NCBI GenBank assembly: GCA_963664375.1
Contig: OY761449.1
Coordinates: 1,746,337 to 1,810,336, forward strand
DNA: 64,000 nucleotides
Source of the DNA: Dehalococcoidia bacterium
GTDB lineage: Bacteria; Chloroflexota; Dehalococcoidia; Lucifugimonadales; UBA3495
Direction of reading: 5' to 3'
The notes beneath the pieces were generated by a model that saw only the letters and a list, made by a program, of their open reading frames with translations, was not told where the DNA came from and made no database searches. A program made the position numbers and the translations under genes. Positions 1 to 64,000 of this stretch are shown here, in pieces. The stretch's first letter is position 1, and each line of letters begins with the position of its first letter.

Positions 1-733
1 CCTGCGTTGCCGCCGCCTCGATGAGGTCAGCGCGGCCCACCAGGATGCCGCTGCCCTGCGGCCCTCGAACGCCCTTGCCGCCGCTGTAAACCACCATGTC
101 GGCCCCGGCGCGCAGGTAGCGGTACAGGTTCTCGCGCGGCGGCAGCATGGACGCGGCGTCGACGATGACGGGCAGATCGTGGGCGTGGGCAATCTCGCAG
201 ACCCGGTCCAGCGGCATCACCTTGTTGCTGGAGAAGGGCGAGCAGAGGTAGGCGACTGCCGCCGTCCGCTCATTGATCGCCCCTTCCAACTGCCAGGGGT
301 GGGCATACAGGTAGTCGCCGAACTCCACCATCTTCGCCCCGGCCGCCCGGTAAGCCTGGTCATAGGGAAAGCGGTGCATGGTGTGGATGACGATCTCGTT
401 CCTCAGCCCGTCCGTGTTGGGCAGTTGCCGCATTTTCACCGGGTCGTTGCCCGCGATGCAGGCCGCTGCCTGCAACAGCAGGCCGCCAGCCGCGCCGCTG
501 CATACGAATCCGGCCTCGGCCCCTACCAGCCGGGCGACCTCCCTTCCCGCAGCGCGATTCAAGTCATCCATGTTAACCATTATGCGGGCCGCCTTTTCCA
601 TCAGCTCCAGTGTCTCGGGCCGGGTGCGCGTCCCGCCCAGGCGGGTGATGGAACTGGCGGCGTTGATGATGGGCGCAACGCCCAGGCGCTGGTAAAGCGC
701 ATCGACATCCCACGAATTATTGCTGTCGGCCAC
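1..733 (-). CDS. SelA-like/DgaE-family PLP-dependent aminotransferase class V protein (runs off window start)
   Basis: Manual translation: GTG at 733 after GGAGG; LGVAPIINAASSITRLGG...VIVDAAS...YSGGKGVRGPQGSG PLP-lysine motif. Confidence 0.8.
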   Translation of the reverse strand, partial: MADSNNSWDVDALYQRLGVAPIINAASSITRLGGTRTRPETLELMEKAARIMVNMDDLNRAAGREVARLVGAEAGFVCSGAAGGLLLQAAACIAGNDPVKMRQLPNTDGLRNEIVIHTMHRFPYDQAYRAAGAKMVEFGDYLYAHPWQLEGAINERTAAVAYLCSPFSSNKVMPLDRVCEIAHAHDLPVIVDAASMLPPRENLYRYLRAGADMVVYSGGKGVRGPQGSGILVGRADLIEAAATQ

Positions 734-894
734 GTTTTCCTCCTGTCGGCGTCCGGACATCGCGGGGCGATAATGCCCCGAAACCGGATGCCTCAATCGA
801 CTGGACGCTCAGGCCATTATAGCAATTGGACAAGCGCCGATGTGGTAACATTTTCCCGGCCAACAACCGCTTGGAGCGTGTCGTCAAATCATCC

Positions 895-991
895 CGTCAT
901 TCCTGCGGAAGCAGGAATCCGGTTGTTTTTGCAACCGGATAGCTCCGCGACGGCAATAAGGTCTGGATTCCTGCTTGCGCAGGAATGACGG
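895..991. repeat. Family B palindromic repeat pair (GTCATTCCTGCG.AAGCAGGAATCC ... GGATTCCTGCTT.CGCAGGAATGAC)
   Basis: Inverted pair; related copies near 1912, 4370, 27595-27690, 30475, 33276, 35441-35540, 46692, 55720, 57236. Confidence 0.9.
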
Positions 992-1011
992 AAATGGTGG
1001 AGGAATCGAGA

Positions 1012-1785
1012 ATGTCAAACTCCGCTGGAGTGCTCGGCGGCCTGAGCGCCAGAGCCACGATTGGGCTGGTGGTGGTCAGCGCGTCGAGGGTTTCGGAACT
1101 GCGCTATCCGCGAGTCGTCCCCGAGGTGGCGTTCCTGGCCAGCCGCATGATGCTGGGCGGCGACGGCCTGGAGGCGCTGCTGGAAATGGAAAAGAACTCA
1201 TCGCGGGCCGTGGAGGAACTGGCCTCGGCAGGCGTGGACTCCATCGCCTACTGCTGCACCGTAAGCGGGGCGCAGCGCGGGCTGGAAAAGGATCGCGAGT
1301 TCTGCGCCGACATGGAGCGGGAATTCGGAACGCCGGTTGCATCGACCATGCTGGCCGCGGCGGAGGCGTTGCAGCGCTTAGGCATCCGCCGGGTGGTGCT
1401 GACCAGCCCGTACCCGCACAGCTACCACGAGGCGGAAAGCAGGTATCTGGCCGAGGCCGGAATCGAGACGGTGCATGAGTCCGGTATGGGATTCGAGACC
1501 GCCGCCGAGTTCGCCGCCGTAACGCCGGACGAGATTTACCGCTTTGCCCTGGACGCCTGGCAGCAGAGCGGCGGAGACGCCGACGGCCTATTCGTCAGTT
1601 GCATGAATTTCGACGCCATGGCCGCGGTACAGGCGCTGGAGCACGCCATCGGCAAGCTGGTGGTGACGTCGCACTCGGCGACGCTGTGGCGGGCGCTCTC
1701 GCTAGCGGGCATAGACGAGCCGGTGCCGGGCTACGGCAGGCTACTGGCGGAGCGGCGGGAGTGCCGCAGGCCAGTGGCAGTGTGA
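1012..1785 (+). CDS. Maleate isomerase/arylmalonate decarboxylase (Asp/Glu racemase) family protein
   Basis: YCCT and SCMNF catalytic Cys motifs, LTSPY, VVTSHSA; GGAGG before ATG 1012 (ATG 985 lies inside the repeat). Confidence 0.85.
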   Translation: MSNSAGVLGGLSARATIGLVVVSASRVSELRYPRVVPEVAFLASRMMLGGDGLEALLEMEKNSSRAVEELASAGVDSIAYCCTVSGAQRGLEKDREFCADMEREFGTPVASTMLAAAEALQRLGIRRVVLTSPYPHSYHEAESRYLAEAGIETVHESGMGFETAAEFAAVTPDEIYRFALDAWQQSGGDADGLFVSCMNFDAMAAVQALEHAIGKLVVTSHSATLWRALSLAGIDEPVPGYGRLLAERRECRRPVAV

Positions 1786-1811
1786 GTCGATTAAGCAACT
1801 GTCTCAAAAAT

Positions 1812-1850
1812 CCCCTCCCCCTTGACGGGGGAGGGTTAGGGTGGGGTGGA
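1812..1850. repeat. Family A palindrome (CCCCTCCCCC-loop-GGGGGAGGGTTAGGGTGGGG)
   Basis: About 18 copies seen, e.g. 22337-22450, 27725-27825, 28641, 29282, 30381, 33392, 34412, 35190-35395, 36327, 47458, 50630, 52041, 54624, 55612, 56680, 56776, 63402. Confidence 0.9.
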
Positions 1851-2004
1851 AAGGTAGTGCAGATAGGCCGCCAGGAAAGCAATCACTGGTTTTGGGATAG
1901 TTTCCTTACACTGGATTCCCGCTTTCGCGGGCATGACGGTGTGACGACGCGCAAGCCTTTGCAACAGGGTCAAAAGGCTACAATACACAAAGGAGTTACA
2001 AGTG

Positions 2005-2634
2005 ATGACCACAGCCGAAAGACTTAACGCAATGCCCCTGGGAGAGGCGATGTTCACCCAGCGGGCCATCCGGCGGTTCAAGAAGGACCCCATCCCCGAC
2101 GATGTCATGGAAGACATCATGCAGGCCACCATCCGCGCCCCCAACGGTGGGAACACGCAGCAATGGCGGTTCATCGTAGTCAAGGACGAAGAGAAGCGCC
2201 GGAGGCTGGGCGAGCTGTACCACGAGGCATGGTGGGCCAAGCGGGCCGACGCGGGCATCATGGGGCCCGAGGACCTGCCGCCGGGCCGGAACAGCATGCA
2301 GTCGGCGCGGCGGCTGGCCGACGAAATCGGCGACACGCCAGTGATGGTGCTAATATGCGCCACGGCCAAGGGAGCGCAGGCGGCCGGGTCGGTCATCCCG
2401 TCGGCGCAGAACATGCTGCTGGCGGCGCGGGCCTTCGGCATCGGCGGCACCATCACCACGCTGCACCCGGTGGTGGAGGAGCGCGTTCACGAACTGTTCG
2501 GCATCCCCGACGAGGCGCAGGTGGTCTACTGCATGCCGCTGGGCTACCCGCGCGGCGCCTTCGGCTCAGTGCAGCGAAAGCCCCTCCCCGAGGTCTGCGG
2601 CGTGGACAGCTGGGGCAACAGCTACCCGGGGTAG
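2005..2634 (+). CDS. Nitroreductase family protein
   Basis: TQRAIRRFKKDPIP, APNGGNTQQWRFIVV, AQNMLLAARAFGIG, PLGYP. Confidence 0.9.
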   Translation: MTTAERLNAMPLGEAMFTQRAIRRFKKDPIPDDVMEDIMQATIRAPNGGNTQQWRFIVVKDEEKRRRLGELYHEAWWAKRADAGIMGPEDLPPGRNSMQSARRLADEIGDTPVMVLICATAKGAQAAGSVIPSAQNMLLAARAFGIGGTITTLHPVVEERVHELFGIPDEAQVVYCMPLGYPRGAFGSVQRKPLPEVCGVDSWGNSYPG

Positions 2635-2657
2635 GGCGCCCCCATTTCTGAGGCCGA

Positions 2658-2736
2658 TTGTCTGAATCAGGATTCGCAGGATTTAAGGGTTTTCAGGACA
2701 TTTGTGCTGATAATCCAACCGCCCTGGTTCAGACAA
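2658..2736. repeat. Family E element: TTGTCTGAA...TTCAGACAA termini enclosing CAGGATT tandem units
   Basis: Also 10618-10711 and a truncated copy from 63974. Confidence 0.8.
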
Positions 2737-2806
2737 AGGAACAGAAAAGAACCTTGAATACCGCTCAGGGAGGGAGCGCCGGTGCGACGATTTAAGGAAG
2801 GGTTGT

Positions 2807-3499
2807 ATGGCGACTATTGAAGAGTTTGCCGCATTGATACCCGATTCGTTGTTGGAAGCGTCGGGAAAGGTGTTTGTTTCAGGACGGGATGCCTTTGGCT
2901 CACCATCGGGATTGTATATCCTTGGTCTAAACCCCGGTGGGTCTCCCGAATCTCATGCAGAGGAAACGGTACGATCCCATACTGGCAAAGTGCTTCACGA
3001 TGTGCCGGACAATTGGTGCGCGTTAAGCGACGAAGCTTGGGGGCGGAATGGGCATCGCGTTCAACACCCAATGCAGAGGAATGTGCTACATCTGCTGGCC
3101 CGGCTCGGGCTAAACTACCGAAAAGTGCCTGCCAGCGACCTGGTGTTTGTACGCTCTCAGGACGCATCGAAGATAAGCAAGAATCAGTTTGATCGCCTCG
3201 CCAACGACTGCTGGCCATTCCACAGGGCGGTTGTCAAGGAGCTTGGGGTGCGCGTGATTGTGTGTATGGGCCGAGAAGCCACCCGGCGAACCGTTGCCCA
3301 TTTAGAGGCGGACAATCCATCGTCGGGCAGATTCGCAGAGGTGGACAAATTCGTAGAGGGCGGTGGTCTGAAATTAACCAGTCACGCTTACCGAAATGGC
3401 GACGGGTTGACTATCGTGGGGTTAACTCATCCTTCCCGGTATCATTGGACCAGCCCGAAGTCTGACCCCAGCGAGTTGGTTCGGCGGGCGTTGGCATGA
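2807..3499 (+). CDS. Uracil-DNA glycosylase superfamily protein
   Basis: ILGLNPGGS, LVFVRS, VIVCMG, LTHPSR motifs; lower GC than neighbours. Confidence 0.65.
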   Translation: MATIEEFAALIPDSLLEASGKVFVSGRDAFGSPSGLYILGLNPGGSPESHAEETVRSHTGKVLHDVPDNWCALSDEAWGRNGHRVQHPMQRNVLHLLARLGLNYRKVPASDLVFVRSQDASKISKNQFDRLANDCWPFHRAVVKELGVRVIVCMGREATRRTVAHLEADNPSSGRFAEVDKFVEGGGLKLTSHAYRNGDGLTIVGLTHPSRYHWTSPKSDPSELVRRALA

Positions 3500-3626
3500 G
3501 CGCGGCCAACCCTAGCTAAACAAATCCCGAATCCGGTCGAGGAAGCCGCCCCGGCTGGCGCCGCACTCCATGAACCGGGCCCATTGCTGCCCGGCGGGCC
3601 CGAAGCGGCACAGGTCGCGGGCAGGG

Positions 3627-3995
3627 TCACGTGATGAAAGGTTGCAGCGTGTTGAACATTGCCTCTATGTCGGCAATACGCCGTTCCGTGGCCTCAGAGT
3701 CTATGAATTCCTTGCGTTTATAGAAGCTGACATGGAGTGACTGGGCGGCGTTCGACATGCGAATGAGACCGGGTTGCCGGTACACGTGGCTGGCGTTTAC
3801 GACAACGTTATCGAACTGGTCGTGGTGCTCGTATTCCCATCCGTTGGCGGCGGCGACTGCTTTGATGGTGTGAGACGCGGCCCCCCAACCCTTCTCTGAG
3901 GCCTGGTGAAGGTCGCCTTCGGCCAGGTACTCCTTGCTCCGGGCCAGGAAGTCCCTGGCCAGCTCCAGATGTTCAGTGACAGCGCTTGTAACCAT
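3627..3995 (-). CDS. PaREP1/HEPN-like protein
   Basis: GDLHQASEKGWGAA and LHVSFY motifs. Confidence 0.75.
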   Translation of the reverse strand: MVTSAVTEHLELARDFLARSKEYLAEGDLHQASEKGWGAASHTIKAVAAANGWEYEHHDQFDNVVVNASHVYRQPGLIRMSNAAQSLHVSFYKRKEFIDSEATERRIADIEAMFNTLQPFIT

Positions 3996-4102
3996 CGGCG
4001 TCCCCTTATCCGGTCACACACATATAACCTGCCCCCCCACTTTATCGTTCAGTAGGCGGCGCGGCAATGTGCTCAACGTGGAATACCGGGACGATTGCAA
4101 AG

Positions 4103-4365
4103 TCAGGGATTGCTGTCCCAGAGACGGGCGATGGTCTGGGCGGGGCGGAAGGCGCGGGCCTTGGCACGAAGGGGCATGGACACCCGGAGGGGAAACCATC
4201 CCCCCAGCCGTAGGGCGTTCAGCGCGGTGTTCACCAGGGTGGCGTATATCTCCCCCAAGCCAGGGCGGCAAGCGTGTGGACGTCCCCATTCCAACTGCGT
4301 TCCTCTACACGGTGGAGACTGTTCTCCACGCTCCAGTTCACGGAACCTAACCAGCCGTAGCAACC
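4103..4365 (-). pseudogene. ISAs1-family transposase C-terminal remnant, frameshifted
   Basis: Across frames: LLRLVR / WSVENSLHRVEERSWNGDVH / PGLGEIYATLVNTALNALR resembles ISAs1 HWxIENxLH..D..ED..A.LRN.ALN.LR. Confidence 0.6.
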
Positions 4366-4529
4366 TCCCTGATTCCCGCTTTCGACGGAATGACGATTGA
4401 TTAGGCATCCAGTAGATAAGGCGCGATTGCCCTGGGCCAGAGGGACGGAATATTTGCGCCCTTTGCCGGGTGGTGATAGATTGAAAGGCAGTTTGGCGCG
4501 TTTCTCATTTTTGTTTTTGGACTGGACGT

Positions 4530-5555
4530 ATGGCCTCAGATAGCAACGGCAGCAGGCGCGGCGTTATTTTCTCGGGGATGCGGCCCACGGGACTGCTGCA
4601 CCTCGGCAACTACATCGGCGCATTGCAGAATTGGGTCGCGCTCCAGGACGAATACGACTGCATCTACTGCGCCGTGGACATCCACGCTCTGACCACCGTG
4701 GAATCGCGGGCGGACGCCGGTCAGATCCAGTCAAACATCGAAGACATGATCCTCGACTGGCTGGCGGCCGGCATTGACCCGGAGCGCAGCATCGTGTTCG
4801 TCCAGTCCCATGTGCCCGAAGTCATGACGCTGCACACGCTGCTGAGCATGGTCACGCCCCTGGGCTGGCTCATGCGCGTTCCCACCTTCAAGGAAAAGGT
4901 GCGGCAGATGGACGAGACCGAGGAGACCGTCAACTACGGCCTCGTCGGGTATCCCGTGCTCCAGACAGCCGACATCATCCTGTACAAGGCCGACACCGTT
5001 CCCGTCGGGCAGGACCAGATACCGCATATCGAACTGTCCCGCGAGATAGCCCGCCGGTTCAACAACACCTTCGGCGACACATTCCCGGAACCGCAGGTAA
5101 AGCTCACCGAGGCGCCCCTGCTGGTGGGCCTGGACGGACAGGCCAAGATGTCGAAGACGCTGGACAATCACCTGGACCTGGCCGCCAGCCCCGAGGACAC
5201 GGCCAAGCGGGTGATGACTGCCTTCACTGACCCGCAGCGCACCACCCGGAACATCCCCGGCCGTCCCGAGGTCTGCAACGTCTACTCGATGCACCGGATG
5301 TTCAGCCCATCGGCTGCCGTAACCGCCGTCTACGACGAATGCGCCGCGGCCACCCGGGGCTGCGTCGATTGCAAGCGCCAGTTGGCCGGGAACATCAACG
5401 AATTCCTGGAACCGATGCGCGAGCGCCGCAGAGAGTATGAATCCCGGCCGGGCTATGTCCGCGAAATCCTTGACGAGGGCGGCAAACGCGCCCGCGCCAT
5501 TGCCGTCCGGACCATCGAAGAAGTCTATGAGAAGATGGGCCTGGCCCGCGCCTGA
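4530..5555 (+). CDS. trpS: Tryptophan--tRNA ligase
   Basis: SGMRPTG, HLGNY, YPVLQTADI, PVGQDQ, KMSKT. Confidence 0.97.
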   Translation: MASDSNGSRRGVIFSGMRPTGLLHLGNYIGALQNWVALQDEYDCIYCAVDIHALTTVESRADAGQIQSNIEDMILDWLAAGIDPERSIVFVQSHVPEVMTLHTLLSMVTPLGWLMRVPTFKEKVRQMDETEETVNYGLVGYPVLQTADIILYKADTVPVGQDQIPHIELSREIARRFNNTFGDTFPEPQVKLTEAPLLVGLDGQAKMSKTLDNHLDLAASPEDTAKRVMTAFTDPQRTTRNIPGRPEVCNVYSMHRMFSPSAAVTAVYDECAAATRGCVDCKRQLAGNINEFLEPMRERRREYESRPGYVREILDEGGKRARAIAVRTIEEVYEKMGLARA

Positions 5556-5652
5556 ACGGCGGGCGTTAGACCAGCCGGGCGACCGCGGGACAACTTCCGG
5601 GCCACCCCGGTACTGTCCGGGAAAGAGGCACGGCATTTCTGAAAGAGGAATT

Positions 5653-6357
5653 ATGAAACAACTCGCACTACTGCTGTTCATCGGCCTGCTGGCTGCGGCG
5701 ATTCTGGCCTGCGGTGGAGAGACGGCAGAACCCACCGACACCCCGCAGCCCGTAGCCAGCGGAGCCGCGGCGACCCAGCCAGCGGCAGAGCCGACGGATC
5801 CGCCCGCGCCAACCGACACACCGGCGCCAACCGCTACGACAGCACCCCCGCCGGATACCCCCGTGCCAGCGCCGACAGCGACTTCCGCGCCGGAGCCTAC
5901 GGCTACGCCGGAACCTGAACCCACTGCCATCCCTGAACCAACGGCTACACCGGAGCCGGAACCGACAGCTACTCCCGAACCTGAACCTACTGCCACGCCG
6001 CAGGCGCCCACGGCTACACCCGAGCCAGCGCCCACGGCCACGCCCGCGCCAACGGCAGAGCCGGAACTGCCCATAGCCGCCGATCTGGCGCCGTTGGGCG
6101 ACAACCTGCGTCTCGTCGCCTACCTGGACCGGGCGACCCAGACGTGGCAGGTCTACGCCCCCACGGGAGACTTCAAGCCGGAGGACATCCCCCTTCCTCC
6201 CGGAATGGAAGTCCCGGATGCCTCTGAGATTGGAGTTCTGACTGCACTCGTGCCGGGCACCATCTACACTTTCGTAGTGAAAGATGACCAGACGGTTGAG
6301 CTGAACAGCAACTCGTACACCTTTTATGCAGGCGGCCAATATACGGTTTGGAAGTAG
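5653..6357 (+). CDS. Lipoprotein with Pro/Thr/Glu-rich (PEPTATP) repeat linker and small C-terminal domain
   Basis: Signal peptide with ILAC lipobox; low-complexity tandem repeats. Confidence 0.8.
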   Translation: MKQLALLLFIGLLAAAILACGGETAEPTDTPQPVASGAAATQPAAEPTDPPAPTDTPAPTATTAPPPDTPVPAPTATSAPEPTATPEPEPTAIPEPTATPEPEPTATPEPEPTATPQAPTATPEPAPTATPAPTAEPELPIAADLAPLGDNLRLVAYLDRATQTWQVYAPTGDFKPEDIPLPPGMEVPDASEIGVLTALVPGTIYTFVVKDDQTVELNSNSYTFYAGGQYTVWK

Positions 6358-6476
6358 GCTCTGCGGGTTATTTCTAAGCGGTGACCTCGCTTTGAGCCCC
6401 ATTGCCGCGAATCTGCGTAATCGGCCGTCTCTTCCGGTGTTGGCCGAAGTTTTGGACAAGGAAGTTCTAACGGGAC

Positions 6477-7307
6477 ATGACTGAACACTCTACAAGCGCT
6501 CTTCCAGCCACCGCCGACGGGCGCAGCGCCATGGACGTTGCCCTGGCGGCCACCAGCGCGGCCGGTGAGATCATTCGGGGCGGCTGGAACTCCGACCACC
6601 AGATAACGTTCAAGGGCCGGGCGGACATCGTAACGGACATCGACGTGAAGGCCGAAAACGCGATGCTGGAAATCCTAACCAGCGCCTTCCCCGGCTTCGG
6701 GATACTGGCCGAGGAATCAAAGCCCGTTGCTGGCGAATCGCCGTACCGCTGGGTCGTGGACCCTCTGGACGGCACCCGCAACTACGCCCAGAGCATCCCC
6801 CACTTCTGCACCATCGTTGCCCTGGCCAAAGGAGACGAGGTCGTCGCCGGCGTGGTCTACGACCCGGTGCGAGAGGAGACCTTCACCGCCGCCAAGGGGC
6901 AAGGAGCCTTCCTCAACGGCAATCCGATTTCGGTCACCGAAACGGCGGAGCTTTCCCGCTCGCTGCTCAGCTTCGATCTGGGCTACGTGGACGAAAAGGC
7001 GGGACTGGCCATCGACCTGCTCCGTTCGCTGTGGCCCGGCATGTACAGCGTCCGGCTCATGGGTTCGGCGGGACTGGGCGTTGCTTACGCCGCGTCAGGA
7101 CGGGTAGACCTGTTCTTCCACCATTCGCTGTCGCCCTGGGACATCGCGGCGGGGCTGATTATTGCTCGGGAGGCAGGTGGCAACGTCGTGGACCGGCAGG
7201 GCAACGACGCCACGCTGTTCACGCCAAGCGTCATCTGCTCCAGCCCCGCCCTGATCGACGGATTCCTCGCCGCCACCGACGGCCTGCCCTGGCGCACCGC
7301 AACGTGA
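6477..7307 (+). CDS. Inositol monophosphatase family protein
   Basis: ILAEES, WVVDPLDGTRNY, PWDIAAG. Confidence 0.93.
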   Translation: MTEHSTSALPATADGRSAMDVALAATSAAGEIIRGGWNSDHQITFKGRADIVTDIDVKAENAMLEILTSAFPGFGILAEESKPVAGESPYRWVVDPLDGTRNYAQSIPHFCTIVALAKGDEVVAGVVYDPVREETFTAAKGQGAFLNGNPISVTETAELSRSLLSFDLGYVDEKAGLAIDLLRSLWPGMYSVRLMGSAGLGVAYAASGRVDLFFHHSLSPWDIAAGLIIAREAGGNVVDRQGNDATLFTPSVICSSPALIDGFLAATDGLPWRTAT

Positions 7308-7349
7308 CCGCGTTCAACCGAACGACGCAACCGGATTGACGGAGGCTGC

Positions 7350-8561
7350 GTGAGTACGGATTACGATCTCATCGTCGTAGGCGGGGGAGTCGCAGGCTCG
7401 GCCCTTGCCGCAGGCATGGCGTCCGCCGGGGCGCGTGCGCTGGTGCTGGAGGCCGAGAAATCCTTCCGCGACCGGGTCAGGGGCGAAGCGATCATGCCGT
7501 GGGGTGTGGCCGACGCCAGGCTTCTCGGCCTCGAGAGTGCGCTGGAACAGGCCGCCGCCAATCCCCTGGCTTTCTGGGATTCTTACCAGGGCCCGGACAG
7601 GTCCGGACATCGCGACCTTACCCGAACCACCCGCGCCAGTGAGCCGGTAATGGCCTGCTACCACCCGGCATTGCAGGAATCGCTCTTGGAACACGCCCGG
7701 AATTCGTGGTCGGATGTTTGGCGCGGTATGCGGGTGTCAGGGGTTTCGGCAAGGGAAGATGGCGCGCCACCGTCGGTATTGGTTGATAGGAACGGCGCCA
7801 CCACCCGGTTGTCCTGTCGGCTGGTCGTTGGGGCCGATGGACGAAACTCCCTGACCAGGGGATGGGCCGGGTTCTCCGTAAATCGGGATCCCGAACGCAA
7901 CCTGGTCGCAGGCGTCCTTCTGGACAACGTGGCATTGTCCGACGATGCCACCCACGCTTGGCTGGACACTGAAAAGGGCCACTTCATCCTGAATTTCCCG
8001 CAGGGAAACGGGCGCGCGCGGGTGTATCTCTGCTACGCCGAGGGATCGGCCCGTCGCTACGGCGGCCCCGGCGACATCCCCGCGGTGCTTGGGGAGTGCA
8101 TGGCCTCCGGCGTGCCCGGCGAGGTGTACGAGGACGCCATTCCTGCCGGGCCGCTGGCCACCTTCGAAGGGCGCACCACCTGGGCGGAATCTGCCTACCA
8201 AAACGGCGTGGCGCTGGTCGGAGACGCAGCCGCAAACACCGACCCCACATGGGGCCAGGGTCTTTCCATGTCGTTCCGGGACGCCCGCGTGCTGAAGGAG
8301 CTGCTGCTTTCCCACGACGACTGGGATGCAGCCGGGCAGGCTTACGCAGACGCGCGGAACGAGTACTTCAGCGTGGTGCACTCAATGGAAAACTGGCAGA
8401 CGCAACTGCTGATGGACACTGGGGCCGAGGCCGACGCCGTGCGCGCCCGCGCATTCCGCAGTTGGCGCGACGACCGCACCAGGAACCCCGACACGTTCCT
8501 CAGCGGCCCCGGCGGCCCCCTGGGCGAGACCGGGCGACGCCGCTACTTCGGCGAGGATTAG
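7350..8561 (+). CDS. FAD-dependent monooxygenase/oxidoreductase
   Basis: VGGGVAG, VVGADGRNS, LVGDAA..DPTWGQG. Confidence 0.9.
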   Translation: MSTDYDLIVVGGGVAGSALAAGMASAGARALVLEAEKSFRDRVRGEAIMPWGVADARLLGLESALEQAAANPLAFWDSYQGPDRSGHRDLTRTTRASEPVMACYHPALQESLLEHARNSWSDVWRGMRVSGVSAREDGAPPSVLVDRNGATTRLSCRLVVGADGRNSLTRGWAGFSVNRDPERNLVAGVLLDNVALSDDATHAWLDTEKGHFILNFPQGNGRARVYLCYAEGSARRYGGPGDIPAVLGECMASGVPGEVYEDAIPAGPLATFEGRTTWAESAYQNGVALVGDAAANTDPTWGQGLSMSFRDARVLKELLLSHDDWDAAGQAYADARNEYFSVVHSMENWQTQLLMDTGAEADAVRARAFRSWRDDRTRNPDTFLSGPGGPLGETGRRRYFGED

Positions 8562-8587
8562 GCCAGAAACGGAACCCTACACATATA

Positions 8588-8857
8588 TCAGCGGTGGTCT
8601 CTTTCCACCAAGCCAAAAATTGGCCGGGCAGCCGTAGAATGCGGCTTGTAAATCGACCCTTTGACCAGCCTTTTCCTCAAGAGCCCGGCCAGTTTTTTCT
8701 CTAGGGCATCCGGTTCGAGACGAGTAATCGCCTGCAAGTTATCTAGCGTGCGCCATTTCCATTTCTTGTGCGAAAGCGCCAGCAGAATCCTCTTCTCGTC
8801 CGTGTCAAAATCATCTGCGTGCGAACGCCATCGCAATGTTCTATCAATGGTAGTCAT
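8588..8857 (-). CDS. Small hypothetical protein, possible winged-helix
   Basis: ALSHKKWKWRTLDNL..LLRKRLVKGS; TAATG coupling to upstream gene. Confidence 0.55.
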   Translation of the reverse strand: MTTIDRTLRWRSHADDFDTDEKRILLALSHKKWKWRTLDNLQAITRLEPDALEKKLAGLLRKRLVKGSIYKPHSTAARPIFGLVERDHR

Positions 8858-9249
8858 TACCTGCCTCCAAACGAACCAAACTCATCCAACAGGTCGCCGA
8901 TCTCGTCATCTTCCAATTCCCGATGGAGCGCAACCCCGGACGTTTGGCCCCTCCCTACGTCTCTTGACTGTAAACTTTCCAGATATGAACTCAGTATGTC
9001 GGGATTGTGCCGCAACTCCTGGACCACCCTCAAATCCAGCGCCTCCCGGCTGCTGAAGGTCAGGAATGCCGGGTCGCGCCAGTACATGGCCACCAGCGCC
9101 AGCAACACCATTCCCAGCGACGAAATAGCGAATACGGCGGCGATGGTACCGCTTGTGCCCGCGAACTTGGCCAACATCCCAAGGGTCGTTTCCGAAAAGG
9201 CTAAACACGTGCCCAGAAACAACAGGGGTCTTGTTCCACCGTCTCTCAT
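8857..9249 (-). CDS. Hypothetical membrane protein (about 2 TM helices, acidic tail)
   Basis: Two hydrophobic segments; stop overlaps next start. Confidence 0.55.
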   Translation of the reverse strand: MRDGGTRPLLFLGTCLAFSETTLGMLAKFAGTSGTIAAVFAISSLGMVLLALVAMYWRDPAFLTFSSREALDLRVVQELRHNPDILSSYLESLQSRDVGRGQTSGVALHRELEDDEIGDLLDEFGSFGGR

Positions 9250-9287
9250 TCCGTGAATACTAACAGAATCGGGTGGAAACCGGACGA

Positions 9288-10520
9288 TTACCGCCTGCTG
9301 CCGCTGCCCTGGCTGCCTAGAATCACTCCCTCGGCCAGCAGGCCATCGACCTCCTCTTGGGTGAAACCGCGTTCCAGCAGAACCTCGGCTGAGTGCTCGC
9401 CGAGGGCGGGCGCCCGTCGGCGTATGCTGCCAGGCGTGGCGGAGAGCTTTACGGGCACGCCGATATTGTGCAGGGTGCCCAGCTCGGGATCCTCAGTATC
9501 CACCAGCATCTCCCGCGCCAGCACCTGCGGATCCCGGTAGACCTGTTCCATGTTGTAGATCGGCCCGGCGACCACTCCGGCTGCGTCCAGCAACTCCAGC
9601 CAGTCCTCGGTGTCCTGGGTGGAGAAGGTCTCCTCCAGGAGGGCCGCCAACTCCTGCTCCCGTGCCTTGCGGTCCCACGGATTGCGGAACCTGTCATCGT
9701 CCATCAGGTCCTCGCGCTGGATGGCGCGGCACAGTTGTTCCCACGTCGGCTGGGTGGCAGCGCCGAGATTCAGGTAGCCGTTCTTCGTCCGCAAGGCCTG
9801 GTAGGGAGCCGACACGCGGTGAGCGGAACCGAGGGGGCCGGGGATTTCGCCGTCGGCGAAGTACACCGAGGATTCCCAGACGGTGTAGGCCACTCCGGCC
9901 TCCATCAGCGACGTGTCCACCATCTGCCCCTCGCCGGTTTTCAGGGCGTGCACGTAGGCCGCCATCACGCCGTTTGCGCCGAAGAGTCCGGCGGTCAGGT
10001 CGGTGATGGGCACGCCGACCTTGGCTGGCGGCGAATCGGGGTGGCCGGTAATGCTCATCAACCCGCTGACGCCCTGGGCCACCAGGTCGAACCCGCCGCG
10101 GTTGCGGGCCGGGCCAGTGCTGCCGAATCCCGAAATCGTGCAGTAAACCAGGCTGGGCTTGATGTCGCGCAGCTTGGGATAGTCCAGGCCCATCCGTTCC
10201 ATGACGCCGGGCCGGAAATTCTCCACCACCACGTCAGCGCCTTTCACCAAGCGGCGAAAAACGTCGCGGCCCGCGTCATTCCTGAGATCAAGCACCAGGC
10301 TGCGCTTGTTACGGTTGACCGCGAGGAATCCCGCCGACCAGTCCTTGACGAACGGTGGCCCCATGCGGCGGTTGTCGTCGCCCCCGTTGGGCTTTTCGAT
10401 CTTGATTACGTCGGCGCCCATGTCGGCCATAACCATGGTGCACATAGGCCCGGCCAGTATCTGGGTAAGGTCAAGCACAACCATCCCGGACAGGGGGCCG
10501 CTGGCATTAGCTGAGGTCAT
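9288..10520 (-). CDS. CaiB/BaiF family CoA-transferase (family III)
   Basis: DLTQILAGP, GADVIKIE, NRNKRS, ENFRPG, GFDLVAQG. Confidence 0.95.
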   Translation of the reverse strand: MTSANASGPLSGMVVLDLTQILAGPMCTMVMADMGADVIKIEKPNGGDDNRRMGPPFVKDWSAGFLAVNRNKRSLVLDLRNDAGRDVFRRLVKGADVVVENFRPGVMERMGLDYPKLRDIKPSLVYCTISGFGSTGPARNRGGFDLVAQGVSGLMSITGHPDSPPAKVGVPITDLTAGLFGANGVMAAYVHALKTGEGQMVDTSLMEAGVAYTVWESSVYFADGEIPGPLGSAHRVSAPYQALRTKNGYLNLGAATQPTWEQLCRAIQREDLMDDDRFRNPWDRKAREQELAALLEETFSTQDTEDWLELLDAAGVVAGPIYNMEQVYRDPQVLAREMLVDTEDPELGTLHNIGVPVKLSATPGSIRRRAPALGEHSAEVLLERGFTQEEVDGLLAEGVILGSQGSGSRR

Positions 10521-10617
10521 ATTCTCCAGTCCTATCGGGTGCGGGTCCACTCAACGGGATTGAGCGGCGTTGGTTTGGTCGGCAATGGCCGGCCCTGCCA
10601 GTATAACGGACTCAATT

Positions 10618-10711
10618 TTGTCTGAATCAGGATTAACAGGATTTTGGGATTTACAGGATATAAGTCCCAATCCTGAGCATCCTTGAATCCTGTTAATCCT
10701 GATTCAGACAA
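10618..10711. repeat. Family E palindromic element
   Basis: TTGTCTGAATCAGGATTAACAGGATT...AATCCTGTTAATCCTGATTCAGACAA. Confidence 0.85.
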
Positions 10712-10853
10712 TCCCTTTGCAATCATCCTGTATCGCCCTTGAAGCAGCCTACCATGCCGAGGTGTCTAACTGGTATATTTGTCTGCAAGCCGCAGGCCAC
10801 GCTATGGCCTGTGGATAGCATTCAGCACTCGCCTCCGGAGCGGATTGGGATTG

Positions 10854-11519
10854 ATGGATAGCCCGATGGAGATACTGCTTCTGGTCACATCGGGAGTTAT
10901 CGGGTATTTGCTCGGAGCACTGCCTTTTGCCCAGTGGGTCGCCCGCTACATCAAGGGCGTTGACATTTTCAACACCGGAACGACCCTGGCTGGCACGGCC
11001 AACGTATTCTGGAACGTGGGGCGGCGCAGCGCGCTCGTCGTGTTTATCGGCGACGTGGGCAAGGGCTCCGCGGCGGTCGCGGTGGCGTGGGGTCTCGGCA
11101 TCGAGGCGCCCCTGACCCTGGTGGCCGGGGCGGCGGCCATCGTGGGCCATTGGGTATCGGTGTTCTCCTCCTTTCGGGGGGGCGACGCCATGACGCCCCT
11201 GATCGGCGTCAGCTTCGCCCTGGCGCCGGTTCTCACGCTCCTGGCGGCTGTGGTGGGAGTGGCTACCGTACTGCTGCTGCGAAACCACCATCTGCGGTCT
11301 TCGTGGGGCATCTGCACCGGATTCATGCTAATGCTGGGGCTGAGCCTGGCCTACCGGGTCGACGTGGAACTGGTAACCGGGCTTACCATACTGGCGGTGC
11401 TGGTGCTGTTGCGGAGCATGATCGTACGGCGGCGCATCAGTTCCACTGAGGGCGATGGGATCATCGAGGAATTGGACGCCGAACCGGAGTTGCCGCAGGA
11501 AATACCCGGCAGCGGCTAG
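10854..11519 (+). CDS. PlsY-family glycerol-3-phosphate acyltransferase paralogue (divergent motifs)
   Basis: GYLLGALPF, GTANV, DVGKG, IVGHW..FRGGD; start uncertain. Confidence 0.8.
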   Translation: MDSPMEILLLVTSGVIGYLLGALPFAQWVARYIKGVDIFNTGTTLAGTANVFWNVGRRSALVVFIGDVGKGSAAVAVAWGLGIEAPLTLVAGAAAIVGHWVSVFSSFRGGDAMTPLIGVSFALAPVLTLLAAVVGVATVLLLRNHHLRSSWGICTGFMLMLGLSLAYRVDVELVTGLTILAVLVLLRSMIVRRRISSTEGDGIIEELDAEPELPQEIPGSG

Positions 11520-12703
11520 TTCGCCGGATCCGGGAAGCCGTCTCCGCCCCGGGTGTCCCGCATTTCCCGCATGCGCAAGGCCCAGCGCAGGTGTTCGTCC
11601 TGCGCGGCGTCCTCAGCCATCTCGGGAGACAGCGCCAGCAGACTGTCCATGTGGCGCAGGCATGACTCGATATCGTCGAGTTGGGCGTATACCCGCGCCG
11701 CGTTGTAGTGGGCCGAGGCCAGGTTGGGGTTCGCGGCAAGCGCCTCGCGGTAGGCATCCAGCGCCTCCTCGACATCCCCCTGCGCCTCCAGCACCGCGCC
11801 CCGGTTGCTGTGCGCCTCCGCAAAGTCGGGACGGACGGTCAGCGCCTGCTCATAGTCGGCCACCGCAGACTCATAGTCCCCCAGGGCGTCGTAGGCCAGC
11901 CCACGATTGTTGTAGGCTTCGGCGTCTTCGGGGTCCAGCCGCAGCACATCCGAATAATCGTCCAGAGACTCCTGCAACCTTCCCAGGTAGTAGCGGGTGC
12001 GGGCCCGGTTGAACAGGGCGCGCGGGTCCTCGGGGTTCAGCTCCACTGCGCGGCTGTAGCTGCCTATGGCTTCATCGTGCAGTCCCAGCTCGTCCAGCGA
12101 CGCGCCCCGGTTCAGGTGGGCATTGCCGATGTCGGGCCGCACCTCGATGACCCGGTCAAACTGGGCCACGGCCTCCTGGTGGCGCCCCGCGCCAGCCAGC
12201 ACGATACCCCTGTTGTACATTGGCTGAACGTACCCCGGCGCTAGGTCGATGGCGCGGGCATAATCGTCCAGCGCCCGCTCGATTTCGCCAAGATCGTCGT
12301 GGGCGTTGCCCCTCTGATAATAGGCTTCCGCCAGTTGCGGAGACCGAACCAGGGCTTCCGTGAATTCGCGCACCGCGTCATCCGGCCGCCGCAGCCGCAG
12401 ATACGCCAATCCCAGGTTAAAGCGCGCCTCTACGTTCCCCGGCTCCCGTAGCAGCAAAGCCACGTAGGCGTCGCTGGCGTCGTCGTGCCGGCCCAGGGCA
12501 TAGCAGGCATTGCCGTAGACCAATGCCCGGCCGTCCTTTTCCTCGCCGGTCACCGCGCCGACTGCGGTCTCCAGCAGCAGGCGAGGTTCGCCGCTCAACC
12601 GCGAGCCGCGGGGCCCGGGGGTTATTCGCCCCACGCCGACGGAAAACGTCTCCAGCAGCGTGGCTACGGTATCAATGGCCGACTGGTCAGCAGATGAATC
12701 CAT
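11516..12703 (-). CDS. Tetratricopeptide repeat protein
   Basis: Repeated AYYNRG...A...P 34-aa units. Confidence 0.92.
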   Translation of the reverse strand: MDSSADQSAIDTVATLLETFSVGVGRITPGPRGSRLSGEPRLLLETAVGAVTGEEKDGRALVYGNACYALGRHDDASDAYVALLLREPGNVEARFNLGLAYLRLRRPDDAVREFTEALVRSPQLAEAYYQRGNAHDDLGEIERALDDYARAIDLAPGYVQPMYNRGIVLAGAGRHQEAVAQFDRVIEVRPDIGNAHLNRGASLDELGLHDEAIGSYSRAVELNPEDPRALFNRARTRYYLGRLQESLDDYSDVLRLDPEDAEAYNNRGLAYDALGDYESAVADYEQALTVRPDFAEAHSNRGAVLEAQGDVEEALDAYREALAANPNLASAHYNAARVYAQLDDIESCLRHMDSLLALSPEMAEDAAQDEHLRWALRMREMRDTRGGDGFPDPAN

Positions 12704-12812
12704 GTCTAAAGGAATCCTGGGGGGAAATTGAGCAAACTCGACACTCCCCCTAGCATAACATCCCTATGTCCGCTCTGCGATTGCGTCCGCCTTGCGCGAT
12801 GTATCGGAACAT

Positions 12813-12986
12813 GGTATTCCCAACGTGTATTGGTATTGGACGCGATTTGTCTGCTTGGCCCCGCCGCGTAGGGGCGCACAGCCGTGCGCCCTGGCCCCCG
12901 GTTCCGGCACAATTCTCTCCTGCGCAGACAGGGGCGCACGGCTGTGCGCCCCTAACATGGGAATACCAACACACACTGAGAATACC
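12813..12986. mobile_element. Family C composite MITE-like element, copy 1
   Basis: ~25 bp terminal inverted repeats (GGTATTC.CA..GTGT.TTGGTATT) enclosing two GTAG-type REP palindromes and a conserved spacer. Confidence 0.8.
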
Positions 12987-13096
12987 CGAAACATTGCCTC
13001 GTTGAACAAAAGGGCATGGCCGCGTACAATTCCCGAAAGCGGCCGATTTGTACCGGCCTTCCCAAACCACTACACGGCAATCGGCAGGGGTGCTAC

Positions 13097-13330
13097 GTGA
13101 CGCAAGAAAGCCAGGTAATCCTCTACACTCATCCTGACTGCGCCTTCTCGGCTGCGGCCAAGATGGACTACCGCAAGCGCAAGGTGGCCTACGAAGACGT
13201 GGACCTGTCCAAGCAGGAAGACAGGATTCCGGAACTGCTCGCCCTGACCAAAGGCGAACGGATTACGCCGGTCATCGTCGAGAATGGCACGGTAACCATT
13301 GGATTCAAGGGCGGCACTTGAGAGTTCTAG
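13097..13330 (+). CDS. UXX-star glutaredoxin-like selenoprotein (Sec at TGA 13319-13321)
   Basis: YTHPDC..TPVIVE..IGFKGGT-TGA-GAG-TTC-TAG; hairpin just downstream. Confidence 0.75.
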
Positions 13331-13357
13331 CAACGGGTCAGTTGGCCCGGTCTGCTG
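13322..13357 (+). promoter_or_regulatory. Putative bacterial SECIS hairpin
   Basis: AGCA-A-CGGGTC-AGTT-GGCCCG-GTC-TGCT stem-loop directly 3' of the UGA. Confidence 0.6.
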
Positions 13358-13455
13358 CCTCAATGCTCCGGCGCATCTGCCCCCGGCGGGCGCGAGACGC
13401 AGGGCATGAAACCGTTTTACCCGAATTTTCAAATTGATGACAGTTGCCTATTGTT

Positions 13456-13469
13456 AGAACATTTGCACT
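13456..13469 (+). promoter_or_regulatory. Putative LexA (SOS) box upstream of recA
   Basis: AGAAC-ATTT-GCACT vs GAAC-N4-GTTC consensus (2 mismatches). Confidence 0.55.
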
Positions 13470-13509
13470 ATGTTAATCTTGCCCTATTCCAAAGGGAGGA
13501 ACGTGCCGG

Positions 13510-14613
13510 GTGATGAAAAAGGACAAGATGACCACCGACAAGAAGGCCGCGCTGGATATCGCTCTCAGCAGTATCGAAAAGGACCACGGCAGGGGCGCGG
13601 TCATGCGCCTGGGGGAACTGAGCAATTCGTTGACCACCGAATCCATCTCCACCGGCTCCCTGGCCGTAGACATCGCCTTGGGTACCGGAGGCATTCCGCG
13701 GGGCAGGGTCACCGAGATCTTCGGCGCCGAATCCGCCGGAAAGTCCACTCTGGCCATTCACCTGATGTCGGAGACGCAAAAGGCCGGTGGCGTCGCCGCC
13801 TACATAGACGTGGAACACGCCCTCGACCCGACCTACGCGGGCAATTGCGGGCTGAACCTGAACGAACTCCTTATTGCGCAGCCGGACAGCGCTGAACAAG
13901 CACTGGACATCACGGAGCAACTGGTGCGCAGCGGCGCCATAGACGCCATCGTTGTGGACAGCGTCGCCGCCCTGGTGCCGCAGGCGGAAATCGAAGGCGA
14001 CATGGGCGACACGCACGTGGGACTGCAAGCCAGGCTGATGTCCCAGGCCTTGCGCAAGCTCACTGGCACTATTCACAAGTCCAAAACCGCCGTCGTGTTC
14101 ATCAACCAGTTGCGGGAAAAAGTGGGCGTCACCTACGGCAGCCCGGAGGTCACGCCCGGGGGCCGCGCTCTGAAATTCTACAGCTCGGTCCGTATTGACC
14201 TACGCCGCGTCGAGTCCATCAAGCAGGGGGCGGAGGTCATCGGCAACCGCGTGCGGGCCCGCGTGGTCAAGAACAAGGTGGCCGCGCCTTTCCGGGTCGC
14301 CGAATTCGACATCATGTTCAACCAGGGCATCAGCAAGATGGGAGACCTGCTGGAAATCGGCGCAGCAAAGGGAATCGTAAAGAAGTCGGGCGCCTTCTAT
14401 TCCTATGGCGAGACCCGTCTGGGACAAGGCCGTGAAAACGCCAAAGAGTTCCTGCAACAGCACCCCGAAATCGCGGCCTCGGTGGAGAACCGCATCCGGG
14501 CAGGCAGCGACTCTGCCGCTCCTTCCCCGGAAGAGGAACTCGAAGAGGAAGACGTCCTCGAGATCGGCGGCGCTCCCTCCCTCAACGGCTCTGAACCTGC
14601 CTCCGGCGACTAG
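13510..14613 (+). CDS. recA: Recombinase A
   Basis: [44 protein letters not shown]. Confidence 0.99.
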
Positions 14614-14679
14614 AAAGGCAAAAGGGGCTGCCGTGTGCATCGGCAGCCCCCGGCAAATCGCCCGGCGAGGAAATGTCCA

Positions 14680-15213
14680 GTGAGCCGCGAATCATCCCTT
14701 GACCCAGCCACCTTGTCATTCAGGACGGAAGCCGACCGGGCCCGCGGCGCGGCCCTGCGCCTGCTGACCCTGAAACCCCGCACGGTGTCGGAAATCCGGG
14801 AGCGCCTGGGCAGCCGCTTCGACGGCGATTCGGTGGAACAGGCCGTTTCACGTCTGCTGAGCGAGGGACTGCTGGACGACGCCGAATATGCCCAGCAATG
14901 GCGCGACAGCCGCGAGAGACGAAAGCCCCGCGGCCGCCGCATGATCACCAAGGAACTCAAGGCGCGAGGGATAGCCGGCCACCTGATTGAGCACGCCCTT
15001 GAAGGTTACGACTCAACAGACGCGGCCCGGCGCGCAGCCTCCCGTTACGCGGCGCGTCAGTCTGCCTCGGACCGCGCTACTTTTGACCGGAGGGTGGGGG
15101 CGTTTCTACACCGCAGAGGGTTCGAACCGGAGATAATCAGGCAAGTCCTCCAGGAATTGCGGGACGAGTTGAATATCACCAACTCTCTATCAACGGAAAG
15201 TGCGGACGACTGA
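14680..15213 (+). CDS. recX: Regulatory protein RecX
   Basis: Follows recA; ALRLL..PRT..E, GLLDDAEYA, ELKARGI, FLHRRGF. Confidence 0.9.
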   Translation: MSRESSLDPATLSFRTEADRARGAALRLLTLKPRTVSEIRERLGSRFDGDSVEQAVSRLLSEGLLDDAEYAQQWRDSRERRKPRGRRMITKELKARGIAGHLIEHALEGYDSTDAARRAASRYAARQSASDRATFDRRVGAFLHRRGFEPEIIRQVLQELRDELNITNSLSTESADD

Positions 15214-15237
15214 ATGTTACACGCCCGTGTTCCCGGT

Positions 15238-15768
15238 TCAGCGAAGCCGGGATGCCGCCGTGTATACGGCGATAGCCAGGAAGAGCAGGCTGAACAGCAG
15301 CGTAATGAAGCTGCCGCTGAACAGGTAAAGGAATCCTCCCGAAATCAGGTAAGCGATCACCATTGAGGCGCCAGCGATCCAGGAAAGGAGTATGCCTCGC
15401 TTGCGATTCACGGCCCGGCTAATCAGTTCGCCTATGGCATAGGCAACCGCCAGACCGAAAATCGAGGAAACCAGGGGCACTCCGCCGAATTGGGAATTCA
15501 ACCACAGCCACAGCAGGCCCCCCCCGATGGCCAACGCGATGCCGGTGCCAATGGCCCTCATGTGGTACAACGGCCGCACGTCGTAGGTGGGCAGCCGCTC
15601 GGGCTGGCCGCACTCCCGGCAGCGAATGCCGACGGGCACCTGCACCATGCACAGAGTACAGATGCTCTTGCCGCAATGACTGCAAAACAGCCGGGTCTCG
15701 GTATCGGGATGCCAGTGGCAGTAACTGGCGGTGGCCTCCTGGCCCGCCCTTCGCGGTTCCGTGGCCAT
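15238..15768 (-). CDS. B-box-type zinc-finger membrane protein
   Basis: CHWHP..CSHCGKSICTLC..CREC then 4 TM segments. Confidence 0.8.
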   Translation of the reverse strand: MATEPRRAGQEATASYCHWHPDTETRLFCSHCGKSICTLCMVQVPVGIRCRECGQPERLPTYDVRPLYHMRAIGTGIALAIGGGLLWLWLNSQFGGVPLVSSIFGLAVAYAIGELISRAVNRKRGILLSWIAGASMVIAYLISGGFLYLFSGSFITLLFSLLFLAIAVYTAASRLR

Positions 15769-15791
15769 AGTCCGCTCCTGTTGGCGATTGG

Positions 15792-16487
15792 TCAGTTGGT
15801 CGCTTCGGGAATGCGTTCAACCCATTGATCGCGGTCGTCCACGTCCCGGTCCCGTAACAGGCGGTTGACGAACACTCTGCCTCGCGGCAGATCCCCCGGC
15901 AGCGGCCCCCAGTTCGAGGACAGGCGCTTCAGCAGCACCAGCGTCAGGGCGCCCAAACAGAACCACGCCATGGTGGCTCCATCCGCCATTGTAAACTCTG
16001 CGGGTATCACCAACGCCAGTATCGGCAGAGAAATCAAGGTGATCAACGCCCAGATTCCCGCCTCCTTGCTCAGGAGATAACCGCCGAAATAAGTCAACAA
16101 CGCTATTCCAAGTATCACGGGGGAAAACGCCAGTAGCGTCCCCGCGGCCACCCCAAGCCCCCGTCCGCCTTGCAACTTGAGGAATGGAGACCAGTTGTTG
16201 CCCGCAAGCGCCAATAGCGGGGGGCCTATCAGCAGGTGGGAATTCCAGTCCAGACCCACCACGAACACCGAGAACCAGATAGTGCCAGCGCCCTTTACCA
16301 GGATGTCTGAGAGCATCTGTGGAACGAACCATTTTTTGCCCACGTGCCGGATAACGTTGCCGCCTCCGGCGTTTCCGCTCCCGTACTGGCGAATGTCTAT
16401 TCCCCTCGCCAGCTTTCCCAGGATGAAAGCCGTCGGAACGGAGCCCAGGAGGTATGCGGCCACATAAAGGCCGACAATTTCCATCAT
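15792..16487 (-). CDS. PlsY-family glycerol-3-phosphate acyltransferase paralogue
   Basis: YLLGSVP, DIRQYGSGNAG, WSPFLKLQGGRG. Confidence 0.85.
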   Translation of the reverse strand: MMEIVGLYVAAYLLGSVPTAFILGKLARGIDIRQYGSGNAGGGNVIRHVGKKWFVPQMLSDILVKGAGTIWFSVFVVGLDWNSHLLIGPPLLALAGNNWSPFLKLQGGRGLGVAAGTLLAFSPVILGIALLTYFGGYLLSKEAGIWALITLISLPILALVIPAEFTMADGATMAWFCLGALTLVLLKRLSSNWGPLPGDLPRGRVFVNRLLRDRDVDDRDQWVERIPEATN

Positions 16488-16529
16488 CTGCTCGCGTCCT
16501 GGTTCCGTACCACTGAGTAGCGCATTACG

Positions 16530-17381
16530 TCACTGCGCCCTGTTAGCCCTGGCGACATGCGCCGCAGCCTCAAGGCGCTCCACCGATTCCATCGGCGGGC
16601 CGTTCTCTCCCGGAAGACATTCGTCGCTGTTGCCCAGACCGTGATAGTCGCTGCCGCCGCAGGGGATGAGATCGTATTCCCTTGCGAGACGCGCCAACTG
16701 CCTGATGGTGTCCTCGCGGTACTTTGCGTAGTGGACTTCCATGCCCGTCAGACCTGCGCCGGCGAGATTGGCGATTCCCGCTTCCATGTCGTTCATATAT
16801 GCCGGGTGGGCCAGGACGGCAACCCCGCCCGCAGACTGGATCATGCCCACGGCCTGGGCCGGGGTCAGCTTGACCCGCTCCACGTAGGCCAGCCCGTTGC
16901 GGCCCAGGTATTCGGGGAAGGCATCCTTGGGTTCCTTGCAGTAACCGGCCTCCACCAGCGCCAGCGCGATGTGCGGGCGGCCAACTGCTCCGTCTCCGGC
17001 AAAGTGCTGTACCCGCTCCCATTCCACGTGGATTCCCAGTTCACCCAGCTTATCGACCATGGCCTTCGCCCGGCCCAGCCGTCCCTCGCGGAACCTGGCG
17101 AGTTCGGATTGCAGCGCCGCGTCGCCGGGATCGAAAAAGTAGCCCAGAACGTGCACCTCGTCTCCGGGAACATCCGCGCTCAACTCGATACCCGGGATGA
17201 TTCGCAGGCTGGGGAAATCCTTTGCCGCATCCATTGCCTCGGCCAGGCCGTCCGTCGTGTCGTGATCGGAAACCGAGATCGTCCTGAGTCCCTGGCTGGC
17301 CGCCATTTGCACCAACTGGGTGGGCGTCAGCCTTCCGTCGGAGGCCAGGGTGTGGAGATGCAGGTCTACTTCTGCGCTCAT
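16530..17381 (-). CDS. PHP domain protein (TrpH/YciV-like)
   Basis: DLHLHTLASDG, SDHDT, VLAHP, GGSDYHG. Confidence 0.93.
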   Translation of the reverse strand: MSAEVDLHLHTLASDGRLTPTQLVQMAASQGLRTISVSDHDTTDGLAEAMDAAKDFPSLRIIPGIELSADVPGDEVHVLGYFFDPGDAALQSELARFREGRLGRAKAMVDKLGELGIHVEWERVQHFAGDGAVGRPHIALALVEAGYCKEPKDAFPEYLGRNGLAYVERVKLTPAQAVGMIQSAGGVAVLAHPAYMNDMEAGIANLAGAGLTGMEVHYAKYREDTIRQLARLAREYDLIPCGGSDYHGLGNSDECLPGENGPPMESVERLEAAAHVARANRAQ

Positions 17382-17382
17382 A

Positions 17383-18165
17383 TCAGGCAGTCATCCTGTC
17401 GATGCGCTCCAGGTGAACGGAGCGTCCGGTCTCTTCGTCTACTTCCACCAGCACGGAGTTGAAGGCGCAGGGGCCCTTGGCAACCTCCAGCCGCTGGGGC
17501 ATGGAGGTCAGGAACCGGTCCAGCACCGCCCGCGTGTCGCTGCCGATGACCGAATCCACCGGCCCGGTCATGCCAACGTCCGTAAGGTAGGCGGTGCCCC
17601 CGGGCAGAATCCGGGCGTCGATGGTTCCGACGTGGGTGTGCGTGCCGAAAACCCCGCTGACCCGCCCGTCCAGGTACCAGCCCATCGCCTGCTTCTCCGA
17701 GGTGGCCTCAGCGTGAAAATCCACCACGATTACCGGCGTCTGTTGCTCGCTGGCCAGCTCGTCCAGCAGCCGGTCGGCGGTGCGGAAGGGGCAATCCAAC
17801 TGCGTCATGAACACGCGGCCCATCAGGTTCACCACGGCGACGCCCCGGCGGCGAATCACTCCAACGCCGGGCGCGCTGGGATAATTGGCGGGACGCACTA
17901 CCGGGAGACCTTCCCCTCCAACGTCGTCCAGATAGGGAATGAATTCTTTTTTGTCCCAGATGTGATTTCCCGACGTGAGCACGTCCACCCCTGAGTCAAG
18001 CAACTCCGAGGCGGTATCCATGGTCAGGCCGAAGCCACCGGCCGCGTTTTCGCCGTTGGCTATTACCAGGTCAATGTCTTTCTCGGCGCGCAGGGAAGGC
18101 AGGACCCGGCCCACGGCTTCGCGGCCCGGCTTTCCTATTACGTCGCCAATCATCAATATTCGCAA
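17383..18165 (-). CDS. ymdB: YmdB/TIGR00282 metallophosphoesterase
   Basis: IGDVIGKPG, NGENAAGG, SGNHIWD, DFHAEATSEK, GTHTHV. Confidence 0.92.
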   Translation of the reverse strand: MRILMIGDVIGKPGREAVGRVLPSLRAEKDIDLVIANGENAAGGFGLTMDTASELLDSGVDVLTSGNHIWDKKEFIPYLDDVGGEGLPVVRPANYPSAPGVGVIRRRGVAVVNLMGRVFMTQLDCPFRTADRLLDELASEQQTPVIVVDFHAEATSEKQAMGWYLDGRVSGVFGTHTHVGTIDARILPGGTAYLTDVGMTGPVDSVIGSDTRAVLDRFLTSMPQRLEVAKGPCAFNSVLVEVDEETGRSVHLERIDRMTA

Positions 18166-18209
18166 CTGGTGTGTTTCCTGTTCAAGATTGGTTCCGATCC
18201 AGGGCTGCG

Positions 18210-18254
18210 GAAAAAGGGACTCAGCAGCCGGGCAGATCCCGCTCCTGAGTCCCT
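18210..18254 (-). terminator. Intrinsic terminator-like hairpin between rny and ymdB
   Basis: AGGGACTCAG...CTGAGTCCCT followed by TTTT on minus strand. Confidence 0.55.
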
Positions 18255-18364
18255 GCGATTCCATTGGCGAGGCCCCGACTGCCGGGCGGAGCGGCAGGAC
18301 GGCCTCGGGATTCATCTAGCGTTCGGCCAAATGCTATGGCCTTACGTGTACCCTCTGTCCGATA

Positions 18365-19894
18365 TTAGCGGGCGAACTCGACGCTGCGGGTTTCCCGGAT
18401 TACGGTCACCTTGATCTGGCCGGGGAAGACAAGGTCTTCCTCCACCTTGCGGGCAATGTCCCGCGCCAGCGAAGCGGCCTTGATGTCGTCCATATCCTCG
18501 GGTTTCACCATGACCCGCACCTCGCGGCCTGCCTGGATGGCAAAGGTGCGTTCCACTCCCTCGAACCCGGCTGCCACGTCCTCCAGGTCCCGCAGGCGCT
18601 TTACGTACTGCTCCAGCGACTCCTTGCGGGCGCCGGGACGCGCGGCGCTGATGGCGTCGGCCGCGGCCACCAGGAACGACTCCACGGTTTCATGCTCGTC
18701 CCAGTGGTGTTCGAGTATGCCCCGGTAGGAGCTGTGGTTGATGTTGTGCCTCTTGGCGATCTCCGCGCCGATCTCGGCGTGCGGCCCCGACACCTCGTGG
18801 GTGAGGGCCTTGCCGATGTCGTGCAGCAGGCCGCCGACCTTGGCGACCTGAACGTTGGCCCCCGACTCGGCGGCCAGCATTCCGGCCAGAAGGCCGACCT
18901 CAATGGAGTGCTGCAACACGTTTTCGCCGTAGCTGTAACGGTACTTCAACTGGCCCAGCAGACGGACCAGCTCGCGGTCCAGTCCGCTGACCCCGACTTC
19001 GAAGGTAGCCTCCTCGCCAGCCTTCAGGATGGTCTGTTCAATCTCGTTCTGGGCCCGGTTCACCATGTCTTCGATGCGGGCAGGCTGGATGCGCCCGTCG
19101 GAAACAAGTTTTTCCAGGGCCAGCCGCGCCACTTCCCGGCGCACCGGGTCAAAGCACGACACCGTTACCGCCTCCGGGGTATCGTCGATAATCACGTCAA
19201 CCCCGGTAAGCGATTCCAGAGTCCTGATATTGCGTCCTTCACGGCCGATGAGACGTCCCTTCATCTCATCGTTGGGCAGGGATACCACCGAAGTAGTGCT
19301 TTCGGATACCACGTCCGAGGCGAGCCTGTTGATGGCGACTGCGATGATCTTGCGGGCGCTTTCGTCGGCCCTGTCCTTGTAGTCCCGCTCAAGCTCGTAG
19401 TAACGGCGGGCCAGGTCGTGCTGGGCGTCCTCTTCGCCGCGCCTCACGACGGCCTCACGCGCCTCGTCGACACTCAGACCAGCTATCCTTTCCAGCGCCT
19501 TGGCCTGCTCGGTTCGCAGTCCCTCTACTTCCTTTCGAGACTCCTCGATTTCAGATTCCCGGTCGGCAAGTTCAACCTGCCGCTTGTCCTGCGCCTCAAT
19601 CTTGCGTTCCAGTTGCTCTTCCCGCTGCAAGTGCCTGTCTTCCAGGCGGGTGAGTTCCCGGCGTTGCTCCTTGATTTCCGCTTCGGCCTCGTTCCGGAGC
19701 TTCAGGGCCTCTTCCTGGGCTGCCAGAAGGATGCTCCTGCTTTCCTCTTTGGCCTGAGCGGTAAGGTCTCCGGCGGTTTCGTTGGCCGTCGCCAGCCGCG
19801 ACGCCTGGACTCTCTGCCGGATTCCCAGCCAAGTTGCTATCCCTAACCCTAGGGCCGCAAGGACGGCGAGAACAGCGATGATAACGGTAGTCAT
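18365..19894 (-). CDS. rny: Ribonuclease Y
   Basis: N-terminal TM, coiled coil, KGRLIGREGRNIR KH domain, LLHDIGK HD domain. Confidence 0.97.
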   Translation of the reverse strand: MTTVIIAVLAVLAALGLGIATWLGIRQRVQASRLATANETAGDLTAQAKEESRSILLAAQEEALKLRNEAEAEIKEQRRELTRLEDRHLQREEQLERKIEAQDKRQVELADRESEIEESRKEVEGLRTEQAKALERIAGLSVDEAREAVVRRGEEDAQHDLARRYYELERDYKDRADESARKIIAVAINRLASDVVSESTTSVVSLPNDEMKGRLIGREGRNIRTLESLTGVDVIIDDTPEAVTVSCFDPVRREVARLALEKLVSDGRIQPARIEDMVNRAQNEIEQTILKAGEEATFEVGVSGLDRELVRLLGQLKYRYSYGENVLQHSIEVGLLAGMLAAESGANVQVAKVGGLLHDIGKALTHEVSGPHAEIGAEIAKRHNINHSSYRGILEHHWDEHETVESFLVAAADAISAARPGARKESLEQYVKRLRDLEDVAAGFEGVERTFAIQAGREVRVMVKPEDMDDIKAASLARDIARKVEEDLVFPGQIKVTVIRETRSVEFAR

Positions 19895-19972
19895 ATCACA
19901 TTCCCTTTCCGCCTGTTACGCCCAAAATGGAGCAATACCTCTCTGGGTTGTTGGACTTTGCTCCTATTGTGA

Positions 19973-20001
19973 ATCCTAACCAGCGCCCCCCGAAGTGTCA
20001 A
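19973..20001 (-). promoter_or_regulatory. Sigma70-type promoter for rny
   Basis: TTGACA-N17-TAGGAT. Confidence 0.6.
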
Positions 20002-20138
20002 GGACGGGCGCCGCGCATGCGTTACGAAATGCGTCTCTCGAATAGAAGGAACACGTCGGCATTGAGAGACTGGGCATACTCAATTACAATAGTCAAGACT
20101 GCGTCCTATGAACATCTACCCGCACCGAGTGATTGATA

Positions 20139-21347
20139 ATGCCCGATCAGGACTACTACGCGCTGCTGGGCGTGGCCCGCAACGCCAGCGAAGAGGACAT
20201 ACGCCGCGCCTTCCGCCGGAAGGCCATGGAATACCATCCCGACAGGAACAAGAACCCCGACGCCGAGGAAAAGTTCAAAGAGATAAACGAGGCATACCAG
20301 GTTCTTTCGGATTCGAAAAAGCGCGCGCAATACGACCGTTTCGGGAAAGCGGGCGTGAGCGGCGGCGCACAGGGAGCTGGCAGCCCGTTTGACGGGTTCG
20401 AGGGCTTCGGCGGATTCGGGGACATCTTCGATTCCTTCTTCGGAGGAACCTCCACCCGGGCGGGCCGCCAGCCTCGCCGCGGGGGCGACCTTCAGCAACA
20501 AGTCACGCTGACTTTCGAGGAATCCGTGTTCGGGGCAAGCCGGGAAATCGAGATAAACCGGCTGGAAATGTGCCACCACTGCTCCGGCGCCTGCAACGAA
20601 CCGGGCAGTTCAGTGGACACCTGCAACGACTGCCGCGGCAGCGGGCAGGTGCGCCGCTCGCAGCGCAGCGTCTTCGGCCAGTTCACCCAGGTCGCTCCCT
20701 GCCACACTTGCCGGGGACGGGGCAGCATCATCAACTCCCCCTGCACCGTCTGTCGCGGGGCGGGCAGGGAACGCCGCAAGCGGAAAATCGAGGTCAAGAT
20801 TCCCAGCGGAATCGACCACGGCATGCAGGTGCGCATCAACGGCGAGGGCGACGTGGGCAGCGACGGCGGCGGCTCCGGCAACCTGTACGTCGCCGTCGGC
20901 GTCCAGGAGCATAACCTGTTCCAGCGCGACGGCACCGACATCGTTTACACCCTCCCCCTGAACGTGGCGGAGGCCGCCCTGGGCGTCGAAAAGTCCGTCC
21001 CCACCGTCGACGGGTTCGAGGAGGAGCTGAAGCTGCCCCAGGGAACCCAGCCCGGCGCCGAGTTCCGCATTCGCAACAAGGGCGTGCCTCACCTGCATTC
21101 CAACCGGCGCGGCGATATGAGGGTCTATGCCGACGTGCGCATCCCCACATCCCTCTCCGGGCAACAGAGAGAGTTGATGGAGGAATTGGCTCTGTCGTTC
21201 AATGGAGTCGGAAAGCCAAAAACGCGGCGCAAGAAGACGTCGAAAAAGTCCGGCAAGGCGGCCAGCAACGGCGTCAAGCAGGAACAGCCGGAAGAACCCG
21301 AAGGCGAGGAAAAGGGTCTGTTTGACCGCATAAAGGACGCCTTCTAA
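20139..21347 (+). CDS. dnaJ: Chaperone DnaJ
   Basis: HPD J-domain, G/F region, four CxxCxG repeats. Confidence 0.97.
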
Positions 21348-21416
21348 CCACACGGCGACGACCCTGAACGATTCTGGACGGCGACCATAATGCCGTCCGT
21401 CCACTAGGGAGTACCC

Positions 21417-22289
21417 ATGCCCTGGCAGGAACTCAGCATCTCTGTCCCTCACGAATTTGTGGAGCCGGTTTCCTACCTGTTCGGGCGGTACGGGCGCGGC
21501 CTGTCCACCGAGCCGGAAGGCGCCGGGCGGGTGTTGCTGCGCACCTACCTGGAATCGGGATCGAAAGAACGTCTGGCGCGCATTGACGTAGGCATCAGGC
21601 TGGTCAGTTCAGTGGGGAAATTGGGCGAGTTGGCCATCCGGGAACTTGACGACGACGAGGACTGGCAAAACAACTGGAAGCAACATTACGCGGCCCTCGC
21701 CGTGGGAGAGCGGCTGATTATCAAGCCATCGTGGGTAGACTTGGAACCGGAACAGGCGCAGGGAAGAGTCGTAATCGACCTGGACCCGGGCATCGCCTTC
21801 GGCACCGGCTATCACCCAACCACCTACACCTGCATGGAGGCCCTCGAGGAGCTGGTGGAGCCGGGAATGCGTATCCTTGACCTGGGAACCGGCTCCGGGA
21901 TTCTGAGCATCACCGCCCTGATGCTGGACGCCGCATCGGTGGTCGCGCTGGACATCGACAGCCAGGCCGTTACGGCGGCGCGCCGGAATTTCCGGCGGCT
22001 GCGGCTGCAAGACCGCGTGTCTCTGGCCAAAGGGTCTGTCCCTCACCCCTCTGCCGCTGATGGAACCATCGACCTAGCCGTAGCCAACATATCCGCCCGC
22101 GGTGTCGCCGACCGGTCTCCCTTCCTGCTCAAGGCGCTGAAGCCGGGGGCCATGCTGGTGGCCTCGGGCCTGCTGGCAGCCCAGAGGCCGGAGGTGGATG
22201 ACGCCCTGCTGGCTCTGGGGTTCGCGCCGGAACTGGAGTGGCCCCGCGAGGAATGGCTGACCCTGGGCTACCGGGCGCCTGGAGGCTGA
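21417..22289 (+). CDS. prmA: Ribosomal protein L11 methyltransferase
   Basis: DPGIAFGTGYHPTT, LDLGTGSGILS, VANI; follows dnaJ. Confidence 0.93.
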   Translation: MPWQELSISVPHEFVEPVSYLFGRYGRGLSTEPEGAGRVLLRTYLESGSKERLARIDVGIRLVSSVGKLGELAIRELDDDEDWQNNWKQHYAALAVGERLIIKPSWVDLEPEQAQGRVVIDLDPGIAFGTGYHPTTYTCMEALEELVEPGMRILDLGTGSGILSITALMLDAASVVALDIDSQAVTAARRNFRRLRLQDRVSLAKGSVPHPSAADGTIDLAVANISARGVADRSPFLLKALKPGAMLVASGLLAAQRPEVDDALLALGFAPELEWPREEWLTLGYRAPGG

Positions 22290-22609
22290 ATAAACGTGGG
22301 ATTGACTTCGGCATATCAGCAGCGCCTTTCAACAATTCCCTCTCCCTCCGGGGGAGGGTTAGGGTGGGGGCGTTTCCTTGTGGTATGCAAAGTTGCCGAT
22401 GCCAGCGATTTCACCCTCACCCCAACCCTCTACCTCAAGGGAGAGGGAGAGCTAAAAGACTCTGGGTACACCAACATCCCGGTTGCAAATGTCCATGCGT
22501 CGGCGTAACATTTTGCTGGTAAATTACCGTAATTCGTAACCTGTGATTTTGCAGCGACGCCTCGAAAGGGTAGCCGCACGGTCAATCGGCGGTCGGGAGG
22601 CCGCGTTTG

Positions 22610-23626
22610 GTGGAAAAGGTAGACCTTCGGCGATACGAAATTACCGGCCGCCTCGGGTCGGGCGCGGACTACGATGTCCGGGCTGCCATCGACCGGGAGA
22701 CGGGCGCGGAAGTCGCGTTGAAGCGCCCCGTGCCCCAGGCCGTCAGCCGGAAACAGCACGGGGCCATCGAGTCGCGCACCGAGCGGTTGCTGGCCGCCTA
22801 CGACGTGGCGGGCGACGCCGGGGGGCTGCTGGCGCCAATTCTGGGCTACACGGATGTCGCCGTTCACGACGAATTCTTCGGCGAGGAACTGGCCGAGCCG
22901 TATTCGGTGTTCGTTCAGGGGAGAGCATCGGGCATCCCCCTGCTGGGCGACATGATGTCCAGGATCACCGGCGTTCCCATCGGCGCGGGCCAGAACCTGT
23001 TTGCCGTGTTCCCGCTGGCGCATGCCGACGTGAGCAGCCCATTTCCGGTACACGAGCGGCTTATCGACCTGGAGCAGCATTACCTTTCGTCCGGTTTTAT
23101 CGTGATGGATCTCAGGCCCCAGAACGTTTTCTTCCAGCCGGGGATGGGTACCGTACAGGTAATAGACACCGGCGCGCTGGCCGGGGTTGACGATCCGGCG
23201 CCAAGGGGCCGCCCTCCGCTGGACGTGAACGACGCATGCCTTGAGCTGATCAAGTTCTACACTACCCCTCAGGAGCCGCCCCTCGACGCTTCGGGATACC
23301 GGGATGCGCACGGCGTCCGGCCCGTGGTCAACGTCGAACAGGAACTTAACGAAATCCGCCGGGGACTGATGGGCGCAAGCGATGAAGTCTCATCCGCCGC
23401 CAATCCAATTCTGGAAAAAATCGGAGGGCGGTCATATTCGGACTTTGAGCAGTTCCGCGTGGACTTGCGGGCGTACCTGGGAGCCGTGCTGGACCGGAAC
23501 CGCGGCCTGCCGGATTTTGACGCCGCCGTGTCCGCATGGCGGGAGGCGCTGGAGTGGCTGCGCGGCGACTACTGGACCCGGTTCAAGTTCGACGCGGAGA
23601 CCGAACTGGCGGCGTATGCCAATTGA
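22610..23626 (+). CDS. Atypical Ser/Thr protein kinase-like protein
   Basis: LGSGA G-loop, VALK, VMDLRPQN catalytic loop, IDTG. Confidence 0.75.
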   Translation: MEKVDLRRYEITGRLGSGADYDVRAAIDRETGAEVALKRPVPQAVSRKQHGAIESRTERLLAAYDVAGDAGGLLAPILGYTDVAVHDEFFGEELAEPYSVFVQGRASGIPLLGDMMSRITGVPIGAGQNLFAVFPLAHADVSSPFPVHERLIDLEQHYLSSGFIVMDLRPQNVFFQPGMGTVQVIDTGALAGVDDPAPRGRPPLDVNDACLELIKFYTTPQEPPLDASGYRDAHGVRPVVNVEQELNEIRRGLMGASDEVSSAANPILEKIGGRSYSDFEQFRVDLRAYLGAVLDRNRGLPDFDAAVSAWREALEWLRGDYWTRFKFDAETELAAYAN

Positions 23627-23685
23627 GCGTCAAACATCAGGTAAACTAACAGCCGATTCACTTTCAAAAATACGGAAAATCATAC

Positions 23686-24387
23686 ATGGGAGAGACTGAG
23701 GACAGCGCCATGGTTGCCAGCTCTTTTTCAACGCTGCAAGACAATTCCGCTCACGGCGAGGACAATCTGCTGACCCGCGACCTTGGTAACGGGGATTTCC
23801 TGGACGTGGTCATGGACGGGGTGACCGGCCACGGCGGGGCTGAGGCCAGCCGCGAGTTGGCGGAGGCCCTGGAGCAGAGCCCGACCGGGAGCATAGATGA
23901 CATCGCATCGACCATTACGGACGTCAACGGCGAATTCTTTGGCGTGGGAGGCGGGCGCTTCCTGCTGACCACGGTCTCGGCCGCCCTCTACAGGGACGGG
24001 CGTCTCTTCGTGGTCGCCGCCGGTGACAGCCCCGTCGTGCTGGTTACCAAAGACTCCCACGACCGGCTGTCGGGGCGTACCGGCGGGTTCCTGCACGTCG
24101 GCGTGGCGAGGGCGGTCGGCGCGGCTGCGGAACTCGGCCAGATGCCGCGTCGGGACCTGGAGGTCAGCCCGGGAGACCGGCTGGTCCTGGCTACCGACGG
24201 GGTCACGGATAACATGGACATCGAGGAACTGGCGGAAATAGTGCGCAGCTCATCCAGCCCGGAGGAAGCCACTGGCCGCATCGAGGAAATCATCGCCGGA
24301 AGGCTGGTGGAGGGGCGCGTGCCCGAAAAGCTGGGGGTACGCTTCCGCTATGACGACCGCACCGCCATCATCAGGTTCTTTGAGTAG
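23686..24387 (+). CDS. PP2C/SpoIIE-family protein phosphatase
   Basis: GEDN, MDGVTGHGG, AGDSP, ATDGVTD, DDRT. Confidence 0.9.
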   Translation: MGETEDSAMVASSFSTLQDNSAHGEDNLLTRDLGNGDFLDVVMDGVTGHGGAEASRELAEALEQSPTGSIDDIASTITDVNGEFFGVGGGRFLLTTVSAALYRDGRLFVVAAGDSPVVLVTKDSHDRLSGRTGGFLHVGVARAVGAAAELGQMPRRDLEVSPGDRLVLATDGVTDNMDIEELAEIVRSSSSPEEATGRIEEIIAGRLVEGRVPEKLGVRFRYDDRTAIIRFFE

Positions 24388-24397
24388 CTCAGGCTGT

Positions 24398-24560
24398 GTG
24401 AGCAGGCCGGAATGGGCCCGGGCGGAAGGGACGGCCCGCATATAGCTTGAACCTGGATGGACTTTAGCTTGTTAGCAAGGCCCGCCGATTGATAAAATCG
24501 AGCTTTGCAGTCCGAATTTATCATGGCTTTGAGTCCCGTCCATTCCGGTGCGCGTGGCGG
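24398..24560 (-). ncRNA. Candidate 6S-like RNA (long hairpin with central bulge)
   Basis: CCGGAATGG/CCATTCCGG closing stem, GGAC/GTCC inner stem, GGTTCAAG in bulge, upstream TTGTAT-N16-TATGCT. Confidence 0.5.
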
Positions 24561-24632
24561 ACGGGTCAGCATAGCGCCGCCGGGCAGACATACAATCATT
24601 TACAACAATAGCCGTCGCAAAGGAGCCACTAA

Positions 24633-25754
24633 GTGGGCAAAATCAACGTAGCCATCATCGGCGTGGGAAACTGCGCCTCATCCCTGGTACAGGGACTCCA
24701 CAAGTACGTGGAGATTCCTGCCGACGACGCAGTTTCCGGCGTGATGCACAACACCATCGGCGGCTATCGCATCGAGGACATCGAGGTTGTCGCTGCTTTC
24801 GACATCGACGAAAACAAGGTCGGCAAAGACCTCTCCGAGGCCATTTTCACGGAACCGAACAACACCCTGAAGTTTGCCGAAGTGCCAACGACCGGCGTCA
24901 AGGTTGACCGGGGCATGACCCACGACGGCATCGGGCGGTACGTCTCGCACCTGGTACGGAAGTCCCCGCACTCCACGTCCGACATCACTGGCATCCTCCG
25001 CGACCGCGAAGTGGACGTGGTAATCAACTACCTGCCGGTGGGCAGCGAGCAGGCCACAAAGTGGTACGTCGAGCACATCCTCAACGCCCGCTGCGCCATG
25101 GTCAACTGCATCCCGGTGTTCTTGGCCCGCGAGGAATACTGGCGCAACAGGTTCGAGGAACGCGGCGTCCCCATCATCGGCGACGACATCAAGTCGCAGC
25201 TAGGGGCCACCATCACCCACCGCGTGTTGACCCGCCTGTTCGAGGATCGGGGCGTAACGCTGGAAAACACTTACCAACTGAACTTCGGCGGCAACACCGA
25301 CTTCCTGAACATGCTGGAGCGGGAACGCCTGACTTCGAAGAAGATTTCCAAGACCACGTCCGTTACTTCCCAGTTGGACGACGAAATCGACCCGGACAAC
25401 ATCCACGTCGGCCCCAGCGATCATGTCCCGTGGCTCAAAGACCGGAAGTGGTGCTACATCCGCATGGAGGGCCGTATCTTCGGCGGCGCTCCCATCAGCC
25501 TGGAGGCCAAGCTGGAGGTCTGGGACAGCCCCAACTCGGCTGGCGTGGTGGTCGACGCCATCCGTTGCGCCAAGCTGGCAATGGACCGGGGCGAAGGCGG
25601 CGCAATCGTCGGCCCCAGCGCCTATTTCATGAAATCTCCGCCGACCCAGTACACCGACGACACGGCCCGGGACCTCACGGATTCCTTCATCACCGGCGAA
25701 GGGAATGGACGGAGGGCTCCTCAGAAGGCGGAGGAGTCGGCCGGCCAGGACTAA
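24633..25754 (+). CDS. ino1: myo-Inositol-1-phosphate synthase
   Basis: [39 protein letters not shown]. Confidence 0.95.
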
Positions 25755-25792
25755 ACAGCAATGCCCTGGACTCCCTTATGGGAGGTGTGCCG

Positions 25793-26953
25793 TTGAAGAT
25801 CGCCCTGGTGTCGCCTTACGACTTCACCTGGCCCGGTGGCGTAACGATTCACGTGTCCCAACTGGCCAGGGAATTGGGCAAGTCGGGCCACGAGGTGCAG
25901 GTGCTGGCGCCCCATTCGCCCTCCCGTGAATGCCAGGATCGCGACCTGCTGGTGCCGCTGGGCCGCTCGGTGCCGTTGCCCAGCGGGGGTTCCATCGCCC
26001 GGGTGTCGCTGTCCTGGTGGCTGGCCCGCAAGATACGCGCCCTGCTGGAAAGGGAGCGGTACGACATCATTCACCTGCACGAACCCATGGCGCCCATTCT
26101 CCCTCTCACAGTGCTGGAATATTCGAACACGGTCAACGTTGGCACTTTCCACGCCTGCCACAACCGGCACCACCTCTACCGGATGAGCCAGCCCTTCATC
26201 AAGCGGTGGCACCAGCGTCTGCACGGCAGCATCGCCGTCTCGCCAGCGGCGCGGGGTTACGTGCATTCCACCTTCCCCGGCAACTATGAGATTATCCCCA
26301 ACGGCATCGACGTAGACCACTTTTCCCAGAAGGCGGATCCGTGGCCGCAGTACCGGGACGGCAAGACCAACATCATCTTCGTGGGCCGTCTGGAGAAACG
26401 GAAGGGCCTGCGTTACCTGCTGGAGGCATACGGGCGGCTGAGGTGGGACATACCTGACCTGCGCCTCATCGTGGTGGGGCCGGGCAACCCGGACAAGGAC
26501 TCATACCAGGTGCTCAGCTCGCAGAACCTGCCGGAAGTGGAGTTCGTGGGCCGGGTGCCTTACGACGACCTGCCCCGGTATTATGCCTCTGCCGACATAT
26601 TCTGCTCTCCGGCCACGGGCGCCGAAAGTTTCGGCATAGTCCTGCTGGAGGCGATGGCCGCCGGGAAGCCCGTAGTCGCCTCCGACATCGAGGGCTACCG
26701 GGGCGTGCTCACCGACGGCGAGGACGGGCTGCTCTTCAGGAACAAGGACGTGGGATCGCTGGCCACGGCGCTGGAGAGCCTGATTCGGGATCCGGAAATG
26801 CGCGCCATGATGGGCAACCGGGGGCGTGAGACGGCTGAGCGGCACCGCTGGGAAGTGGTCGCTGGCCGGGTGGAACAGTATTACGAGGCCTGTATCCAGG
26901 AGGTCCATGGCGCGTCCGGGCTTAATGCGGCGGCTGGGCCGAGAACAGCTTAG
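25793..26953 (+). CDS. GT4 glycosyltransferase, PimA-like
   Basis: VSPYDFTWPGGV, HLHEP, GTFHA, GRLEKRKG, ESFGIVLLEAMA. Confidence 0.88.
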   Translation: MKIALVSPYDFTWPGGVTIHVSQLARELGKSGHEVQVLAPHSPSRECQDRDLLVPLGRSVPLPSGGSIARVSLSWWLARKIRALLERERYDIIHLHEPMAPILPLTVLEYSNTVNVGTFHACHNRHHLYRMSQPFIKRWHQRLHGSIAVSPAARGYVHSTFPGNYEIIPNGIDVDHFSQKADPWPQYRDGKTNIIFVGRLEKRKGLRYLLEAYGRLRWDIPDLRLIVVGPGNPDKDSYQVLSSQNLPEVEFVGRVPYDDLPRYYASADIFCSPATGAESFGIVLLEAMAAGKPVVASDIEGYRGVLTDGEDGLLFRNKDVGSLATALESLIRDPEMRAMMGNRGRETAERHRWEVVAGRVEQYYEACIQEVHGASGLNAAAGPRTA

Positions 26954-27548
26954 GGGCGCGCTCCGCAGCTACTTCGAGGAACCGGGCGCGCGGCTGTTCA
27001 AGGCCGTCGGCTTTACCCCCAACGGAATAACCCTGCTCGGCTTTGCCGTCTGCGTCGTGTCGGCCTGCCTGGTGGCCTACGAATGGCTGGTCTGGGGCGG
27101 AGTGGTGTTCCTTGCTGGCGGAATCCTGGACCTGTTTGACGGCGCACTGGCCCGCTTGACCGGAAAGGCGACGCCCTTCGGCGCACTCCTCGACTCGGTG
27201 TTTGACCGGCTGGGAGAGGCCGCGCTTTTCGTTGGCCTCGGCGTCTACATCCTCCGGGCCGACGTGTCCGAGGACTACCGGGCATATTTCCTGATTGCCC
27301 TGCTGCTGGCCCTTATTTTCTCCCAAGGCGTCAGCTATCTCCGGGCGCGCGGGGAGGGGCTGGGCGTGTTCACCCGCGCCGGAGTGATGACCCGCACCGA
27401 GCGGGTGATCCTCCTGGGCGCGGCCCTGCTGCTGTCCTGGATTCCCTGGCTGCTGCTGGGCATCCTGATCGCTATCGCCGCCGTGTCCTGCTTCACCCTC
27501 TTCCAACGCATGTTCACCATCCGCAGCATGCTGGACAGGGAGGGCTAG
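26907..27548 (+). CDS. CDP-alcohol phosphatidyltransferase (phosphatidylinositol-phosphate synthase-like)
   Basis: TPNGIT, DLFDGALAR..G..FGALLDSVFDR, SYLRARGE, RTER. Confidence 0.9.
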   Translation: MARPGLMRRLGREQLRGALRSYFEEPGARLFKAVGFTPNGITLLGFAVCVVSACLVAYEWLVWGGVVFLAGGILDLFDGALARLTGKATPFGALLDSVFDRLGEAALFVGLGVYILRADVSEDYRAYFLIALLLALIFSQGVSYLRARGEGLGVFTRAGVMTRTERVILLGAALLLSWIPWLLLGILIAIAAVSCFTLFQRMFTIRSMLDREG

Positions 27549-27690
27549 GGAGTGGCGTCAAATTGAGTTGCCGGACAGTCAGCAGACTTGTTTCCGTCAT
27601 TCCTGCGAAAGCAGGAATCCAGAGGGCTAACCCCGGAAAGCGAAAATGCCGAAGTATTGGCACTGGATTCCCGCTTTCGCGGGAATGACG
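27546..27690. repeat. Family G outer element enclosing a family B pair
   Basis: TAGGGAGTGGCGTCAAATTGAGTTGCCGGACAGTCAGCAGAC shared with 35393-35560. Confidence 0.75.
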
Positions 27691-27924
27691 GATTGTTTAC
27701 CAATAGGTTCACCCGTCAGTAATTCTCCCTCCCCTTTAGGGAGGGGGGTGAAAGCCAGCGTTTCAGCAGTTTGGAACCCAACGAGGGAGCGCCCCCACCC
27801 TAACCCTCCCCCGGAGGGAGAGGGAACTTTGTAAAAGGCCCTGACAGGACGGGCCGCAGGGTGGATAAGCCTGTGCATGCCGTGTAAACTGGCCCCATCC
27901 ACTCCCGCAGAGGGCGAGAGCTCC

Positions 27925-28626
27925 ATGGCAACCGCGCAACAGGATTTGATTCCATCCCAGGAAAAGCCCCGCCTGAAACGGGATTTCCGCAAGCACCTGA
28001 AGGCCGACGTGCTGCTGCGCTTGTACACGCAGCGCCCGTCGCCCATTGCCGTTCCGGGCCGCGACTGCCGGTACTGCCCGCAAACGCTGCAAGTGCTGGA
28101 GGAGCTGACCTCTCTCTCGCCCAAGCTCAAACTGGAGACCGTGGAATACCACTTGGAAAGGGAAAAGGCCCAGGAGGACGGCATCCCGCGCATTCCGGCG
28201 GTGATGTTGGGAGCAGGTTCGGGGAAGTGGGTCAGGTACTACGGCCTGCCCCTCGGCTACCAGCTCCCGGTGCTGGTGGAGAGCGTCAAGGCGCTGTCCC
28301 GTGGCGGCACCCGTCTCTCCGTCAACTCCCGCAAGCAGCTCCGGCGAGTCGAAAAGCCGGTACACGTGCAGGTGTTCGTGACTCCCGGCAGCGAGACCTC
28401 GGCCGGGATGGCCCTGCTGGCGCAATCCATGGCCGTGGAGAGCGGCAACGTTCACGCCGACGTCATCGAGGCGGAGGAATTCCCGGACTTGGCGCGCCGC
28501 TACGGGGTACGCCAGGTGCCGCTAACCGTCATCAACGAATTCACCACGCTGTCGGGGATGGTCAGCGAGAGCGAACTGCTGGAAAAAGTGCTGCTGGTCG
28601 GCTTAGACACTTCAATTGATACATAG
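27925..28626 (+). CDS. Protein-disulfide oxidoreductase (two thioredoxin folds, AhpF-NTD-like)
   Basis: DCRYCPQT; IPRIP; VQVFVTPG; YGVRQVP. Confidence 0.8.
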   Translation: MATAQQDLIPSQEKPRLKRDFRKHLKADVLLRLYTQRPSPIAVPGRDCRYCPQTLQVLEELTSLSPKLKLETVEYHLEREKAQEDGIPRIPAVMLGAGSGKWVRYYGLPLGYQLPVLVESVKALSRGGTRLSVNSRKQLRRVEKPVHVQVFVTPGSETSAGMALLAQSMAVESGNVHADVIEAEEFPDLARRYGVRQVPLTVINEFTTLSGMVSESELLEKVLLVGLDTSIDT

Positions 28627-28762
28627 AAACCACCCCTAAATCCCCTCCCCCTTAGGGGGAGGGTTAGGGTGGGGGTGAAAAGTCTGGGCGGATATTCGCC
28701 CCGCACTTCAACCATATCGGAATGGCAAAATCCAATTCATACCAAATCGAGGAGAACTGATC

Positions 28763-29236
28763 GTGCCCAATGAACTCAGGGGCGACATGAACGGGCAGGG
28801 CCTGCGAGTCGGAATCGCGGTTGCCCGTTTCAACGAAGTGATAACCAAGCAGTTGTTGGACGGAGCGCTGGAAACGCTGACCCGCTGCGGCGTGCGCGAC
28901 TCCGACATCACTGTCGCGTGGGTGCCCGGCTCGTTCGAGTTGCCGGTGGTGGCCCGCGCCTTCGCCAAGAGCGGCCGCTTCGACGCCGTGATATGCCTCG
29001 GGGCGGTCATCCGCGGCGAGACCTCGCACTACGACATGGTGGCCGGGCAGGCTCAGGGCGGCACGGGCGCCGTCGGCATGGACACCGGCGTGCCCACCAT
29101 CTTCGGCGTACTGACCACCGAGAACCTAGAACAGGCCCTGAACCGCGCCGGCGGCAAGTCCGGCAACATCGGCACCAACGCGGCCCTGGCAGCGGTGGAA
29201 ACCGCCTCCGTACTGACCGCCATCAACACCGCGTAA
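28763..29236 (+). CDS. ribH: 6,7-dimethyl-8-ribityllumazine synthase
   Basis: ARFNEVIT, VPGSFELP, GAVIRGETSHYD, FGVLTT. Confidence 0.97.
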   Translation: MPNELRGDMNGQGLRVGIAVARFNEVITKQLLDGALETLTRCGVRDSDITVAWVPGSFELPVVARAFAKSGRFDAVICLGAVIRGETSHYDMVAGQAQGGTGAVGMDTGVPTIFGVLTTENLEQALNRAGGKSGNIGTNAALAAVETASVLTAINTA

Positions 29237-29423
29237 TGTCCGCACCGCCTCCCGCGCCTCTTACCGAGGATGTTTCCAAAGTTCCCTCTCCCTCCGGGAG
29301 AGGGTCAGGGTGAGGGCGTCCCCTGTTCGCTCAGCGATGCGGGACGACAAGCCAGGACGGTTTTTTCTTGGGCTTGCGTGATATGCCCACACCCTCTAAA
29401 TCCACAGTCTCAACGGGTAAGTT

Positions 29424-30326
29424 ATGACGCAATTCGGAGTTACCATTCCCAACAACTGGGGCGTTGCAGACCCCCAGGAAGTCCTGAGCCTGGGGCCGGA
29501 AGCGGAACAGATGGGGTACGATTCCCTCTGGGTGATGGACCACCTGTTCAACACCGGCTACATCCGCGAAAGGCTGGAAGACCGCCCCTACTATCACCCC
29601 ATGGCCATGCTGTCGCACATGTCGGCTACCACCAGCCGGGTTGCCCTCGGCACGTCGGTTCTGGTGCTGCCGTACCATAACCCGGTGGAACTGGCCAAGT
29701 ACGCCGCCACGCTGGACCAGATGTCCGGCGGCCGGGTTGTGCTGGGTGTCGGCGCGGGCGCGATGACCGAAGAGTTCGAGGCGCTCGGCATTCCGATGCG
29801 GGAGCGCGGATCGTTGACCAACGAGTCCATGGCCGTCATGAGGGAACTCTGGAGCAACAACAGGCCGGAATACCACAGCCGCCGCTGGGATTTCAGCGAC
29901 CTGTACTTTTCGCCCAAGCCGGTGCAGCCGTCCATCCCGCTATGGGTCGGCGGCTCGTCCCAGGGGGCCTTGCGCCGGACTGCGCGGGCCGGGGATGGCT
30001 GGCACCCGACGGGCCTTTCGCCCGAGGACTTCGCCATCGGCAGGGCCGAGGTAACCGCCATGGCGGAAGCAGCGGGGCGTGACCCGTCCGCAATCACCAT
30101 GTCCAATCGAGTCGAGGTTGAGGTGCATGGCGGCCCTTCCAGCCAGCGCGCCGCCTCCCGTTCCCGGCTGCCGGGCGACGATCCAGGCGCAATGCGCGCG
30201 GGGATCGAGGCCTACCGCGAGGCCGGAGTCGAGCACATGGTGCTGGCGCTCAACTCCGGCGACATACCGGCCCTCCGGCGGATAATGTCCATCATCGCCG
30301 ACGAGGTACTGCCAGCCTTCCGTTAG
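29424..30326 (+). CDS. LLM-class flavin/F420-dependent oxidoreductase
   Basis: GYDSLWVMDH, ATLDQMSGGR..LGVGAG, PKPVQPSIPLWVGG. Confidence 0.92.
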   Translation: MTQFGVTIPNNWGVADPQEVLSLGPEAEQMGYDSLWVMDHLFNTGYIRERLEDRPYYHPMAMLSHMSATTSRVALGTSVLVLPYHNPVELAKYAATLDQMSGGRVVLGVGAGAMTEEFEALGIPMRERGSLTNESMAVMRELWSNNRPEYHSRRWDFSDLYFSPKPVQPSIPLWVGGSSQGALRRTARAGDGWHPTGLSPEDFAIGRAEVTAMAEAAGRDPSAITMSNRVEVEVHGGPSSQRAASRSRLPGDDPGAMRAGIEAYREAGVEHMVLALNSGDIPALRRIMSIIADEVLPAFR

Positions 30327-30356
30327 CCGCGGCCTGTCTCATATGGTTAAACCCTG

Positions 30357-30444
30357 TAGGGATTTAGGCAGTTGAAAGCTATCCCCTCCCCCTCAGGGGG
30401 AGGGTTAGGGTGGGGGTGAACTTCCTCAACTGCATAACTCCTAT
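30357..30444. repeat. Family F outer element (ATAGGACTTACGCAGTTG-type termini) enclosing a family A hairpin
   Basis: Same architecture at 55588-55693 and 56654-56742. Confidence 0.8.
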
Positions 30445-30538
30445 CATGCATTCAGCCAGCAGGCAAAGGGGACTCTGGATTCCTGCTTTCGCAGGAATGA
30501 CGATATGATTCGACGGTACGCCCTAGCCGGGCGGTCGC

Positions 30539-31930
30539 TCAGCGGCCCCGCTCCTGTTGCTTCAGGAATTCCTCCAGCTCCAGGCGGTCCTCCTCCAGCC
30601 CCGCCATCTGCTCCTCGCTTGGCGGGATGGCGCCGTAGTGAGCCGCCTGGAACTCGTCCACTATCCGCGACACCGGGTCTGCGGGCAGAGCGCCGGACAG
30701 ATCGCGCTGGTGCTCCCTCGGCGTCGCCCATGAATCCCTGGGGCGGCCCGCCCGGCGCGCCAGCTCCAGCAGGGCATGGTAGTAGTCGCGGGGCGTCGAA
30801 AAAACGCGGGCGCGATTGCCGGAACCTCTCCGCCTTCCCGGAAACAAGCTGCCCAACGCATCGCCCACGTCCTCCCCGGCGCGGCTGAGGCTGAACAGGG
30901 ACTCGCGCACCTCCACCACCTCGCCGCTTCCGGCGTGACGGCGCCGGTTACGGAACAGCCAATAGACCACCCCAACGGCCAAGATGGCTCCGATGGTGGC
31001 GGCGGCCCACTGCATCACCGTCAATAGCAGGTTCCCCTCGGAGTCCGATTCAACTTCCCGCAGACTTTCGTGAAACGCGTCGATGCGCCGTTGGGCTTCC
31101 AGCAGACCTTCGAAGTCGCCTCCGCCCATCAGTTGTGAAAGCCAGTTCCCAAAGCTAACCAACCCACCGGCAATCAGTCCCAGCAGCATTATCACTGGCT
31201 CAAGGAGCTTCAGCCCGACGGCGCCAATCAGTCCCGCCACCGCGCGGCTTACGTCGTCCAGCCCACCCAGGCCGAGGCCGCTTATCAACAGCCCAAGGGC
31301 CAAAACTCCCGCCACGCAGACCGCGATGGGCCAGAACCACTGCCTGGGCAGTTCCCGGCCTTCGCCGCCGCCCGCTGAGAACCTGGCCAGCGCCATTCCG
31401 GTGAGACCCACGGCAAAGAAGCCGATCACGAAGAACCCGCTGACTATCCTGACGTCAGTGGCGGCATCAATCAACGCCGCTGCCAGCAGGGTTATCATGC
31501 CGACCTGGAAAGCTGGCCGGATAGAGTCGAGAGTGGCCTCCTCGCGCGATAGTTCCACGCCCCGCCACCACGTGATCAGCAGGAAAATCATGGAGCCGAC
31601 GAACAGACCAACGCTGTCGGCCTCCGGGGGTATGAGCAGACTGAACGGATGGAAGGCAAGCCCCGCGTTCCAGGCGACGAGCACCAGCAGGGACGGGACG
31701 CCGGACGCTATTCCGGCCAGGCCGCGCAGCACGGGGGTGACCCTCAGCCCCAGAATCCATAGCGACAGGCCGAATGCCCAGGCCAAGGCCACGATCACCA
31801 GCCAGAAGGGCGGCTGGAGGTCGTCCAGTCTTACCAGGCTGGAAACCGTCGCGAATATCAGGTACAGGGTGCAGCTCTCCAGATAGAGAGCCACCGCAAC
31901 CACTGACCTGTTACGCCAGGCCGGTCTCAT
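30539..31930 (-). CDS. DUF4129-like membrane protein
   Basis: Multi-TM N-terminus; YHALL..G..R...TPRE..AHYG C-terminal domain; in MoxR operon. Confidence 0.75.
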   Translation of the reverse strand: MRPAWRNRSVVAVALYLESCTLYLIFATVSSLVRLDDLQPPFWLVIVALAWAFGLSLWILGLRVTPVLRGLAGIASGVPSLLVLVAWNAGLAFHPFSLLIPPEADSVGLFVGSMIFLLITWWRGVELSREEATLDSIRPAFQVGMITLLAAALIDAATDVRIVSGFFVIGFFAVGLTGMALARFSAGGGEGRELPRQWFWPIAVCVAGVLALGLLISGLGLGGLDDVSRAVAGLIGAVGLKLLEPVIMLLGLIAGGLVSFGNWLSQLMGGGDFEGLLEAQRRIDAFHESLREVESDSEGNLLLTVMQWAAATIGAILAVGVVYWLFRNRRRHAGSGEVVEVRESLFSLSRAGEDVGDALGSLFPGRRRGSGNRARVFSTPRDYYHALLELARRAGRPRDSWATPREHQRDLSGALPADPVSRIVDEFQAAHYGAIPPSEEQMAGLEEDRLELEEFLKQQERGR

Positions 31931-33179
31931 TCAACGCTCCGCTGTTAGCGGCCGGGTCGTCTTGCCAGTCCGTAACGTCTTCAGGCAACTGGTCCAGCAG
32001 ATGCCCGATGCCGGTGACCGGGGCGTTCCCGATCTGCTCCGGCGCTTCACCGTCTCCGGCGAACAATACGCTGGTCCGGTAACCGCTGTCGGAGAAGGCG
32101 AGCAGTTGTTCCGGGATGGAGTCGGTCAATGACGCCGTTACAAAGATAACCGTAGCCCCGAGGGGCAGATTGTCCCGCTCGGCGCGGAACACATTGGGCA
32201 GCATTGAAACAACGTAAGGAGCGGACATAGCCAGAGCCTCGAGGGTCATTGTCAACTGCTGCGAAGATGCCCCCACTGGCACGCTCAGCCACTTGCCCGA
32301 GTAGGAGGCAACCGCGTTGGAAATCAGGCCGTAGCTGTACCCCCGCCGGTCGGCCAGAGCGACGGCCGACGCGGCTGCGGTAACGGCGCGCTCGAACAGC
32401 CGCCGGTTGGTGCCCAGCCAGGCATAGTCGCTGGTCGAGCCATTCAGGGCTACGATGATATTCATTGAGACGGACGGGTCAAAAATCCTCGTTTGCAGTT
32501 TCCTGGCGCGGGCCGTAGCCTTCCAGTCGATGTGCTTGAGCGGGTCTTCGGGCCGGTAGTCCCTGGCGCCGCGGGCGCGGCTGGTGTCGTGAAACAGCGG
32601 CAGCCCGCCGCGGGACGCCCCGAACGGATGCTGCGGCGGGGTCGCCAGTTGTTCCAGCTCGATGACGCGCGGATACACCAGGAGGTCGTTGACGGCGCTG
32701 AGGCGCGTTTCCGTGGCGGAAAAGCCGAATATGTCGCTGCTCCTCATGCGCACAGGGCCGATGCGATGGTAGCCGCGGCGGGCGCACTGCATCTTGAAAT
32801 TCCACGTCGCCCGCTGGTAGGGCAGGAGCGAGGTGGTGATGCTGTGATGGCGGTTGGTCTCCAGGCTGGCGCCGCGGACAACCGCCCCTCGCAGTTCCAG
32901 CCCCTCCGGAAAAGAGTCCTGCACTTCCACCCATATCAGCGGCAGCGGCTTGTCGTTGGTCAGCGATACGGAATATTCGATGCTGTCGCCGATGAAAGCC
33001 CGCCTTCGCCCCACATTCCGCTCGTAGGTGACCTTGCGGAAGCAGTAGCGCTCCCACAGCCGCGCCGCCATCCAGACCACGGCAACCATGGAACCGACCA
33101 CCAGGAGCAGACCGCTGCTGACCAGCAGCCCGGCGGCCACCAGTAGCCCGCACACCACCGGCCACAGTTCGTGCCTCAT
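31911..33179 (-). CDS. DUF58 domain protein
   Basis: RRGYHRIGP..SDIFG, LLVYPR, RDYRPEDPLKHIDWKATAR. Confidence 0.9.
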   Translation of the reverse strand: MRHELWPVVCGLLVAAGLLVSSGLLLVVGSMVAVVWMAARLWERYCFRKVTYERNVGRRRAFIGDSIEYSVSLTNDKPLPLIWVEVQDSFPEGLELRGAVVRGASLETNRHHSITTSLLPYQRATWNFKMQCARRGYHRIGPVRMRSSDIFGFSATETRLSAVNDLLVYPRVIELEQLATPPQHPFGASRGGLPLFHDTSRARGARDYRPEDPLKHIDWKATARARKLQTRIFDPSVSMNIIVALNGSTSDYAWLGTNRRLFERAVTAAASAVALADRRGYSYGLISNAVASYSGKWLSVPVGASSQQLTMTLEALAMSAPYVVSMLPNVFRAERDNLPLGATVIFVTASLTDSIPEQLLAFSDSGYRTSVLFAGDGEAPEQIGNAPVTGIGHLLDQLPEDVTDWQDDPAANSGALNETGLA

Positions 33180-33446
33180 ATCGCCCGGCCCGGTCTGCCC
33201 GCGGTCATGGTGAGCTTGTCGAGCCACCATCGAAGGATCATCAATTTACTCAAGACATCCCCCCGGCGCCGATATTCGTCATTCCGGCGAAAGCCGGAAT
33301 CCAGGTTTTTGTATATGAGCTACGCAGTAGGCGGCATGGACATTCCTATCCGTGCCGCCCTTCGCAAGATCAACGGTGTCTGATGCGAGGATTTCACCCC
33401 CACCCTAACCCTCCCCCTCAGGGGGAGGGGACTGCTTGAACACACC

Positions 33447-34403
33447 CTAGACGGGGACTTCCACCTGGGAAAGCAGCTCACGTACCACGTCTTCCTGGGT
33501 GCGCCCCCTCAGCCTGGCCTGGGATGTCAGTATGGTGCGGTGGGCCAGCGCGTAGGGGGCCAGCACCTTCACGTCGTCGGGCGTCACGTACTCCCGGCCC
33601 CTGATGGCGGCGAAGGCCTGCGAGCAGCGGTACAGGCCGAGCGTCGCTCTGGGACTGACGCCCAGCTCCACGTCCTCATGCTCCCGTGTTGCCTGCGCCA
33701 GCCTGACGATGTAGCCGCTCAACACCGGGTCGACGTAGATTTCCCTGACCCTGGCCTGCGTTCCGGTGACGCCGCTGCCATCGGTCACTGGCTCCAGAGA
33801 TTCGATGGGATTTCCCTGGTTGAAACGGGCCAGCATTTGTACTTCCTCTTCCTCATCCGGGTACCCCATCCGCAGGCGGAGCATGAACCTGTCGAGCTGG
33901 GCCTCTGGCAAAGGGAAAGTCCCCTCCAGCTCAATGGGGTTCTGAGTCGCCACCAGGAGAAACGGCTGGGGGAGGAGAATCGTCCGGTCGTCTACGGTCA
34001 CCTGCCCTTCCGCCATGGCCTCCAGCAGGGCCGATTGAGTGCGCGGCGTGGCGCGGTTAATCTCGTCGGCCAGCACCACCTGCGCCAGGATGGGGCCGGG
34101 CCTGAACTCGAACTCACCCAGCTTTTGATTGTAGAAGTGCACGCCGGTGATGTCGGAGGGCATGAGGTCCGGCGTACACTGTATGCGCCGGAAGCTGCAA
34201 CGCAGGGACTCGGCGAGACTGCGGGCCAGGGTGGTCTTGCCGATGCCGGGAACGTCCTCGACGAGGACATGCCCGCCGCTCAAGACCGCGGCAAGCAGCA
34301 ACTCGATGACCTGACCCTTCCCGACCAGCACGCGCTCCATGCTGGCGCGAACCTTGGCGGCCATGGCCGCAACGTCCGCTGCTGCCCCACCGAATTCTGC
34401 CAT
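33447..34403 (-). CDS. MoxR family AAA+ ATPase
   Basis: EDVPGIGKT, TPDLMPSDITG, DEINRATPRTQSALLE, ATQNPIE. Confidence 0.95.
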   Translation of the reverse strand: MAEFGGAAADVAAMAAKVRASMERVLVGKGQVIELLLAAVLSGGHVLVEDVPGIGKTTLARSLAESLRCSFRRIQCTPDLMPSDITGVHFYNQKLGEFEFRPGPILAQVVLADEINRATPRTQSALLEAMAEGQVTVDDRTILLPQPFLLVATQNPIELEGTFPLPEAQLDRFMLRLRMGYPDEEEEVQMLARFNQGNPIESLEPVTDGSGVTGTQARVREIYVDPVLSGYIVRLAQATREHEDVELGVSPRATLGLYRCSQAFAAIRGREYVTPDDVKVLAPYALAHRTILTSQARLRGRTQEDVVRELLSQVEVPV

Positions 34404-34450
34404 AATAGAAATCCCCTCTCCTCCTGAGTTTATCGAAGGACGGGAGAGGG

Positions 34451-35170
34451 TTAGGGTGAGGGCGTCCCTCTTTCACTGGCGACGAAGGCTTCCGCCTCCC
34501 TCAAGTCCTTGAACGAGTCGATGCTGGTCCAATATGACCTGGTGCGGAACGCGGCAATTCTCCCCGACTCCGCCATTTGGGGGAAGGTCTCCACCTCGTG
34601 GTCTCCCAGGTCGGGGAACTCCGCGAATACCTGCCGGTCAATCACATACACGCCGCCGTTAATCCAGTGGGGCAATTCCACTTTTTCCCGGAATCCCACC
34701 ACTCCTCCGGCGTCGTCCATGTCCACGATGCCGTAGGGACTTACCATGGGAACGGCCAGCAGGGTGGCGCAGGGGCCGTTGCTCCGGGCGGACGAGGCAT
34801 GGTGGAAGTCGATCACCTCCGCCAGTGGCTGCCGGGTGATGATGTCGCCGTTGGTGACGACCACCGGGCCGTCGTCCTCGCCAGCCAGCGGGAAGCCCTG
34901 CTTGATTGCCCCGCCCCTGCCGAGGGGCGAGCTTTCCACACTGTAAGAAATGCTGACGCCGTACCGGGAGCCATCGCCGAAATGGGAGCGGATGGACTCC
35001 CAGCGGTAGCCCACGAGAAACACCACCTTATCGACACCCGCATCCTTCAGCCAGTCAATCTGGTACTCCAGGATTGGCCGCCCGGCAACCGGGGCCATGG
35101 GCTTGGGCACCGTGTCGGTAAGGGGCCGCAGGCGCTCCCCCTTTCCGCCAGCAAGAACCAACGCATGCAT
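34451..35170 (-). CDS. NDP-sugar pyrophosphorylase family nucleotidyltransferase
   Basis: LAGGKGERLRPLTDTVPKPM, PLGRGG, NGDI, INGGVY. Confidence 0.9.
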   Translation of the reverse strand: MHALVLAGGKGERLRPLTDTVPKPMAPVAGRPILEYQIDWLKDAGVDKVVFLVGYRWESIRSHFGDGSRYGVSISYSVESSPLGRGGAIKQGFPLAGEDDGPVVVTNGDIITRQPLAEVIDFHHASSARSNGPCATLLAVPMVSPYGIVDMDDAGGVVGFREKVELPHWINGGVYVIDRQVFAEFPDLGDHEVETFPQMAESGRIAAFRTRSYWTSIDSFKDLREAEAFVASERGTPSP

Positions 35171-35392
35171 ACCAACGCACTCTCTATCTACCCTCATCCC
35201 CTCTCCCTCCGGGGGAAGGTTGGGGCGGGGCGTACGGTGGCTAATATACCCGTGGGCCGTATGAGGGTCAAACGCGCAGCCGTCATCCCCTCTCCCTCCG
35301 GGGAAGCGTTAGGGTAGGGGCGTCCCTCCAATGTATAATCCCCCTGAGCAAAAGCCCGCTATCCCGTATTGCCTCACCTTCCGGGAGAGGGT

Positions 35393-35560
35393 TAGGGAGT
35401 GCCGTAAAATTGAGTTGCCGGACAGTCAGCAGACCTTTTCCCGTCATTCCTGCGAAAGCAGGAATCCAGAATCGCTCCATGCCGGAGAATGATTTGCCTG
35501 CGGGAACCCCTGGATTCCTGCTTTCGCAGGAATGACGGAGGAATTTGACGACACTCCCTA
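35393..35560. repeat. Complete family G element (TAGGGAGTG...CACTCCCTA) enclosing family B pair
   Basis: Terminal inverted repeats visible; abuts a family A cluster at 35190-35395. Confidence 0.8.
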
Positions 35561-35633
35561 GGGTGTGAGCGTCCCCCACCTGACGCTACCCGATACGGAC
35601 AGCACGGCTAAATTAGGGAGGCAAAGCCGCGAA

Positions 35634-36305
35634 ATGGATTACGAAATACTTCACAAGCCATCTTACGCACTGGCCCGGATAAGGATGAACCCCAGGGAAC
35701 AGCTACAGGCGGAAACCGGCGCCATGGTAAGCATGTCGGACACCATCAAGCTGGAGACAAGCACGCGGGGCGGTATCTTCGGCGGGCTGCGCCGGTCGGT
35801 TCTCGGCGGCGAGAGCTTCTTCGTCAACACATTCACTGCCGAGCAATCGGGCGAGGTGACCGTGGCCCCGTCCCTTCCCGGAGACATAGAGGTGATGGAG
35901 CTACAGGGCGAGACCATGATGGTCCAGTCCGGCTCATTCCTGGCGGCCACTATGAACATCGAGGTGGACTCCCAGTGGGGCGGCGCCCGCTCCTTCTTTT
36001 CCAAGGAGGGTCTGTTCCTGCTGCGCTGCTCGGGGCGGGGCCTGCTGTTCATCTCGTCCTACGGCGCGATTCACCGGATCGACCTGGCCCGGGGCGAAAA
36101 ATACACCGTGGACAACGGGCACATGGTGGCCTTCGACGACAGCATCAAGTATGACGTGGGCCGTTCCGGCGGCTGGAAGACCACCCTGCTGAGCGGCGAG
36201 GGCCTGGTGTGCAAGCTGGAGGGCCCCGGCAGGTTCTTCATGCAGACCCGCAGCGAAGACGCGCTCCTGAGCTGGCTGGTTCCCAAGATTCCCAACCGGG
36301 GGTAG
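35634..36305 (+). CDS. TIGR00266/AIM24 family protein
   Basis: AETGAMVSM, GGESFFVNTF, EGLFLL, VDNGHMVAF. Confidence 0.92.
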   Translation: MDYEILHKPSYALARIRMNPREQLQAETGAMVSMSDTIKLETSTRGGIFGGLRRSVLGGESFFVNTFTAEQSGEVTVAPSLPGDIEVMELQGETMMVQSGSFLAATMNIEVDSQWGGARSFFSKEGLFLLRCSGRGLLFISSYGAIHRIDLARGEKYTVDNGHMVAFDDSIKYDVGRSGGWKTTLLSGEGLVCKLEGPGRFFMQTRSEDALLSWLVPKIPNRG

Positions 36306-36360
36306 GACAGCCCGCCCCTTTAATGGTTCCCTCTCCCTCCGGGGGAGGGTTAGGGTGGGG

Positions 36361-36553
36361 GGTATTCTCAGTGTGTGTTGGTATTCCCATGTAGGGGCGC
36401 ACAGCGGTGCGCCCTAGCCCCGGTTCCGGCACAATTCTCTCCTGCGCAGACATGGGCGCACGTCCCTCGACGCGCTCGGCTCGGGAGTGCGCCCCTACGG
36501 GGCGGGGCCAAGCAGACAAATCGCGTCCAATACCAACACACGTTGGGAATACC
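36361..36553. mobile_element. Family C composite MITE-like element, copy 2
   Basis: Same termini, REP palindromes and spacer as 12813-12986. Confidence 0.8.
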
Positions 36554-36616
36554 GGTGGGGGCAGACCCTGAAAATCGCTTGGCCGGACGCGAGCTTTCCA
36601 CTGTCAAAGCAAATGG

Positions 36617-37507
36617 TCAGTGAGTCCAGACGCCCCCGCCCTCCACGCGGCACCGGAGAGTTGCCTCCAGGCAGTCAAAGCGTTTCCAGGCCTGCGCGGC
36701 TGCCTGAGTGACGAGCGATGACTGGTCCGGCATAAGTATGCCGATGACGGTTCCGCTGTGAGCGACGTTCACTCCGAAACCGCCTACCTCGGCTGAAAAG
36801 GCTAGCACGTCGTCGAGATAGGGGTTGAAAGAGACCTCCTGGTTGGCGATGGCGCTAACGGTTGCTCCCTTGCCGATGAAGAGCGGATTGCCCCGGAGCA
36901 GCCCGGTCTCAATCAGGGACACCGCCTCGGACATTCTCGATTCCTGTGACTTCAGGGCCTTGTCTCTCGCAACGCTGTTGAATTCCAGAGTGTCCACGAC
37001 GCCGCCGAAATCCAGCGCCAGCACGCGCATTGGCGGCGGCTCGCCCAGAGGCCGCGCGATTCTCCCCTCGCGATGATCGAATACCGAGATTCCGGGGAAC
37101 ATGACCCCGTCGCTGGGTTCCACGCCCAAGGAGATTTCGGCTATCTGGCCCGGCTCCAGATGGCGGCCAGCGGCGGCGGCGGTGGCGGCAATGCTGGCGG
37201 CCACGTCGGCGGTGCTGCTGGCCATTCCCTTTCCACGCGGGAGAATGGAATCCAGGGAGAGACGGGCATCCGCATCCGTTTCCCCAAGATGCTCCAGCGT
37301 AGCCCGCACTGCTTGGGCGGCCTTGGGAGAGTCCGGCGGCGCGTCTACAATGCCGTCGCCGGGGCGCAGTTCCACTGTGGCGGTGCTGCGGATGTCTATG
37401 GGGCAGGTCACGAGGCATAGCACGCCGTCAAGCATGCCCTGGGCCAGTTCCCCGCACGTGCCCGGGGCCGATGCAATCCCCTTCCTCAAAGTGCCGGAAG
37501 GGTTCAT
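36617..37507 (-). CDS. pduX: L-threonine kinase (PduX-like GHMP kinase)
   Basis: PGTCGELAQG, PRGKGMASSTAD, EPSDG, NVAHSGT; cob context. Confidence 0.88.
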   Translation of the reverse strand: MNPSGTLRKGIASAPGTCGELAQGMLDGVLCLVTCPIDIRSTATVELRPGDGIVDAPPDSPKAAQAVRATLEHLGETDADARLSLDSILPRGKGMASSTADVAASIAATAAAAGRHLEPGQIAEISLGVEPSDGVMFPGISVFDHREGRIARPLGEPPPMRVLALDFGGVVDTLEFNSVARDKALKSQESRMSEAVSLIETGLLRGNPLFIGKGATVSAIANQEVSFNPYLDDVLAFSAEVGGFGVNVAHSGTVIGILMPDQSSLVTQAAAQAWKRFDCLEATLRCRVEGGGVWTH

Positions 37508-38208
37508 CAAGTAGTTCCCTCCCCTTCCATATTTCTCCCCTCCTCCGGGGGGGAATACAAGGGGGCGGCGGGTTGGGAGCGTATCCCCAAGTGCGGCGTA
37601 GTTCCGAGGCTGGTGAACGGCACCGCGCCGAGGGCCTTCAGGTCCATCGCCAGCCCGGCCACCAGCAGGTAGGCCCGGTCGGCGCGCGCCGCGAACATCT
37701 GGTTGACTCGACCCTGCACGTCCCGGAACCTCCGGCCCAGCGGCGAAGCGGGCACCACGCTCAGCCCCACTTCGTTGCTTACTACTATCCACGTCGCCGA
37801 TGACTGCTCGTAGACGTCTAACAACTCACCGGCGGCGGCAAGGATTTCTTGTTCGGCGCCCGGATCGCCCTCTCTGGCGAGAAGCCGGTTGCTGATCCAG
37901 AGAGTGAGACAGTCCAGCAGGCACGTGTCGTACTCCTGCCCCCATTCGACAGGCTCATGGTGAGCAGGTCGAACCAGCAAGCGGGAACCCAGAGCAGACG
38001 GGAGTGCCAGCGGCTCCTCCAGCGTGTCCCAGCCCGCGGGGCGCTGGCGGCGATGATGGTCGATACGCAGCCGCATTTCGTCATCCAGCGCCTCGGCGGT
38101 GGCGACGTAGAGCACACGCCCTCCTTCCTTGGCGAGTTGCTCGGCGAAGGAACTCTTGCCGGAGCGTGCGCCGCCCAGAACGAATATGAGCTGTTTAGGC
38201 AATGGCAT
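37507..38208 (-). CDS. cobU: Adenosylcobinamide kinase/phosphate guanylyltransferase
   Basis: GGARSGKSSFAE, LLDCLTLW, SNEVG, FRDVQGRVNQ. Confidence 0.95.
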   Translation of the reverse strand: MPLPKQLIFVLGGARSGKSSFAEQLAKEGGRVLYVATAEALDDEMRLRIDHHRRQRPAGWDTLEEPLALPSALGSRLLVRPAHHEPVEWGQEYDTCLLDCLTLWISNRLLAREGDPGAEQEILAAAGELLDVYEQSSATWIVVSNEVGLSVVPASPLGRRFRDVQGRVNQMFAARADRAYLLVAGLAMDLKALGAVPFTSLGTTPHLGIRSQPAAPLYSPPEEGRNMEGEGTT

Positions 38209-39301
38209 CCCCTACGGCGAGGACGCCTTTCAGGGCCTCGGCCAGCCGCCGGTTGTCGTCCATCGTCCTGACCCCGACCCTGATGTATTCGGGCAGCCCG
38301 AAGGAGGCGCAGTCCCTGACGCAGATGCGGTGCTGCAAGAGGAGGGCCTCCCTGACCTCGCGGGCGCATCCTACGTTGAGCAGCAGGAAATTCGCCGCAG
38401 CGGGAGGGCATTCTACGCCAAGGTCCCGGGCTACCCCCATCAGGTATTCCTTTCCCTGTTCAACTACTCTACGGCCCCTTGTTACGTGCTCGCCATCGGC
38501 CAGGGCAGCGATTCCGGCGGCCTGGGCGGCGGCGTTGACGCTCCAACTGTACTGGAAACGCCGCACCCGTCTCACCGTGTCCTCGCCCGCCAGCAGGTAC
38601 CCCAGCCGCAGGCCGGTGAGGGCGTAGTCCTTGGTCATGGAACGGAGCAGCGCCACGTTGCCCAGCGACAACAGCGACATGGAATCCCAACTTTCGTTCA
38701 CGAACGGTAGGTAGGCTTCGTCCAGGACGAGCAAGCCAACTCCCCGCAATGCCTCAGCTACTCCGCGGATCTCGTCTTCGCCCAGGTAGACTCCGGTCGG
38801 ATTGTTGGGATTGCAGAGGAATACGATGGCCGGGGCGTGACCGGCGATGCAGTCGAGGGCCAATGGAATGTCCCACCGGAATCGCGCCTCGGACTGTCCG
38901 GCGCACTGCGGCAAGAGCGAAACCGGCTCCACTCCCTCGGTGCGGCAAGCGGCCGCGTATTCGCCGAAGGTCGGCGCGAAAATCAGGGCCGTATCGTCTG
39001 GTGTCAGGAAAGCCCGCGCCAGCAGGTGGATAAGCTCGGTGGAGCCGTTACCGGCAAGAACGTTGCCAGGGTCTACATCCAGGCTGTTGCCTATGGCCCG
39101 CCGCAGGTCGAGACAGTCCGGGTCGGGGTAGGCGGCCAGTTTCACTTGCCGCGCTGCCTCCAGCGCAACCGGCGACGGCCCCAGAGGGTTGATGCTGGCG
39201 CTGAAATCCGTGACCTCATCAGGACGCAGGCCCAACGATTCCAGCTCTGCGTAGTTCAGGCCGCCGTGGACGGGCCGCTCGTTTCCGCTCTGCAAGTTCA
39301 C
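38195..39301 (-). CDS. cobD: Threonine-phosphate decarboxylase (CobD-like PLP enzyme)
   Basis: HGG..DFSASINPLG, CNPNNPTG, RSMTKDYALTGLRLGY. Confidence 0.88.
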   Translation of the reverse strand: MNLQSGNERPVHGGLNYAELESLGLRPDEVTDFSASINPLGPSPVALEAARQVKLAAYPDPDCLDLRRAIGNSLDVDPGNVLAGNGSTELIHLLARAFLTPDDTALIFAPTFGEYAAACRTEGVEPVSLLPQCAGQSEARFRWDIPLALDCIAGHAPAIVFLCNPNNPTGVYLGEDEIRGVAEALRGVGLLVLDEAYLPFVNESWDSMSLLSLGNVALLRSMTKDYALTGLRLGYLLAGEDTVRRVRRFQYSWSVNAAAQAAGIAALADGEHVTRGRRVVEQGKEYLMGVARDLGVECPPAAANFLLLNVGCAREVREALLLQHRICVRDCASFGLPEYIRVGVRTMDDNRRLAEALKGVLAVGDAIA

Positions 39302-39306
39302 TCGAA

Positions 39307-40287
39307 TTAACCGGCGAAAAGCCCGCGCAGGGCCAGTGCTCCGACCGCCAGCGGCAACCCGATTACGGCAACCACGACGGCCACCCTGACCGACGCCCCG
39401 ATGTGCGACGGCCCGGGTTCAGCAAGGCCGTCCCCGATGCGGTAGTGGCCCGCCTTTTCCAGCGCCACGCCCAGGATGCCAGCCATTGCGCCGATGGTCC
39501 AGCCGGCGTTGGGGCTGGCCGTCAACCGCCGCCCACGCCACAGCCAGCGCAGCCCTCTTGAGCCTGTCGAAAGACAGGCGGGTATCCGGCACAAGCCGCC
39601 TGCCATAATGATCAACCCGGCGCTGAGGCGCGCCGGGGCCAGGTTCATCAAATCGTCCAGCCGCGCCGACGCCTTGCCAAGATATTCGTACTTTCCGCGA
39701 TAGCCAATCATGCTGTCCAACGTGTTCACCGCCCGGTAGGCAAAGGCCCCGGGCAGCCCCAGCAGCGCAAAAGCCAGCCAAGGCCCGATGTAACTGTCGG
39801 TGGTATTTTCCGCCACCGACTCAATGGCCGCAGCCGACGCGAGGGACCGGTCCAGCGATGTCGCGTCGCGGCTGACCAAGCTGCGCAGGCCGTCCCGCGC
39901 ATCGCCGATGCTCCCCTCGTCCATGGCATCGCGGACGCCAATCGCCGCCTGCCCCAACCCTTTTACGGCAAAGGTCGTATTCAAAAGCACCGCCACACCT
40001 GCCACGTACACTACCGGGCCCAGCTCCCGCAACCCGTTGGCCGCCCCCCACGCCGCTCCGCCGAACACGGCAGGCACGGCCAAGGCCATCGCCGCCCCCC
40101 AGACCAGCGCAAGCCACTTCGAATCGGGAGACGGCCCAACCCTCTCCAGCCACGAGACCACCTTGCCCATCCAGACCACCGGATGCACGGCACTGGGCAA
40201 TTCCCGCAGCGCCAGATCCAGTACCAGCGCCAGCGCCAGCGCTCCCGCGTCAAGATACCACTCTCCGGGAAATAAGCGCCACTCCAT
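39307..40287 (-). CDS. cbiB: Adenosylcobinamide-phosphate synthase
   Basis: HPVVWMG, LVSRD, ESVAENTTD, YRAVNTLDSMIGY, SPNAGW. Confidence 0.93.
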   Translation of the reverse strand: MEWRLFPGEWYLDAGALALALVLDLALRELPSAVHPVVWMGKVVSWLERVGPSPDSKWLALVWGAAMALAVPAVFGGAAWGAANGLRELGPVVYVAGVAVLLNTTFAVKGLGQAAIGVRDAMDEGSIGDARDGLRSLVSRDATSLDRSLASAAAIESVAENTTDSYIGPWLAFALLGLPGAFAYRAVNTLDSMIGYRGKYEYLGKASARLDDLMNLAPARLSAGLIIMAGGLCRIPACLSTGSRGLRWLWRGRRLTASPNAGWTIGAMAGILGVALEKAGHYRIGDGLAEPGPSHIGASVRVAVVVAVIGLPLAVGALALRGLFAG

Positions 40288-40304
40288 TTTGAGCGGTCAG
40301 CGCC

Positions 40305-41120
40305 CTACCAGGCCCATTGATGGATGGGCCGCAGGAAATTTTCGGACACGGCGTATGCCAGGATGGCCGCAAGTATCAGTACCATTGCCTCCGCAGCCTC
40401 ATTGACCGCTCCGTATACGTCGCCGGTTACTCCGCCGAGCAACCGAGACGTCCACTTTGCCAAAGCAATCGCCACCAACGTCGCAATCGCCAGCAGGGCC
40501 AGCCCGCCGGGCCCGGCCAGCGCGACCGTCGCGGCCACGGCCACCGCCAGCCCGCCGAGCAACTGCCAGCGCGCGCCCGACGGCTGGAATGGCACTCCGA
40601 TGCCCTGTCGTCTGGCGTAGGGAAAGAATTCCAGTACCAACAGCATCCCCCATCGGGACAGGCAGGGAAACAGCAGCAGAATCCAGAAACGTCCTGCCGT
40701 CGGCAGTGCCATGATAGCAGCAACTTTCAGCAGGAGCAGGCTCACCGCTCCAACAACGGCGAAGGCGCCCACGTGGGAGTCCCGCAGAATCGCCAGCCGC
40801 CGCTCTTGGTCGAAGCCGCCGAACAGGGCGTCGCAGCAATCCATAAACCCGTCGAGATGGAGGGCCCGGGTGAGAACGGCCAGGGCTACCACCAGAATGG
40901 ACGCGGACAGTACAGAAGGAAACTCGCGGTGTTCCTCCGTAAAGAGGGGATAGCCCCACTGCATCAGGAGGTCGAGACAGGCAAGGATTAGCCCCAACAA
41001 TAGCCCGACGGTGGGGAACCAGCCCCTTGCCGACGCGAGACCTCCGGCATCCCGCGGAGCGACCGGCAGAATCGTCAGGAATCCCAAGGCCGCCCTCATT
41101 CCAGGTAAGGGTCCGTTCAC
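40305..41120 (-). CDS. cobS: Adenosylcobinamide-GDP ribazoletransferase
   Basis: FLTILP, LHLDGFMDCCD, LRDSHVGAFA, GGVTGDVYGA. Confidence 0.93.
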   Translation of the reverse strand: MNGPLPGMRAALGFLTILPVAPRDAGGLASARGWFPTVGLLLGLILACLDLLMQWGYPLFTEEHREFPSVLSASILVVALAVLTRALHLDGFMDCCDALFGGFDQERRLAILRDSHVGAFAVVGAVSLLLLKVAAIMALPTAGRFWILLLFPCLSRWGMLLVLEFFPYARRQGIGVPFQPSGARWQLLGGLAVAVAATVALAGPGGLALLAIATLVAIALAKWTSRLLGGVTGDVYGAVNEAAEAMVLILAAILAYAVSENFLRPIHQWAW

Positions 41121-42208
41121 GCGCCCTGGTCGTCCTCCGGCTCCCTGTCCGACACGCCCGCCTCGGCGAATGTCGCCATTTCGGACAGGGTGGCCGCAGC
41201 CGCCTCGATGATCGGCATTGCCAAGGCCGCACCCGTACCCTCGCCTAGCCGCATGCCCAGGTCGAACAGCGGCTCCAGTTCCAGGGCGGACAGGGCGGCG
41301 CGGTGGCCGCGCTCGGCAGAAACGTGGGAGCCTAGCATGAATTCCCGGGACGCGGGACACACGGCGTTGGCGACCAGGGCGGCGGCGCTGGAAATGAACC
41401 CGTCAACTATTACCGGGCGACGCATCATGGCGGCCCCGATTATCGCCCCCGCAAGGACGCCTATCTCGAATCCGCCCACTTTGGACAGCAGGCCAACACC
41501 GTCGGAGGGGTCGGGCGAGTTGACATCCAGAGCTTGGCGCACCACCCCGGCCTTGTGCCGTAACTCGTCGGGGTTGCGTCCGGTACCCTCGCCTGTGGTC
41601 TCATGGGTATCCAAATGGGTAACCGCGGCCGTGATCGCGCTGGAGGCGGTGGTGTTACCGATACCCATATCGCCCGTAGCCAGCAGGTCTACGCCCGACT
41701 CAATCACCTCAACCGCCAGGTTAATCCCCGCCTCCAGGCACTGCACCGCCTGCTCGCGGGACATTGCCGGGCCTTGGCTGATGTCGCCCGTGCCCCTGCC
41801 GATCTTGAGCATGCGAAGTTCCGGGTTGTCGGGTAGGTCGGACGCAACGCCAGCGTCAACTATGACCTGCCGTATTCCCAGACGGCGGCACATTACGGTG
41901 ATGGCCGCGCCGCCAGCCAGGAAATTCAGCACCATCTGCGCCGTGACTGCCTGTGGGTAAGCGGTGACTCCCTGGGCGACCACGCCGTGGTCTCCGGCGG
42001 CGATGATGACCGCCTTCCCGCCGATGGCCGGTCTCTCGGTGCCGAAAATTCCGGCCAGCCTGATGGACAAGTCCTCCAGGCGGCCAAGCGCGCCCGGCGG
42101 CTTGGTCAGGTTTCCCTGCCTGGCCTCGGCGCGGGCCATCGCGGCGGCGTCCAGTGCGCTGGCACGTTCGAGAGCCTGAGCCAGTGTGACCTTATCGCTT
42201 GACACCAC
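41117..42208 (-). CDS. cobT: Nicotinate-nucleotide--dimethylbenzimidazole phosphoribosyltransferase
   Basis: LTKPPGALGRLE, GDHGV, GDMGIGNTT, GGFEI, MRLGEGTGA. Confidence 0.95.
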   Translation of the reverse strand: MVSSDKVTLAQALERASALDAAAMARAEARQGNLTKPPGALGRLEDLSIRLAGIFGTERPAIGGKAVIIAAGDHGVVAQGVTAYPQAVTAQMVLNFLAGGAAITVMCRRLGIRQVIVDAGVASDLPDNPELRMLKIGRGTGDISQGPAMSREQAVQCLEAGINLAVEVIESGVDLLATGDMGIGNTTASSAITAAVTHLDTHETTGEGTGRNPDELRHKAGVVRQALDVNSPDPSDGVGLLSKVGGFEIGVLAGAIIGAAMMRRPVIVDGFISSAAALVANAVCPASREFMLGSHVSAERGHRAALSALELEPLFDLGMRLGEGTGAALAMPIIEAAAATLSEMATFAEAGVSDREPEDDQGA

Positions 42209-42268
42209 GATGGCCCTCCCTGTGTGATTGCGGTGTAGGGGCGCACAGCCGTGCGCCCCTACCATGTA

Positions 42269-43096
42269 CTATTGCGCCGACGGCCCGATCAGCCACACTT
42301 GGGGCGATCCCGTGGCCGGGTCGATCTGCACCGCCGTCTCGACGCCGAAGGCGCTCCGTAGATTCTGCTGGGTCAAGACATCGACTGGCTTCCCTTCGGC
42401 TGTCACGCGCCCGTCGTACAGCAGGGTCAGCCGGTCGCAGTAGCGGCTCGCCAGGGACACGTCGTGGAGCGCTACCACCACTGCCACCTGCCTGGTGGCT
42501 ACCTCCTCCCTCAGCGTCTCCATGATCGAGAGACGGTGGCGAAGGTCCAGGCTGGCCGACGGCTCGTCCAGCAGGATGACGTTGGCCTGTTGCGCCAGCG
42601 CCCGCGCCAGGATGACCCGCTGGCGTTCGCCGCCCGATAGCCGGTCGAGCTGCCGGTCCTCGAATTGCGCCGTATCCGTGCGGGCCATGGCGCTGAGCGC
42701 AATCTCCCGGTCTTGTCTGCCTTCCAACTCGAAACGGCCAAGGTGCGCGTACCGGCCCATCAGAACCGTCTCAATGGCCGTGAAGGGATGCGTCGCGTCG
42801 TGCTGCGGCATGAACGCAATGCGGCGGGCCCGCTGGCCTGAATTCAGGCCCTTCAACGGCAAATCCTCAATCCGCACGTCGCCCGATTCCGGGCGGAGCA
42901 GCCCCGCGAGCACCCGGAGCAGCGTGCTCTTCCCGGCGCCGTTGGGGCCAATGAGGCCAGCGACTTCGCCGGGGCGCGCCTCGAAGGACACCGACTTCAG
43001 GATGGAGTTGCCGCCGAGCCGGACCGACACGTCCCTTGCCGACAGGGCGGCCGCGCTTGCGCTTATAGCCTGCACTGAGCTGGTCGAAAGGGTCAA
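42269..43096 (-). CDS. Cobalamin/siderophore ABC transporter ATP-binding protein (BtuD-like)
   Basis: GPNGAGKST, LSGGERQR, LLDEP, LHD; start uncertain. Confidence 0.9.
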   Translation of the reverse strand: MTLSTSSVQAISASAAALSARDVSVRLGGNSILKSVSFEARPGEVAGLIGPNGAGKSTLLRVLAGLLRPESGDVRIEDLPLKGLNSGQRARRIAFMPQHDATHPFTAIETVLMGRYAHLGRFELEGRQDREIALSAMARTDTAQFEDRQLDRLSGGERQRVILARALAQQANVILLDEPSASLDLRHRLSIMETLREEVATRQVAVVVALHDVSLASRYCDRLTLLYDGRVTAEGKPVDVLTQQNLRSAFGVETAVQIDPATGSPQVWLIGPSAQ

Positions 43097-43100
43097 CTGC

Positions 43101-44351
43101 TCACTCCCCGCGGTATGGCTCGAAATCCGCAAACGTAACGTCGGCAAAAAGGTCCGGGAACAGAATTTCGGCGGTCGATTCGATGCCGCGCACGTTCCAG
43201 TGGGACAGCGTGATGTGCTTGGGGGCGTCCATGATGTGGATTTCGCCATTGGCTATGGCGGGCACCGCAGTCAGCACCGGGTCGTTCAGCAGGTCGTCCC
43301 GCAGCGTGGTTGCGCCCTCGCCGCCCTGGGGGATGATGATGAATTCAGGGTTCATCGCGGCGATGGACTCCGTGCTTATCGGCTTGAACCCGTCGATGCC
43401 GTCGCGGGCCGCCGCGTTGACGCCGCCAGCGGACTCGATGATGCCGCTGCCGGTGGTACCGCCCCCGGCGACGCTGATTGAGTCTGACCACCGGGAAATC
43501 GAAATCACCGCGGGCCTGCCTGCATCTCCCATGGCCGGAACCCTCTCGGCGATAAGCGCGAGCCTGTTCTCGATTTCCGCGGCCAGCTCCAGCGCCCGGT
43601 CTTCGACTCCGAGCATGTATCCGAGGAGCAGGATATTGGGTATGTTGCCCTCGGCGGAACTTTCCAGGGCGGGCCTCACGACCGGCACCCCGGCCTCCTT
43701 GACCAGCCCAACTATGTCCGCGTCGGTAAAGGCGGACACGATGAACAGGTCCGGCTCGGCTGCCAGAACGTTCTCGGCGCCCTTCTCGAAGACCGCGTAT
43801 TCAGGGGCAACATTGGCCACGTTGGAATACGCGGCGTTGCTGGCGAACTTGCCCAAGGCGGCTACCCGCTCGGGCGGCACCAGGGCAATCAGCATCTCGT
43901 CGTGCCCCAGGGAGTACGTCAGGATGCGTTGCGGCGGCGCATCCAGCGTGACCACGCCCTCAAGGGTTTCGACATCACGCGGCCAGCCGGTGTTGGACGG
44001 GTCGACGATGCCGGGCACCGCCGGATACGGTTCCGGCGTGGGTTCGGGGGTTGCCGTCGGTTCAGGGGCGCTGGTTGGCTGAGGCGCCTCCGTCGGGTCT
44101 GCTGCCGACGTCGGCGCAGCAACTGTGGGCGCCGCCGTCGGTACGGCAGTGGGCTCCGGGGCTGCCGTTGGCTCCTCTCGCGTCTGCGGCTCAGGTGTGT
44201 TCACGGGAGGTGGCGTCGCCGTAGCTTGCGGAGCCGTGACCGGGGCCTCGGTAGCCGGGTCTTCGCCACCGCAGGCGACAACCATCAGCATGGACATCGC
44301 TATTATGACCAGCAGGGCTGGCAGATACCTGGTAATGCCGTTGTTCCTCAT
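43101..44351 (-). CDS. ABC transporter substrate-binding lipoprotein (BtuF-like) with Pro/Thr-rich linker
   Basis: VVAC lipobox; PQRI..; E.IAAMNPE; riboswitch-led operon. Confidence 0.85.
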   Translation of the reverse strand: MRNNGITRYLPALLVIIAMSMLMVVACGGEDPATEAPVTAPQATATPPPVNTPEPQTREEPTAAPEPTAVPTAAPTVAAPTSAADPTEAPQPTSAPEPTATPEPTPEPYPAVPGIVDPSNTGWPRDVETLEGVVTLDAPPQRILTYSLGHDEMLIALVPPERVAALGKFASNAAYSNVANVAPEYAVFEKGAENVLAAEPDLFIVSAFTDADIVGLVKEAGVPVVRPALESSAEGNIPNILLLGYMLGVEDRALELAAEIENRLALIAERVPAMGDAGRPAVISISRWSDSISVAGGGTTGSGIIESAGGVNAAARDGIDGFKPISTESIAAMNPEFIIIPQGGEGATTLRDDLLNDPVLTAVPAIANGEIHIMDAPKHITLSHWNVRGIESTAEILFPDLFADVTFADFEPYRGE

Positions 44352-44491
44352 ATCAGTTTCAGTTTCCTAGTCATCTCAGGCGTGTGTTTTCGGATCGTTC
44401 CACGCTCCCGGGCCTGGTTCCGGGAGCGAGTTCTGCGCCGCCATACCGCTCCTTGGCGGCGGCGCATTCTGAGCTTGTCGCAGGGCCGGGC

Positions 44492-45694
44492 CTACAACAT
44501 CGACGCCCGCGCCTTGTTGCGCGCCAGCAGCATCAGGAAGAACGGCGCGCCCACCAGGGCGGTGATGATGCCCACGCTGACCTCGGCGGGCGCGATGACC
44601 ATCCGCGCCAGCGTATCGGCGGCCAGCAGGAACACCGCGCCGCCCATGGCGCTCAGCGGCACCAGCACGCGGTTGTCCGCGCCCGTTACCAGCCGCAGGG
44701 CATGAGGCACGATGAGGCCGACGAAGGCGATGGTGCCGGAAAACGCCACCGCCGTTCCGGTGATGAGCGACGCCGCCGCCAGTAGCGAGTTGCGCGTCAG
44801 CCCGACGCGGACACCCAGGGAACGCGCCTCGTCCTCGCTAATCATCAGCAGGTTGAGGTCTCTGGACATGAAAACGGCGATAGCCATGCCGAACAGCACG
44901 AAGGGCAGCGCCAGATGCACCTCTCCCCAGCGCGACGCATCCAGCCCACCGGCCAGCCAGAAGAGCATATCCCTCTGCGCTTCAAGGTTTTCGGTGAACA
45001 GTATGATGGCCGAGATGATGGCGGCAATGAACGCTCCGATAGCCACTCCGGATAGCAGCAGCGCCGACATGGAGAACCGCCCGCCAACGGATGCGACTCC
45101 ATACACCAAGGCCAGAGTACCCCCGGCCCCGGCAAAGGACATGGCGGGCAAGGCCAGGGCAAAGGCAGCCTGGGCGCCGGTGGAGATGGCGATGATCGCT
45201 CCCAGCGCGCCCCCCGCCGACACCCCGATGATGCCGGGGTCGGCCATGGGGTTGCGGAAAAGGCCCTGCATCACCGCCCCGGCAACGCCCAGGGCGGAGC
45301 CAACGACCAGCGTCAGGGCAATGCGGGGCATGCGTACTGAGGAGACGATGGCCTGCTCGGTCTGCGGCGCGGAGGTCTCGCCGATACCGACCTGGTTCAG
45401 CAGGATGTCAACGGTGTGCGACAGGGGAATGGTGTAGGGGCCCAGGGCGACCGCGGTGATGACAAGGGCCAAGCCGACCAGGAAAATGGGAAGCGCTCCC
45501 GCCGCCAGTCTCATCAGCACCGGAGACCAGCCCAGAGCGGAAGAACGGCTGAACCAGCTCAGGTAGAGCCGCCCCATATTCCAGCCCGGTACCTTGCGAA
45601 TAGAGCTCTTTTCCTCTTGGGGGCGCAGGTTCGTCGCCCCTCCTGAGCTTGCCCCGATGCCATCGGGGCTGGTCGAAGGATCCGCAGTCTGCAA
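44492..45694 (-). CDS. FecCD/BtuC-family permease (start may be ATG 45577)
   Basis: VRMPR, QGLFRNPMADPGIIG, EARSLGV, GTIAFVGLIVPH. Confidence 0.9.
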   Translation of the reverse strand: MQTADPSTSPDGIGASSGGATNLRPQEEKSSIRKVPGWNMGRLYLSWFSRSSALGWSPVLMRLAAGALPIFLVGLALVITAVALGPYTIPLSHTVDILLNQVGIGETSAPQTEQAIVSSVRMPRIALTLVVGSALGVAGAVMQGLFRNPMADPGIIGVSAGGALGAIIAISTGAQAAFALALPAMSFAGAGGTLALVYGVASVGGRFSMSALLLSGVAIGAFIAAIISAIILFTENLEAQRDMLFWLAGGLDASRWGEVHLALPFVLFGMAIAVFMSRDLNLLMISEDEARSLGVRVGLTRNSLLAAASLITGTAVAFSGTIAFVGLIVPHALRLVTGADNRVLVPLSAMGGAVFLLAADTLARMVIAPAEVSVGIITALVGAPFFLMLLARNKARASML

Positions 45695-45809
45695 AATAAA
45701 ATCCCCGCCGCTTCCTTCGCGACAGGGACTGCTCCAAGCTGACGACCGGGCGCCGTTCGGGTTCCGGTCTGCGTCTGAGCACTCCGAGGACGAAGAGCGA
45801 CCGCTCAGA

Positions 45810-46014
45810 TCAGCATCGGCAGGTCTCCTGGCTCCCGGATCATCGCCCCTACCCCATTCAAGTAGGCCCGCGCCTTCCCGCCCCGAATTCCGCCGGGGCA
45901 GTGGCTTAATGCGGGTGGCTCCCCGGTTACAGTGGCGCCTCCGCAGCGGCTTCTAACCGCTTTCCCTTATGCGCCCGTCCCGGTCTTGAAACCCGGCAAG
46001 GCGCGCCGTGCTGA
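45810..46014 (-). promoter_or_regulatory. Cobalamin riboswitch upstream of btu-cob operon
   Basis: Minus strand: AAGGGAAAGCGG, GCCACTGTAA, GCCACTG..GGGAAGG, GAGCCAGGAGACCTGCC B12 box. Confidence 0.93.
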
Positions 46015-46035
46015 TTTGGCCTTGATGTCGGCGGG

Positions 46036-46064
46036 ATGATAGCAAGGGACGGGCTGGCTGTCAA
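46036..46064 (-). promoter_or_regulatory. Sigma70 promoter for btu-cob operon
   Basis: TTGACA-N17-TATCAT with TG extension. Confidence 0.65.
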
Positions 46065-46079
46065 TCTTCGCCATTGCAG

Positions 46080-46269
46080 GGTATTCTCAACGTGTGTTGG
46101 TATTCCCATGTAGGGGCGCACTTCCGAGCACGTCGAGGAACGTGCGCCCTGGCCCCCGGTTCCAGTCACAATTCTCTCCTGCGCAGACACGGGCGCACGG
46201 CTGTGCGCCCCAACGCGGCGGGGACAAGCAGACAAATCGCGTCCAATACCAACACACGTTGAGAATGCC
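46080..46269. mobile_element. Family C composite MITE-like element, copy 3, between the divergent cob promoters
   Basis: Same termini, REP palindromes and spacer. Confidence 0.8.
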
Positions 46270-46302
46270 CATTGTAGCGACGGATGACGAGCGCCGATTC
46301 TA

Positions 46303-46331
46303 TTGACAGGCTGGCAGTCTCAATTTACACT
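46303..46331 (+). promoter_or_regulatory. Sigma70 promoter for cbiE-cobN operon
   Basis: TTGACA-N17-TACACT. Confidence 0.65.
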
Positions 46332-46387
46332 TGCCGCGCGTTACGGCCCGATTTCGGGCTGTGGGCGACCATTAAAAATCGAATCAG

Positions 46388-46549
46388 CCACCCGGTGATT
46401 TTCTACTTGCGCCGCCCATACCGGCCCCGGAAGGCGGCGCGATTCCGGTACGTCAGGGCAAGGCGGTGCGAGTCCGCCACGGTTGCGCCACTGTGATCGG
46501 GTTTCCAACAGTCGCGGGAACCCGTAAGTCAGAAAACCTGCCCGGGTGG
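46388..46549 (+). promoter_or_regulatory. Cobalamin riboswitch (short variant) upstream of cbiE-cobN operon
   Basis: AGGGCAAGGCGGTGCGAGTCCGCC, GCCACTGTGA, AAGTCAGAAAACCTGCC; CCACCCGG/CCGGGTGG closing helix. Confidence 0.85.
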
Positions 46550-46650
46550 AGGTGCTCTGCTTCTGCGCGTGACAGAGAGACCCGCAGCGCCGCCCGTACC
46601 GACCTTCAGGACGCGGCGCTATCAATCTCGCCTGACCCGTAATGGGATCG

Positions 46651-46686
46651 TCCCCGGCAGCAGTAGAGCCGGGGATTTTTTATTTC
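46651..46686 (+). terminator. Terminator hairpin in riboswitch leader
   Basis: TCCCCGGC..GCCGGGGA then TTTTTTATTT. Confidence 0.65.
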
Positions 46687-46763
46687 CTGAAACGTCATTC
46701 CGGCGAAAGCGGGAATCAAGAGAGGTCTTTCCCATTCCAGACTCCAACGAAAATAACGGCGCC

Positions 46764-47483
46764 ATGATAACGGTCGTCGCGGTTGGCCCCGGCAACCCTG
46801 ACATGCTTACGTCGCAGGGGCGGCAAGCACTAAAGGACGCCGATCTCGTGCTGGGTTTTAACACCGTGCTGAACGTGGTGCGCCCCCTGCTGGACCACGC
46901 CGAGGTCTGCCCCATGTCTTACCGGGACCAGGAGCAGGTGCTGGAATACGCCGGGGAGCAGGTCAAGCAGGGCAGGAAGTGCGTGGTCTGCTGCTGGGGC
47001 GACCTGAACGTCTCGGCGCGGGAACTCCTGGAGCGGGTGCTGCGCCGGGCCGACAGCGTCCGGCTGGTTCCCGGTATCAGTTCCGTCCAGGTGGCAATGG
47101 CCCGCACGGGGATTTTCCTCGAGGATTCGATATTCCTCACCTTGCACAAGCGGGCCGCCATTCGACAAGCTCATGGTGAGCCTGTCGAACCACTGGAGGA
47201 ACTGGCCCATTACGTCAACGAGGGCAGGCGGCACGTGATCCTGTTGCCGCGGCCCTTCGACCTGATGCCCGCGGGCATTGCCAGCGGTCTCCTGGAGCTG
47301 GGTGTCCGCGATAACGCCGATGTCCGGGTATACCAGCGGCTGACCTTCGACGACGAGCAGTGCTGGGAAGGAACCCTCGGCGAGTGCAGCAGGATCACCG
47401 ATGAGTTCAGCGACCTTTCAATTATGGTCTTCCTGACCGGCGAAGCCCCTGTACAATCCCCTCTCCCGCCGGGAGAGAGTTAG
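46764..47483 (+). CDS. Tetrapyrrole methylase, CbiE/CobL N-terminal-like
   Basis: VAVGPGNPDMLT, WGD, VPGISSVQVA, QRLTFDDE. Confidence 0.82.
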   Translation: MITVVAVGPGNPDMLTSQGRQALKDADLVLGFNTVLNVVRPLLDHAEVCPMSYRDQEQVLEYAGEQVKQGRKCVVCCWGDLNVSARELLERVLRRADSVRLVPGISSVQVAMARTGIFLEDSIFLTLHKRAAIRQAHGEPVEPLEELAHYVNEGRRHVILLPRPFDLMPAGIASGLLELGVRDNADVRVYQRLTFDDEQCWEGTLGECSRITDEFSDLSIMVFLTGEAPVQSPLPPGES

Positions 47484-47510
47484 GGTGAGGGCGTAATCCG
47501 CTAGGGCAAT

Positions 47511-50500
47511 ATGCAACAGAAGTCGATCCTTTTCATCACCACCGCAGATACGGACATCCTGACGGCCGACCGGGCGGTAGCCGCGTTGCCGCCGGGATTC
47601 CCGCGGGTCGTTGCGCTGAACCCGTCCGCGCAGCGAGGCGAGGGCGCGGACATCGTGTCGCTGGCCGGTGCCGCTGGCGTGGTCGTGCTGCGGCTGCTGG
47701 GCGGCAAGCGGGCCATGCCCGACAGTTTCGATGCGCTGGTCAGGCACTGCCGCAGCGAGGGCATCCCGCTCATTGCCTGTCCGGGCCACCAGGAATGGGA
47801 CGAAGACCTGATTACAGCCTGCACCGCCCCGGTGGCAGAGGTCGATACGGTCTTCTCCTACCTGATGCAAGGCGGTGTCCAGAATTTCCAGAACTTGTTC
47901 CTGTTCCTGAGCGACGCCTATTTCGGAACTGAACACGGCCACGAGGCCCCGGCGCCGCTGCCGTGGGAGGGCATCTACCATCCTGACTACCCGGATGGCA
48001 CGGATGTCGAGACTTACGTCGCCCAACATTTCCGGCCCGCTCAGGGTGAGCATCCTGAGCTTGTCGAAGGACGGCCCCCGTCCATCGGCATACTGTTCTA
48101 CCGCGCCCACTGGATGAGCGGCAACCTGCTCCCCATCGACGCGCTCATACGCAGCCTGGAGGCCAAGGGCGCCAACGTGCTGCCGGTATACGCCTTCAGC
48201 CTGAAGCACAGCCCGGAGGGCGACGGCGTTGCCAACCGGGCCTTCACCGAGTACCTGGCGGCACCCGATGGCACGCCCCGCGTCCACTGCATCATCAACA
48301 CCATGGGCATGTCCATGGGCGAGATAAGCCAAGAGGGAGCGGCCACCATTCGGCGCGCTCCTGGCGAGTCCGGTGGAACCCCAGTGGACTACCTGGACAA
48401 CCTGAACGTGCCCATGGTGCAGGCCATCATCAGCACCGGCACCCAGGACGAGTGGCTGGACAGCGACCTCGGCCTCGGCCCCATCGACACCGCCATGAGC
48501 GTCGCTCTGCCGGAGTTCGACGGGCGGCTGATCTCGGTGCCCATATCGTTCAAGGAGGAAGCGAGCGCCGATTCCTCCGGGGGGCTTTCGGGCCGCCTGC
48601 AACGGTACGTGCCGCGGGATGACCGGGTGGAGCTGGTGGCGCGGCTGGCCATCAAGCAGGCCAACCTGGCCCTGAAGCCCAACCCGGAAAAGAAGATCGC
48701 CGTCATCCTCAGCAACTATCCCACCAAGGACGCCCGCATCGGCAACGCCGTGGGCCTGGACACGCCCAACTCCGCCGTCCTGGTGCTGAACGCGCTGAAG
48801 GACGCTGGCTACCAGGTTACGGACATTCCTGAGACCGGCGACGAGCTGGTCCACCGCATCATCGAGCGGTGCAGCAACGACCGCGACTCGCTGACCGAGG
48901 AGCAATTGCGGCTAGCCGCCGGGCATGTGTCGTCGAACCAATACAATCAATGGTTTTCCACTTTCCCGGACGACGTTGCAGAGGAGCTATCCCGGGACTG
49001 GGGCGAGCCGCCGGGTCAGGTATACAGAACCAACGGTTCTCTGGCCATCGCTGGCATTGACCTCGGCAACGTGTTCGTGGGACTCCAGCCGCCGCGCGGT
49101 TTCGGCGAGAATCCCATCGCCATCTACCACAGCCCCGACCTGGCGCCTACCCACCACTACATCGCCTACTACCGCTGGGTGCGCGACGTGTTCGGGGCCG
49201 ACGCCATCCTGCACCTTGGCAAGCACGGCACGCTGGAATGGCTGCCGGGCAAGGGCATCGGCCTGTCGCCGTCCTGCTACCCCGAAGTCGCCATGGACGA
49301 CGTGCCGCTGTTCTACCCGTTCATCATCAACGACCCCGGCGAGGGTTCCCAGGCCAAGCGCCGCGCCCACGCCACCATCGTCGACCATCTGATACCGGCG
49401 ATGACCACCGCCGACAGCTACGGCGACATCGCCCGCATCGAGCAGTTGATGGACGAGCATTACCAGTGCCAGACCCTCGACCCGTCCAAGCTGCCCCTGC
49501 TGGAGACCCAGATCTGGGAGATGGTGCAACAGGCTGAGTTGCACCGCGATTTGGGAATCGAGGCCCAGCCCGAGGATTTCGGCGAGTTCATCCTCGAAAT
49601 CGACGGCTATCTCTGCGAGCTGAAGGACGCCCAGATCAAGGACGGCCTGCACATCCTCGGCGATGCGCCGCAGGGCGAGCAACTGGTCGGGCTGCTCTGC
49701 GCCCTCACCCGCCTGGATATCAGCGGCATCCCCAGCCTGCGCCGCTCCGTCGCCGAGGCGCTGGGCTTCGACTACGCCGCCGTCACCAACGACTTGGGCC
49801 AACCGTTGAGTCCTTGCGCCATTGCGTCATTGCGTCAATACAGCGCCGCCATTCGGCAAGCTCACGATGAGGCGGCCGTCGAACCACGCACAAACGGCGA
49901 CGCCATCGAATACATCGAACTGATGTGCCGCCAACTGTACCGCGAGATGCTGAACGACGGTTTTGGCCCTGAATCGGCTGCACCCGCCGTGCATAGCGTC
50001 CTCGGAAAGCCGGACGGCCAAACGCAGTCGGTGCTGGCTTACGTCGCTGAGGTTGTCTACCCGGCATTGATGCGGACGCCTGACGAAATCGGCAACCTGC
50101 TCCGCGGCCTCGAGGGCCGGTACGTGCCGCCGGGGCCCAGCGGCGCGCCCACCCGGGGCATGGCCAACATCCTGCCCACTGGCCGCAACTTCTATTCCGT
50201 AGACCCCAAGACCATTCCGTCACCCGCAGCATGGGAGACCGGCAAGCAACTGGCCCAGTCGTTGCTGGACAAGTACCTTGAGGAGGAAGGCGCGTACCCG
50301 GAGATGGTGGGCCTGGTGGTCTGGGGAACGTCGGCCATGCGCACCCACGGCGACGACATCGCCCAGATCCTGCACCTCCTCGGCGTCCGGCCCAAGTGGC
50401 AGGCCGAGAGCCGCCGCGTGCAGGGCCTGGAGGTCATCCCACTGGAGGAGTTGGGCCGACCTCGCATTGACGTTACCGTGCGCATCAGCGGGTTCTTCCG

Positions 50501-51434
50501 CGATGCCTTCCCCAACCTGATCAACCTGCTGGATCAGGGCGTGGAAATGGTGGCCGCCCTGGACGAGTCGCCCGCCGACAACTATGTCGTCAAGCACCTG
50601 TCCGAAGACCTGTCCAGGGCCGAGGAACGCCCTCACCCTAACCCTCTCGCGGAAGGAGAGGGAACTTATGATGAGCGCAGGAGCCAGAGCCTTTACCGCA
50701 TATTCGGCAGCAAGCCCGGCACCTACGGGGCGGGCATCCTGCCGGTGCTGGACGAGCGGAACTGGGAGACCGTGCAGGACCTGGCCGAGGTCTACACCGC
50801 CTGGGGCGGCTACGCCTACACCCAGCAGGATCACGGCGTGAACGCCCGCCCGCAGTTCCGGCGCCGGTTCGGCCAGATTGTCGTCGCCGCCAAGAACCAG
50901 GACACCCGCGAACACGACATCTTCGATAGCGACGACTACATGCAATATCACGGCGGCATGATTGCCACAGTCCGCGCCCTGACCGGGCGCAGCCCGCGCC
51001 AGTTCTTCGGCGACAGCTCCGACCCGTCGCGGGCCAGGAACCGGGACTTGCAGGACGAGGCCCGCCGGGTGTTCCGCACCCGCGTGGTCAACCCCAAGTG
51101 GATCGACTCAATGAAACGCCACGGGTACAAGGGCGCTTTCGAGCTGGCCGCCACCGTCGATTACATGTTCGGCTACGACGCCACGGCGCAGGTCATCGAG
51201 GACTGGATGTACGAGGACGTTACCGAGAGCTACGTCCTTGACCCGGAAACGCAGCAGTTTTTCCAGCAATCCAACCCCTGGGCTCTCAAGGGCATCGTAG
51301 AGCGATTGCTGGAGGCTATCGAACGGGGTCTGTGGGAAGACCCATCCCCCGAAATGCGCGAGAAACTGCAACAACTCTACCTGGAACTGGAAGCCGACCT
51401 GGAAGCCCGGCAGGAGGGCGTCAGCGGTCGGTAG
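47511..51434 (+). CDS. cobN: Cobaltochelatase subunit CobN
   Basis: VALPEFDG, VGLDTP, HLGKHGTLEWLPGK, LPTGRNFY, RISGFFRDAFP, VVNPKWI..HGYKGA. Confidence 0.95.
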   Translation: MQQKSILFITTADTDILTADRAVAALPPGFPRVVALNPSAQRGEGADIVSLAGAAGVVVLRLLGGKRAMPDSFDALVRHCRSEGIPLIACPGHQEWDEDLITACTAPVAEVDTVFSYLMQGGVQNFQNLFLFLSDAYFGTEHGHEAPAPLPWEGIYHPDYPDGTDVETYVAQHFRPAQGEHPELVEGRPPSIGILFYRAHWMSGNLLPIDALIRSLEAKGANVLPVYAFSLKHSPEGDGVANRAFTEYLAAPDGTPRVHCIINTMGMSMGEISQEGAATIRRAPGESGGTPVDYLDNLNVPMVQAIISTGTQDEWLDSDLGLGPIDTAMSVALPEFDGRLISVPISFKEEASADSSGGLSGRLQRYVPRDDRVELVARLAIKQANLALKPNPEKKIAVILSNYPTKDARIGNAVGLDTPNSAVLVLNALKDAGYQVTDIPETGDELVHRIIERCSNDRDSLTEEQLRLAAGHVSSNQYNQWFSTFPDDVAEELSRDWGEPPGQVYRTNGSLAIAGIDLGNVFVGLQPPRGFGENPIAIYHSPDLAPTHHYIAYYRWVRDVFGADAILHLGKHGTLEWLPGKGIGLSPSCYPEVAMDDVPLFYPFIINDPGEGSQAKRRAHATIVDHLIPAMTTADSYGDIARIEQLMDEHYQCQTLDPSKLPLLETQIWEMVQQAELHRDLGIEAQPEDFGEFILEIDGYLCELKDAQIKDGLHILGDAPQGEQLVGLLCALTRLDISGIPSLRRSVAEALGFDYAAVTNDLGQPLSPCAIASLRQYSAAIRQAHDEAAVEPRTNGDAIEYIELMCRQLYREMLNDGFGPESAAPAVHSVLGKPDGQTQSVLAYVAEVVYPALMRTPDEIGNLLRGLEGRYVPPGPSGAPTRGMANILPTGRNFYSVDPKTIPSPAAWETGKQLAQSLLDKYLEEEGAYPEMVGLVVWGTSAMRTHGDDIAQILHLLGVRPKWQAESRRVQGLEVIPLEELGRPRIDVTVRISGFFRDAFPNLINLLDQGVEMVAALDESPADNYVVKHLSEDLSRAEERPHPNPLAEGEGTYDERRSQSLYRIFGSKPGTYGAGILPVLDERNWETVQDLAEVYTAWGGYAYTQQDHGVNARPQFRRRFGQIVVAAKNQDTREHDIFDSDDYMQYHGGMIATVRALTGRSPRQFFGDSSDPSRARNRDLQDEARRVFRTRVVNPKWIDSMKRHGYKGAFELAATVDYMFGYDATAQVIEDWMYEDVTESYVLDPETQQFFQQSNPWALKGIVERLLEAIERGLWEDPSPEMREKLQQLYLELEADLEARQEGVSGR

Positions 51435-51573
51435 TGACGTAGTAGGGGCAACCCTTGTGGTTGCCCTGGTGCCAAGCCGTCCGCAAATACTCAGGGCGCC
51501 CACAAGGGACGCCCCTACGAAGGGAAAGACGACTATTGCTCGCTGAACGCGGGCAGGCTGATGGAGTCCGACA

Positions 51574-51999
51574 ATGGAAATAGCGATGGAGCTGCTGGAG
51601 GAACTGACCGCGGACGAGTCCATGATGTGGGTCGTAGGCGGCGGTTCCGTTGTCAGCGAGAACAATTCCAAGGGAATCCAGAAACCCGAACGGCACAACC
51701 AGTCGATAACGGTCGAGGCGGAGAACTGGCACTTTCACATATCGCTCAACGACGTGGCGGCCATCCAGTTCGTCGAGACCAAGACCCACGGGGAGCGGCT
51801 CAGCTACTACGTGCGTTTCTCCGGGCACGAAGAGCAAACGCTGTTGCGCAGCTATTTCCCCAATCCGTTCCTCGACGAAAACTACAAGCCAACGCCGCTC
51901 CAGCCCGACCGGCTCAAGACGTTCACCGATATGCGAGACAGATACGTGGGCAGGGACGGGATCGAATTCATACACTACATCCCGCCGTCCAAGGACTAG
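51574..51999 (+). CDS. ChuX/HutX-like tetrapyrrole-binding protein
   Basis: WHFHISLNDVAAIQFVE...SYYVRF...LLRSYF resembles HutX H.H....I..I.FV..S..V.F. Confidence 0.6.
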   Translation: MEIAMELLEELTADESMMWVVGGGSVVSENNSKGIQKPERHNQSITVEAENWHFHISLNDVAAIQFVETKTHGERLSYYVRFSGHEEQTLLRSYFPNPFLDENYKPTPLQPDRLKTFTDMRDRYVGRDGIEFIHYIPPSKD

Positions 52000-52095
52000 A
52001 CTCAAGACCCTTGGACATTGGAGTTGCTGGCACACAACATTTCACCCCTACCCCAACCCTCCTCTTGAAGGGAGAGGGAGAATAAGGAGGATTTT

Positions 52096-52302
52096 ATGGC
52101 AGGTATAATCGCGGGTAACATCGGACAGGAGAGACTGTCCAGGCTGGCGCCATGGTTCCTGTTGGCCGTCGTCGTACTGTACTTCGTCGGTTACGTGGAC
52201 GGCACAGTGCATACGGCAGCCTTCGGCGGCAGCAGCGCCGTTCTCGGCGCGGTACACGAGTTCTTCCACCACGCCAGGCACATTGCACTTATGTGCCACT
52301 AG
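52096..52302 (+). CDS. cbtB: Cobalt transporter subunit CbtB-like
   Basis: One TM then HEFFHHARH...CH. Confidence 0.85.
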   Translation: MAGIIAGNIGQERLSRLAPWFLLAVVVLYFVGYVDGTVHTAAFGGSSAVLGAVHEFFHHARHIALMCH

Positions 52303-52425
52303 GGCAGCCTGGCAGATACAGGTTGGCGTCCATTCCGGGAGAGGTGACTTCCTCTCCCGGAGGACACTGAATGGCTTGTATATCACTTGGAGTAATCTGA
52401 TTCCTAATGAGGTAGGGAGCATGCG

Positions 52426-53199
52426 ATGAAAAGGCTGCTATTGACCTCCGTGATAGTCGGTATAGTTGCCGGCCTTCTTGTCGGCGGGTTCTACAACCTG
52501 TTCCAAGTGCCCGTGATGGAGCGGGCCATCGCCCTTGAGGAAGAGCGCGCCGCATCGGTTACGCCTGCGGGCGCGGAGGAGGAAGAGGAAGGCATTCCGG
52601 TCTCCTTGGGCGTGCAGCGTATTGGCATGGTGTTCGGCACCGCCATATACGGTGCTATTCTGGGCCTGTTCTTCTCCGTCGGATTTGTGCTGCTGCACCG
52701 GGCCGCTCCCGGTTGGCCCGTGGTGTGGGTAGCGATCACCGTCGGCGCACTGGGTTTCTGGAGCCTTTCGCTGTTCCCGTTCATCAAGTACCCTCTGAAT
52801 CCACCGGGAGTTGGCGACGAGGCCACACTTCTGGCGCGGCAGTTTGGCCAGACCTTGTTTATGCTCATTTCCGCGGCCGCCATCGGCGTGGCTTTCGACG
52901 CCATTCGCCGCATAAACCAGAACTACGCTGAGTTCTCCACGCGGTGCGCCTGGTATGCCGGAGTAGCGGGCATTTATGCCATACTGGCCCTGGTCATGGT
53001 ATTCGCGTTCCCGGGGAACCCTGACCCTGTGCCCGTCCCCATTGACCTGCTGGAGCTATTCCGTGCCTTGACCATGGCCGGCCAGTTCCTGATTTGGGCC
53101 ATTATGGCCGTCGGCGTAACCCTCGCCTTGCTTTGGCATCAACGGTCGCAGGCCGTTCGAACCTCGGCGCCCGTCCCCGTAACCGGCCTCGCCCGGTAG
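52426..53199 (+). CDS. cbtA: Cobalt transporter subunit CbtA-like
   Basis: P.MERAIALEE, PFIKYPLNPPGVG, LLELFR; 5 TM. Confidence 0.85.
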   Translation: MKRLLLTSVIVGIVAGLLVGGFYNLFQVPVMERAIALEEERAASVTPAGAEEEEEGIPVSLGVQRIGMVFGTAIYGAILGLFFSVGFVLLHRAAPGWPVVWVAITVGALGFWSLSLFPFIKYPLNPPGVGDEATLLARQFGQTLFMLISAAAIGVAFDAIRRINQNYAEFSTRCAWYAGVAGIYAILALVMVFAFPGNPDPVPVPIDLLELFRALTMAGQFLIWAIMAVGVTLALLWHQRSQAVRTSAPVPVTGLAR

Positions 53200-53229
53200 T
53201 CCAACTCGCCATCGCCGAAGGGAAAGCGC

Positions 53230-55422
53230 ATGACCGTCAGCCGAACACAAAACCGCTCTGAGCCGCGCTTTCCCTTTACCGCCATCGTCGGGCAGACGGC
53301 GATGAAGCGGGCGTTGATCCTCAACGCCATCAACACCCGCATTGGCGGCGTGCTCATCCGCGGCAAAAAGGGCACCGCCAAGTCTACCGCCGTCCGCTCC
53401 CTTGCCGCGTTGCTGCCAGAGGTGGACGTGGTGCGCGGATGCCCGTACAGTTGCCACCCCGATAGCCCTGAGCCTCTATGCCCCTGGTGCGAGACACGCG
53501 CCGCGGACGATGCTCCGGCGGTAACGCGGCAGGTGCGCATCGTTGACCTGCCAGTGGGCGCGACCGAAGACCGGCTGGTCGGCTCGCTGGACATTGAGCA
53601 GGCCATACGGAGCGGCAGCCGCAGCTTCGAACCGGGTCTCATCGCCGCCACCCACCGGGGCATCCTGTACGTGGACGAGGTCAACCTGCTCAACGACCAC
53701 CTGGTCGACGTGCTGCTGGACGCCGCCGCCATGGGCCGCAACTACGTGGAGCGCGAGGGCATCTCGGTCAGCCACGCCGCCGAGTTCATCCTGGTCGGCA
53801 CCATGAACCCGGAGGAGGGCGACCTGCGCCCGCAACTGCTGGACCGGTTCGGCCTGGCGGTGGAGGTGGACAGCGCCTTCACGCCCGAGGAACGCCGGGA
53901 AGTGGTCAAGCGCCGCATCGCCTACGAGAGCGATCCTTACGGATTCATTGACCGTTGGCAAGACGCCGAGGCAGAGGAGCGGGAACGAATCCTGCGCAGC
54001 CGGCAACTGCTGGAGCAGGTGAACGTATCCGACGACATCCTCGAGCTCATCACCGACATCTGCGCCGAGTACCAGGTGGATGGCCTGCGGGCCGACATCG
54101 TGATGTACAAAACAGCCAGCACCATCGCCGCCTACGAGGGCCGCGAGCACGTGTTGCCCGAGGACGTTCGGGAAGCGGCCGAGATGGCCCTGCTGCACCG
54201 GCAGCGCCGCCAGCCCTTCCAGCAGCCGCACCTGGTCACCGAGCAACTGGACTCGATGATCGACGAGTTCCAGAACCGCCCGCAAGACCGGGAACCCCGC
54301 GATCAGGACCAGTCGCAGTCTGAGGAGCAGGACGACGGAGATCCTGACTCACCTGACCAGGACGAACAGCCGCCGGAACCGCCCGGCGATTCCGGCCCCC
54401 AGGATCAGCACTTCGAGGTGGGCAACCCGTTCTCGGTACGCTCCCTGCAAGTCAAGCCGCCTGACCACCGGGCGCGTCCCTCCGGCGGCCGCCGCGCCCG
54501 CACCGTCAGCGGCACCCCCTCGGGCCGGTACGTCGGCGCTACCGTGCCACAGGAAAAGGCGTCCGACCTCGCTCTCGACGCGACGCTCAGGGCAGCCGCG
54601 CCGCACCAGTTGCAGCGGCGTTCTCACCCCCACCCTAACCCTCCCCCTGAGGGGGAGGGAACAAATGATGTGCTCCATCGAAGGGAGGGAACTAATGACA
54701 TCCCGGCGTTTCTCGTCGAACCGTGGGACGTGCGGGAGAAGGTGCGGGAGACCAAGACCGGCAGCCTGATCCTGTTCGTCGTTGACGCCAGCGGCTCCAT
54801 GGGCGCACAGCGCCGGATGGTCGCCGTCAAGGGCGCCATCCTGTCCCTGCTGCTGGACGCCTACCAGCGGCGCGACCGGGTGGGGCTGATCGCCTTCCGC
54901 GGCGCCGGGGCGCAGGTGCTTCTCCCTCCCACATCCAGCGTGGACTTGGCCCACGCGATGCTACAGGAGATGCCTACCGGCGGACGGACGCCCCTGAGCC
55001 GTGGCCTGTTGCTGGCTATGGAGGTCATCGAGGCGGAAAAGCAGAAAGACCGGAACGTCCTGCCTCTGCTGGTAGTGCTGTCCGACGGAAGGGCCAACGT
55101 GGCCATGGGCAGCGGCGAGCCCACTCCCGGCCCGGCGGCTCCAGCGGGCTCGGGACTGCCGCTGGCGGAGGCGCGGGCCATGGCGGCGGCCATCAGGGAG
55201 CAGAAAATATCGGCGGTGGTGATTGATACGGAAACGGACTTCCTGCGGCTGGGGCTGGCTGCCACCATCGCCGAGGAAATGGGCGCGCCCTGCCTGAAGC
55301 TGGAGGAACTGCACGCAGACGGCCTGGCCGACGCGGTGCGGCTCCAGATGGCTGCCCCGGAGACATCCCCGCTGACGCCCGGCGAGATACAGGGATTGCT
55401 GGAGCAGATCAAGCTGCAATAG
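53230..55422 (+). CDS. Chelatase ATPase subunit, ChlI/ChlD-like AAA+ fused to vWA
   Basis: FPFTAIVGQ, GKKGTAKST, YVDEVNLL, MNPEEG; Pro/acidic linker; DASGSMG MIDAS. Confidence 0.93.
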   Translation: MTVSRTQNRSEPRFPFTAIVGQTAMKRALILNAINTRIGGVLIRGKKGTAKSTAVRSLAALLPEVDVVRGCPYSCHPDSPEPLCPWCETRAADDAPAVTRQVRIVDLPVGATEDRLVGSLDIEQAIRSGSRSFEPGLIAATHRGILYVDEVNLLNDHLVDVLLDAAAMGRNYVEREGISVSHAAEFILVGTMNPEEGDLRPQLLDRFGLAVEVDSAFTPEERREVVKRRIAYESDPYGFIDRWQDAEAEERERILRSRQLLEQVNVSDDILELITDICAEYQVDGLRADIVMYKTASTIAAYEGREHVLPEDVREAAEMALLHRQRRQPFQQPHLVTEQLDSMIDEFQNRPQDREPRDQDQSQSEEQDDGDPDSPDQDEQPPEPPGDSGPQDQHFEVGNPFSVRSLQVKPPDHRARPSGGRRARTVSGTPSGRYVGATVPQEKASDLALDATLRAAAPHQLQRRSHPHPNPPPEGEGTNDVLHRREGTNDIPAFLVEPWDVREKVRETKTGSLILFVVDASGSMGAQRRMVAVKGAILSLLLDAYQRRDRVGLIAFRGAGAQVLLPPTSSVDLAHAMLQEMPTGGRTPLSRGLLLAMEVIEAEKQKDRNVLPLLVVLSDGRANVAMGSGEPTPGPAAPAGSGLPLAEARAMAAAIREQKISAVVIDTETDFLRLGLAATIAEEMGAPCLKLEELHADGLADAVRLQMAAPETSPLTPGEIQGLLEQIKLQ

Positions 55423-55435
55423 CAGGAAAGACGGA

Positions 55436-55509
55436 TGGCTGCCCCGCCTGGGCTCGAACCAGGGATTCCAGCTCCAAAGGCTGGCGTGCTACCACTACAC
55501 CACGGGGCA
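55436..55509 (-). tRNA. tRNA-Gln (anticodon TTG)
   Basis: TGCCCCG acceptor stem, CCAGC-CTTTGGA-GCTGG anticodon arm, GGTTCGAG, encoded CCA. Confidence 0.95.
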
Positions 55510-55874
55510 ACGCGGCTACCTGCTATCCATTGTGCTTTCCGACGTTCCGCGCGTCAAGGGCGCCAGCCACTCTTGTAACGCATTCCAATAGTAGTTACGC
55601 AGTTGGAAAAAATTCCCTCCCCCTTGAGGGGGAGGGTTAGGGTGGGGGTGAAATCCTCGCATAAGACACCGTATCCAACTGCGTAACTCCTATCCAATTG
55701 AATTTGTCCTTCAGGCGCCCGTCATTCCGGCTTTCACCGGAACGGCGGTTTGCGATGCCATTCGAAGTCGGAATGCCATTGCCCTGGTCTCTCTTCCAGT
55801 GGGTTCGGCAGTCAACGCTACGATGCGGCAGTGCTATAATCGTCGGGAAGTCAGCGGACTCGAGGGAGGGTAGC

Positions 55875-56639
55875 GTGCGGATCGCGCTGTTGCACATCGC
55901 GCCGGAAACCGGCGACATCAAGCACAACCGTAAGCTGATCGAGCGGGGAGTCGCTGCGGCTGCCGAGGCCGGGGCGCAGTGGGCCATCACGCCGGAACTG
56001 TGCGTTCCGGGCTACCTGTTCCTGAAGACCATCGGGACCGGCTGGATCAATCCACAGCCCGACCTCTGGATGACCGGGTTCCAGGAATTCGTTAGGCAGC
56101 AGGGCATCACCGTGTTCCTGTCGCACCCGGAGCTGGATCCGGCGTCTGGGAGAATGTACAACACGGTGTTCGTCATCGGGCCGGACGGCGAGATTACTGG
56201 CCGTCATCGCAAGATCAAGGCGCTGGGGGGTGCCGAAGCGTGGTCAAGCCCAGGCTGGAAAATCAGCCCGCTGCCATGCGACGGCGTCAAGACCGGCATC
56301 CTGGTCTGCGCCGACGCCTACAAGAACGACGTGGCCGAGGTGCTGGTCGGCAAGGGCGCACAGGTGCTGGTGTCGCCGGTGTCGTGGGGGCCCGGCGGCT
56401 GCGGCCCCGACGGCGAATGGGAGGAGCGGTCGGCGCAGACCGGCCTGCCCATCTTCGTCTGCAACCGCACCGGCGTGGAGCCGCGGGAGCTCGACTACCG
56501 CGAGGCCGAGAGCGTTGTAGCCCAACACGGCCGCCGCCTGCTGGAGGCGACGTCTGACCGCTCGGTGGTATTGACCTTCGACTGGGACATGGAGACCATG
56601 ACGTTACAGTCGGAGGATTTCGAGCGGACGTATTTGTAG
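55875..56639 (+). CDS. Carbon-nitrogen hydrolase family protein
   Basis: E-K-C triad: TPELC, HRKIK, LVCAD; TGCTATAAT at 55832-55840 upstream. Confidence 0.9.
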   Translation: MRIALLHIAPETGDIKHNRKLIERGVAAAAEAGAQWAITPELCVPGYLFLKTIGTGWINPQPDLWMTGFQEFVRQQGITVFLSHPELDPASGRMYNTVFVIGPDGEITGRHRKIKALGGAEAWSSPGWKISPLPCDGVKTGILVCADAYKNDVAEVLVGKGAQVLVSPVSWGPGGCGPDGEWEERSAQTGLPIFVCNRTGVEPRELDYREAESVVAQHGRRLLEATSDRSVVLTFDWDMETMTLQSEDFERTYL

Positions 56640-56785
56640 TTCTGGGGATTTGGAATAGGACTTACGCAGTTGCAACCTGTTCCCTCTCCCTCCGGGAGAG
56701 GGTTAGGGTGAGGGCGTCCCCTTCAACTCAGTAAGTCCTATTGGAAAAGGCTTACAATTGCGTCTTTCAGGCGTCCACCCCCACC

Positions 56786-57223
56786 CTAACCCTCCCGCTC
56801 AGGGGGAGGGAATTGCGTGAGATGATCGAGGAACCGCCGCAGGATGAGCACCGCGGCGGTTTCGTCTATGGCGCCCCTGTCCCGGGACGGCTGTACCCCG
56901 GCATCCCGCAGCAGGCCCTCGGCCTCCTGACTGGTGAAGGCCTCGTCGACTTCGTGGACGGGCAGCGGCGACTCGCGGCGCAGGGCGCGGATGAAGCCGC
57001 GCACGTACTTGGTCTGGGGGGATTCCTCGCCGCCCGGACGTATCGGAACGCCGACGACTATCGCGTCGGACTGGCGCTGACTGGCCGCGTCGAGCACGGC
57101 GCGTATGTCGGCGGCCAGCCGGGTGCGGTGGATGACACCCGCGGGCAGCGCGGTGCCAACGTCATCGACCCCGGACGCCAGGCCGATGCGCCGTTCGCCA
57201 ACGTCAAGGGCGAGTAGCCTCAC
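56786..57223 (-). CDS. ruvX: Holliday junction resolvase-like RuvX/YqgF
   Basis: LALDVGERRIGLA, VVGVP, VDEAFTS, IDETAAVLIL; follows alaS. Confidence 0.92.
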   Translation of the reverse strand: MRLLALDVGERRIGLASGVDDVGTALPAGVIHRTRLAADIRAVLDAASQRQSDAIVVGVPIRPGGEESPQTKYVRGFIRALRRESPLPVHEVDEAFTSQEAEGLLRDAGVQPSRDRGAIDETAAVLILRRFLDHLTQFPPPEREG

Positions 57224-57314
57224 GGAGCCAGCGGTCCTGGATTCCCGATTTCGCGGGAATGACGATTGCCGCGCTGCGAGGCGCTCAAGACGCTGCGAGC
57301 AACGCCTTGAGACA

Positions 57315-60300
57315 CTACGAGAGGGCCTGCCGCACCAGGCCAGGCACGGCGGCCAGGGCCTCGTCCAGCTTTTCCGGCTGGCGCCCGCCAGCCTGCGCCA
57401 TCTCGGGGCGGCCGCCGCCGCCGCCGCCCATCAGCTTGGCCGCCTCGCGGGCAATGGTGCCAGCGTTGAGTCCGCGCTCCACCAGATCGCCGGTAACCAT
57501 GGTCACCAGGATCGGGCTGCCGCCGGAGAGTCCGCCCAGCGTCACCACGCAACTGGAGAGCTTGTCGCGGAGGAAGTCTCCCATCTCACGCATTCCGTCG
57601 GCATTCTGCGCCGAGGTGCGCCCGGAAACTACACGCACACCGTCCACATCGGCGACGCGCTGGAGCAGCGACTCAGCCTCGGAACGGAGCAGCGAGCGCT
57701 CCAGCGTGGCGAGGCGGCGGCGCAGGTCGTCGGTCTCCTGCATGTAGCTGTCCAGCCGCGCCTCCAGGTCGGCCACCGGGGTCTGCAAACGATTGGACAG
57801 CGCATCCAGGGTTGCCGACTGTTCCACGAACAGCGTCTCGGCGGCCCGGCCCGTTAGTGCCTCGACGCGGCGCATGCCGCCGCCGATGCTGGACTCGCCC
57901 AGCACCAGCAGCGTCCCCACCTGCCCGGTGGCAGAGACGTGGGTGCCCCCGCACACCTCGAAGCTGAAGGGGGCGGTCCCGTCCTCGGCCATGCGCACCA
58001 CGCGCACCACGTCGCCGTAGCGGTCGCCGAAGAACGCCAATGCGCCTTGCCGCACGGCGTCGGCATAGGACGTCTCTTGGGCTGATACCAGCAGGTTGGC
58101 CCGCACCTGTTCGTTGGACAGGGACTGCACGGCCAGCAGCTCGTCACGGGACATTCGTCCGACGTGGCTGAAGTCGAAGCGCAGCCGTTCCGGTGCCACC
58201 AGCGACCCCGCCTGCCGGACGTGCGGCCCCAGCACCGACCGCAGCGCGGCGTGCAGGATGTGGGTGCCGCTGTGGTTGCGCGAAGAGTCCAGACGCCGCG
58301 CCGAATCCACCGACGCCTGTACCGGGTCGCCGACGGCGATGTGCCCCTCCTCCACCACGCCCTTCTGCACGATCAGCCCGGCCACCGGCGACTGCGTATC
58401 TTCGACGCGGAACAGCCCGTTGGGGCTGCGGATGTAGCCCTGGTCGCCGAGCTGCCCGCCGCCCTCGGCGTAGAAAGGTGTGCGGCTAATGACCACCTCT
58501 GCCTGCTGACCCTGCGTGGCATGCCCCGACGATGCGCCGTCCACCAGCAGGGCCGCAACTACCGACTCTTGGTCGATGAGCGTGTGGCCGGTGAACTCGG
58601 TGCGCCCCGCGCCCAAGTTCTCGTAGGCGGTCAGCATCTCCATGCTGCCCTCGAACTGCTGCCCAGCCCGCGACTGCTCGCGCTGCCGTTCCATCTCCGC
58701 CTCGAATCCGTCCAAGTCCACGTCAAGGCCATGCTCGCGGGCAATCTCGGCGGTCAACTCAGGCGGGAAGCCGTAGGTGTCGTAGAGGACGAAGACAGTG
58801 GCACCTGGCAATGTAAGTGCTTTTCGCCTTAAATCCCGACCTAAACTCTCCAAATACTCCTGAAATTCGGCATCATCGCCGGCGGGGGGAGCTTCCAATA
58901 ACCTCTTGTCATACTCCTCCAAGTAGTCTTGCTCGGCTTCGCGAAGGCGTGGAAATACCGATAAACTAGTTCTCAAGTTTAACCCAACTTGCAAAATCAC
59001 TTGCTTAGCCCACCGAGCAACTAGGCTTATCGTGCGGACATCATTCAACAACAGTGGCCTAAGCCTAACAGCATCTGGAATCCTTCTCTCCCATGTATCA
59101 GCGATGGAAACCGAATTGAGATGCAATGGAATTATACGCTCCTCCAAAATCGGCAATCCGGTACTAACATTCTGCTGGAATCGCTCCTCCTCCAGATCCA
59201 CCACGCGCAGGATGAAGTTGCGGTTCAGGGACAGCTCGCCGTAGACGGCCTGGAAGCGGGGTATCACTTCCTGCACGACCTCGCCGAGGAAGGGGCCGGT
59301 TAGCCCCAGGCGGCGGCCGTAGCGGATGGCGCGGCGGATGACGCGGCGCAGCACGTAGCCCCGGCCCTCGTTGCCCGGCACCACGCCGTCGCCGATGAGG
59401 AACGCGGCGGCGCGGGCATGCTCGGCGATGACGCGGAGGGCGAAGTCGGTGTCGCTGTCTGCGCCGTACTCGCGCCCGGTGAGCTGGCAGGCTTTGGCGA
59501 TGATTGGAGTGAACAGGTCGGTTTCGTAGATGTTGTTCTTGTCTTGCAGGATGACGGCGGCGCGCTCCAACCCCATGCCGGTGTCCACGCTGGGAGCGGG
59601 CAGCGGCGTGCGGTTGCGCTCCGGGTCCTGGTAGTACTGCATGAATACCAGGTTCCACAGCTCGACGAACCGCTCGCAGTCGCAATTGGGGTGGCAGCCG
59701 TCTACGTCCCGGGCCGCGGCGCCGTCGCGCTCCTCGCGGAGCTGGGCGGTGAGCACGTCAATCGCCACCATCCGGCCGCCGCTGCAACCCTTCTCCACGC
59801 CGCCGTCGTAGTGAATCTCGGAACACGGGCCGGTAGGGCCCTCGGTGCCCGCTGGCCCCCACCAGTTGTCCTTGTCGCCGTAGCGGTAGATGCGCTCCGG
59901 AGGAACGCCCACCTGGTCGCGCCAGATGCCGTAAGCCTCGTCGTCGTCCAGGTGGATAGTGACGTAAAGGCGGTCGGGGGAGAGGCCGAATAGCTCCGTT
60001 ACCAGCTCCCAGGCGAAACCTACGGCGCCTTCCTTGAAGTAGTCGCCGATGCTGAAGTTGCCCAGCATCTCGAAGAACGTCAGGTGCTTGTGGTCGCCCA
60101 CCTCGTCGATGTCGGTGGTGCGGAAGCTCTTCTGGCTGCTGGTCAGGCGGCGCGAGGGCGGCGTCTGCTCGCCCATGAAGAACGGCTTGAACGGCACCAT
60201 CCCGGCGCTGGTGAACAGCAGCGTCGGGTCGCCGGCGGGGATGAGCGAGGCGGAGGGCATGTGCTGGTGCCCCTTGCTCTCGAAGTACTGGATAAAGGCA

Positions 60301-60323
60301 TCCCGTATCTGGTCGCCGTTCAT
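57315..60323 (-). CDS. alaS: Alanine--tRNA ligase with large internal insertion
   Basis: DPTLLFTSAGM, HLTFFEMLGNFS, DTGMGLER, LYDTYGFP, HSGTH/CGGTH editing motifs, GGGGGRP. Confidence 0.97.
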   Translation of the reverse strand: MNGDQIRDAFIQYFESKGHQHMPSASLIPAGDPTLLFTSAGMVPFKPFFMGEQTPPSRRLTSSQKSFRTTDIDEVGDHKHLTFFEMLGNFSIGDYFKEGAVGFAWELVTELFGLSPDRLYVTIHLDDDEAYGIWRDQVGVPPERIYRYGDKDNWWGPAGTEGPTGPCSEIHYDGGVEKGCSGGRMVAIDVLTAQLREERDGAAARDVDGCHPNCDCERFVELWNLVFMQYYQDPERNRTPLPAPSVDTGMGLERAAVILQDKNNIYETDLFTPIIAKACQLTGREYGADSDTDFALRVIAEHARAAAFLIGDGVVPGNEGRGYVLRRVIRRAIRYGRRLGLTGPFLGEVVQEVIPRFQAVYGELSLNRNFILRVVDLEEERFQQNVSTGLPILEERIIPLHLNSVSIADTWERRIPDAVRLRPLLLNDVRTISLVARWAKQVILQVGLNLRTSLSVFPRLREAEQDYLEEYDKRLLEAPPAGDDAEFQEYLESLGRDLRRKALTLPGATVFVLYDTYGFPPELTAEIAREHGLDVDLDGFEAEMERQREQSRAGQQFEGSMEMLTAYENLGAGRTEFTGHTLIDQESVVAALLVDGASSGHATQGQQAEVVISRTPFYAEGGGQLGDQGYIRSPNGLFRVEDTQSPVAGLIVQKGVVEEGHIAVGDPVQASVDSARRLDSSRNHSGTHILHAALRSVLGPHVRQAGSLVAPERLRFDFSHVGRMSRDELLAVQSLSNEQVRANLLVSAQETSYADAVRQGALAFFGDRYGDVVRVVRMAEDGTAPFSFEVCGGTHVSATGQVGTLLVLGESSIGGGMRRVEALTGRAAETLFVEQSATLDALSNRLQTPVADLEARLDSYMQETDDLRRRLATLERSLLRSEAESLLQRVADVDGVRVVSGRTSAQNADGMREMGDFLRDKLSSCVVTLGGLSGGSPILVTMVTGDLVERGLNAGTIAREAAKLMGGGGGGRPEMAQAGGRQPEKLDEALAAVPGLVRQALS

Positions 60324-60463
60324 GCGCCTGAACCCTCGCGTAGATTGTGGGCAAATAGAGTGGCTAAGATTGTATTTGCGGGCGCAATACCAGTCAACGG
60401 CGGGCCGGAGTATAGTAGGGTTGAGGTTCGCAGAGGACGGCAGGGGGCCGTCTTGGAGGGATT

Positions 60464-62269
60464 ATGGGGACGCTGAACGTGGCTAACCGGACGCTGGCCG
60501 TCATGGACAACTACCCGTTTTTGCGGGCGCTGAACAACGAGTGCGTTGACCTGATTGCCATCGACCCGCCCTTTGCCGCCAACGAGACCTTTACCAGCAA
60601 GCCGCGGCCGCCCATCACGCAGACGGAGTTCGACGAAGAGGTGGCGCTGGCGGCGGCGCACGGCGTCGCCCACAACGAGGGCATCGGCGAATCCCGCGTT
60701 CGGGACTTCTGGAACTGGGACTATGACATTCACCCGGCCTGGAAGATGCGGATTCAGGACGATTACCCGAAAGTATATGCAGTCATCGAGGCGGTGGAAG
60801 CCTGCGCTACGGAGAACGAAGCGGCCTACATCTGCTTTATGGCCGTCCGGCTGATTGAGTGCCATCGCGTGTTGAAGCCCACGGGCAGCATCTATATTCA
60901 TTGCGACGACCGCGCCAACGGCTATCTGCGGATGTTGCTGGACGCCCTGTTCGGTTTGGAGAACCGTCGTAATGAGATAGTTTGGAACCGGAGTGGCGGA
61001 CGCTCCGACTCAAATAGCTGGGGAAGGGTAACGGACCATCTTCTCTTCTATACAAAGAGCGCCTCATACACTTGGAACAGACAGTACCGGCCACTCAACC
61101 CCGACTATGTTCGCAGAAACTACCGGTACGACGACGATGACGGTAGAGGGCCGTACCGAAAATTGCCCTTGCACGCCGCGGGTGTCAGAGCGGGCGAGTC
61201 CGGGGCTGTCTGGAACGACTACGAACCGGGACGGCACAACAGGCATTGGGCAACTCCAACCAAGGGGAATATGCACAATTTCATCGTGGAAAACGGAATA
61301 CTCCCCGGCTGGCCGGATTCCTATCCCTCAGTGCAGGACAAATTGGAAGCATTGGATTCCCATGGGTTGGTGGTGCATTCTGAAACGTATCTGCCGGAAA
61401 TTAAAACTTATCTGTCAGCAAGCAGGGGGACTGCCTCGACGGACTTTATTGCCGACATCCCAATGGCGTCAGGAAATGAAGATACCGGCTATGCCACGCA
61501 AAAACCGTTAGCCTTGTATCAGAGAATTGTTGCGGCGTCCAGCAATCCCGGCGACGTGGTGCTGGACGTCTTCGCGGGCTGCGCCACTACGGCCATGGCT
61601 GCCGAGAACCTGGGCCGCCAGTGGATAGCTTGCGACATGGCCTACCGCGCCTGGACGATGCTGAAGCGGCGGTTTTACCTGAGCGGGATTGCGTTGGAGG
61701 GAATGACGGATTCGACGCGGGCGGCGCTGGCGTCGGTGCGGAAGGGCAGGGGGTTCCAGGAGCCGCAGCAGTGGACTACCAGCTACGTTATCGGGCCGGG
61801 GGAGCTGCCGACGCGGGATGACGTGGACCCGGGGCCAGCGGCGGAGTTGGAGCAGACGCGCCGGGGAGCGCGGCGGTCTACGCAGTCGGCGGGCTGGTCA
61901 GGGCGGATTGGGAAGGAGGAGGCGAAGGAATTGCTTATCCAGCGGTTCGGGCCGGTATGCTGGGGCTGCGGGTATGAGCCGCGCCGCCCCAACGGGTCGC
62001 TGGACTGGACGCTGCTGGAAGTAGACCACATACGGGCGCGGCGAGCGGCGGAGGGAACGGCAGGGGATGACAAGCTGTACAACCTGGCGCTGTTGCACCG
62101 CACCTGCAACGGCATCAAGCGCAACCGGCTGACGCTGGAGGAGCTGCGGCGCTATAACGCGGACAACGGACTGCTGTACGTGGATACCGTGGGGCAACTG
62201 GTGGATTTGTTCGAGGCTACCCGGTTTGCAGCGCTCGAGATTGGGCGGCGCATGGCAGAGGGTGATTGA
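60464..62269 (+). CDS. Beta-class amino-DNA methyltransferase fused to C-terminal HNH endonuclease
   Basis: IDPPF, RNEIVW, GYATQKP, DVFAGCATT; CWGC..LEVDHI..NLALLHRTCN. Confidence 0.88.
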   Translation: MGTLNVANRTLAVMDNYPFLRALNNECVDLIAIDPPFAANETFTSKPRPPITQTEFDEEVALAAAHGVAHNEGIGESRVRDFWNWDYDIHPAWKMRIQDDYPKVYAVIEAVEACATENEAAYICFMAVRLIECHRVLKPTGSIYIHCDDRANGYLRMLLDALFGLENRRNEIVWNRSGGRSDSNSWGRVTDHLLFYTKSASYTWNRQYRPLNPDYVRRNYRYDDDDGRGPYRKLPLHAAGVRAGESGAVWNDYEPGRHNRHWATPTKGNMHNFIVENGILPGWPDSYPSVQDKLEALDSHGLVVHSETYLPEIKTYLSASRGTASTDFIADIPMASGNEDTGYATQKPLALYQRIVAASSNPGDVVLDVFAGCATTAMAAENLGRQWIACDMAYRAWTMLKRRFYLSGIALEGMTDSTRAALASVRKGRGFQEPQQWTTSYVIGPGELPTRDDVDPGPAAELEQTRRGARRSTQSAGWSGRIGKEEAKELLIQRFGPVCWGCGYEPRRPNGSLDWTLLEVDHIRARRAAEGTAGDDKLYNLALLHRTCNGIKRNRLTLEELRRYNADNGLLYVDTVGQLVDLFEATRFAALEIGRRMAEGD

Positions 62270-62294
62270 CGCAAAGACGCAGAGGGGTATGAGT

Positions 62295-62322
62295 AAAAAG
62301 CCCGGAATTTCCGGGCCTTTTA
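62295..62322. terminator. Bidirectional terminator between convergent genes
   Basis: AAAAAGCCCGGAATTTCCGGGCCTTTT. Confidence 0.7.
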
Positions 62323-62345
62323 CTTCAAGCACACGGAGATGTCAA

Positions 62346-62717
62346 TCAAATTGACCTCGCTCTTATTCTTTTCGGGATTAGGCCATACTCCAATGGGTCA
62401 ACCATCAAGCCAAAGGTTTCCAAGGTAGTTGCTCCCAAGAGAAATTCGCCTTCGTTCGGGGAGAAATATACGGGGCAGGTCCACACCTTGTCAGACCCCT
62501 GTATCTGAATTCTCGCCTGCCCAACCGCCCAATCAGCCTGCTCCTGATTGGCGAACTCTACGGTAACGCAGTCATTGGGCGTGATGTGGAGGGCGTCAAG
62601 CGTCTTTGCGGGCAGGGTTGTATGAACGGAGCCGGTGTCAACCAGAACATCCGAAATCGGTATCATTTCACCGCCGTCCTGGTGTCCCACCATGATGTTG
62701 ACGGATACTTGTCCCAT
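62346..62717 (-). CDS. Clan AA (retropepsin-like) aspartic protease
   Basis: VLVDTGS and LLGATTLE..GLMVDP. Confidence 0.82.
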   Translation of the reverse strand: MGQVSVNIMVGHQDGGEMIPISDVLVDTGSVHTTLPAKTLDALHITPNDCVTVEFANQEQADWAVGQARIQIQGSDKVWTCPVYFSPNEGEFLLGATTLETFGLMVDPLEYGLIPKRIRARSI

Positions 62718-62770
62718 GATGCGCTCCCAAATGCGTCCCGCTGCCGCACGTTCGGGAATAGCGGGCTGCG

Positions 62771-63160
62771 CTAATCCGGCCGCCAGTTTTCGGACTGTAG
62801 CCGCTTGAAAATTTCCTCGGGAGACTCGCCGGATTCTTCGCTTTGGCGTTCAGCCTCCCGCCACATGGCGGCGCCGACGGCCTGATTTTCCAGCTCCCGT
62901 TCCCGCTCCCGTTCCCGCATTTCCTCCTCTCGCTTCAGTTTCCTCGCTTCGTAATTCTCGATTGCCCGCAATGCCAGTACCATAAGCAGCCACACTCCCG
63001 TTTCCAGCGCCGCGAAGGACGCCGTGTAGAATAGTATCCCGCCGGAGGCGTATCTTGCCGCAATCGCAAACTCTGCCTGCGAGTTCCACCACCATCCCAC
63101 GCCCTCGGCTTGGGACAGCCAGAGCGTCACCAGCAACGAGCCCATGGGCGTAGCCGCCAT
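62771..63160 (-). CDS. Hypothetical membrane protein with charged tail (possibly interrupted upstream by an in-frame TAG)
   Basis: TM segments then R/E-rich helix; frame extends to TTG 63241 across TAG 63188-63190. Confidence 0.55.
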   Translation of the reverse strand: MAATPMGSLLVTLWLSQAEGVGWWWNSQAEFAIAARYASGGILFYTASFAALETGVWLLMVLALRAIENYEARKLKREEEMRERERERELENQAVGAAMWREAERQSEESGESPEEIFKRLQSENWRPD

Positions 63161-63624
63161 CTGGATGCGGAGCCAGTTCTCTCGCCACTACTCCAAAAGC
63201 GACCGTATCCAACCCAACACCTGCGCCGCCCATGAATCCAAGTGTTTGCTATCTCCCGCCCCACAACCAAAGGATAGAGAGTCACACCACGCCTGGGCGA
63301 ACCGTTTTAGCTACGGCGGTGGCACCCCTATCATAGCACGGACGGACACGCAGGCCGGTGGCGCGGATTGTGGGTACGGACGTCTGATGATGCGTGGGAT
63401 TTCACCCCCACCCTAACCCTCCCCCTGAGGGGGAGGGGATTTTTTCTCTGGGGGCGAAACGGGCGGCTGCGTGTCTGCTGCGTCTTGAAATGGCGGCGGC
63501 GGGGGAATAAAATTCAGGCCCAATCCGGCGGCTTGCCGTCAGCGTAGTACCGGCAGGACTGTTATGATGGAAGCAGAAATTTCCGGCCAGCGGGTCGGCA
63601 GATAGAGACGAATCGGGAGGTGCA

Positions 63625-63888
63625 ATGGATTCCAGCATCATCGGCAAGATAGACAAGGCGAGGAAATACGCCGAGGAAAAAGAGCGGGTCAGCATCAACA
63701 GCTTTTCCGCCACTTTCCAGGGCAACCACAACAGCTACGACGTGTCGTTCAACGCCGGGGCTTGGGACTGTGAGTGCCACTTCTTCGCCACCAGGGCCGT
63801 TTGCAGCCACACCATGGCGCTTCAGAGGATGCTGGACGACGTGCTAGCCAAGGTATCGGCGCAACCCGAAACCGCTGAGGCGAAATAG
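63625..63888 (+). CDS. Small SWIM-type zinc-finger protein
   Basis: GGAGG RBS; WDCEC..F....CSH. Confidence 0.8.
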   Translation: MDSSIIGKIDKARKYAEEKERVSINSFSATFQGNHNSYDVSFNAGAWDCECHFFATRAVCSHTMALQRMLDDVLAKVSAQPETAEAK

Positions 63889-63916
63889 CGCGTTTCATTC
63901 GTTCCTGCATCTTTGG

Positions 63917-63950
63917 GGGCCGGAGACTGTTCTCCGGCCTTTTTTGTTTT
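63917..63950 (+). terminator. Intrinsic terminator
   Basis: GGCCGGAGA-CTGT-TCTCCGGCC followed by T-run. Confidence 0.8.
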
Positions 63951-64000
63951 CGCACAGGCCGCCTGCCGCGTAATTGTCTGAACTGTGATTTATTTGATTC

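Follow-up and report, generated by a model that had tools for sequence, protein, structure and literature searches.

Short peptides encoded in frame within several genes of the cobalamin (B12) cluster of this Dehalococcoidia genome (G000) very probably stem from dispersed repeats, selfish and able to form hairpins, of which copies entered tolerant coding positions. All sequences that the original prediction quoted from the window, that is, from the whole stretch of 64,000 nucleotides analysed, are present where it placed them, and its central claim, that several repeat families are translated within genes as lineage-specific peptides, is supported by alignments with 9 to 80 orthologues per gene. 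The indel calls rest on protein alignments, preferred because blastn alignments of the DNA were patchy. The coding copies of the two main families, D and A, have the properties of an RPE-like class: they belong to dispersed, mostly intergenic families of the same genome, they sit in frame and free of stops in intact open reading frames, they are missing from all or almost all orthologues, and they occupy predicted loops or linkers compatible with the fold, as judged from the CobU and CbiE models and from breaks in CobN alignments.

Repeat families D and A

The 13-nt core of family D, with at most one mismatch, has 240 matches in the genome, 174 of them intergenic and 47 deep in genes, and the core of family A has 1251 (1157 intergenic, 33 deep in genes); the coding share of the genome is 82%. 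In the window, the D core (≤2 mismatches) occurs 11 times where 1.14 occurrences are expected, a number that none of 100 shuffles reached. Core matches lying deep in called (unnamed) genes of the window are confined to the B12 cluster, in agreement with the lack of copies noted in recA, trpS and other genes. In 165 of the 240 copies, complementary flanks enclose the D core as a loop, compared to about 50 in a shuffled-partner control, and the exact D palindrome is also found in several other phyla. Individual copies (Table 1) were scored with an nhmmer profile of 22 palindromic D copies from intergenic DNA, and their other genomic matches were counted with blastn-short.

Coding units measure 15–45 nt, equivalent to 5–15 residues, and the frames in use are strongly biased towards hydrophilic peptides rich in Pro, Gly, Glu and Ser. 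Family A is read as HPNP(L/P)PEGEG in 19 of 31 copies, and family D as RQAHxE/HPELVE (19), PSTSSG (18) or FDKL (7). Some FDKL-frame matches resemble chance hits. Most copies are predicted to form hairpins, with weak z-scores between −0.7 and −3.1 (≤ −2.1 in five of eight). A further family, GTAGGGGCGCAC..., which has 478 core matches and carries GTAG, is separate from the coding copies reported here.

Table 1. Repeat copies, repeat-like segments and riboswitches, with positions in the window.
Feature	Position	Strand	Support
CobU C-terminal extension of ~25–30 aa into repeat-like DNA	37507..37600	-	orthologues, blastn-short, AF2
Palindromic family D copy, in frame in cobU, ~LVRPAHHEPVEWG	37941..37976	-	nhmmer E 1.2e-10
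D half-site in mini-hairpin with 7-bp stem, in frame in cbiB	39556..39576	-	5-aa insert
Cobalamin riboswitch before btu...cobU operon	45801..45993	-	Rfam RF00174, 78.6 bits
Cobalamin riboswitch before cbiE-like/cobN operon	46405..46559	+	Rfam RF00174, 41.8 bits
Palindromic family D copy in CbiE-like methylase, AAIRQAHGEPVEP	47156..47193	+	nhmmer E 3.5e-15
Family A copy giving last ~9 codons and stop of CbiE-like gene	47454..47496	+	470 other genomic matches
Family D stem-loop variant, cobN site 1, QGEHPELVEG	48038..48075	+	nhmmer (48038-48072) E 2e-3
Lineage-specific 7-aa insert, cobN site 2	48344..48385	+	80/80 orthologues 7 residues shorter
8-nt tandem TTGCGTCA x4 in cobN, adjoining site 3	49806..49837	+	TRF: period 8, 4.0 copies, 83% matches
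Degenerate palindromic family D copy, cobN site 3, AAIRQAHDEAAVEP	49847..49889	+	nhmmer E 1.8e-6
Family A (triplex-motif) copy in cobN, RPHPNPLAEGEGT	50624..50666	+	A core exact
Consensus family A copy and short direct duplication in ChlI/D gene	54621..54710	+	36-mer, 121 exact genome copies
Intergenic family A copy identical to chlID copy	63402..63437	+	sequence identity

Inserts in the proteins of the cobalamin cluster

Pfam confirms the host genes as CobU, CbiB, a TP_methylase (the 'CbiE-like' gene), CobN and a ChlI/VWA fusion. The D copy in cobU, with three mismatches to the 35-nt consensus, adds 13 residues that are missing from 9 of 9 homologues of the same genus and from 33 of 33 wider ones. 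The C-terminal extension of the same protein, modelled at a pLDDT of 52–63, occurs in the nearest relative (L032) and in none of nine orthologues of the genus; part of its DNA (37534-37565) has seven other genomic matches. The proposed half-site in cbiB holds as a 5-aa insert missing from 10 of 10 orthologues and is predicted to form a hairpin; its core has one mismatch and its match to the repeat is weak (nhmmer E 0.02).

The copy in the CbiE-like gene matches the 35-nt consensus without a mismatch, adds a net seven residues and has no counterpart in any of 11 genus orthologues. L253 is the only one of 29 readable Chloroflexota rows with an insert at this slot, of a different variant, and in the nearest relative the slot is occupied by a D variant differing in flanks and centre. 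In some relatives the sequence of the ancestral slot, GATTCGACCAGCGAA, is similar to the ends of D, which is suggestive only. Mapped onto AF2 models, as had been proposed, both modelled inserts are low-confidence coil, in CobU at residues 78–94 (pLDDT ~54 over 81–90) and in CbiE between a strand and a helix at residues 130–141 (pLDDT <50). Some orthologues share the family A tail of the CbiE-like protein, PLPPGE(S/G), and others lack it; in this tail, residues 233–239 likewise have a pLDDT below 50. At the other end of this gene, the true start is probably at 46764, since the riboswitch overlaps the 5' part of the 304-aa open reading frame.

In CobN, site 1 spans 17 residues in G000 and 6 in 77 of 80 orthologues, and the segment 48051-48075 has 53 other genomic matches. 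Site 2, listed in the original prediction as a degenerate copy (48346-48380), stands as a lineage-specific insert but not as a repeat, as its nhmmer match (48344-48370, E 0.15) is not significant and blastn-short finds no other genomic match for 48336-48390. Site 3 has 32 residues compared to 23 in 65 of 80 orthologues; with no other genomic match for 49840-49895 by blastn-short, the nhmmer profile is the sole support for its repeat origin. In other lineages this slot is filled by different repeat-like peptides, and the tandem that had been noticed beside site 3 is recovered by TRF with an 8-nt period. The family A copy is common to G011, G004 and L229 and decayed in L173 and L179. The phmmer alignments with CobN chains of known structure are interrupted at sites 1 and 3, and elsewhere in the genus the same loops of CobN carry between one and five distinct inserts derived from repeats.

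The insert in the ChlI/D protein adds 15 residues relative to L113–L115, and among 15 orthologues L116 alone has an A copy in this slot. The predicted identity of its DNA to the intergenic copy over 36 nt is confirmed. This insert is shared with G013 and missing from the closer relatives G011, G004 and G031, a pattern that needs loss, recombination or repeated insertion. The peptides in the CobN and ChlI/D slots of relatives are derived from D, read antisense from A (SPSGGGLGWG) or otherwise repeat-like. Separately, the chlID slot had GGGGGAAC, which resembles the 3' end of A and is suggestive only.

An assembly artefact is ruled out, as some inserts are common to relatives and contigs of four runs (three samples, one study) bridge three of the CobN inserts with 0 or 1 differences, even if the sample that matches best may be the one from which the genome was assembled. 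No RNA data set is among the runs listed for these sequences. None of the listed contig joints precisely skips an insert, but contigs drop rare variants and this listing is therefore uninformative on insert-free alleles. Pseudogenisation is equally ruled out by the intact frames and by dN/dS values of 0.04–0.15 (eight cluster genes, each compared to two relatives), from which the host genes are judged to be still under purifying selection.

Regional excess and origin of the coding copies

Genome-wide, 74 coding events were collected in 64 genes, including those for SecA, DnaE, ValRS, IleRS and Ffh as well as AddA/AddB, MutS2 and Lhr. Genes were called for this census with a crude codon-usage caller, and a Pfam scan of 27 of the 64 recipients assigned a family to 26. 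Three events fall in paralogues with the same peptide, so that 74 overcounts the independent events, which renders the test for a hotspot conservative rather than weaker. Seven events lie in the 15 kb of the cluster where 0.41 are expected (Poisson P 2.6e-7), a density that none of 20,000 random placements reached, and the local excess of coding copies is real. The original prediction had placed this hotspot in the cob genes. The density there is indeed far above that in the rest of the genome, but recipients such as SecA are found far more widely and the cluster itself extends to a non-B12 gene, that of an alpha/beta hydrolase 2 kb past the end of the window, which has the same palindrome in an insert missing from 13 of 13 orthologues. 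For this reason the hotspot looks regional rather than B12-specific or functional.

The surviving copies would be those that reached a loop, a linker or an end of the protein able to tolerate them, with a length in multiples of three bases and a frame free of stops, and that survived because of this combination. Insertion may have been roughly random, all other copies having been purged by selection, and the occurrence of different families in the same slots of related genomes suggests that these slots are permissive. The excess over 28 kb would then reflect a locally raised rate of insertion, conversion or both, on top of the many permissive loops of CobN, and the inserted peptides are most likely neutral passengers. 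More tentatively, family D could be, rather than a simple palindrome, a 13-nt motif (TTCGACAAGCTCA) conserved between phyla that forms a hairpin loop on varying, covarying stems and is copied by a machinery preferring short distances. If true, this would explain both the at least four in-gene palindromic copies in one 28-kb region of a single terminal lineage and the differing stem variants at one slot in sister genomes.

As for the process itself, no transposase and no target-site duplication was found; the junctions in cobU, cbiE and chlID show no clear duplication of the kind that accompanies MITEs, and the elements are palindromes. With no such trace, we infer insertion from indel patterns only. 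Transposition of the REP type driven by a RAYT was rejected, as the Y1/RAYT transposase family (PF01797) has no match in G000 (94% complete), while the same search was positive in 6 of 14 named genomes. The local D copies have decayed to different degrees (0, 3 and 6 mismatches, and more at cobN site 3), which argues against a single burst. The GC skew of the genome is weak and noisy, so that the position relative to the replication terminus is uninformative.

It is conceivable, though we find it doubtful, that selection alone made the hotspot, with insert-tolerant proteins keeping their inserts and no local rise in insertion rate. Variable surface loops are numerous in CobN and ChlI/D, and an insert would cost little in operons of low expression under riboswitch repression; both operons are indeed preceded by cobalamin riboswitches, the CobN and ChlI/D proteins of other genus members carry inserts in the same places, and the second-densest locus of the genome encodes a 3126-aa PKS with six D-derived linker peptides. 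However, the inserts in CobU, CbiB, CbiE and the hydrolase occur only in G000, or there and in its nearest relative, although relatives have the families, and dN/dS is ordinary. Moreover, palindromic D copies in real genes number four in total, three of them within 28 kb, where they reach a small non-B12 hydrolase.

It is unlikely that recombination brought the region in from a diverged strain with a longer history of insert accumulation, the excess being a legacy. The distribution of the chlID insert among relatives and the unequal decay of the local copies would fit such a history, but the gene order of the cluster is conserved in relatives and the identity levels of its genes are unremarkable. 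Recruitment of the inserts, either as hairpins of mRNA or DNA acting in the operons (attenuation, RNase sites, pausing) or as peptides forming functional loops, is very improbable, for even if the stronger hairpin predictions would suit it and the retention of the D core as a loop, together with the cross-phylum palindrome, suggests that the motif itself is under some constraint, each insert is limited to one or few lineages, decays once inserted and is modelled as disordered, and unrelated repeats occupy the same slots in relatives.

Significance and comparison with known systems

Read as copies of selfish repeats, these inserts offer a clean natural case of non-coding selfish sequence becoming protein sequence, in which the steps can be dated from the consensus copy of the CbiE-like gene, still fresh, through older, decayed copies in CobN and the reuse of slots in sister genomes to read-through tails. 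They add the BoxC/TMECO triplex motif, and an undescribed repeat of several phyla, to the elements that behave in this way, and they account for unusual inserts and unequal lengths of CobN, CobU and ChlI/D with no appeal to errors, which matters for the annotation of Dehalococcoidia MAGs and for inferences on B12. The regional excess could further help to show how such tiny elements move.

RPEs, as summarised in PMC10969869, are ~150 bp long, encode a conserved ORF-like peptide and form several families per genome (Ogata et al., 2000). The copies described here resemble them in being dispersed palindromes, in frame in unrelated functional genes, compatible with the fold and of several families per genome, but measure 15–45 nt, a distinction drawn from length and description rather than from sequence comparison; moreover, the RPE host is an obligate intracellular alphaproteobacterium and ours an uncultured Dehalococcoidia lineage. 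Intragenic REPs are, according to PMC3733652, palindromes of 20–40 bp tagged with GTAG/CGTC, noted in genes for replication and repair, for tRNA synthetases and for DnaE, where they probably lie in flexible linkers (Di Nocera et al., 2013). Recipients here likewise include DnaE, AddA/AddB, MutS2, Lhr, ValRS and IleRS, but, by eye, neither the ends of the D consensus nor the A copies carry such a tag, and the genome differs from REP/REPtron systems in its lack of a detectable RAYT. The D strings are not present in that article, and in the main texts of the open-access literature neither strand of the D core has a match, those to FDKLR and LSLSK being unrelated.

By its sequence, family A is the BoxC/TMECO triplex-motif repeat. 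It has the build of the E. coli type A elements, a CCCTC...GAGGG hairpin followed by GGGTTAGGGTG-GGG, and the reverse complement of the 36-mer, compared to Table 1 of PMC4666352, combines a pyrimidine-rich hairpin with the G-rich third strand GGGTTAGGGTGxGGG (Holder et al., 2015). That article describes the 23 E. coli copies by their position with respect to adjacent ORFs, and its text contains neither 'intragenic' nor 'in-frame', although its supplementary tables and those of PMC3733652 may include related families or copies within genes; here, the core has ~1250 matches, at least 31 of them read in genes. The intragenic ERIC and QMITE1 elements, the latter of Coxiella, are also small mobile repeats fused in frame with host genes, but, as described (Delihas, 2007; PMC5896051), they are longer, of MITE type and bounded by terminal inverted repeats, and are set apart on this description only. 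The in-frame insertion of repeats is thus of the known RPE and intragenic-REP kind, found here in Dehalococcoidia, with very short elements and in an unusual concentration.

Dispersed repeats in the two cobalamin operons

The source genome is a single contig of 3.91 Mb (window at 1,746,337-1,810,336), and the coding repeats of the window are hosted by two divergent operons, each with a cobalamin riboswitch ahead of it. The minus-strand operon encodes FecCD, a periplasmic binding protein, an ABC ATPase, CobT, CobS, CbiB, an aminotransferase and CobU, and the plus-strand operon a TP_methylase ("CbiE-like"), CobN, CbtA and a ChlI/VWA fusion (ChlI/D, gene chlID). The 5' part of the 304-aa methylase ORF overlaps the second riboswitch and a copy of a fourth repeat family, and translations upstream of 46764 are unalignable in relatives, so the true start is probably 46764. 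The longest CobS ORF overlaps that of CobT by ~240 nt; as its Pfam matches start only at residue 91, and the codon-usage gene caller places the start at 40997, it is probably over-extended.

Features of the cobalamin region and repeat sites in the window
Feature	Position	Strand	Remark
Cobalamin riboswitch	45801-45993	-	ahead of minus-strand operon
Cobalamin riboswitch	46405-46559	+	ahead of plus-strand operon
CobS, longest ORF	40305-41360
CobT, ORF	41117-42265
Methylase, 5' part of ORF	46569-46763
Fourth repeat family	46696-46716
cobN site 1	48038-48075
cobN site 2	48344-48385
cobN site 3	49847-49889
cobN family A copy	50624-50666
chlID family A copy and duplication	54621-54710
chlID stretch with the duplication	54650-54710
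GTAG-tagged REP family	42235-42262		also genome-wide
GTAG-tagged REP family	12868-12955		also genome-wide
GTAG-tagged REP family	36391-36498		also genome-wide
GTAG-tagged REP family	46110-46214		also genome-wide

All repeat strings quoted in the original prediction were found where it had placed them. The 13-nt core of family D, a dispersed repeat with a palindromic 13-3-13 form, occurs 11 times in the window at up to 2 mismatches against 1.14 expected (0 of 100 shuffles reached 11), and 240 times in the genome at up to 1 mismatch, 28-29 of these matches building the palindrome; the core of family A, a BoxC/TMECO triplex-motif repeat, has 1251 genomic matches. An nhmmer profile built from 22 intergenic palindromic D copies matched cbiE (the methylase gene; E 3.5e-15), cobU (1.2e-10) and cobN sites 3 (1.8e-6) and 1 (2e-3), reached the cbiB half-site weakly (E 0.02) and was not significant at cobN 48344-48370 (site 2; E 0.15). 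With blastn-short, cobN site 1 has 53 other matches across the genome and the cobU tail 7, while the final 9 codons of the methylase gene fall inside a family A copy with 470 genomic matches; cobN sites 2 and 3 gave no other genomic match, so that it is the profile by itself that identifies site 3 as a D copy. The chlID 36-mer is, as had been claimed, identical to intergenic 63402-63437, with 121 exact occurrences in the genome, and an 8-nt tandem in cobN was likewise confirmed. In chlID a direct duplication (GGGAGGGAACAAATGAT / GGGAGGGAACTAATGAC, 15/17 identical), which encodes EGTND twice, comes after the family A copy, whereas the A copy in the chlID slot of a relative's locus (L116) has a single unit.

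Insertion status, slot reuse and predicted position

Compared with orthologues, the in-frame copies read as insertions, and the peptides they encode, which had been predicted to be lineage-specific indels, are absent from all or most of the proteins compared for CobU, CbiB, the methylase, CobN and ChlI/D. The 13-aa piece of CobU is absent in 9/9 same-genus orthologues and in 33/33 CobU homologues from many phyla, and its C-terminal tail, also absent in 9/9, is otherwise present only in the nearest relative. The 5 aa of CbiB are missing in 10/10 orthologues and the net 7 aa of the methylase in 11/11; among 29 readable Chloroflexota rows at the methylase slot, the nearest relative alone carries an insert, a D copy with flanks and centre GGG/CCC/GGG instead of CCA/TGG/CCA. 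Out of 80 CobN orthologues, 77, 80 and 65 are short at sites 1, 2 and 3, respectively, and the family A insert is common to a small clade, visibly decayed in two members. ChlI/D is 15 aa longer than its three closest orthologues at the insert, and the slot holds an A copy in one of 15 orthologues, the more distant L116. Three CobN inserts are spanned, with at most 1 difference, by contigs from four runs (three samples, one study); the best-matching sample may be the one that the genome came from.

In relatives these CobN and ChlI/D loops are occupied by different peptides of repeat origin (D-like EPVEG, A-antisense SPSGGGLGWG and a KDFQ...PDSD family), and this slot reuse suggests that selection filters inserts by position, in combination with repeated hits or conversion. 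At CobN site 3, four relatives (loci L172, L173, L176, L184) have, in place of the D copy, a 15-aa-longer peptide of the SGFKDFQDR...NPE.PDSDII type, which looks like another repeat family.

Mapping onto predicted structures, as had been proposed, places the modelled CobU and methylase inserts in low-pLDDT coil: in CobU between a helix and a strand (pLDDT ~54 against >85 in flanking residues), and in the methylase between strand 122-127 and helix 143-153 (<50). The CobU tail (52-63) and the A-derived methylase tail (<50) are modelled with similarly low values, and CobN alignments to solved CobN chains are interrupted exactly at sites 1 and 3. The dN/dS of eight cluster genes against two relatives is 0.04-0.15, which shows that these genes still work.

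Coding copies across the genome and their regional excess

For the census we used our own codon-usage caller (3680 genes, 82% coding). At least 150 nt inside genes lie 47/240 D and 33/1251 A matches, which sets the coding density per Mb at ~6% (D) and 0.6% (A) of the intergenic one; merging neighbouring matches leaves 74 events in 64 genes. Pfam searches of 27 of the 64 recipients assigned a family to 26. Recipients include SecA, DnaE, ValRS and IleRS (2 copies each), Ffh, MutS2, GcvT, AddA, AddB, Lhr, restriction-modification enzymes, transporters and a PKS with 6 copies. Reading-frame use is strongly biased, with HPNP(L/P)PEGEG in 19/31 family A copies and RQAHxE/HPELVE (19), PSTSSG (18) and FDKL (7) in family D. 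Several of the FDKL matches look like chance, and three of the events are in paralogues that share a single peptide. The PKS, a type I enzyme of 3126 aa (contig positions 3416643-3426023; L171), ranks second among coding loci of the genome by density, and the PSTSSG, LRQAQDE, HPELVEG and FDKLRA peptides from its six D-core matches are probably in inter-domain linkers.

The original prediction had placed a hotspot in the B12 operons. The local excess stands: 7 events fall within the cluster's 15.3 kb, where 0.41 would be expected (Poisson P 2.6e-7), and the cluster is the genome's top 18-kb window, with 0/20,000 random placements reaching 7. Its restriction to B12 does not, since palindromic D copies are seen in real genes only four times (AddB, CobU, methylase, alpha/beta hydrolase), and the hydrolase (Pfam; contig positions 1812259-1813167, L290:2260-3165) lies 2 kb past the window end; its 7-aa insert (AIRQVHGELAEP) is absent in 13/13 same-genus orthologues. 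A single burst is unlikely, as the local palindromic copies differ in decay (0, 3 and 6 mismatches from consensus).

Repeat anatomy and comparison with known systems

Flanks of the D 13-mer are directly complementary over at least 3 bp in 165/240 copies, against ~50 with shuffled partners, and stems are of at least 6 types, which makes the conserved core a loop and the palindrome two stem-sharing units. The exact palindrome, with the same build, was found in 19 stretches of other lineages, among them Novosphingobium, Nitrospirae, an actinobacterium and a Desulfocapsaceae MAG. Two different Chloroflexota genomes (L316, L317) share it with flanks conserved on both sides, in what looks like a coding insert common to an orthologous gene. 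Separately, a 27-nt unit (GTTCCCCCGCACACGCGGGGATAGACC) with ~275 occurrences in the k-mer table of the genome suggests one or several large CRISPR arrays.

No clear target duplication was seen at the cobU, cbiE or chlID junctions, and PF01797 (Y1/RAYT transposase) was not found in the genome, which carries 478 core matches of a GTAG-tagged REP family (GTAGGGGCGCAC...GTGCGCCCCTAC). The D core string had no match in the open-access papers searched; family A matches the motif of E. coli TMECO/BoxC type A. Palindromic inserts read in frame have been described for Rickettsia RPEs, intragenic ERIC and QMITE1 (PMC10969869), and REPs also occur within repair, replication and tRNA-synthetase genes (PMC3733652). 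The in-frame copies of the window belong to this known type of palindromic coding insert, and what is notable about them is the very short length of the elements, the use of a triplex motif as a coding insert, the slot reuse and the regional excess.
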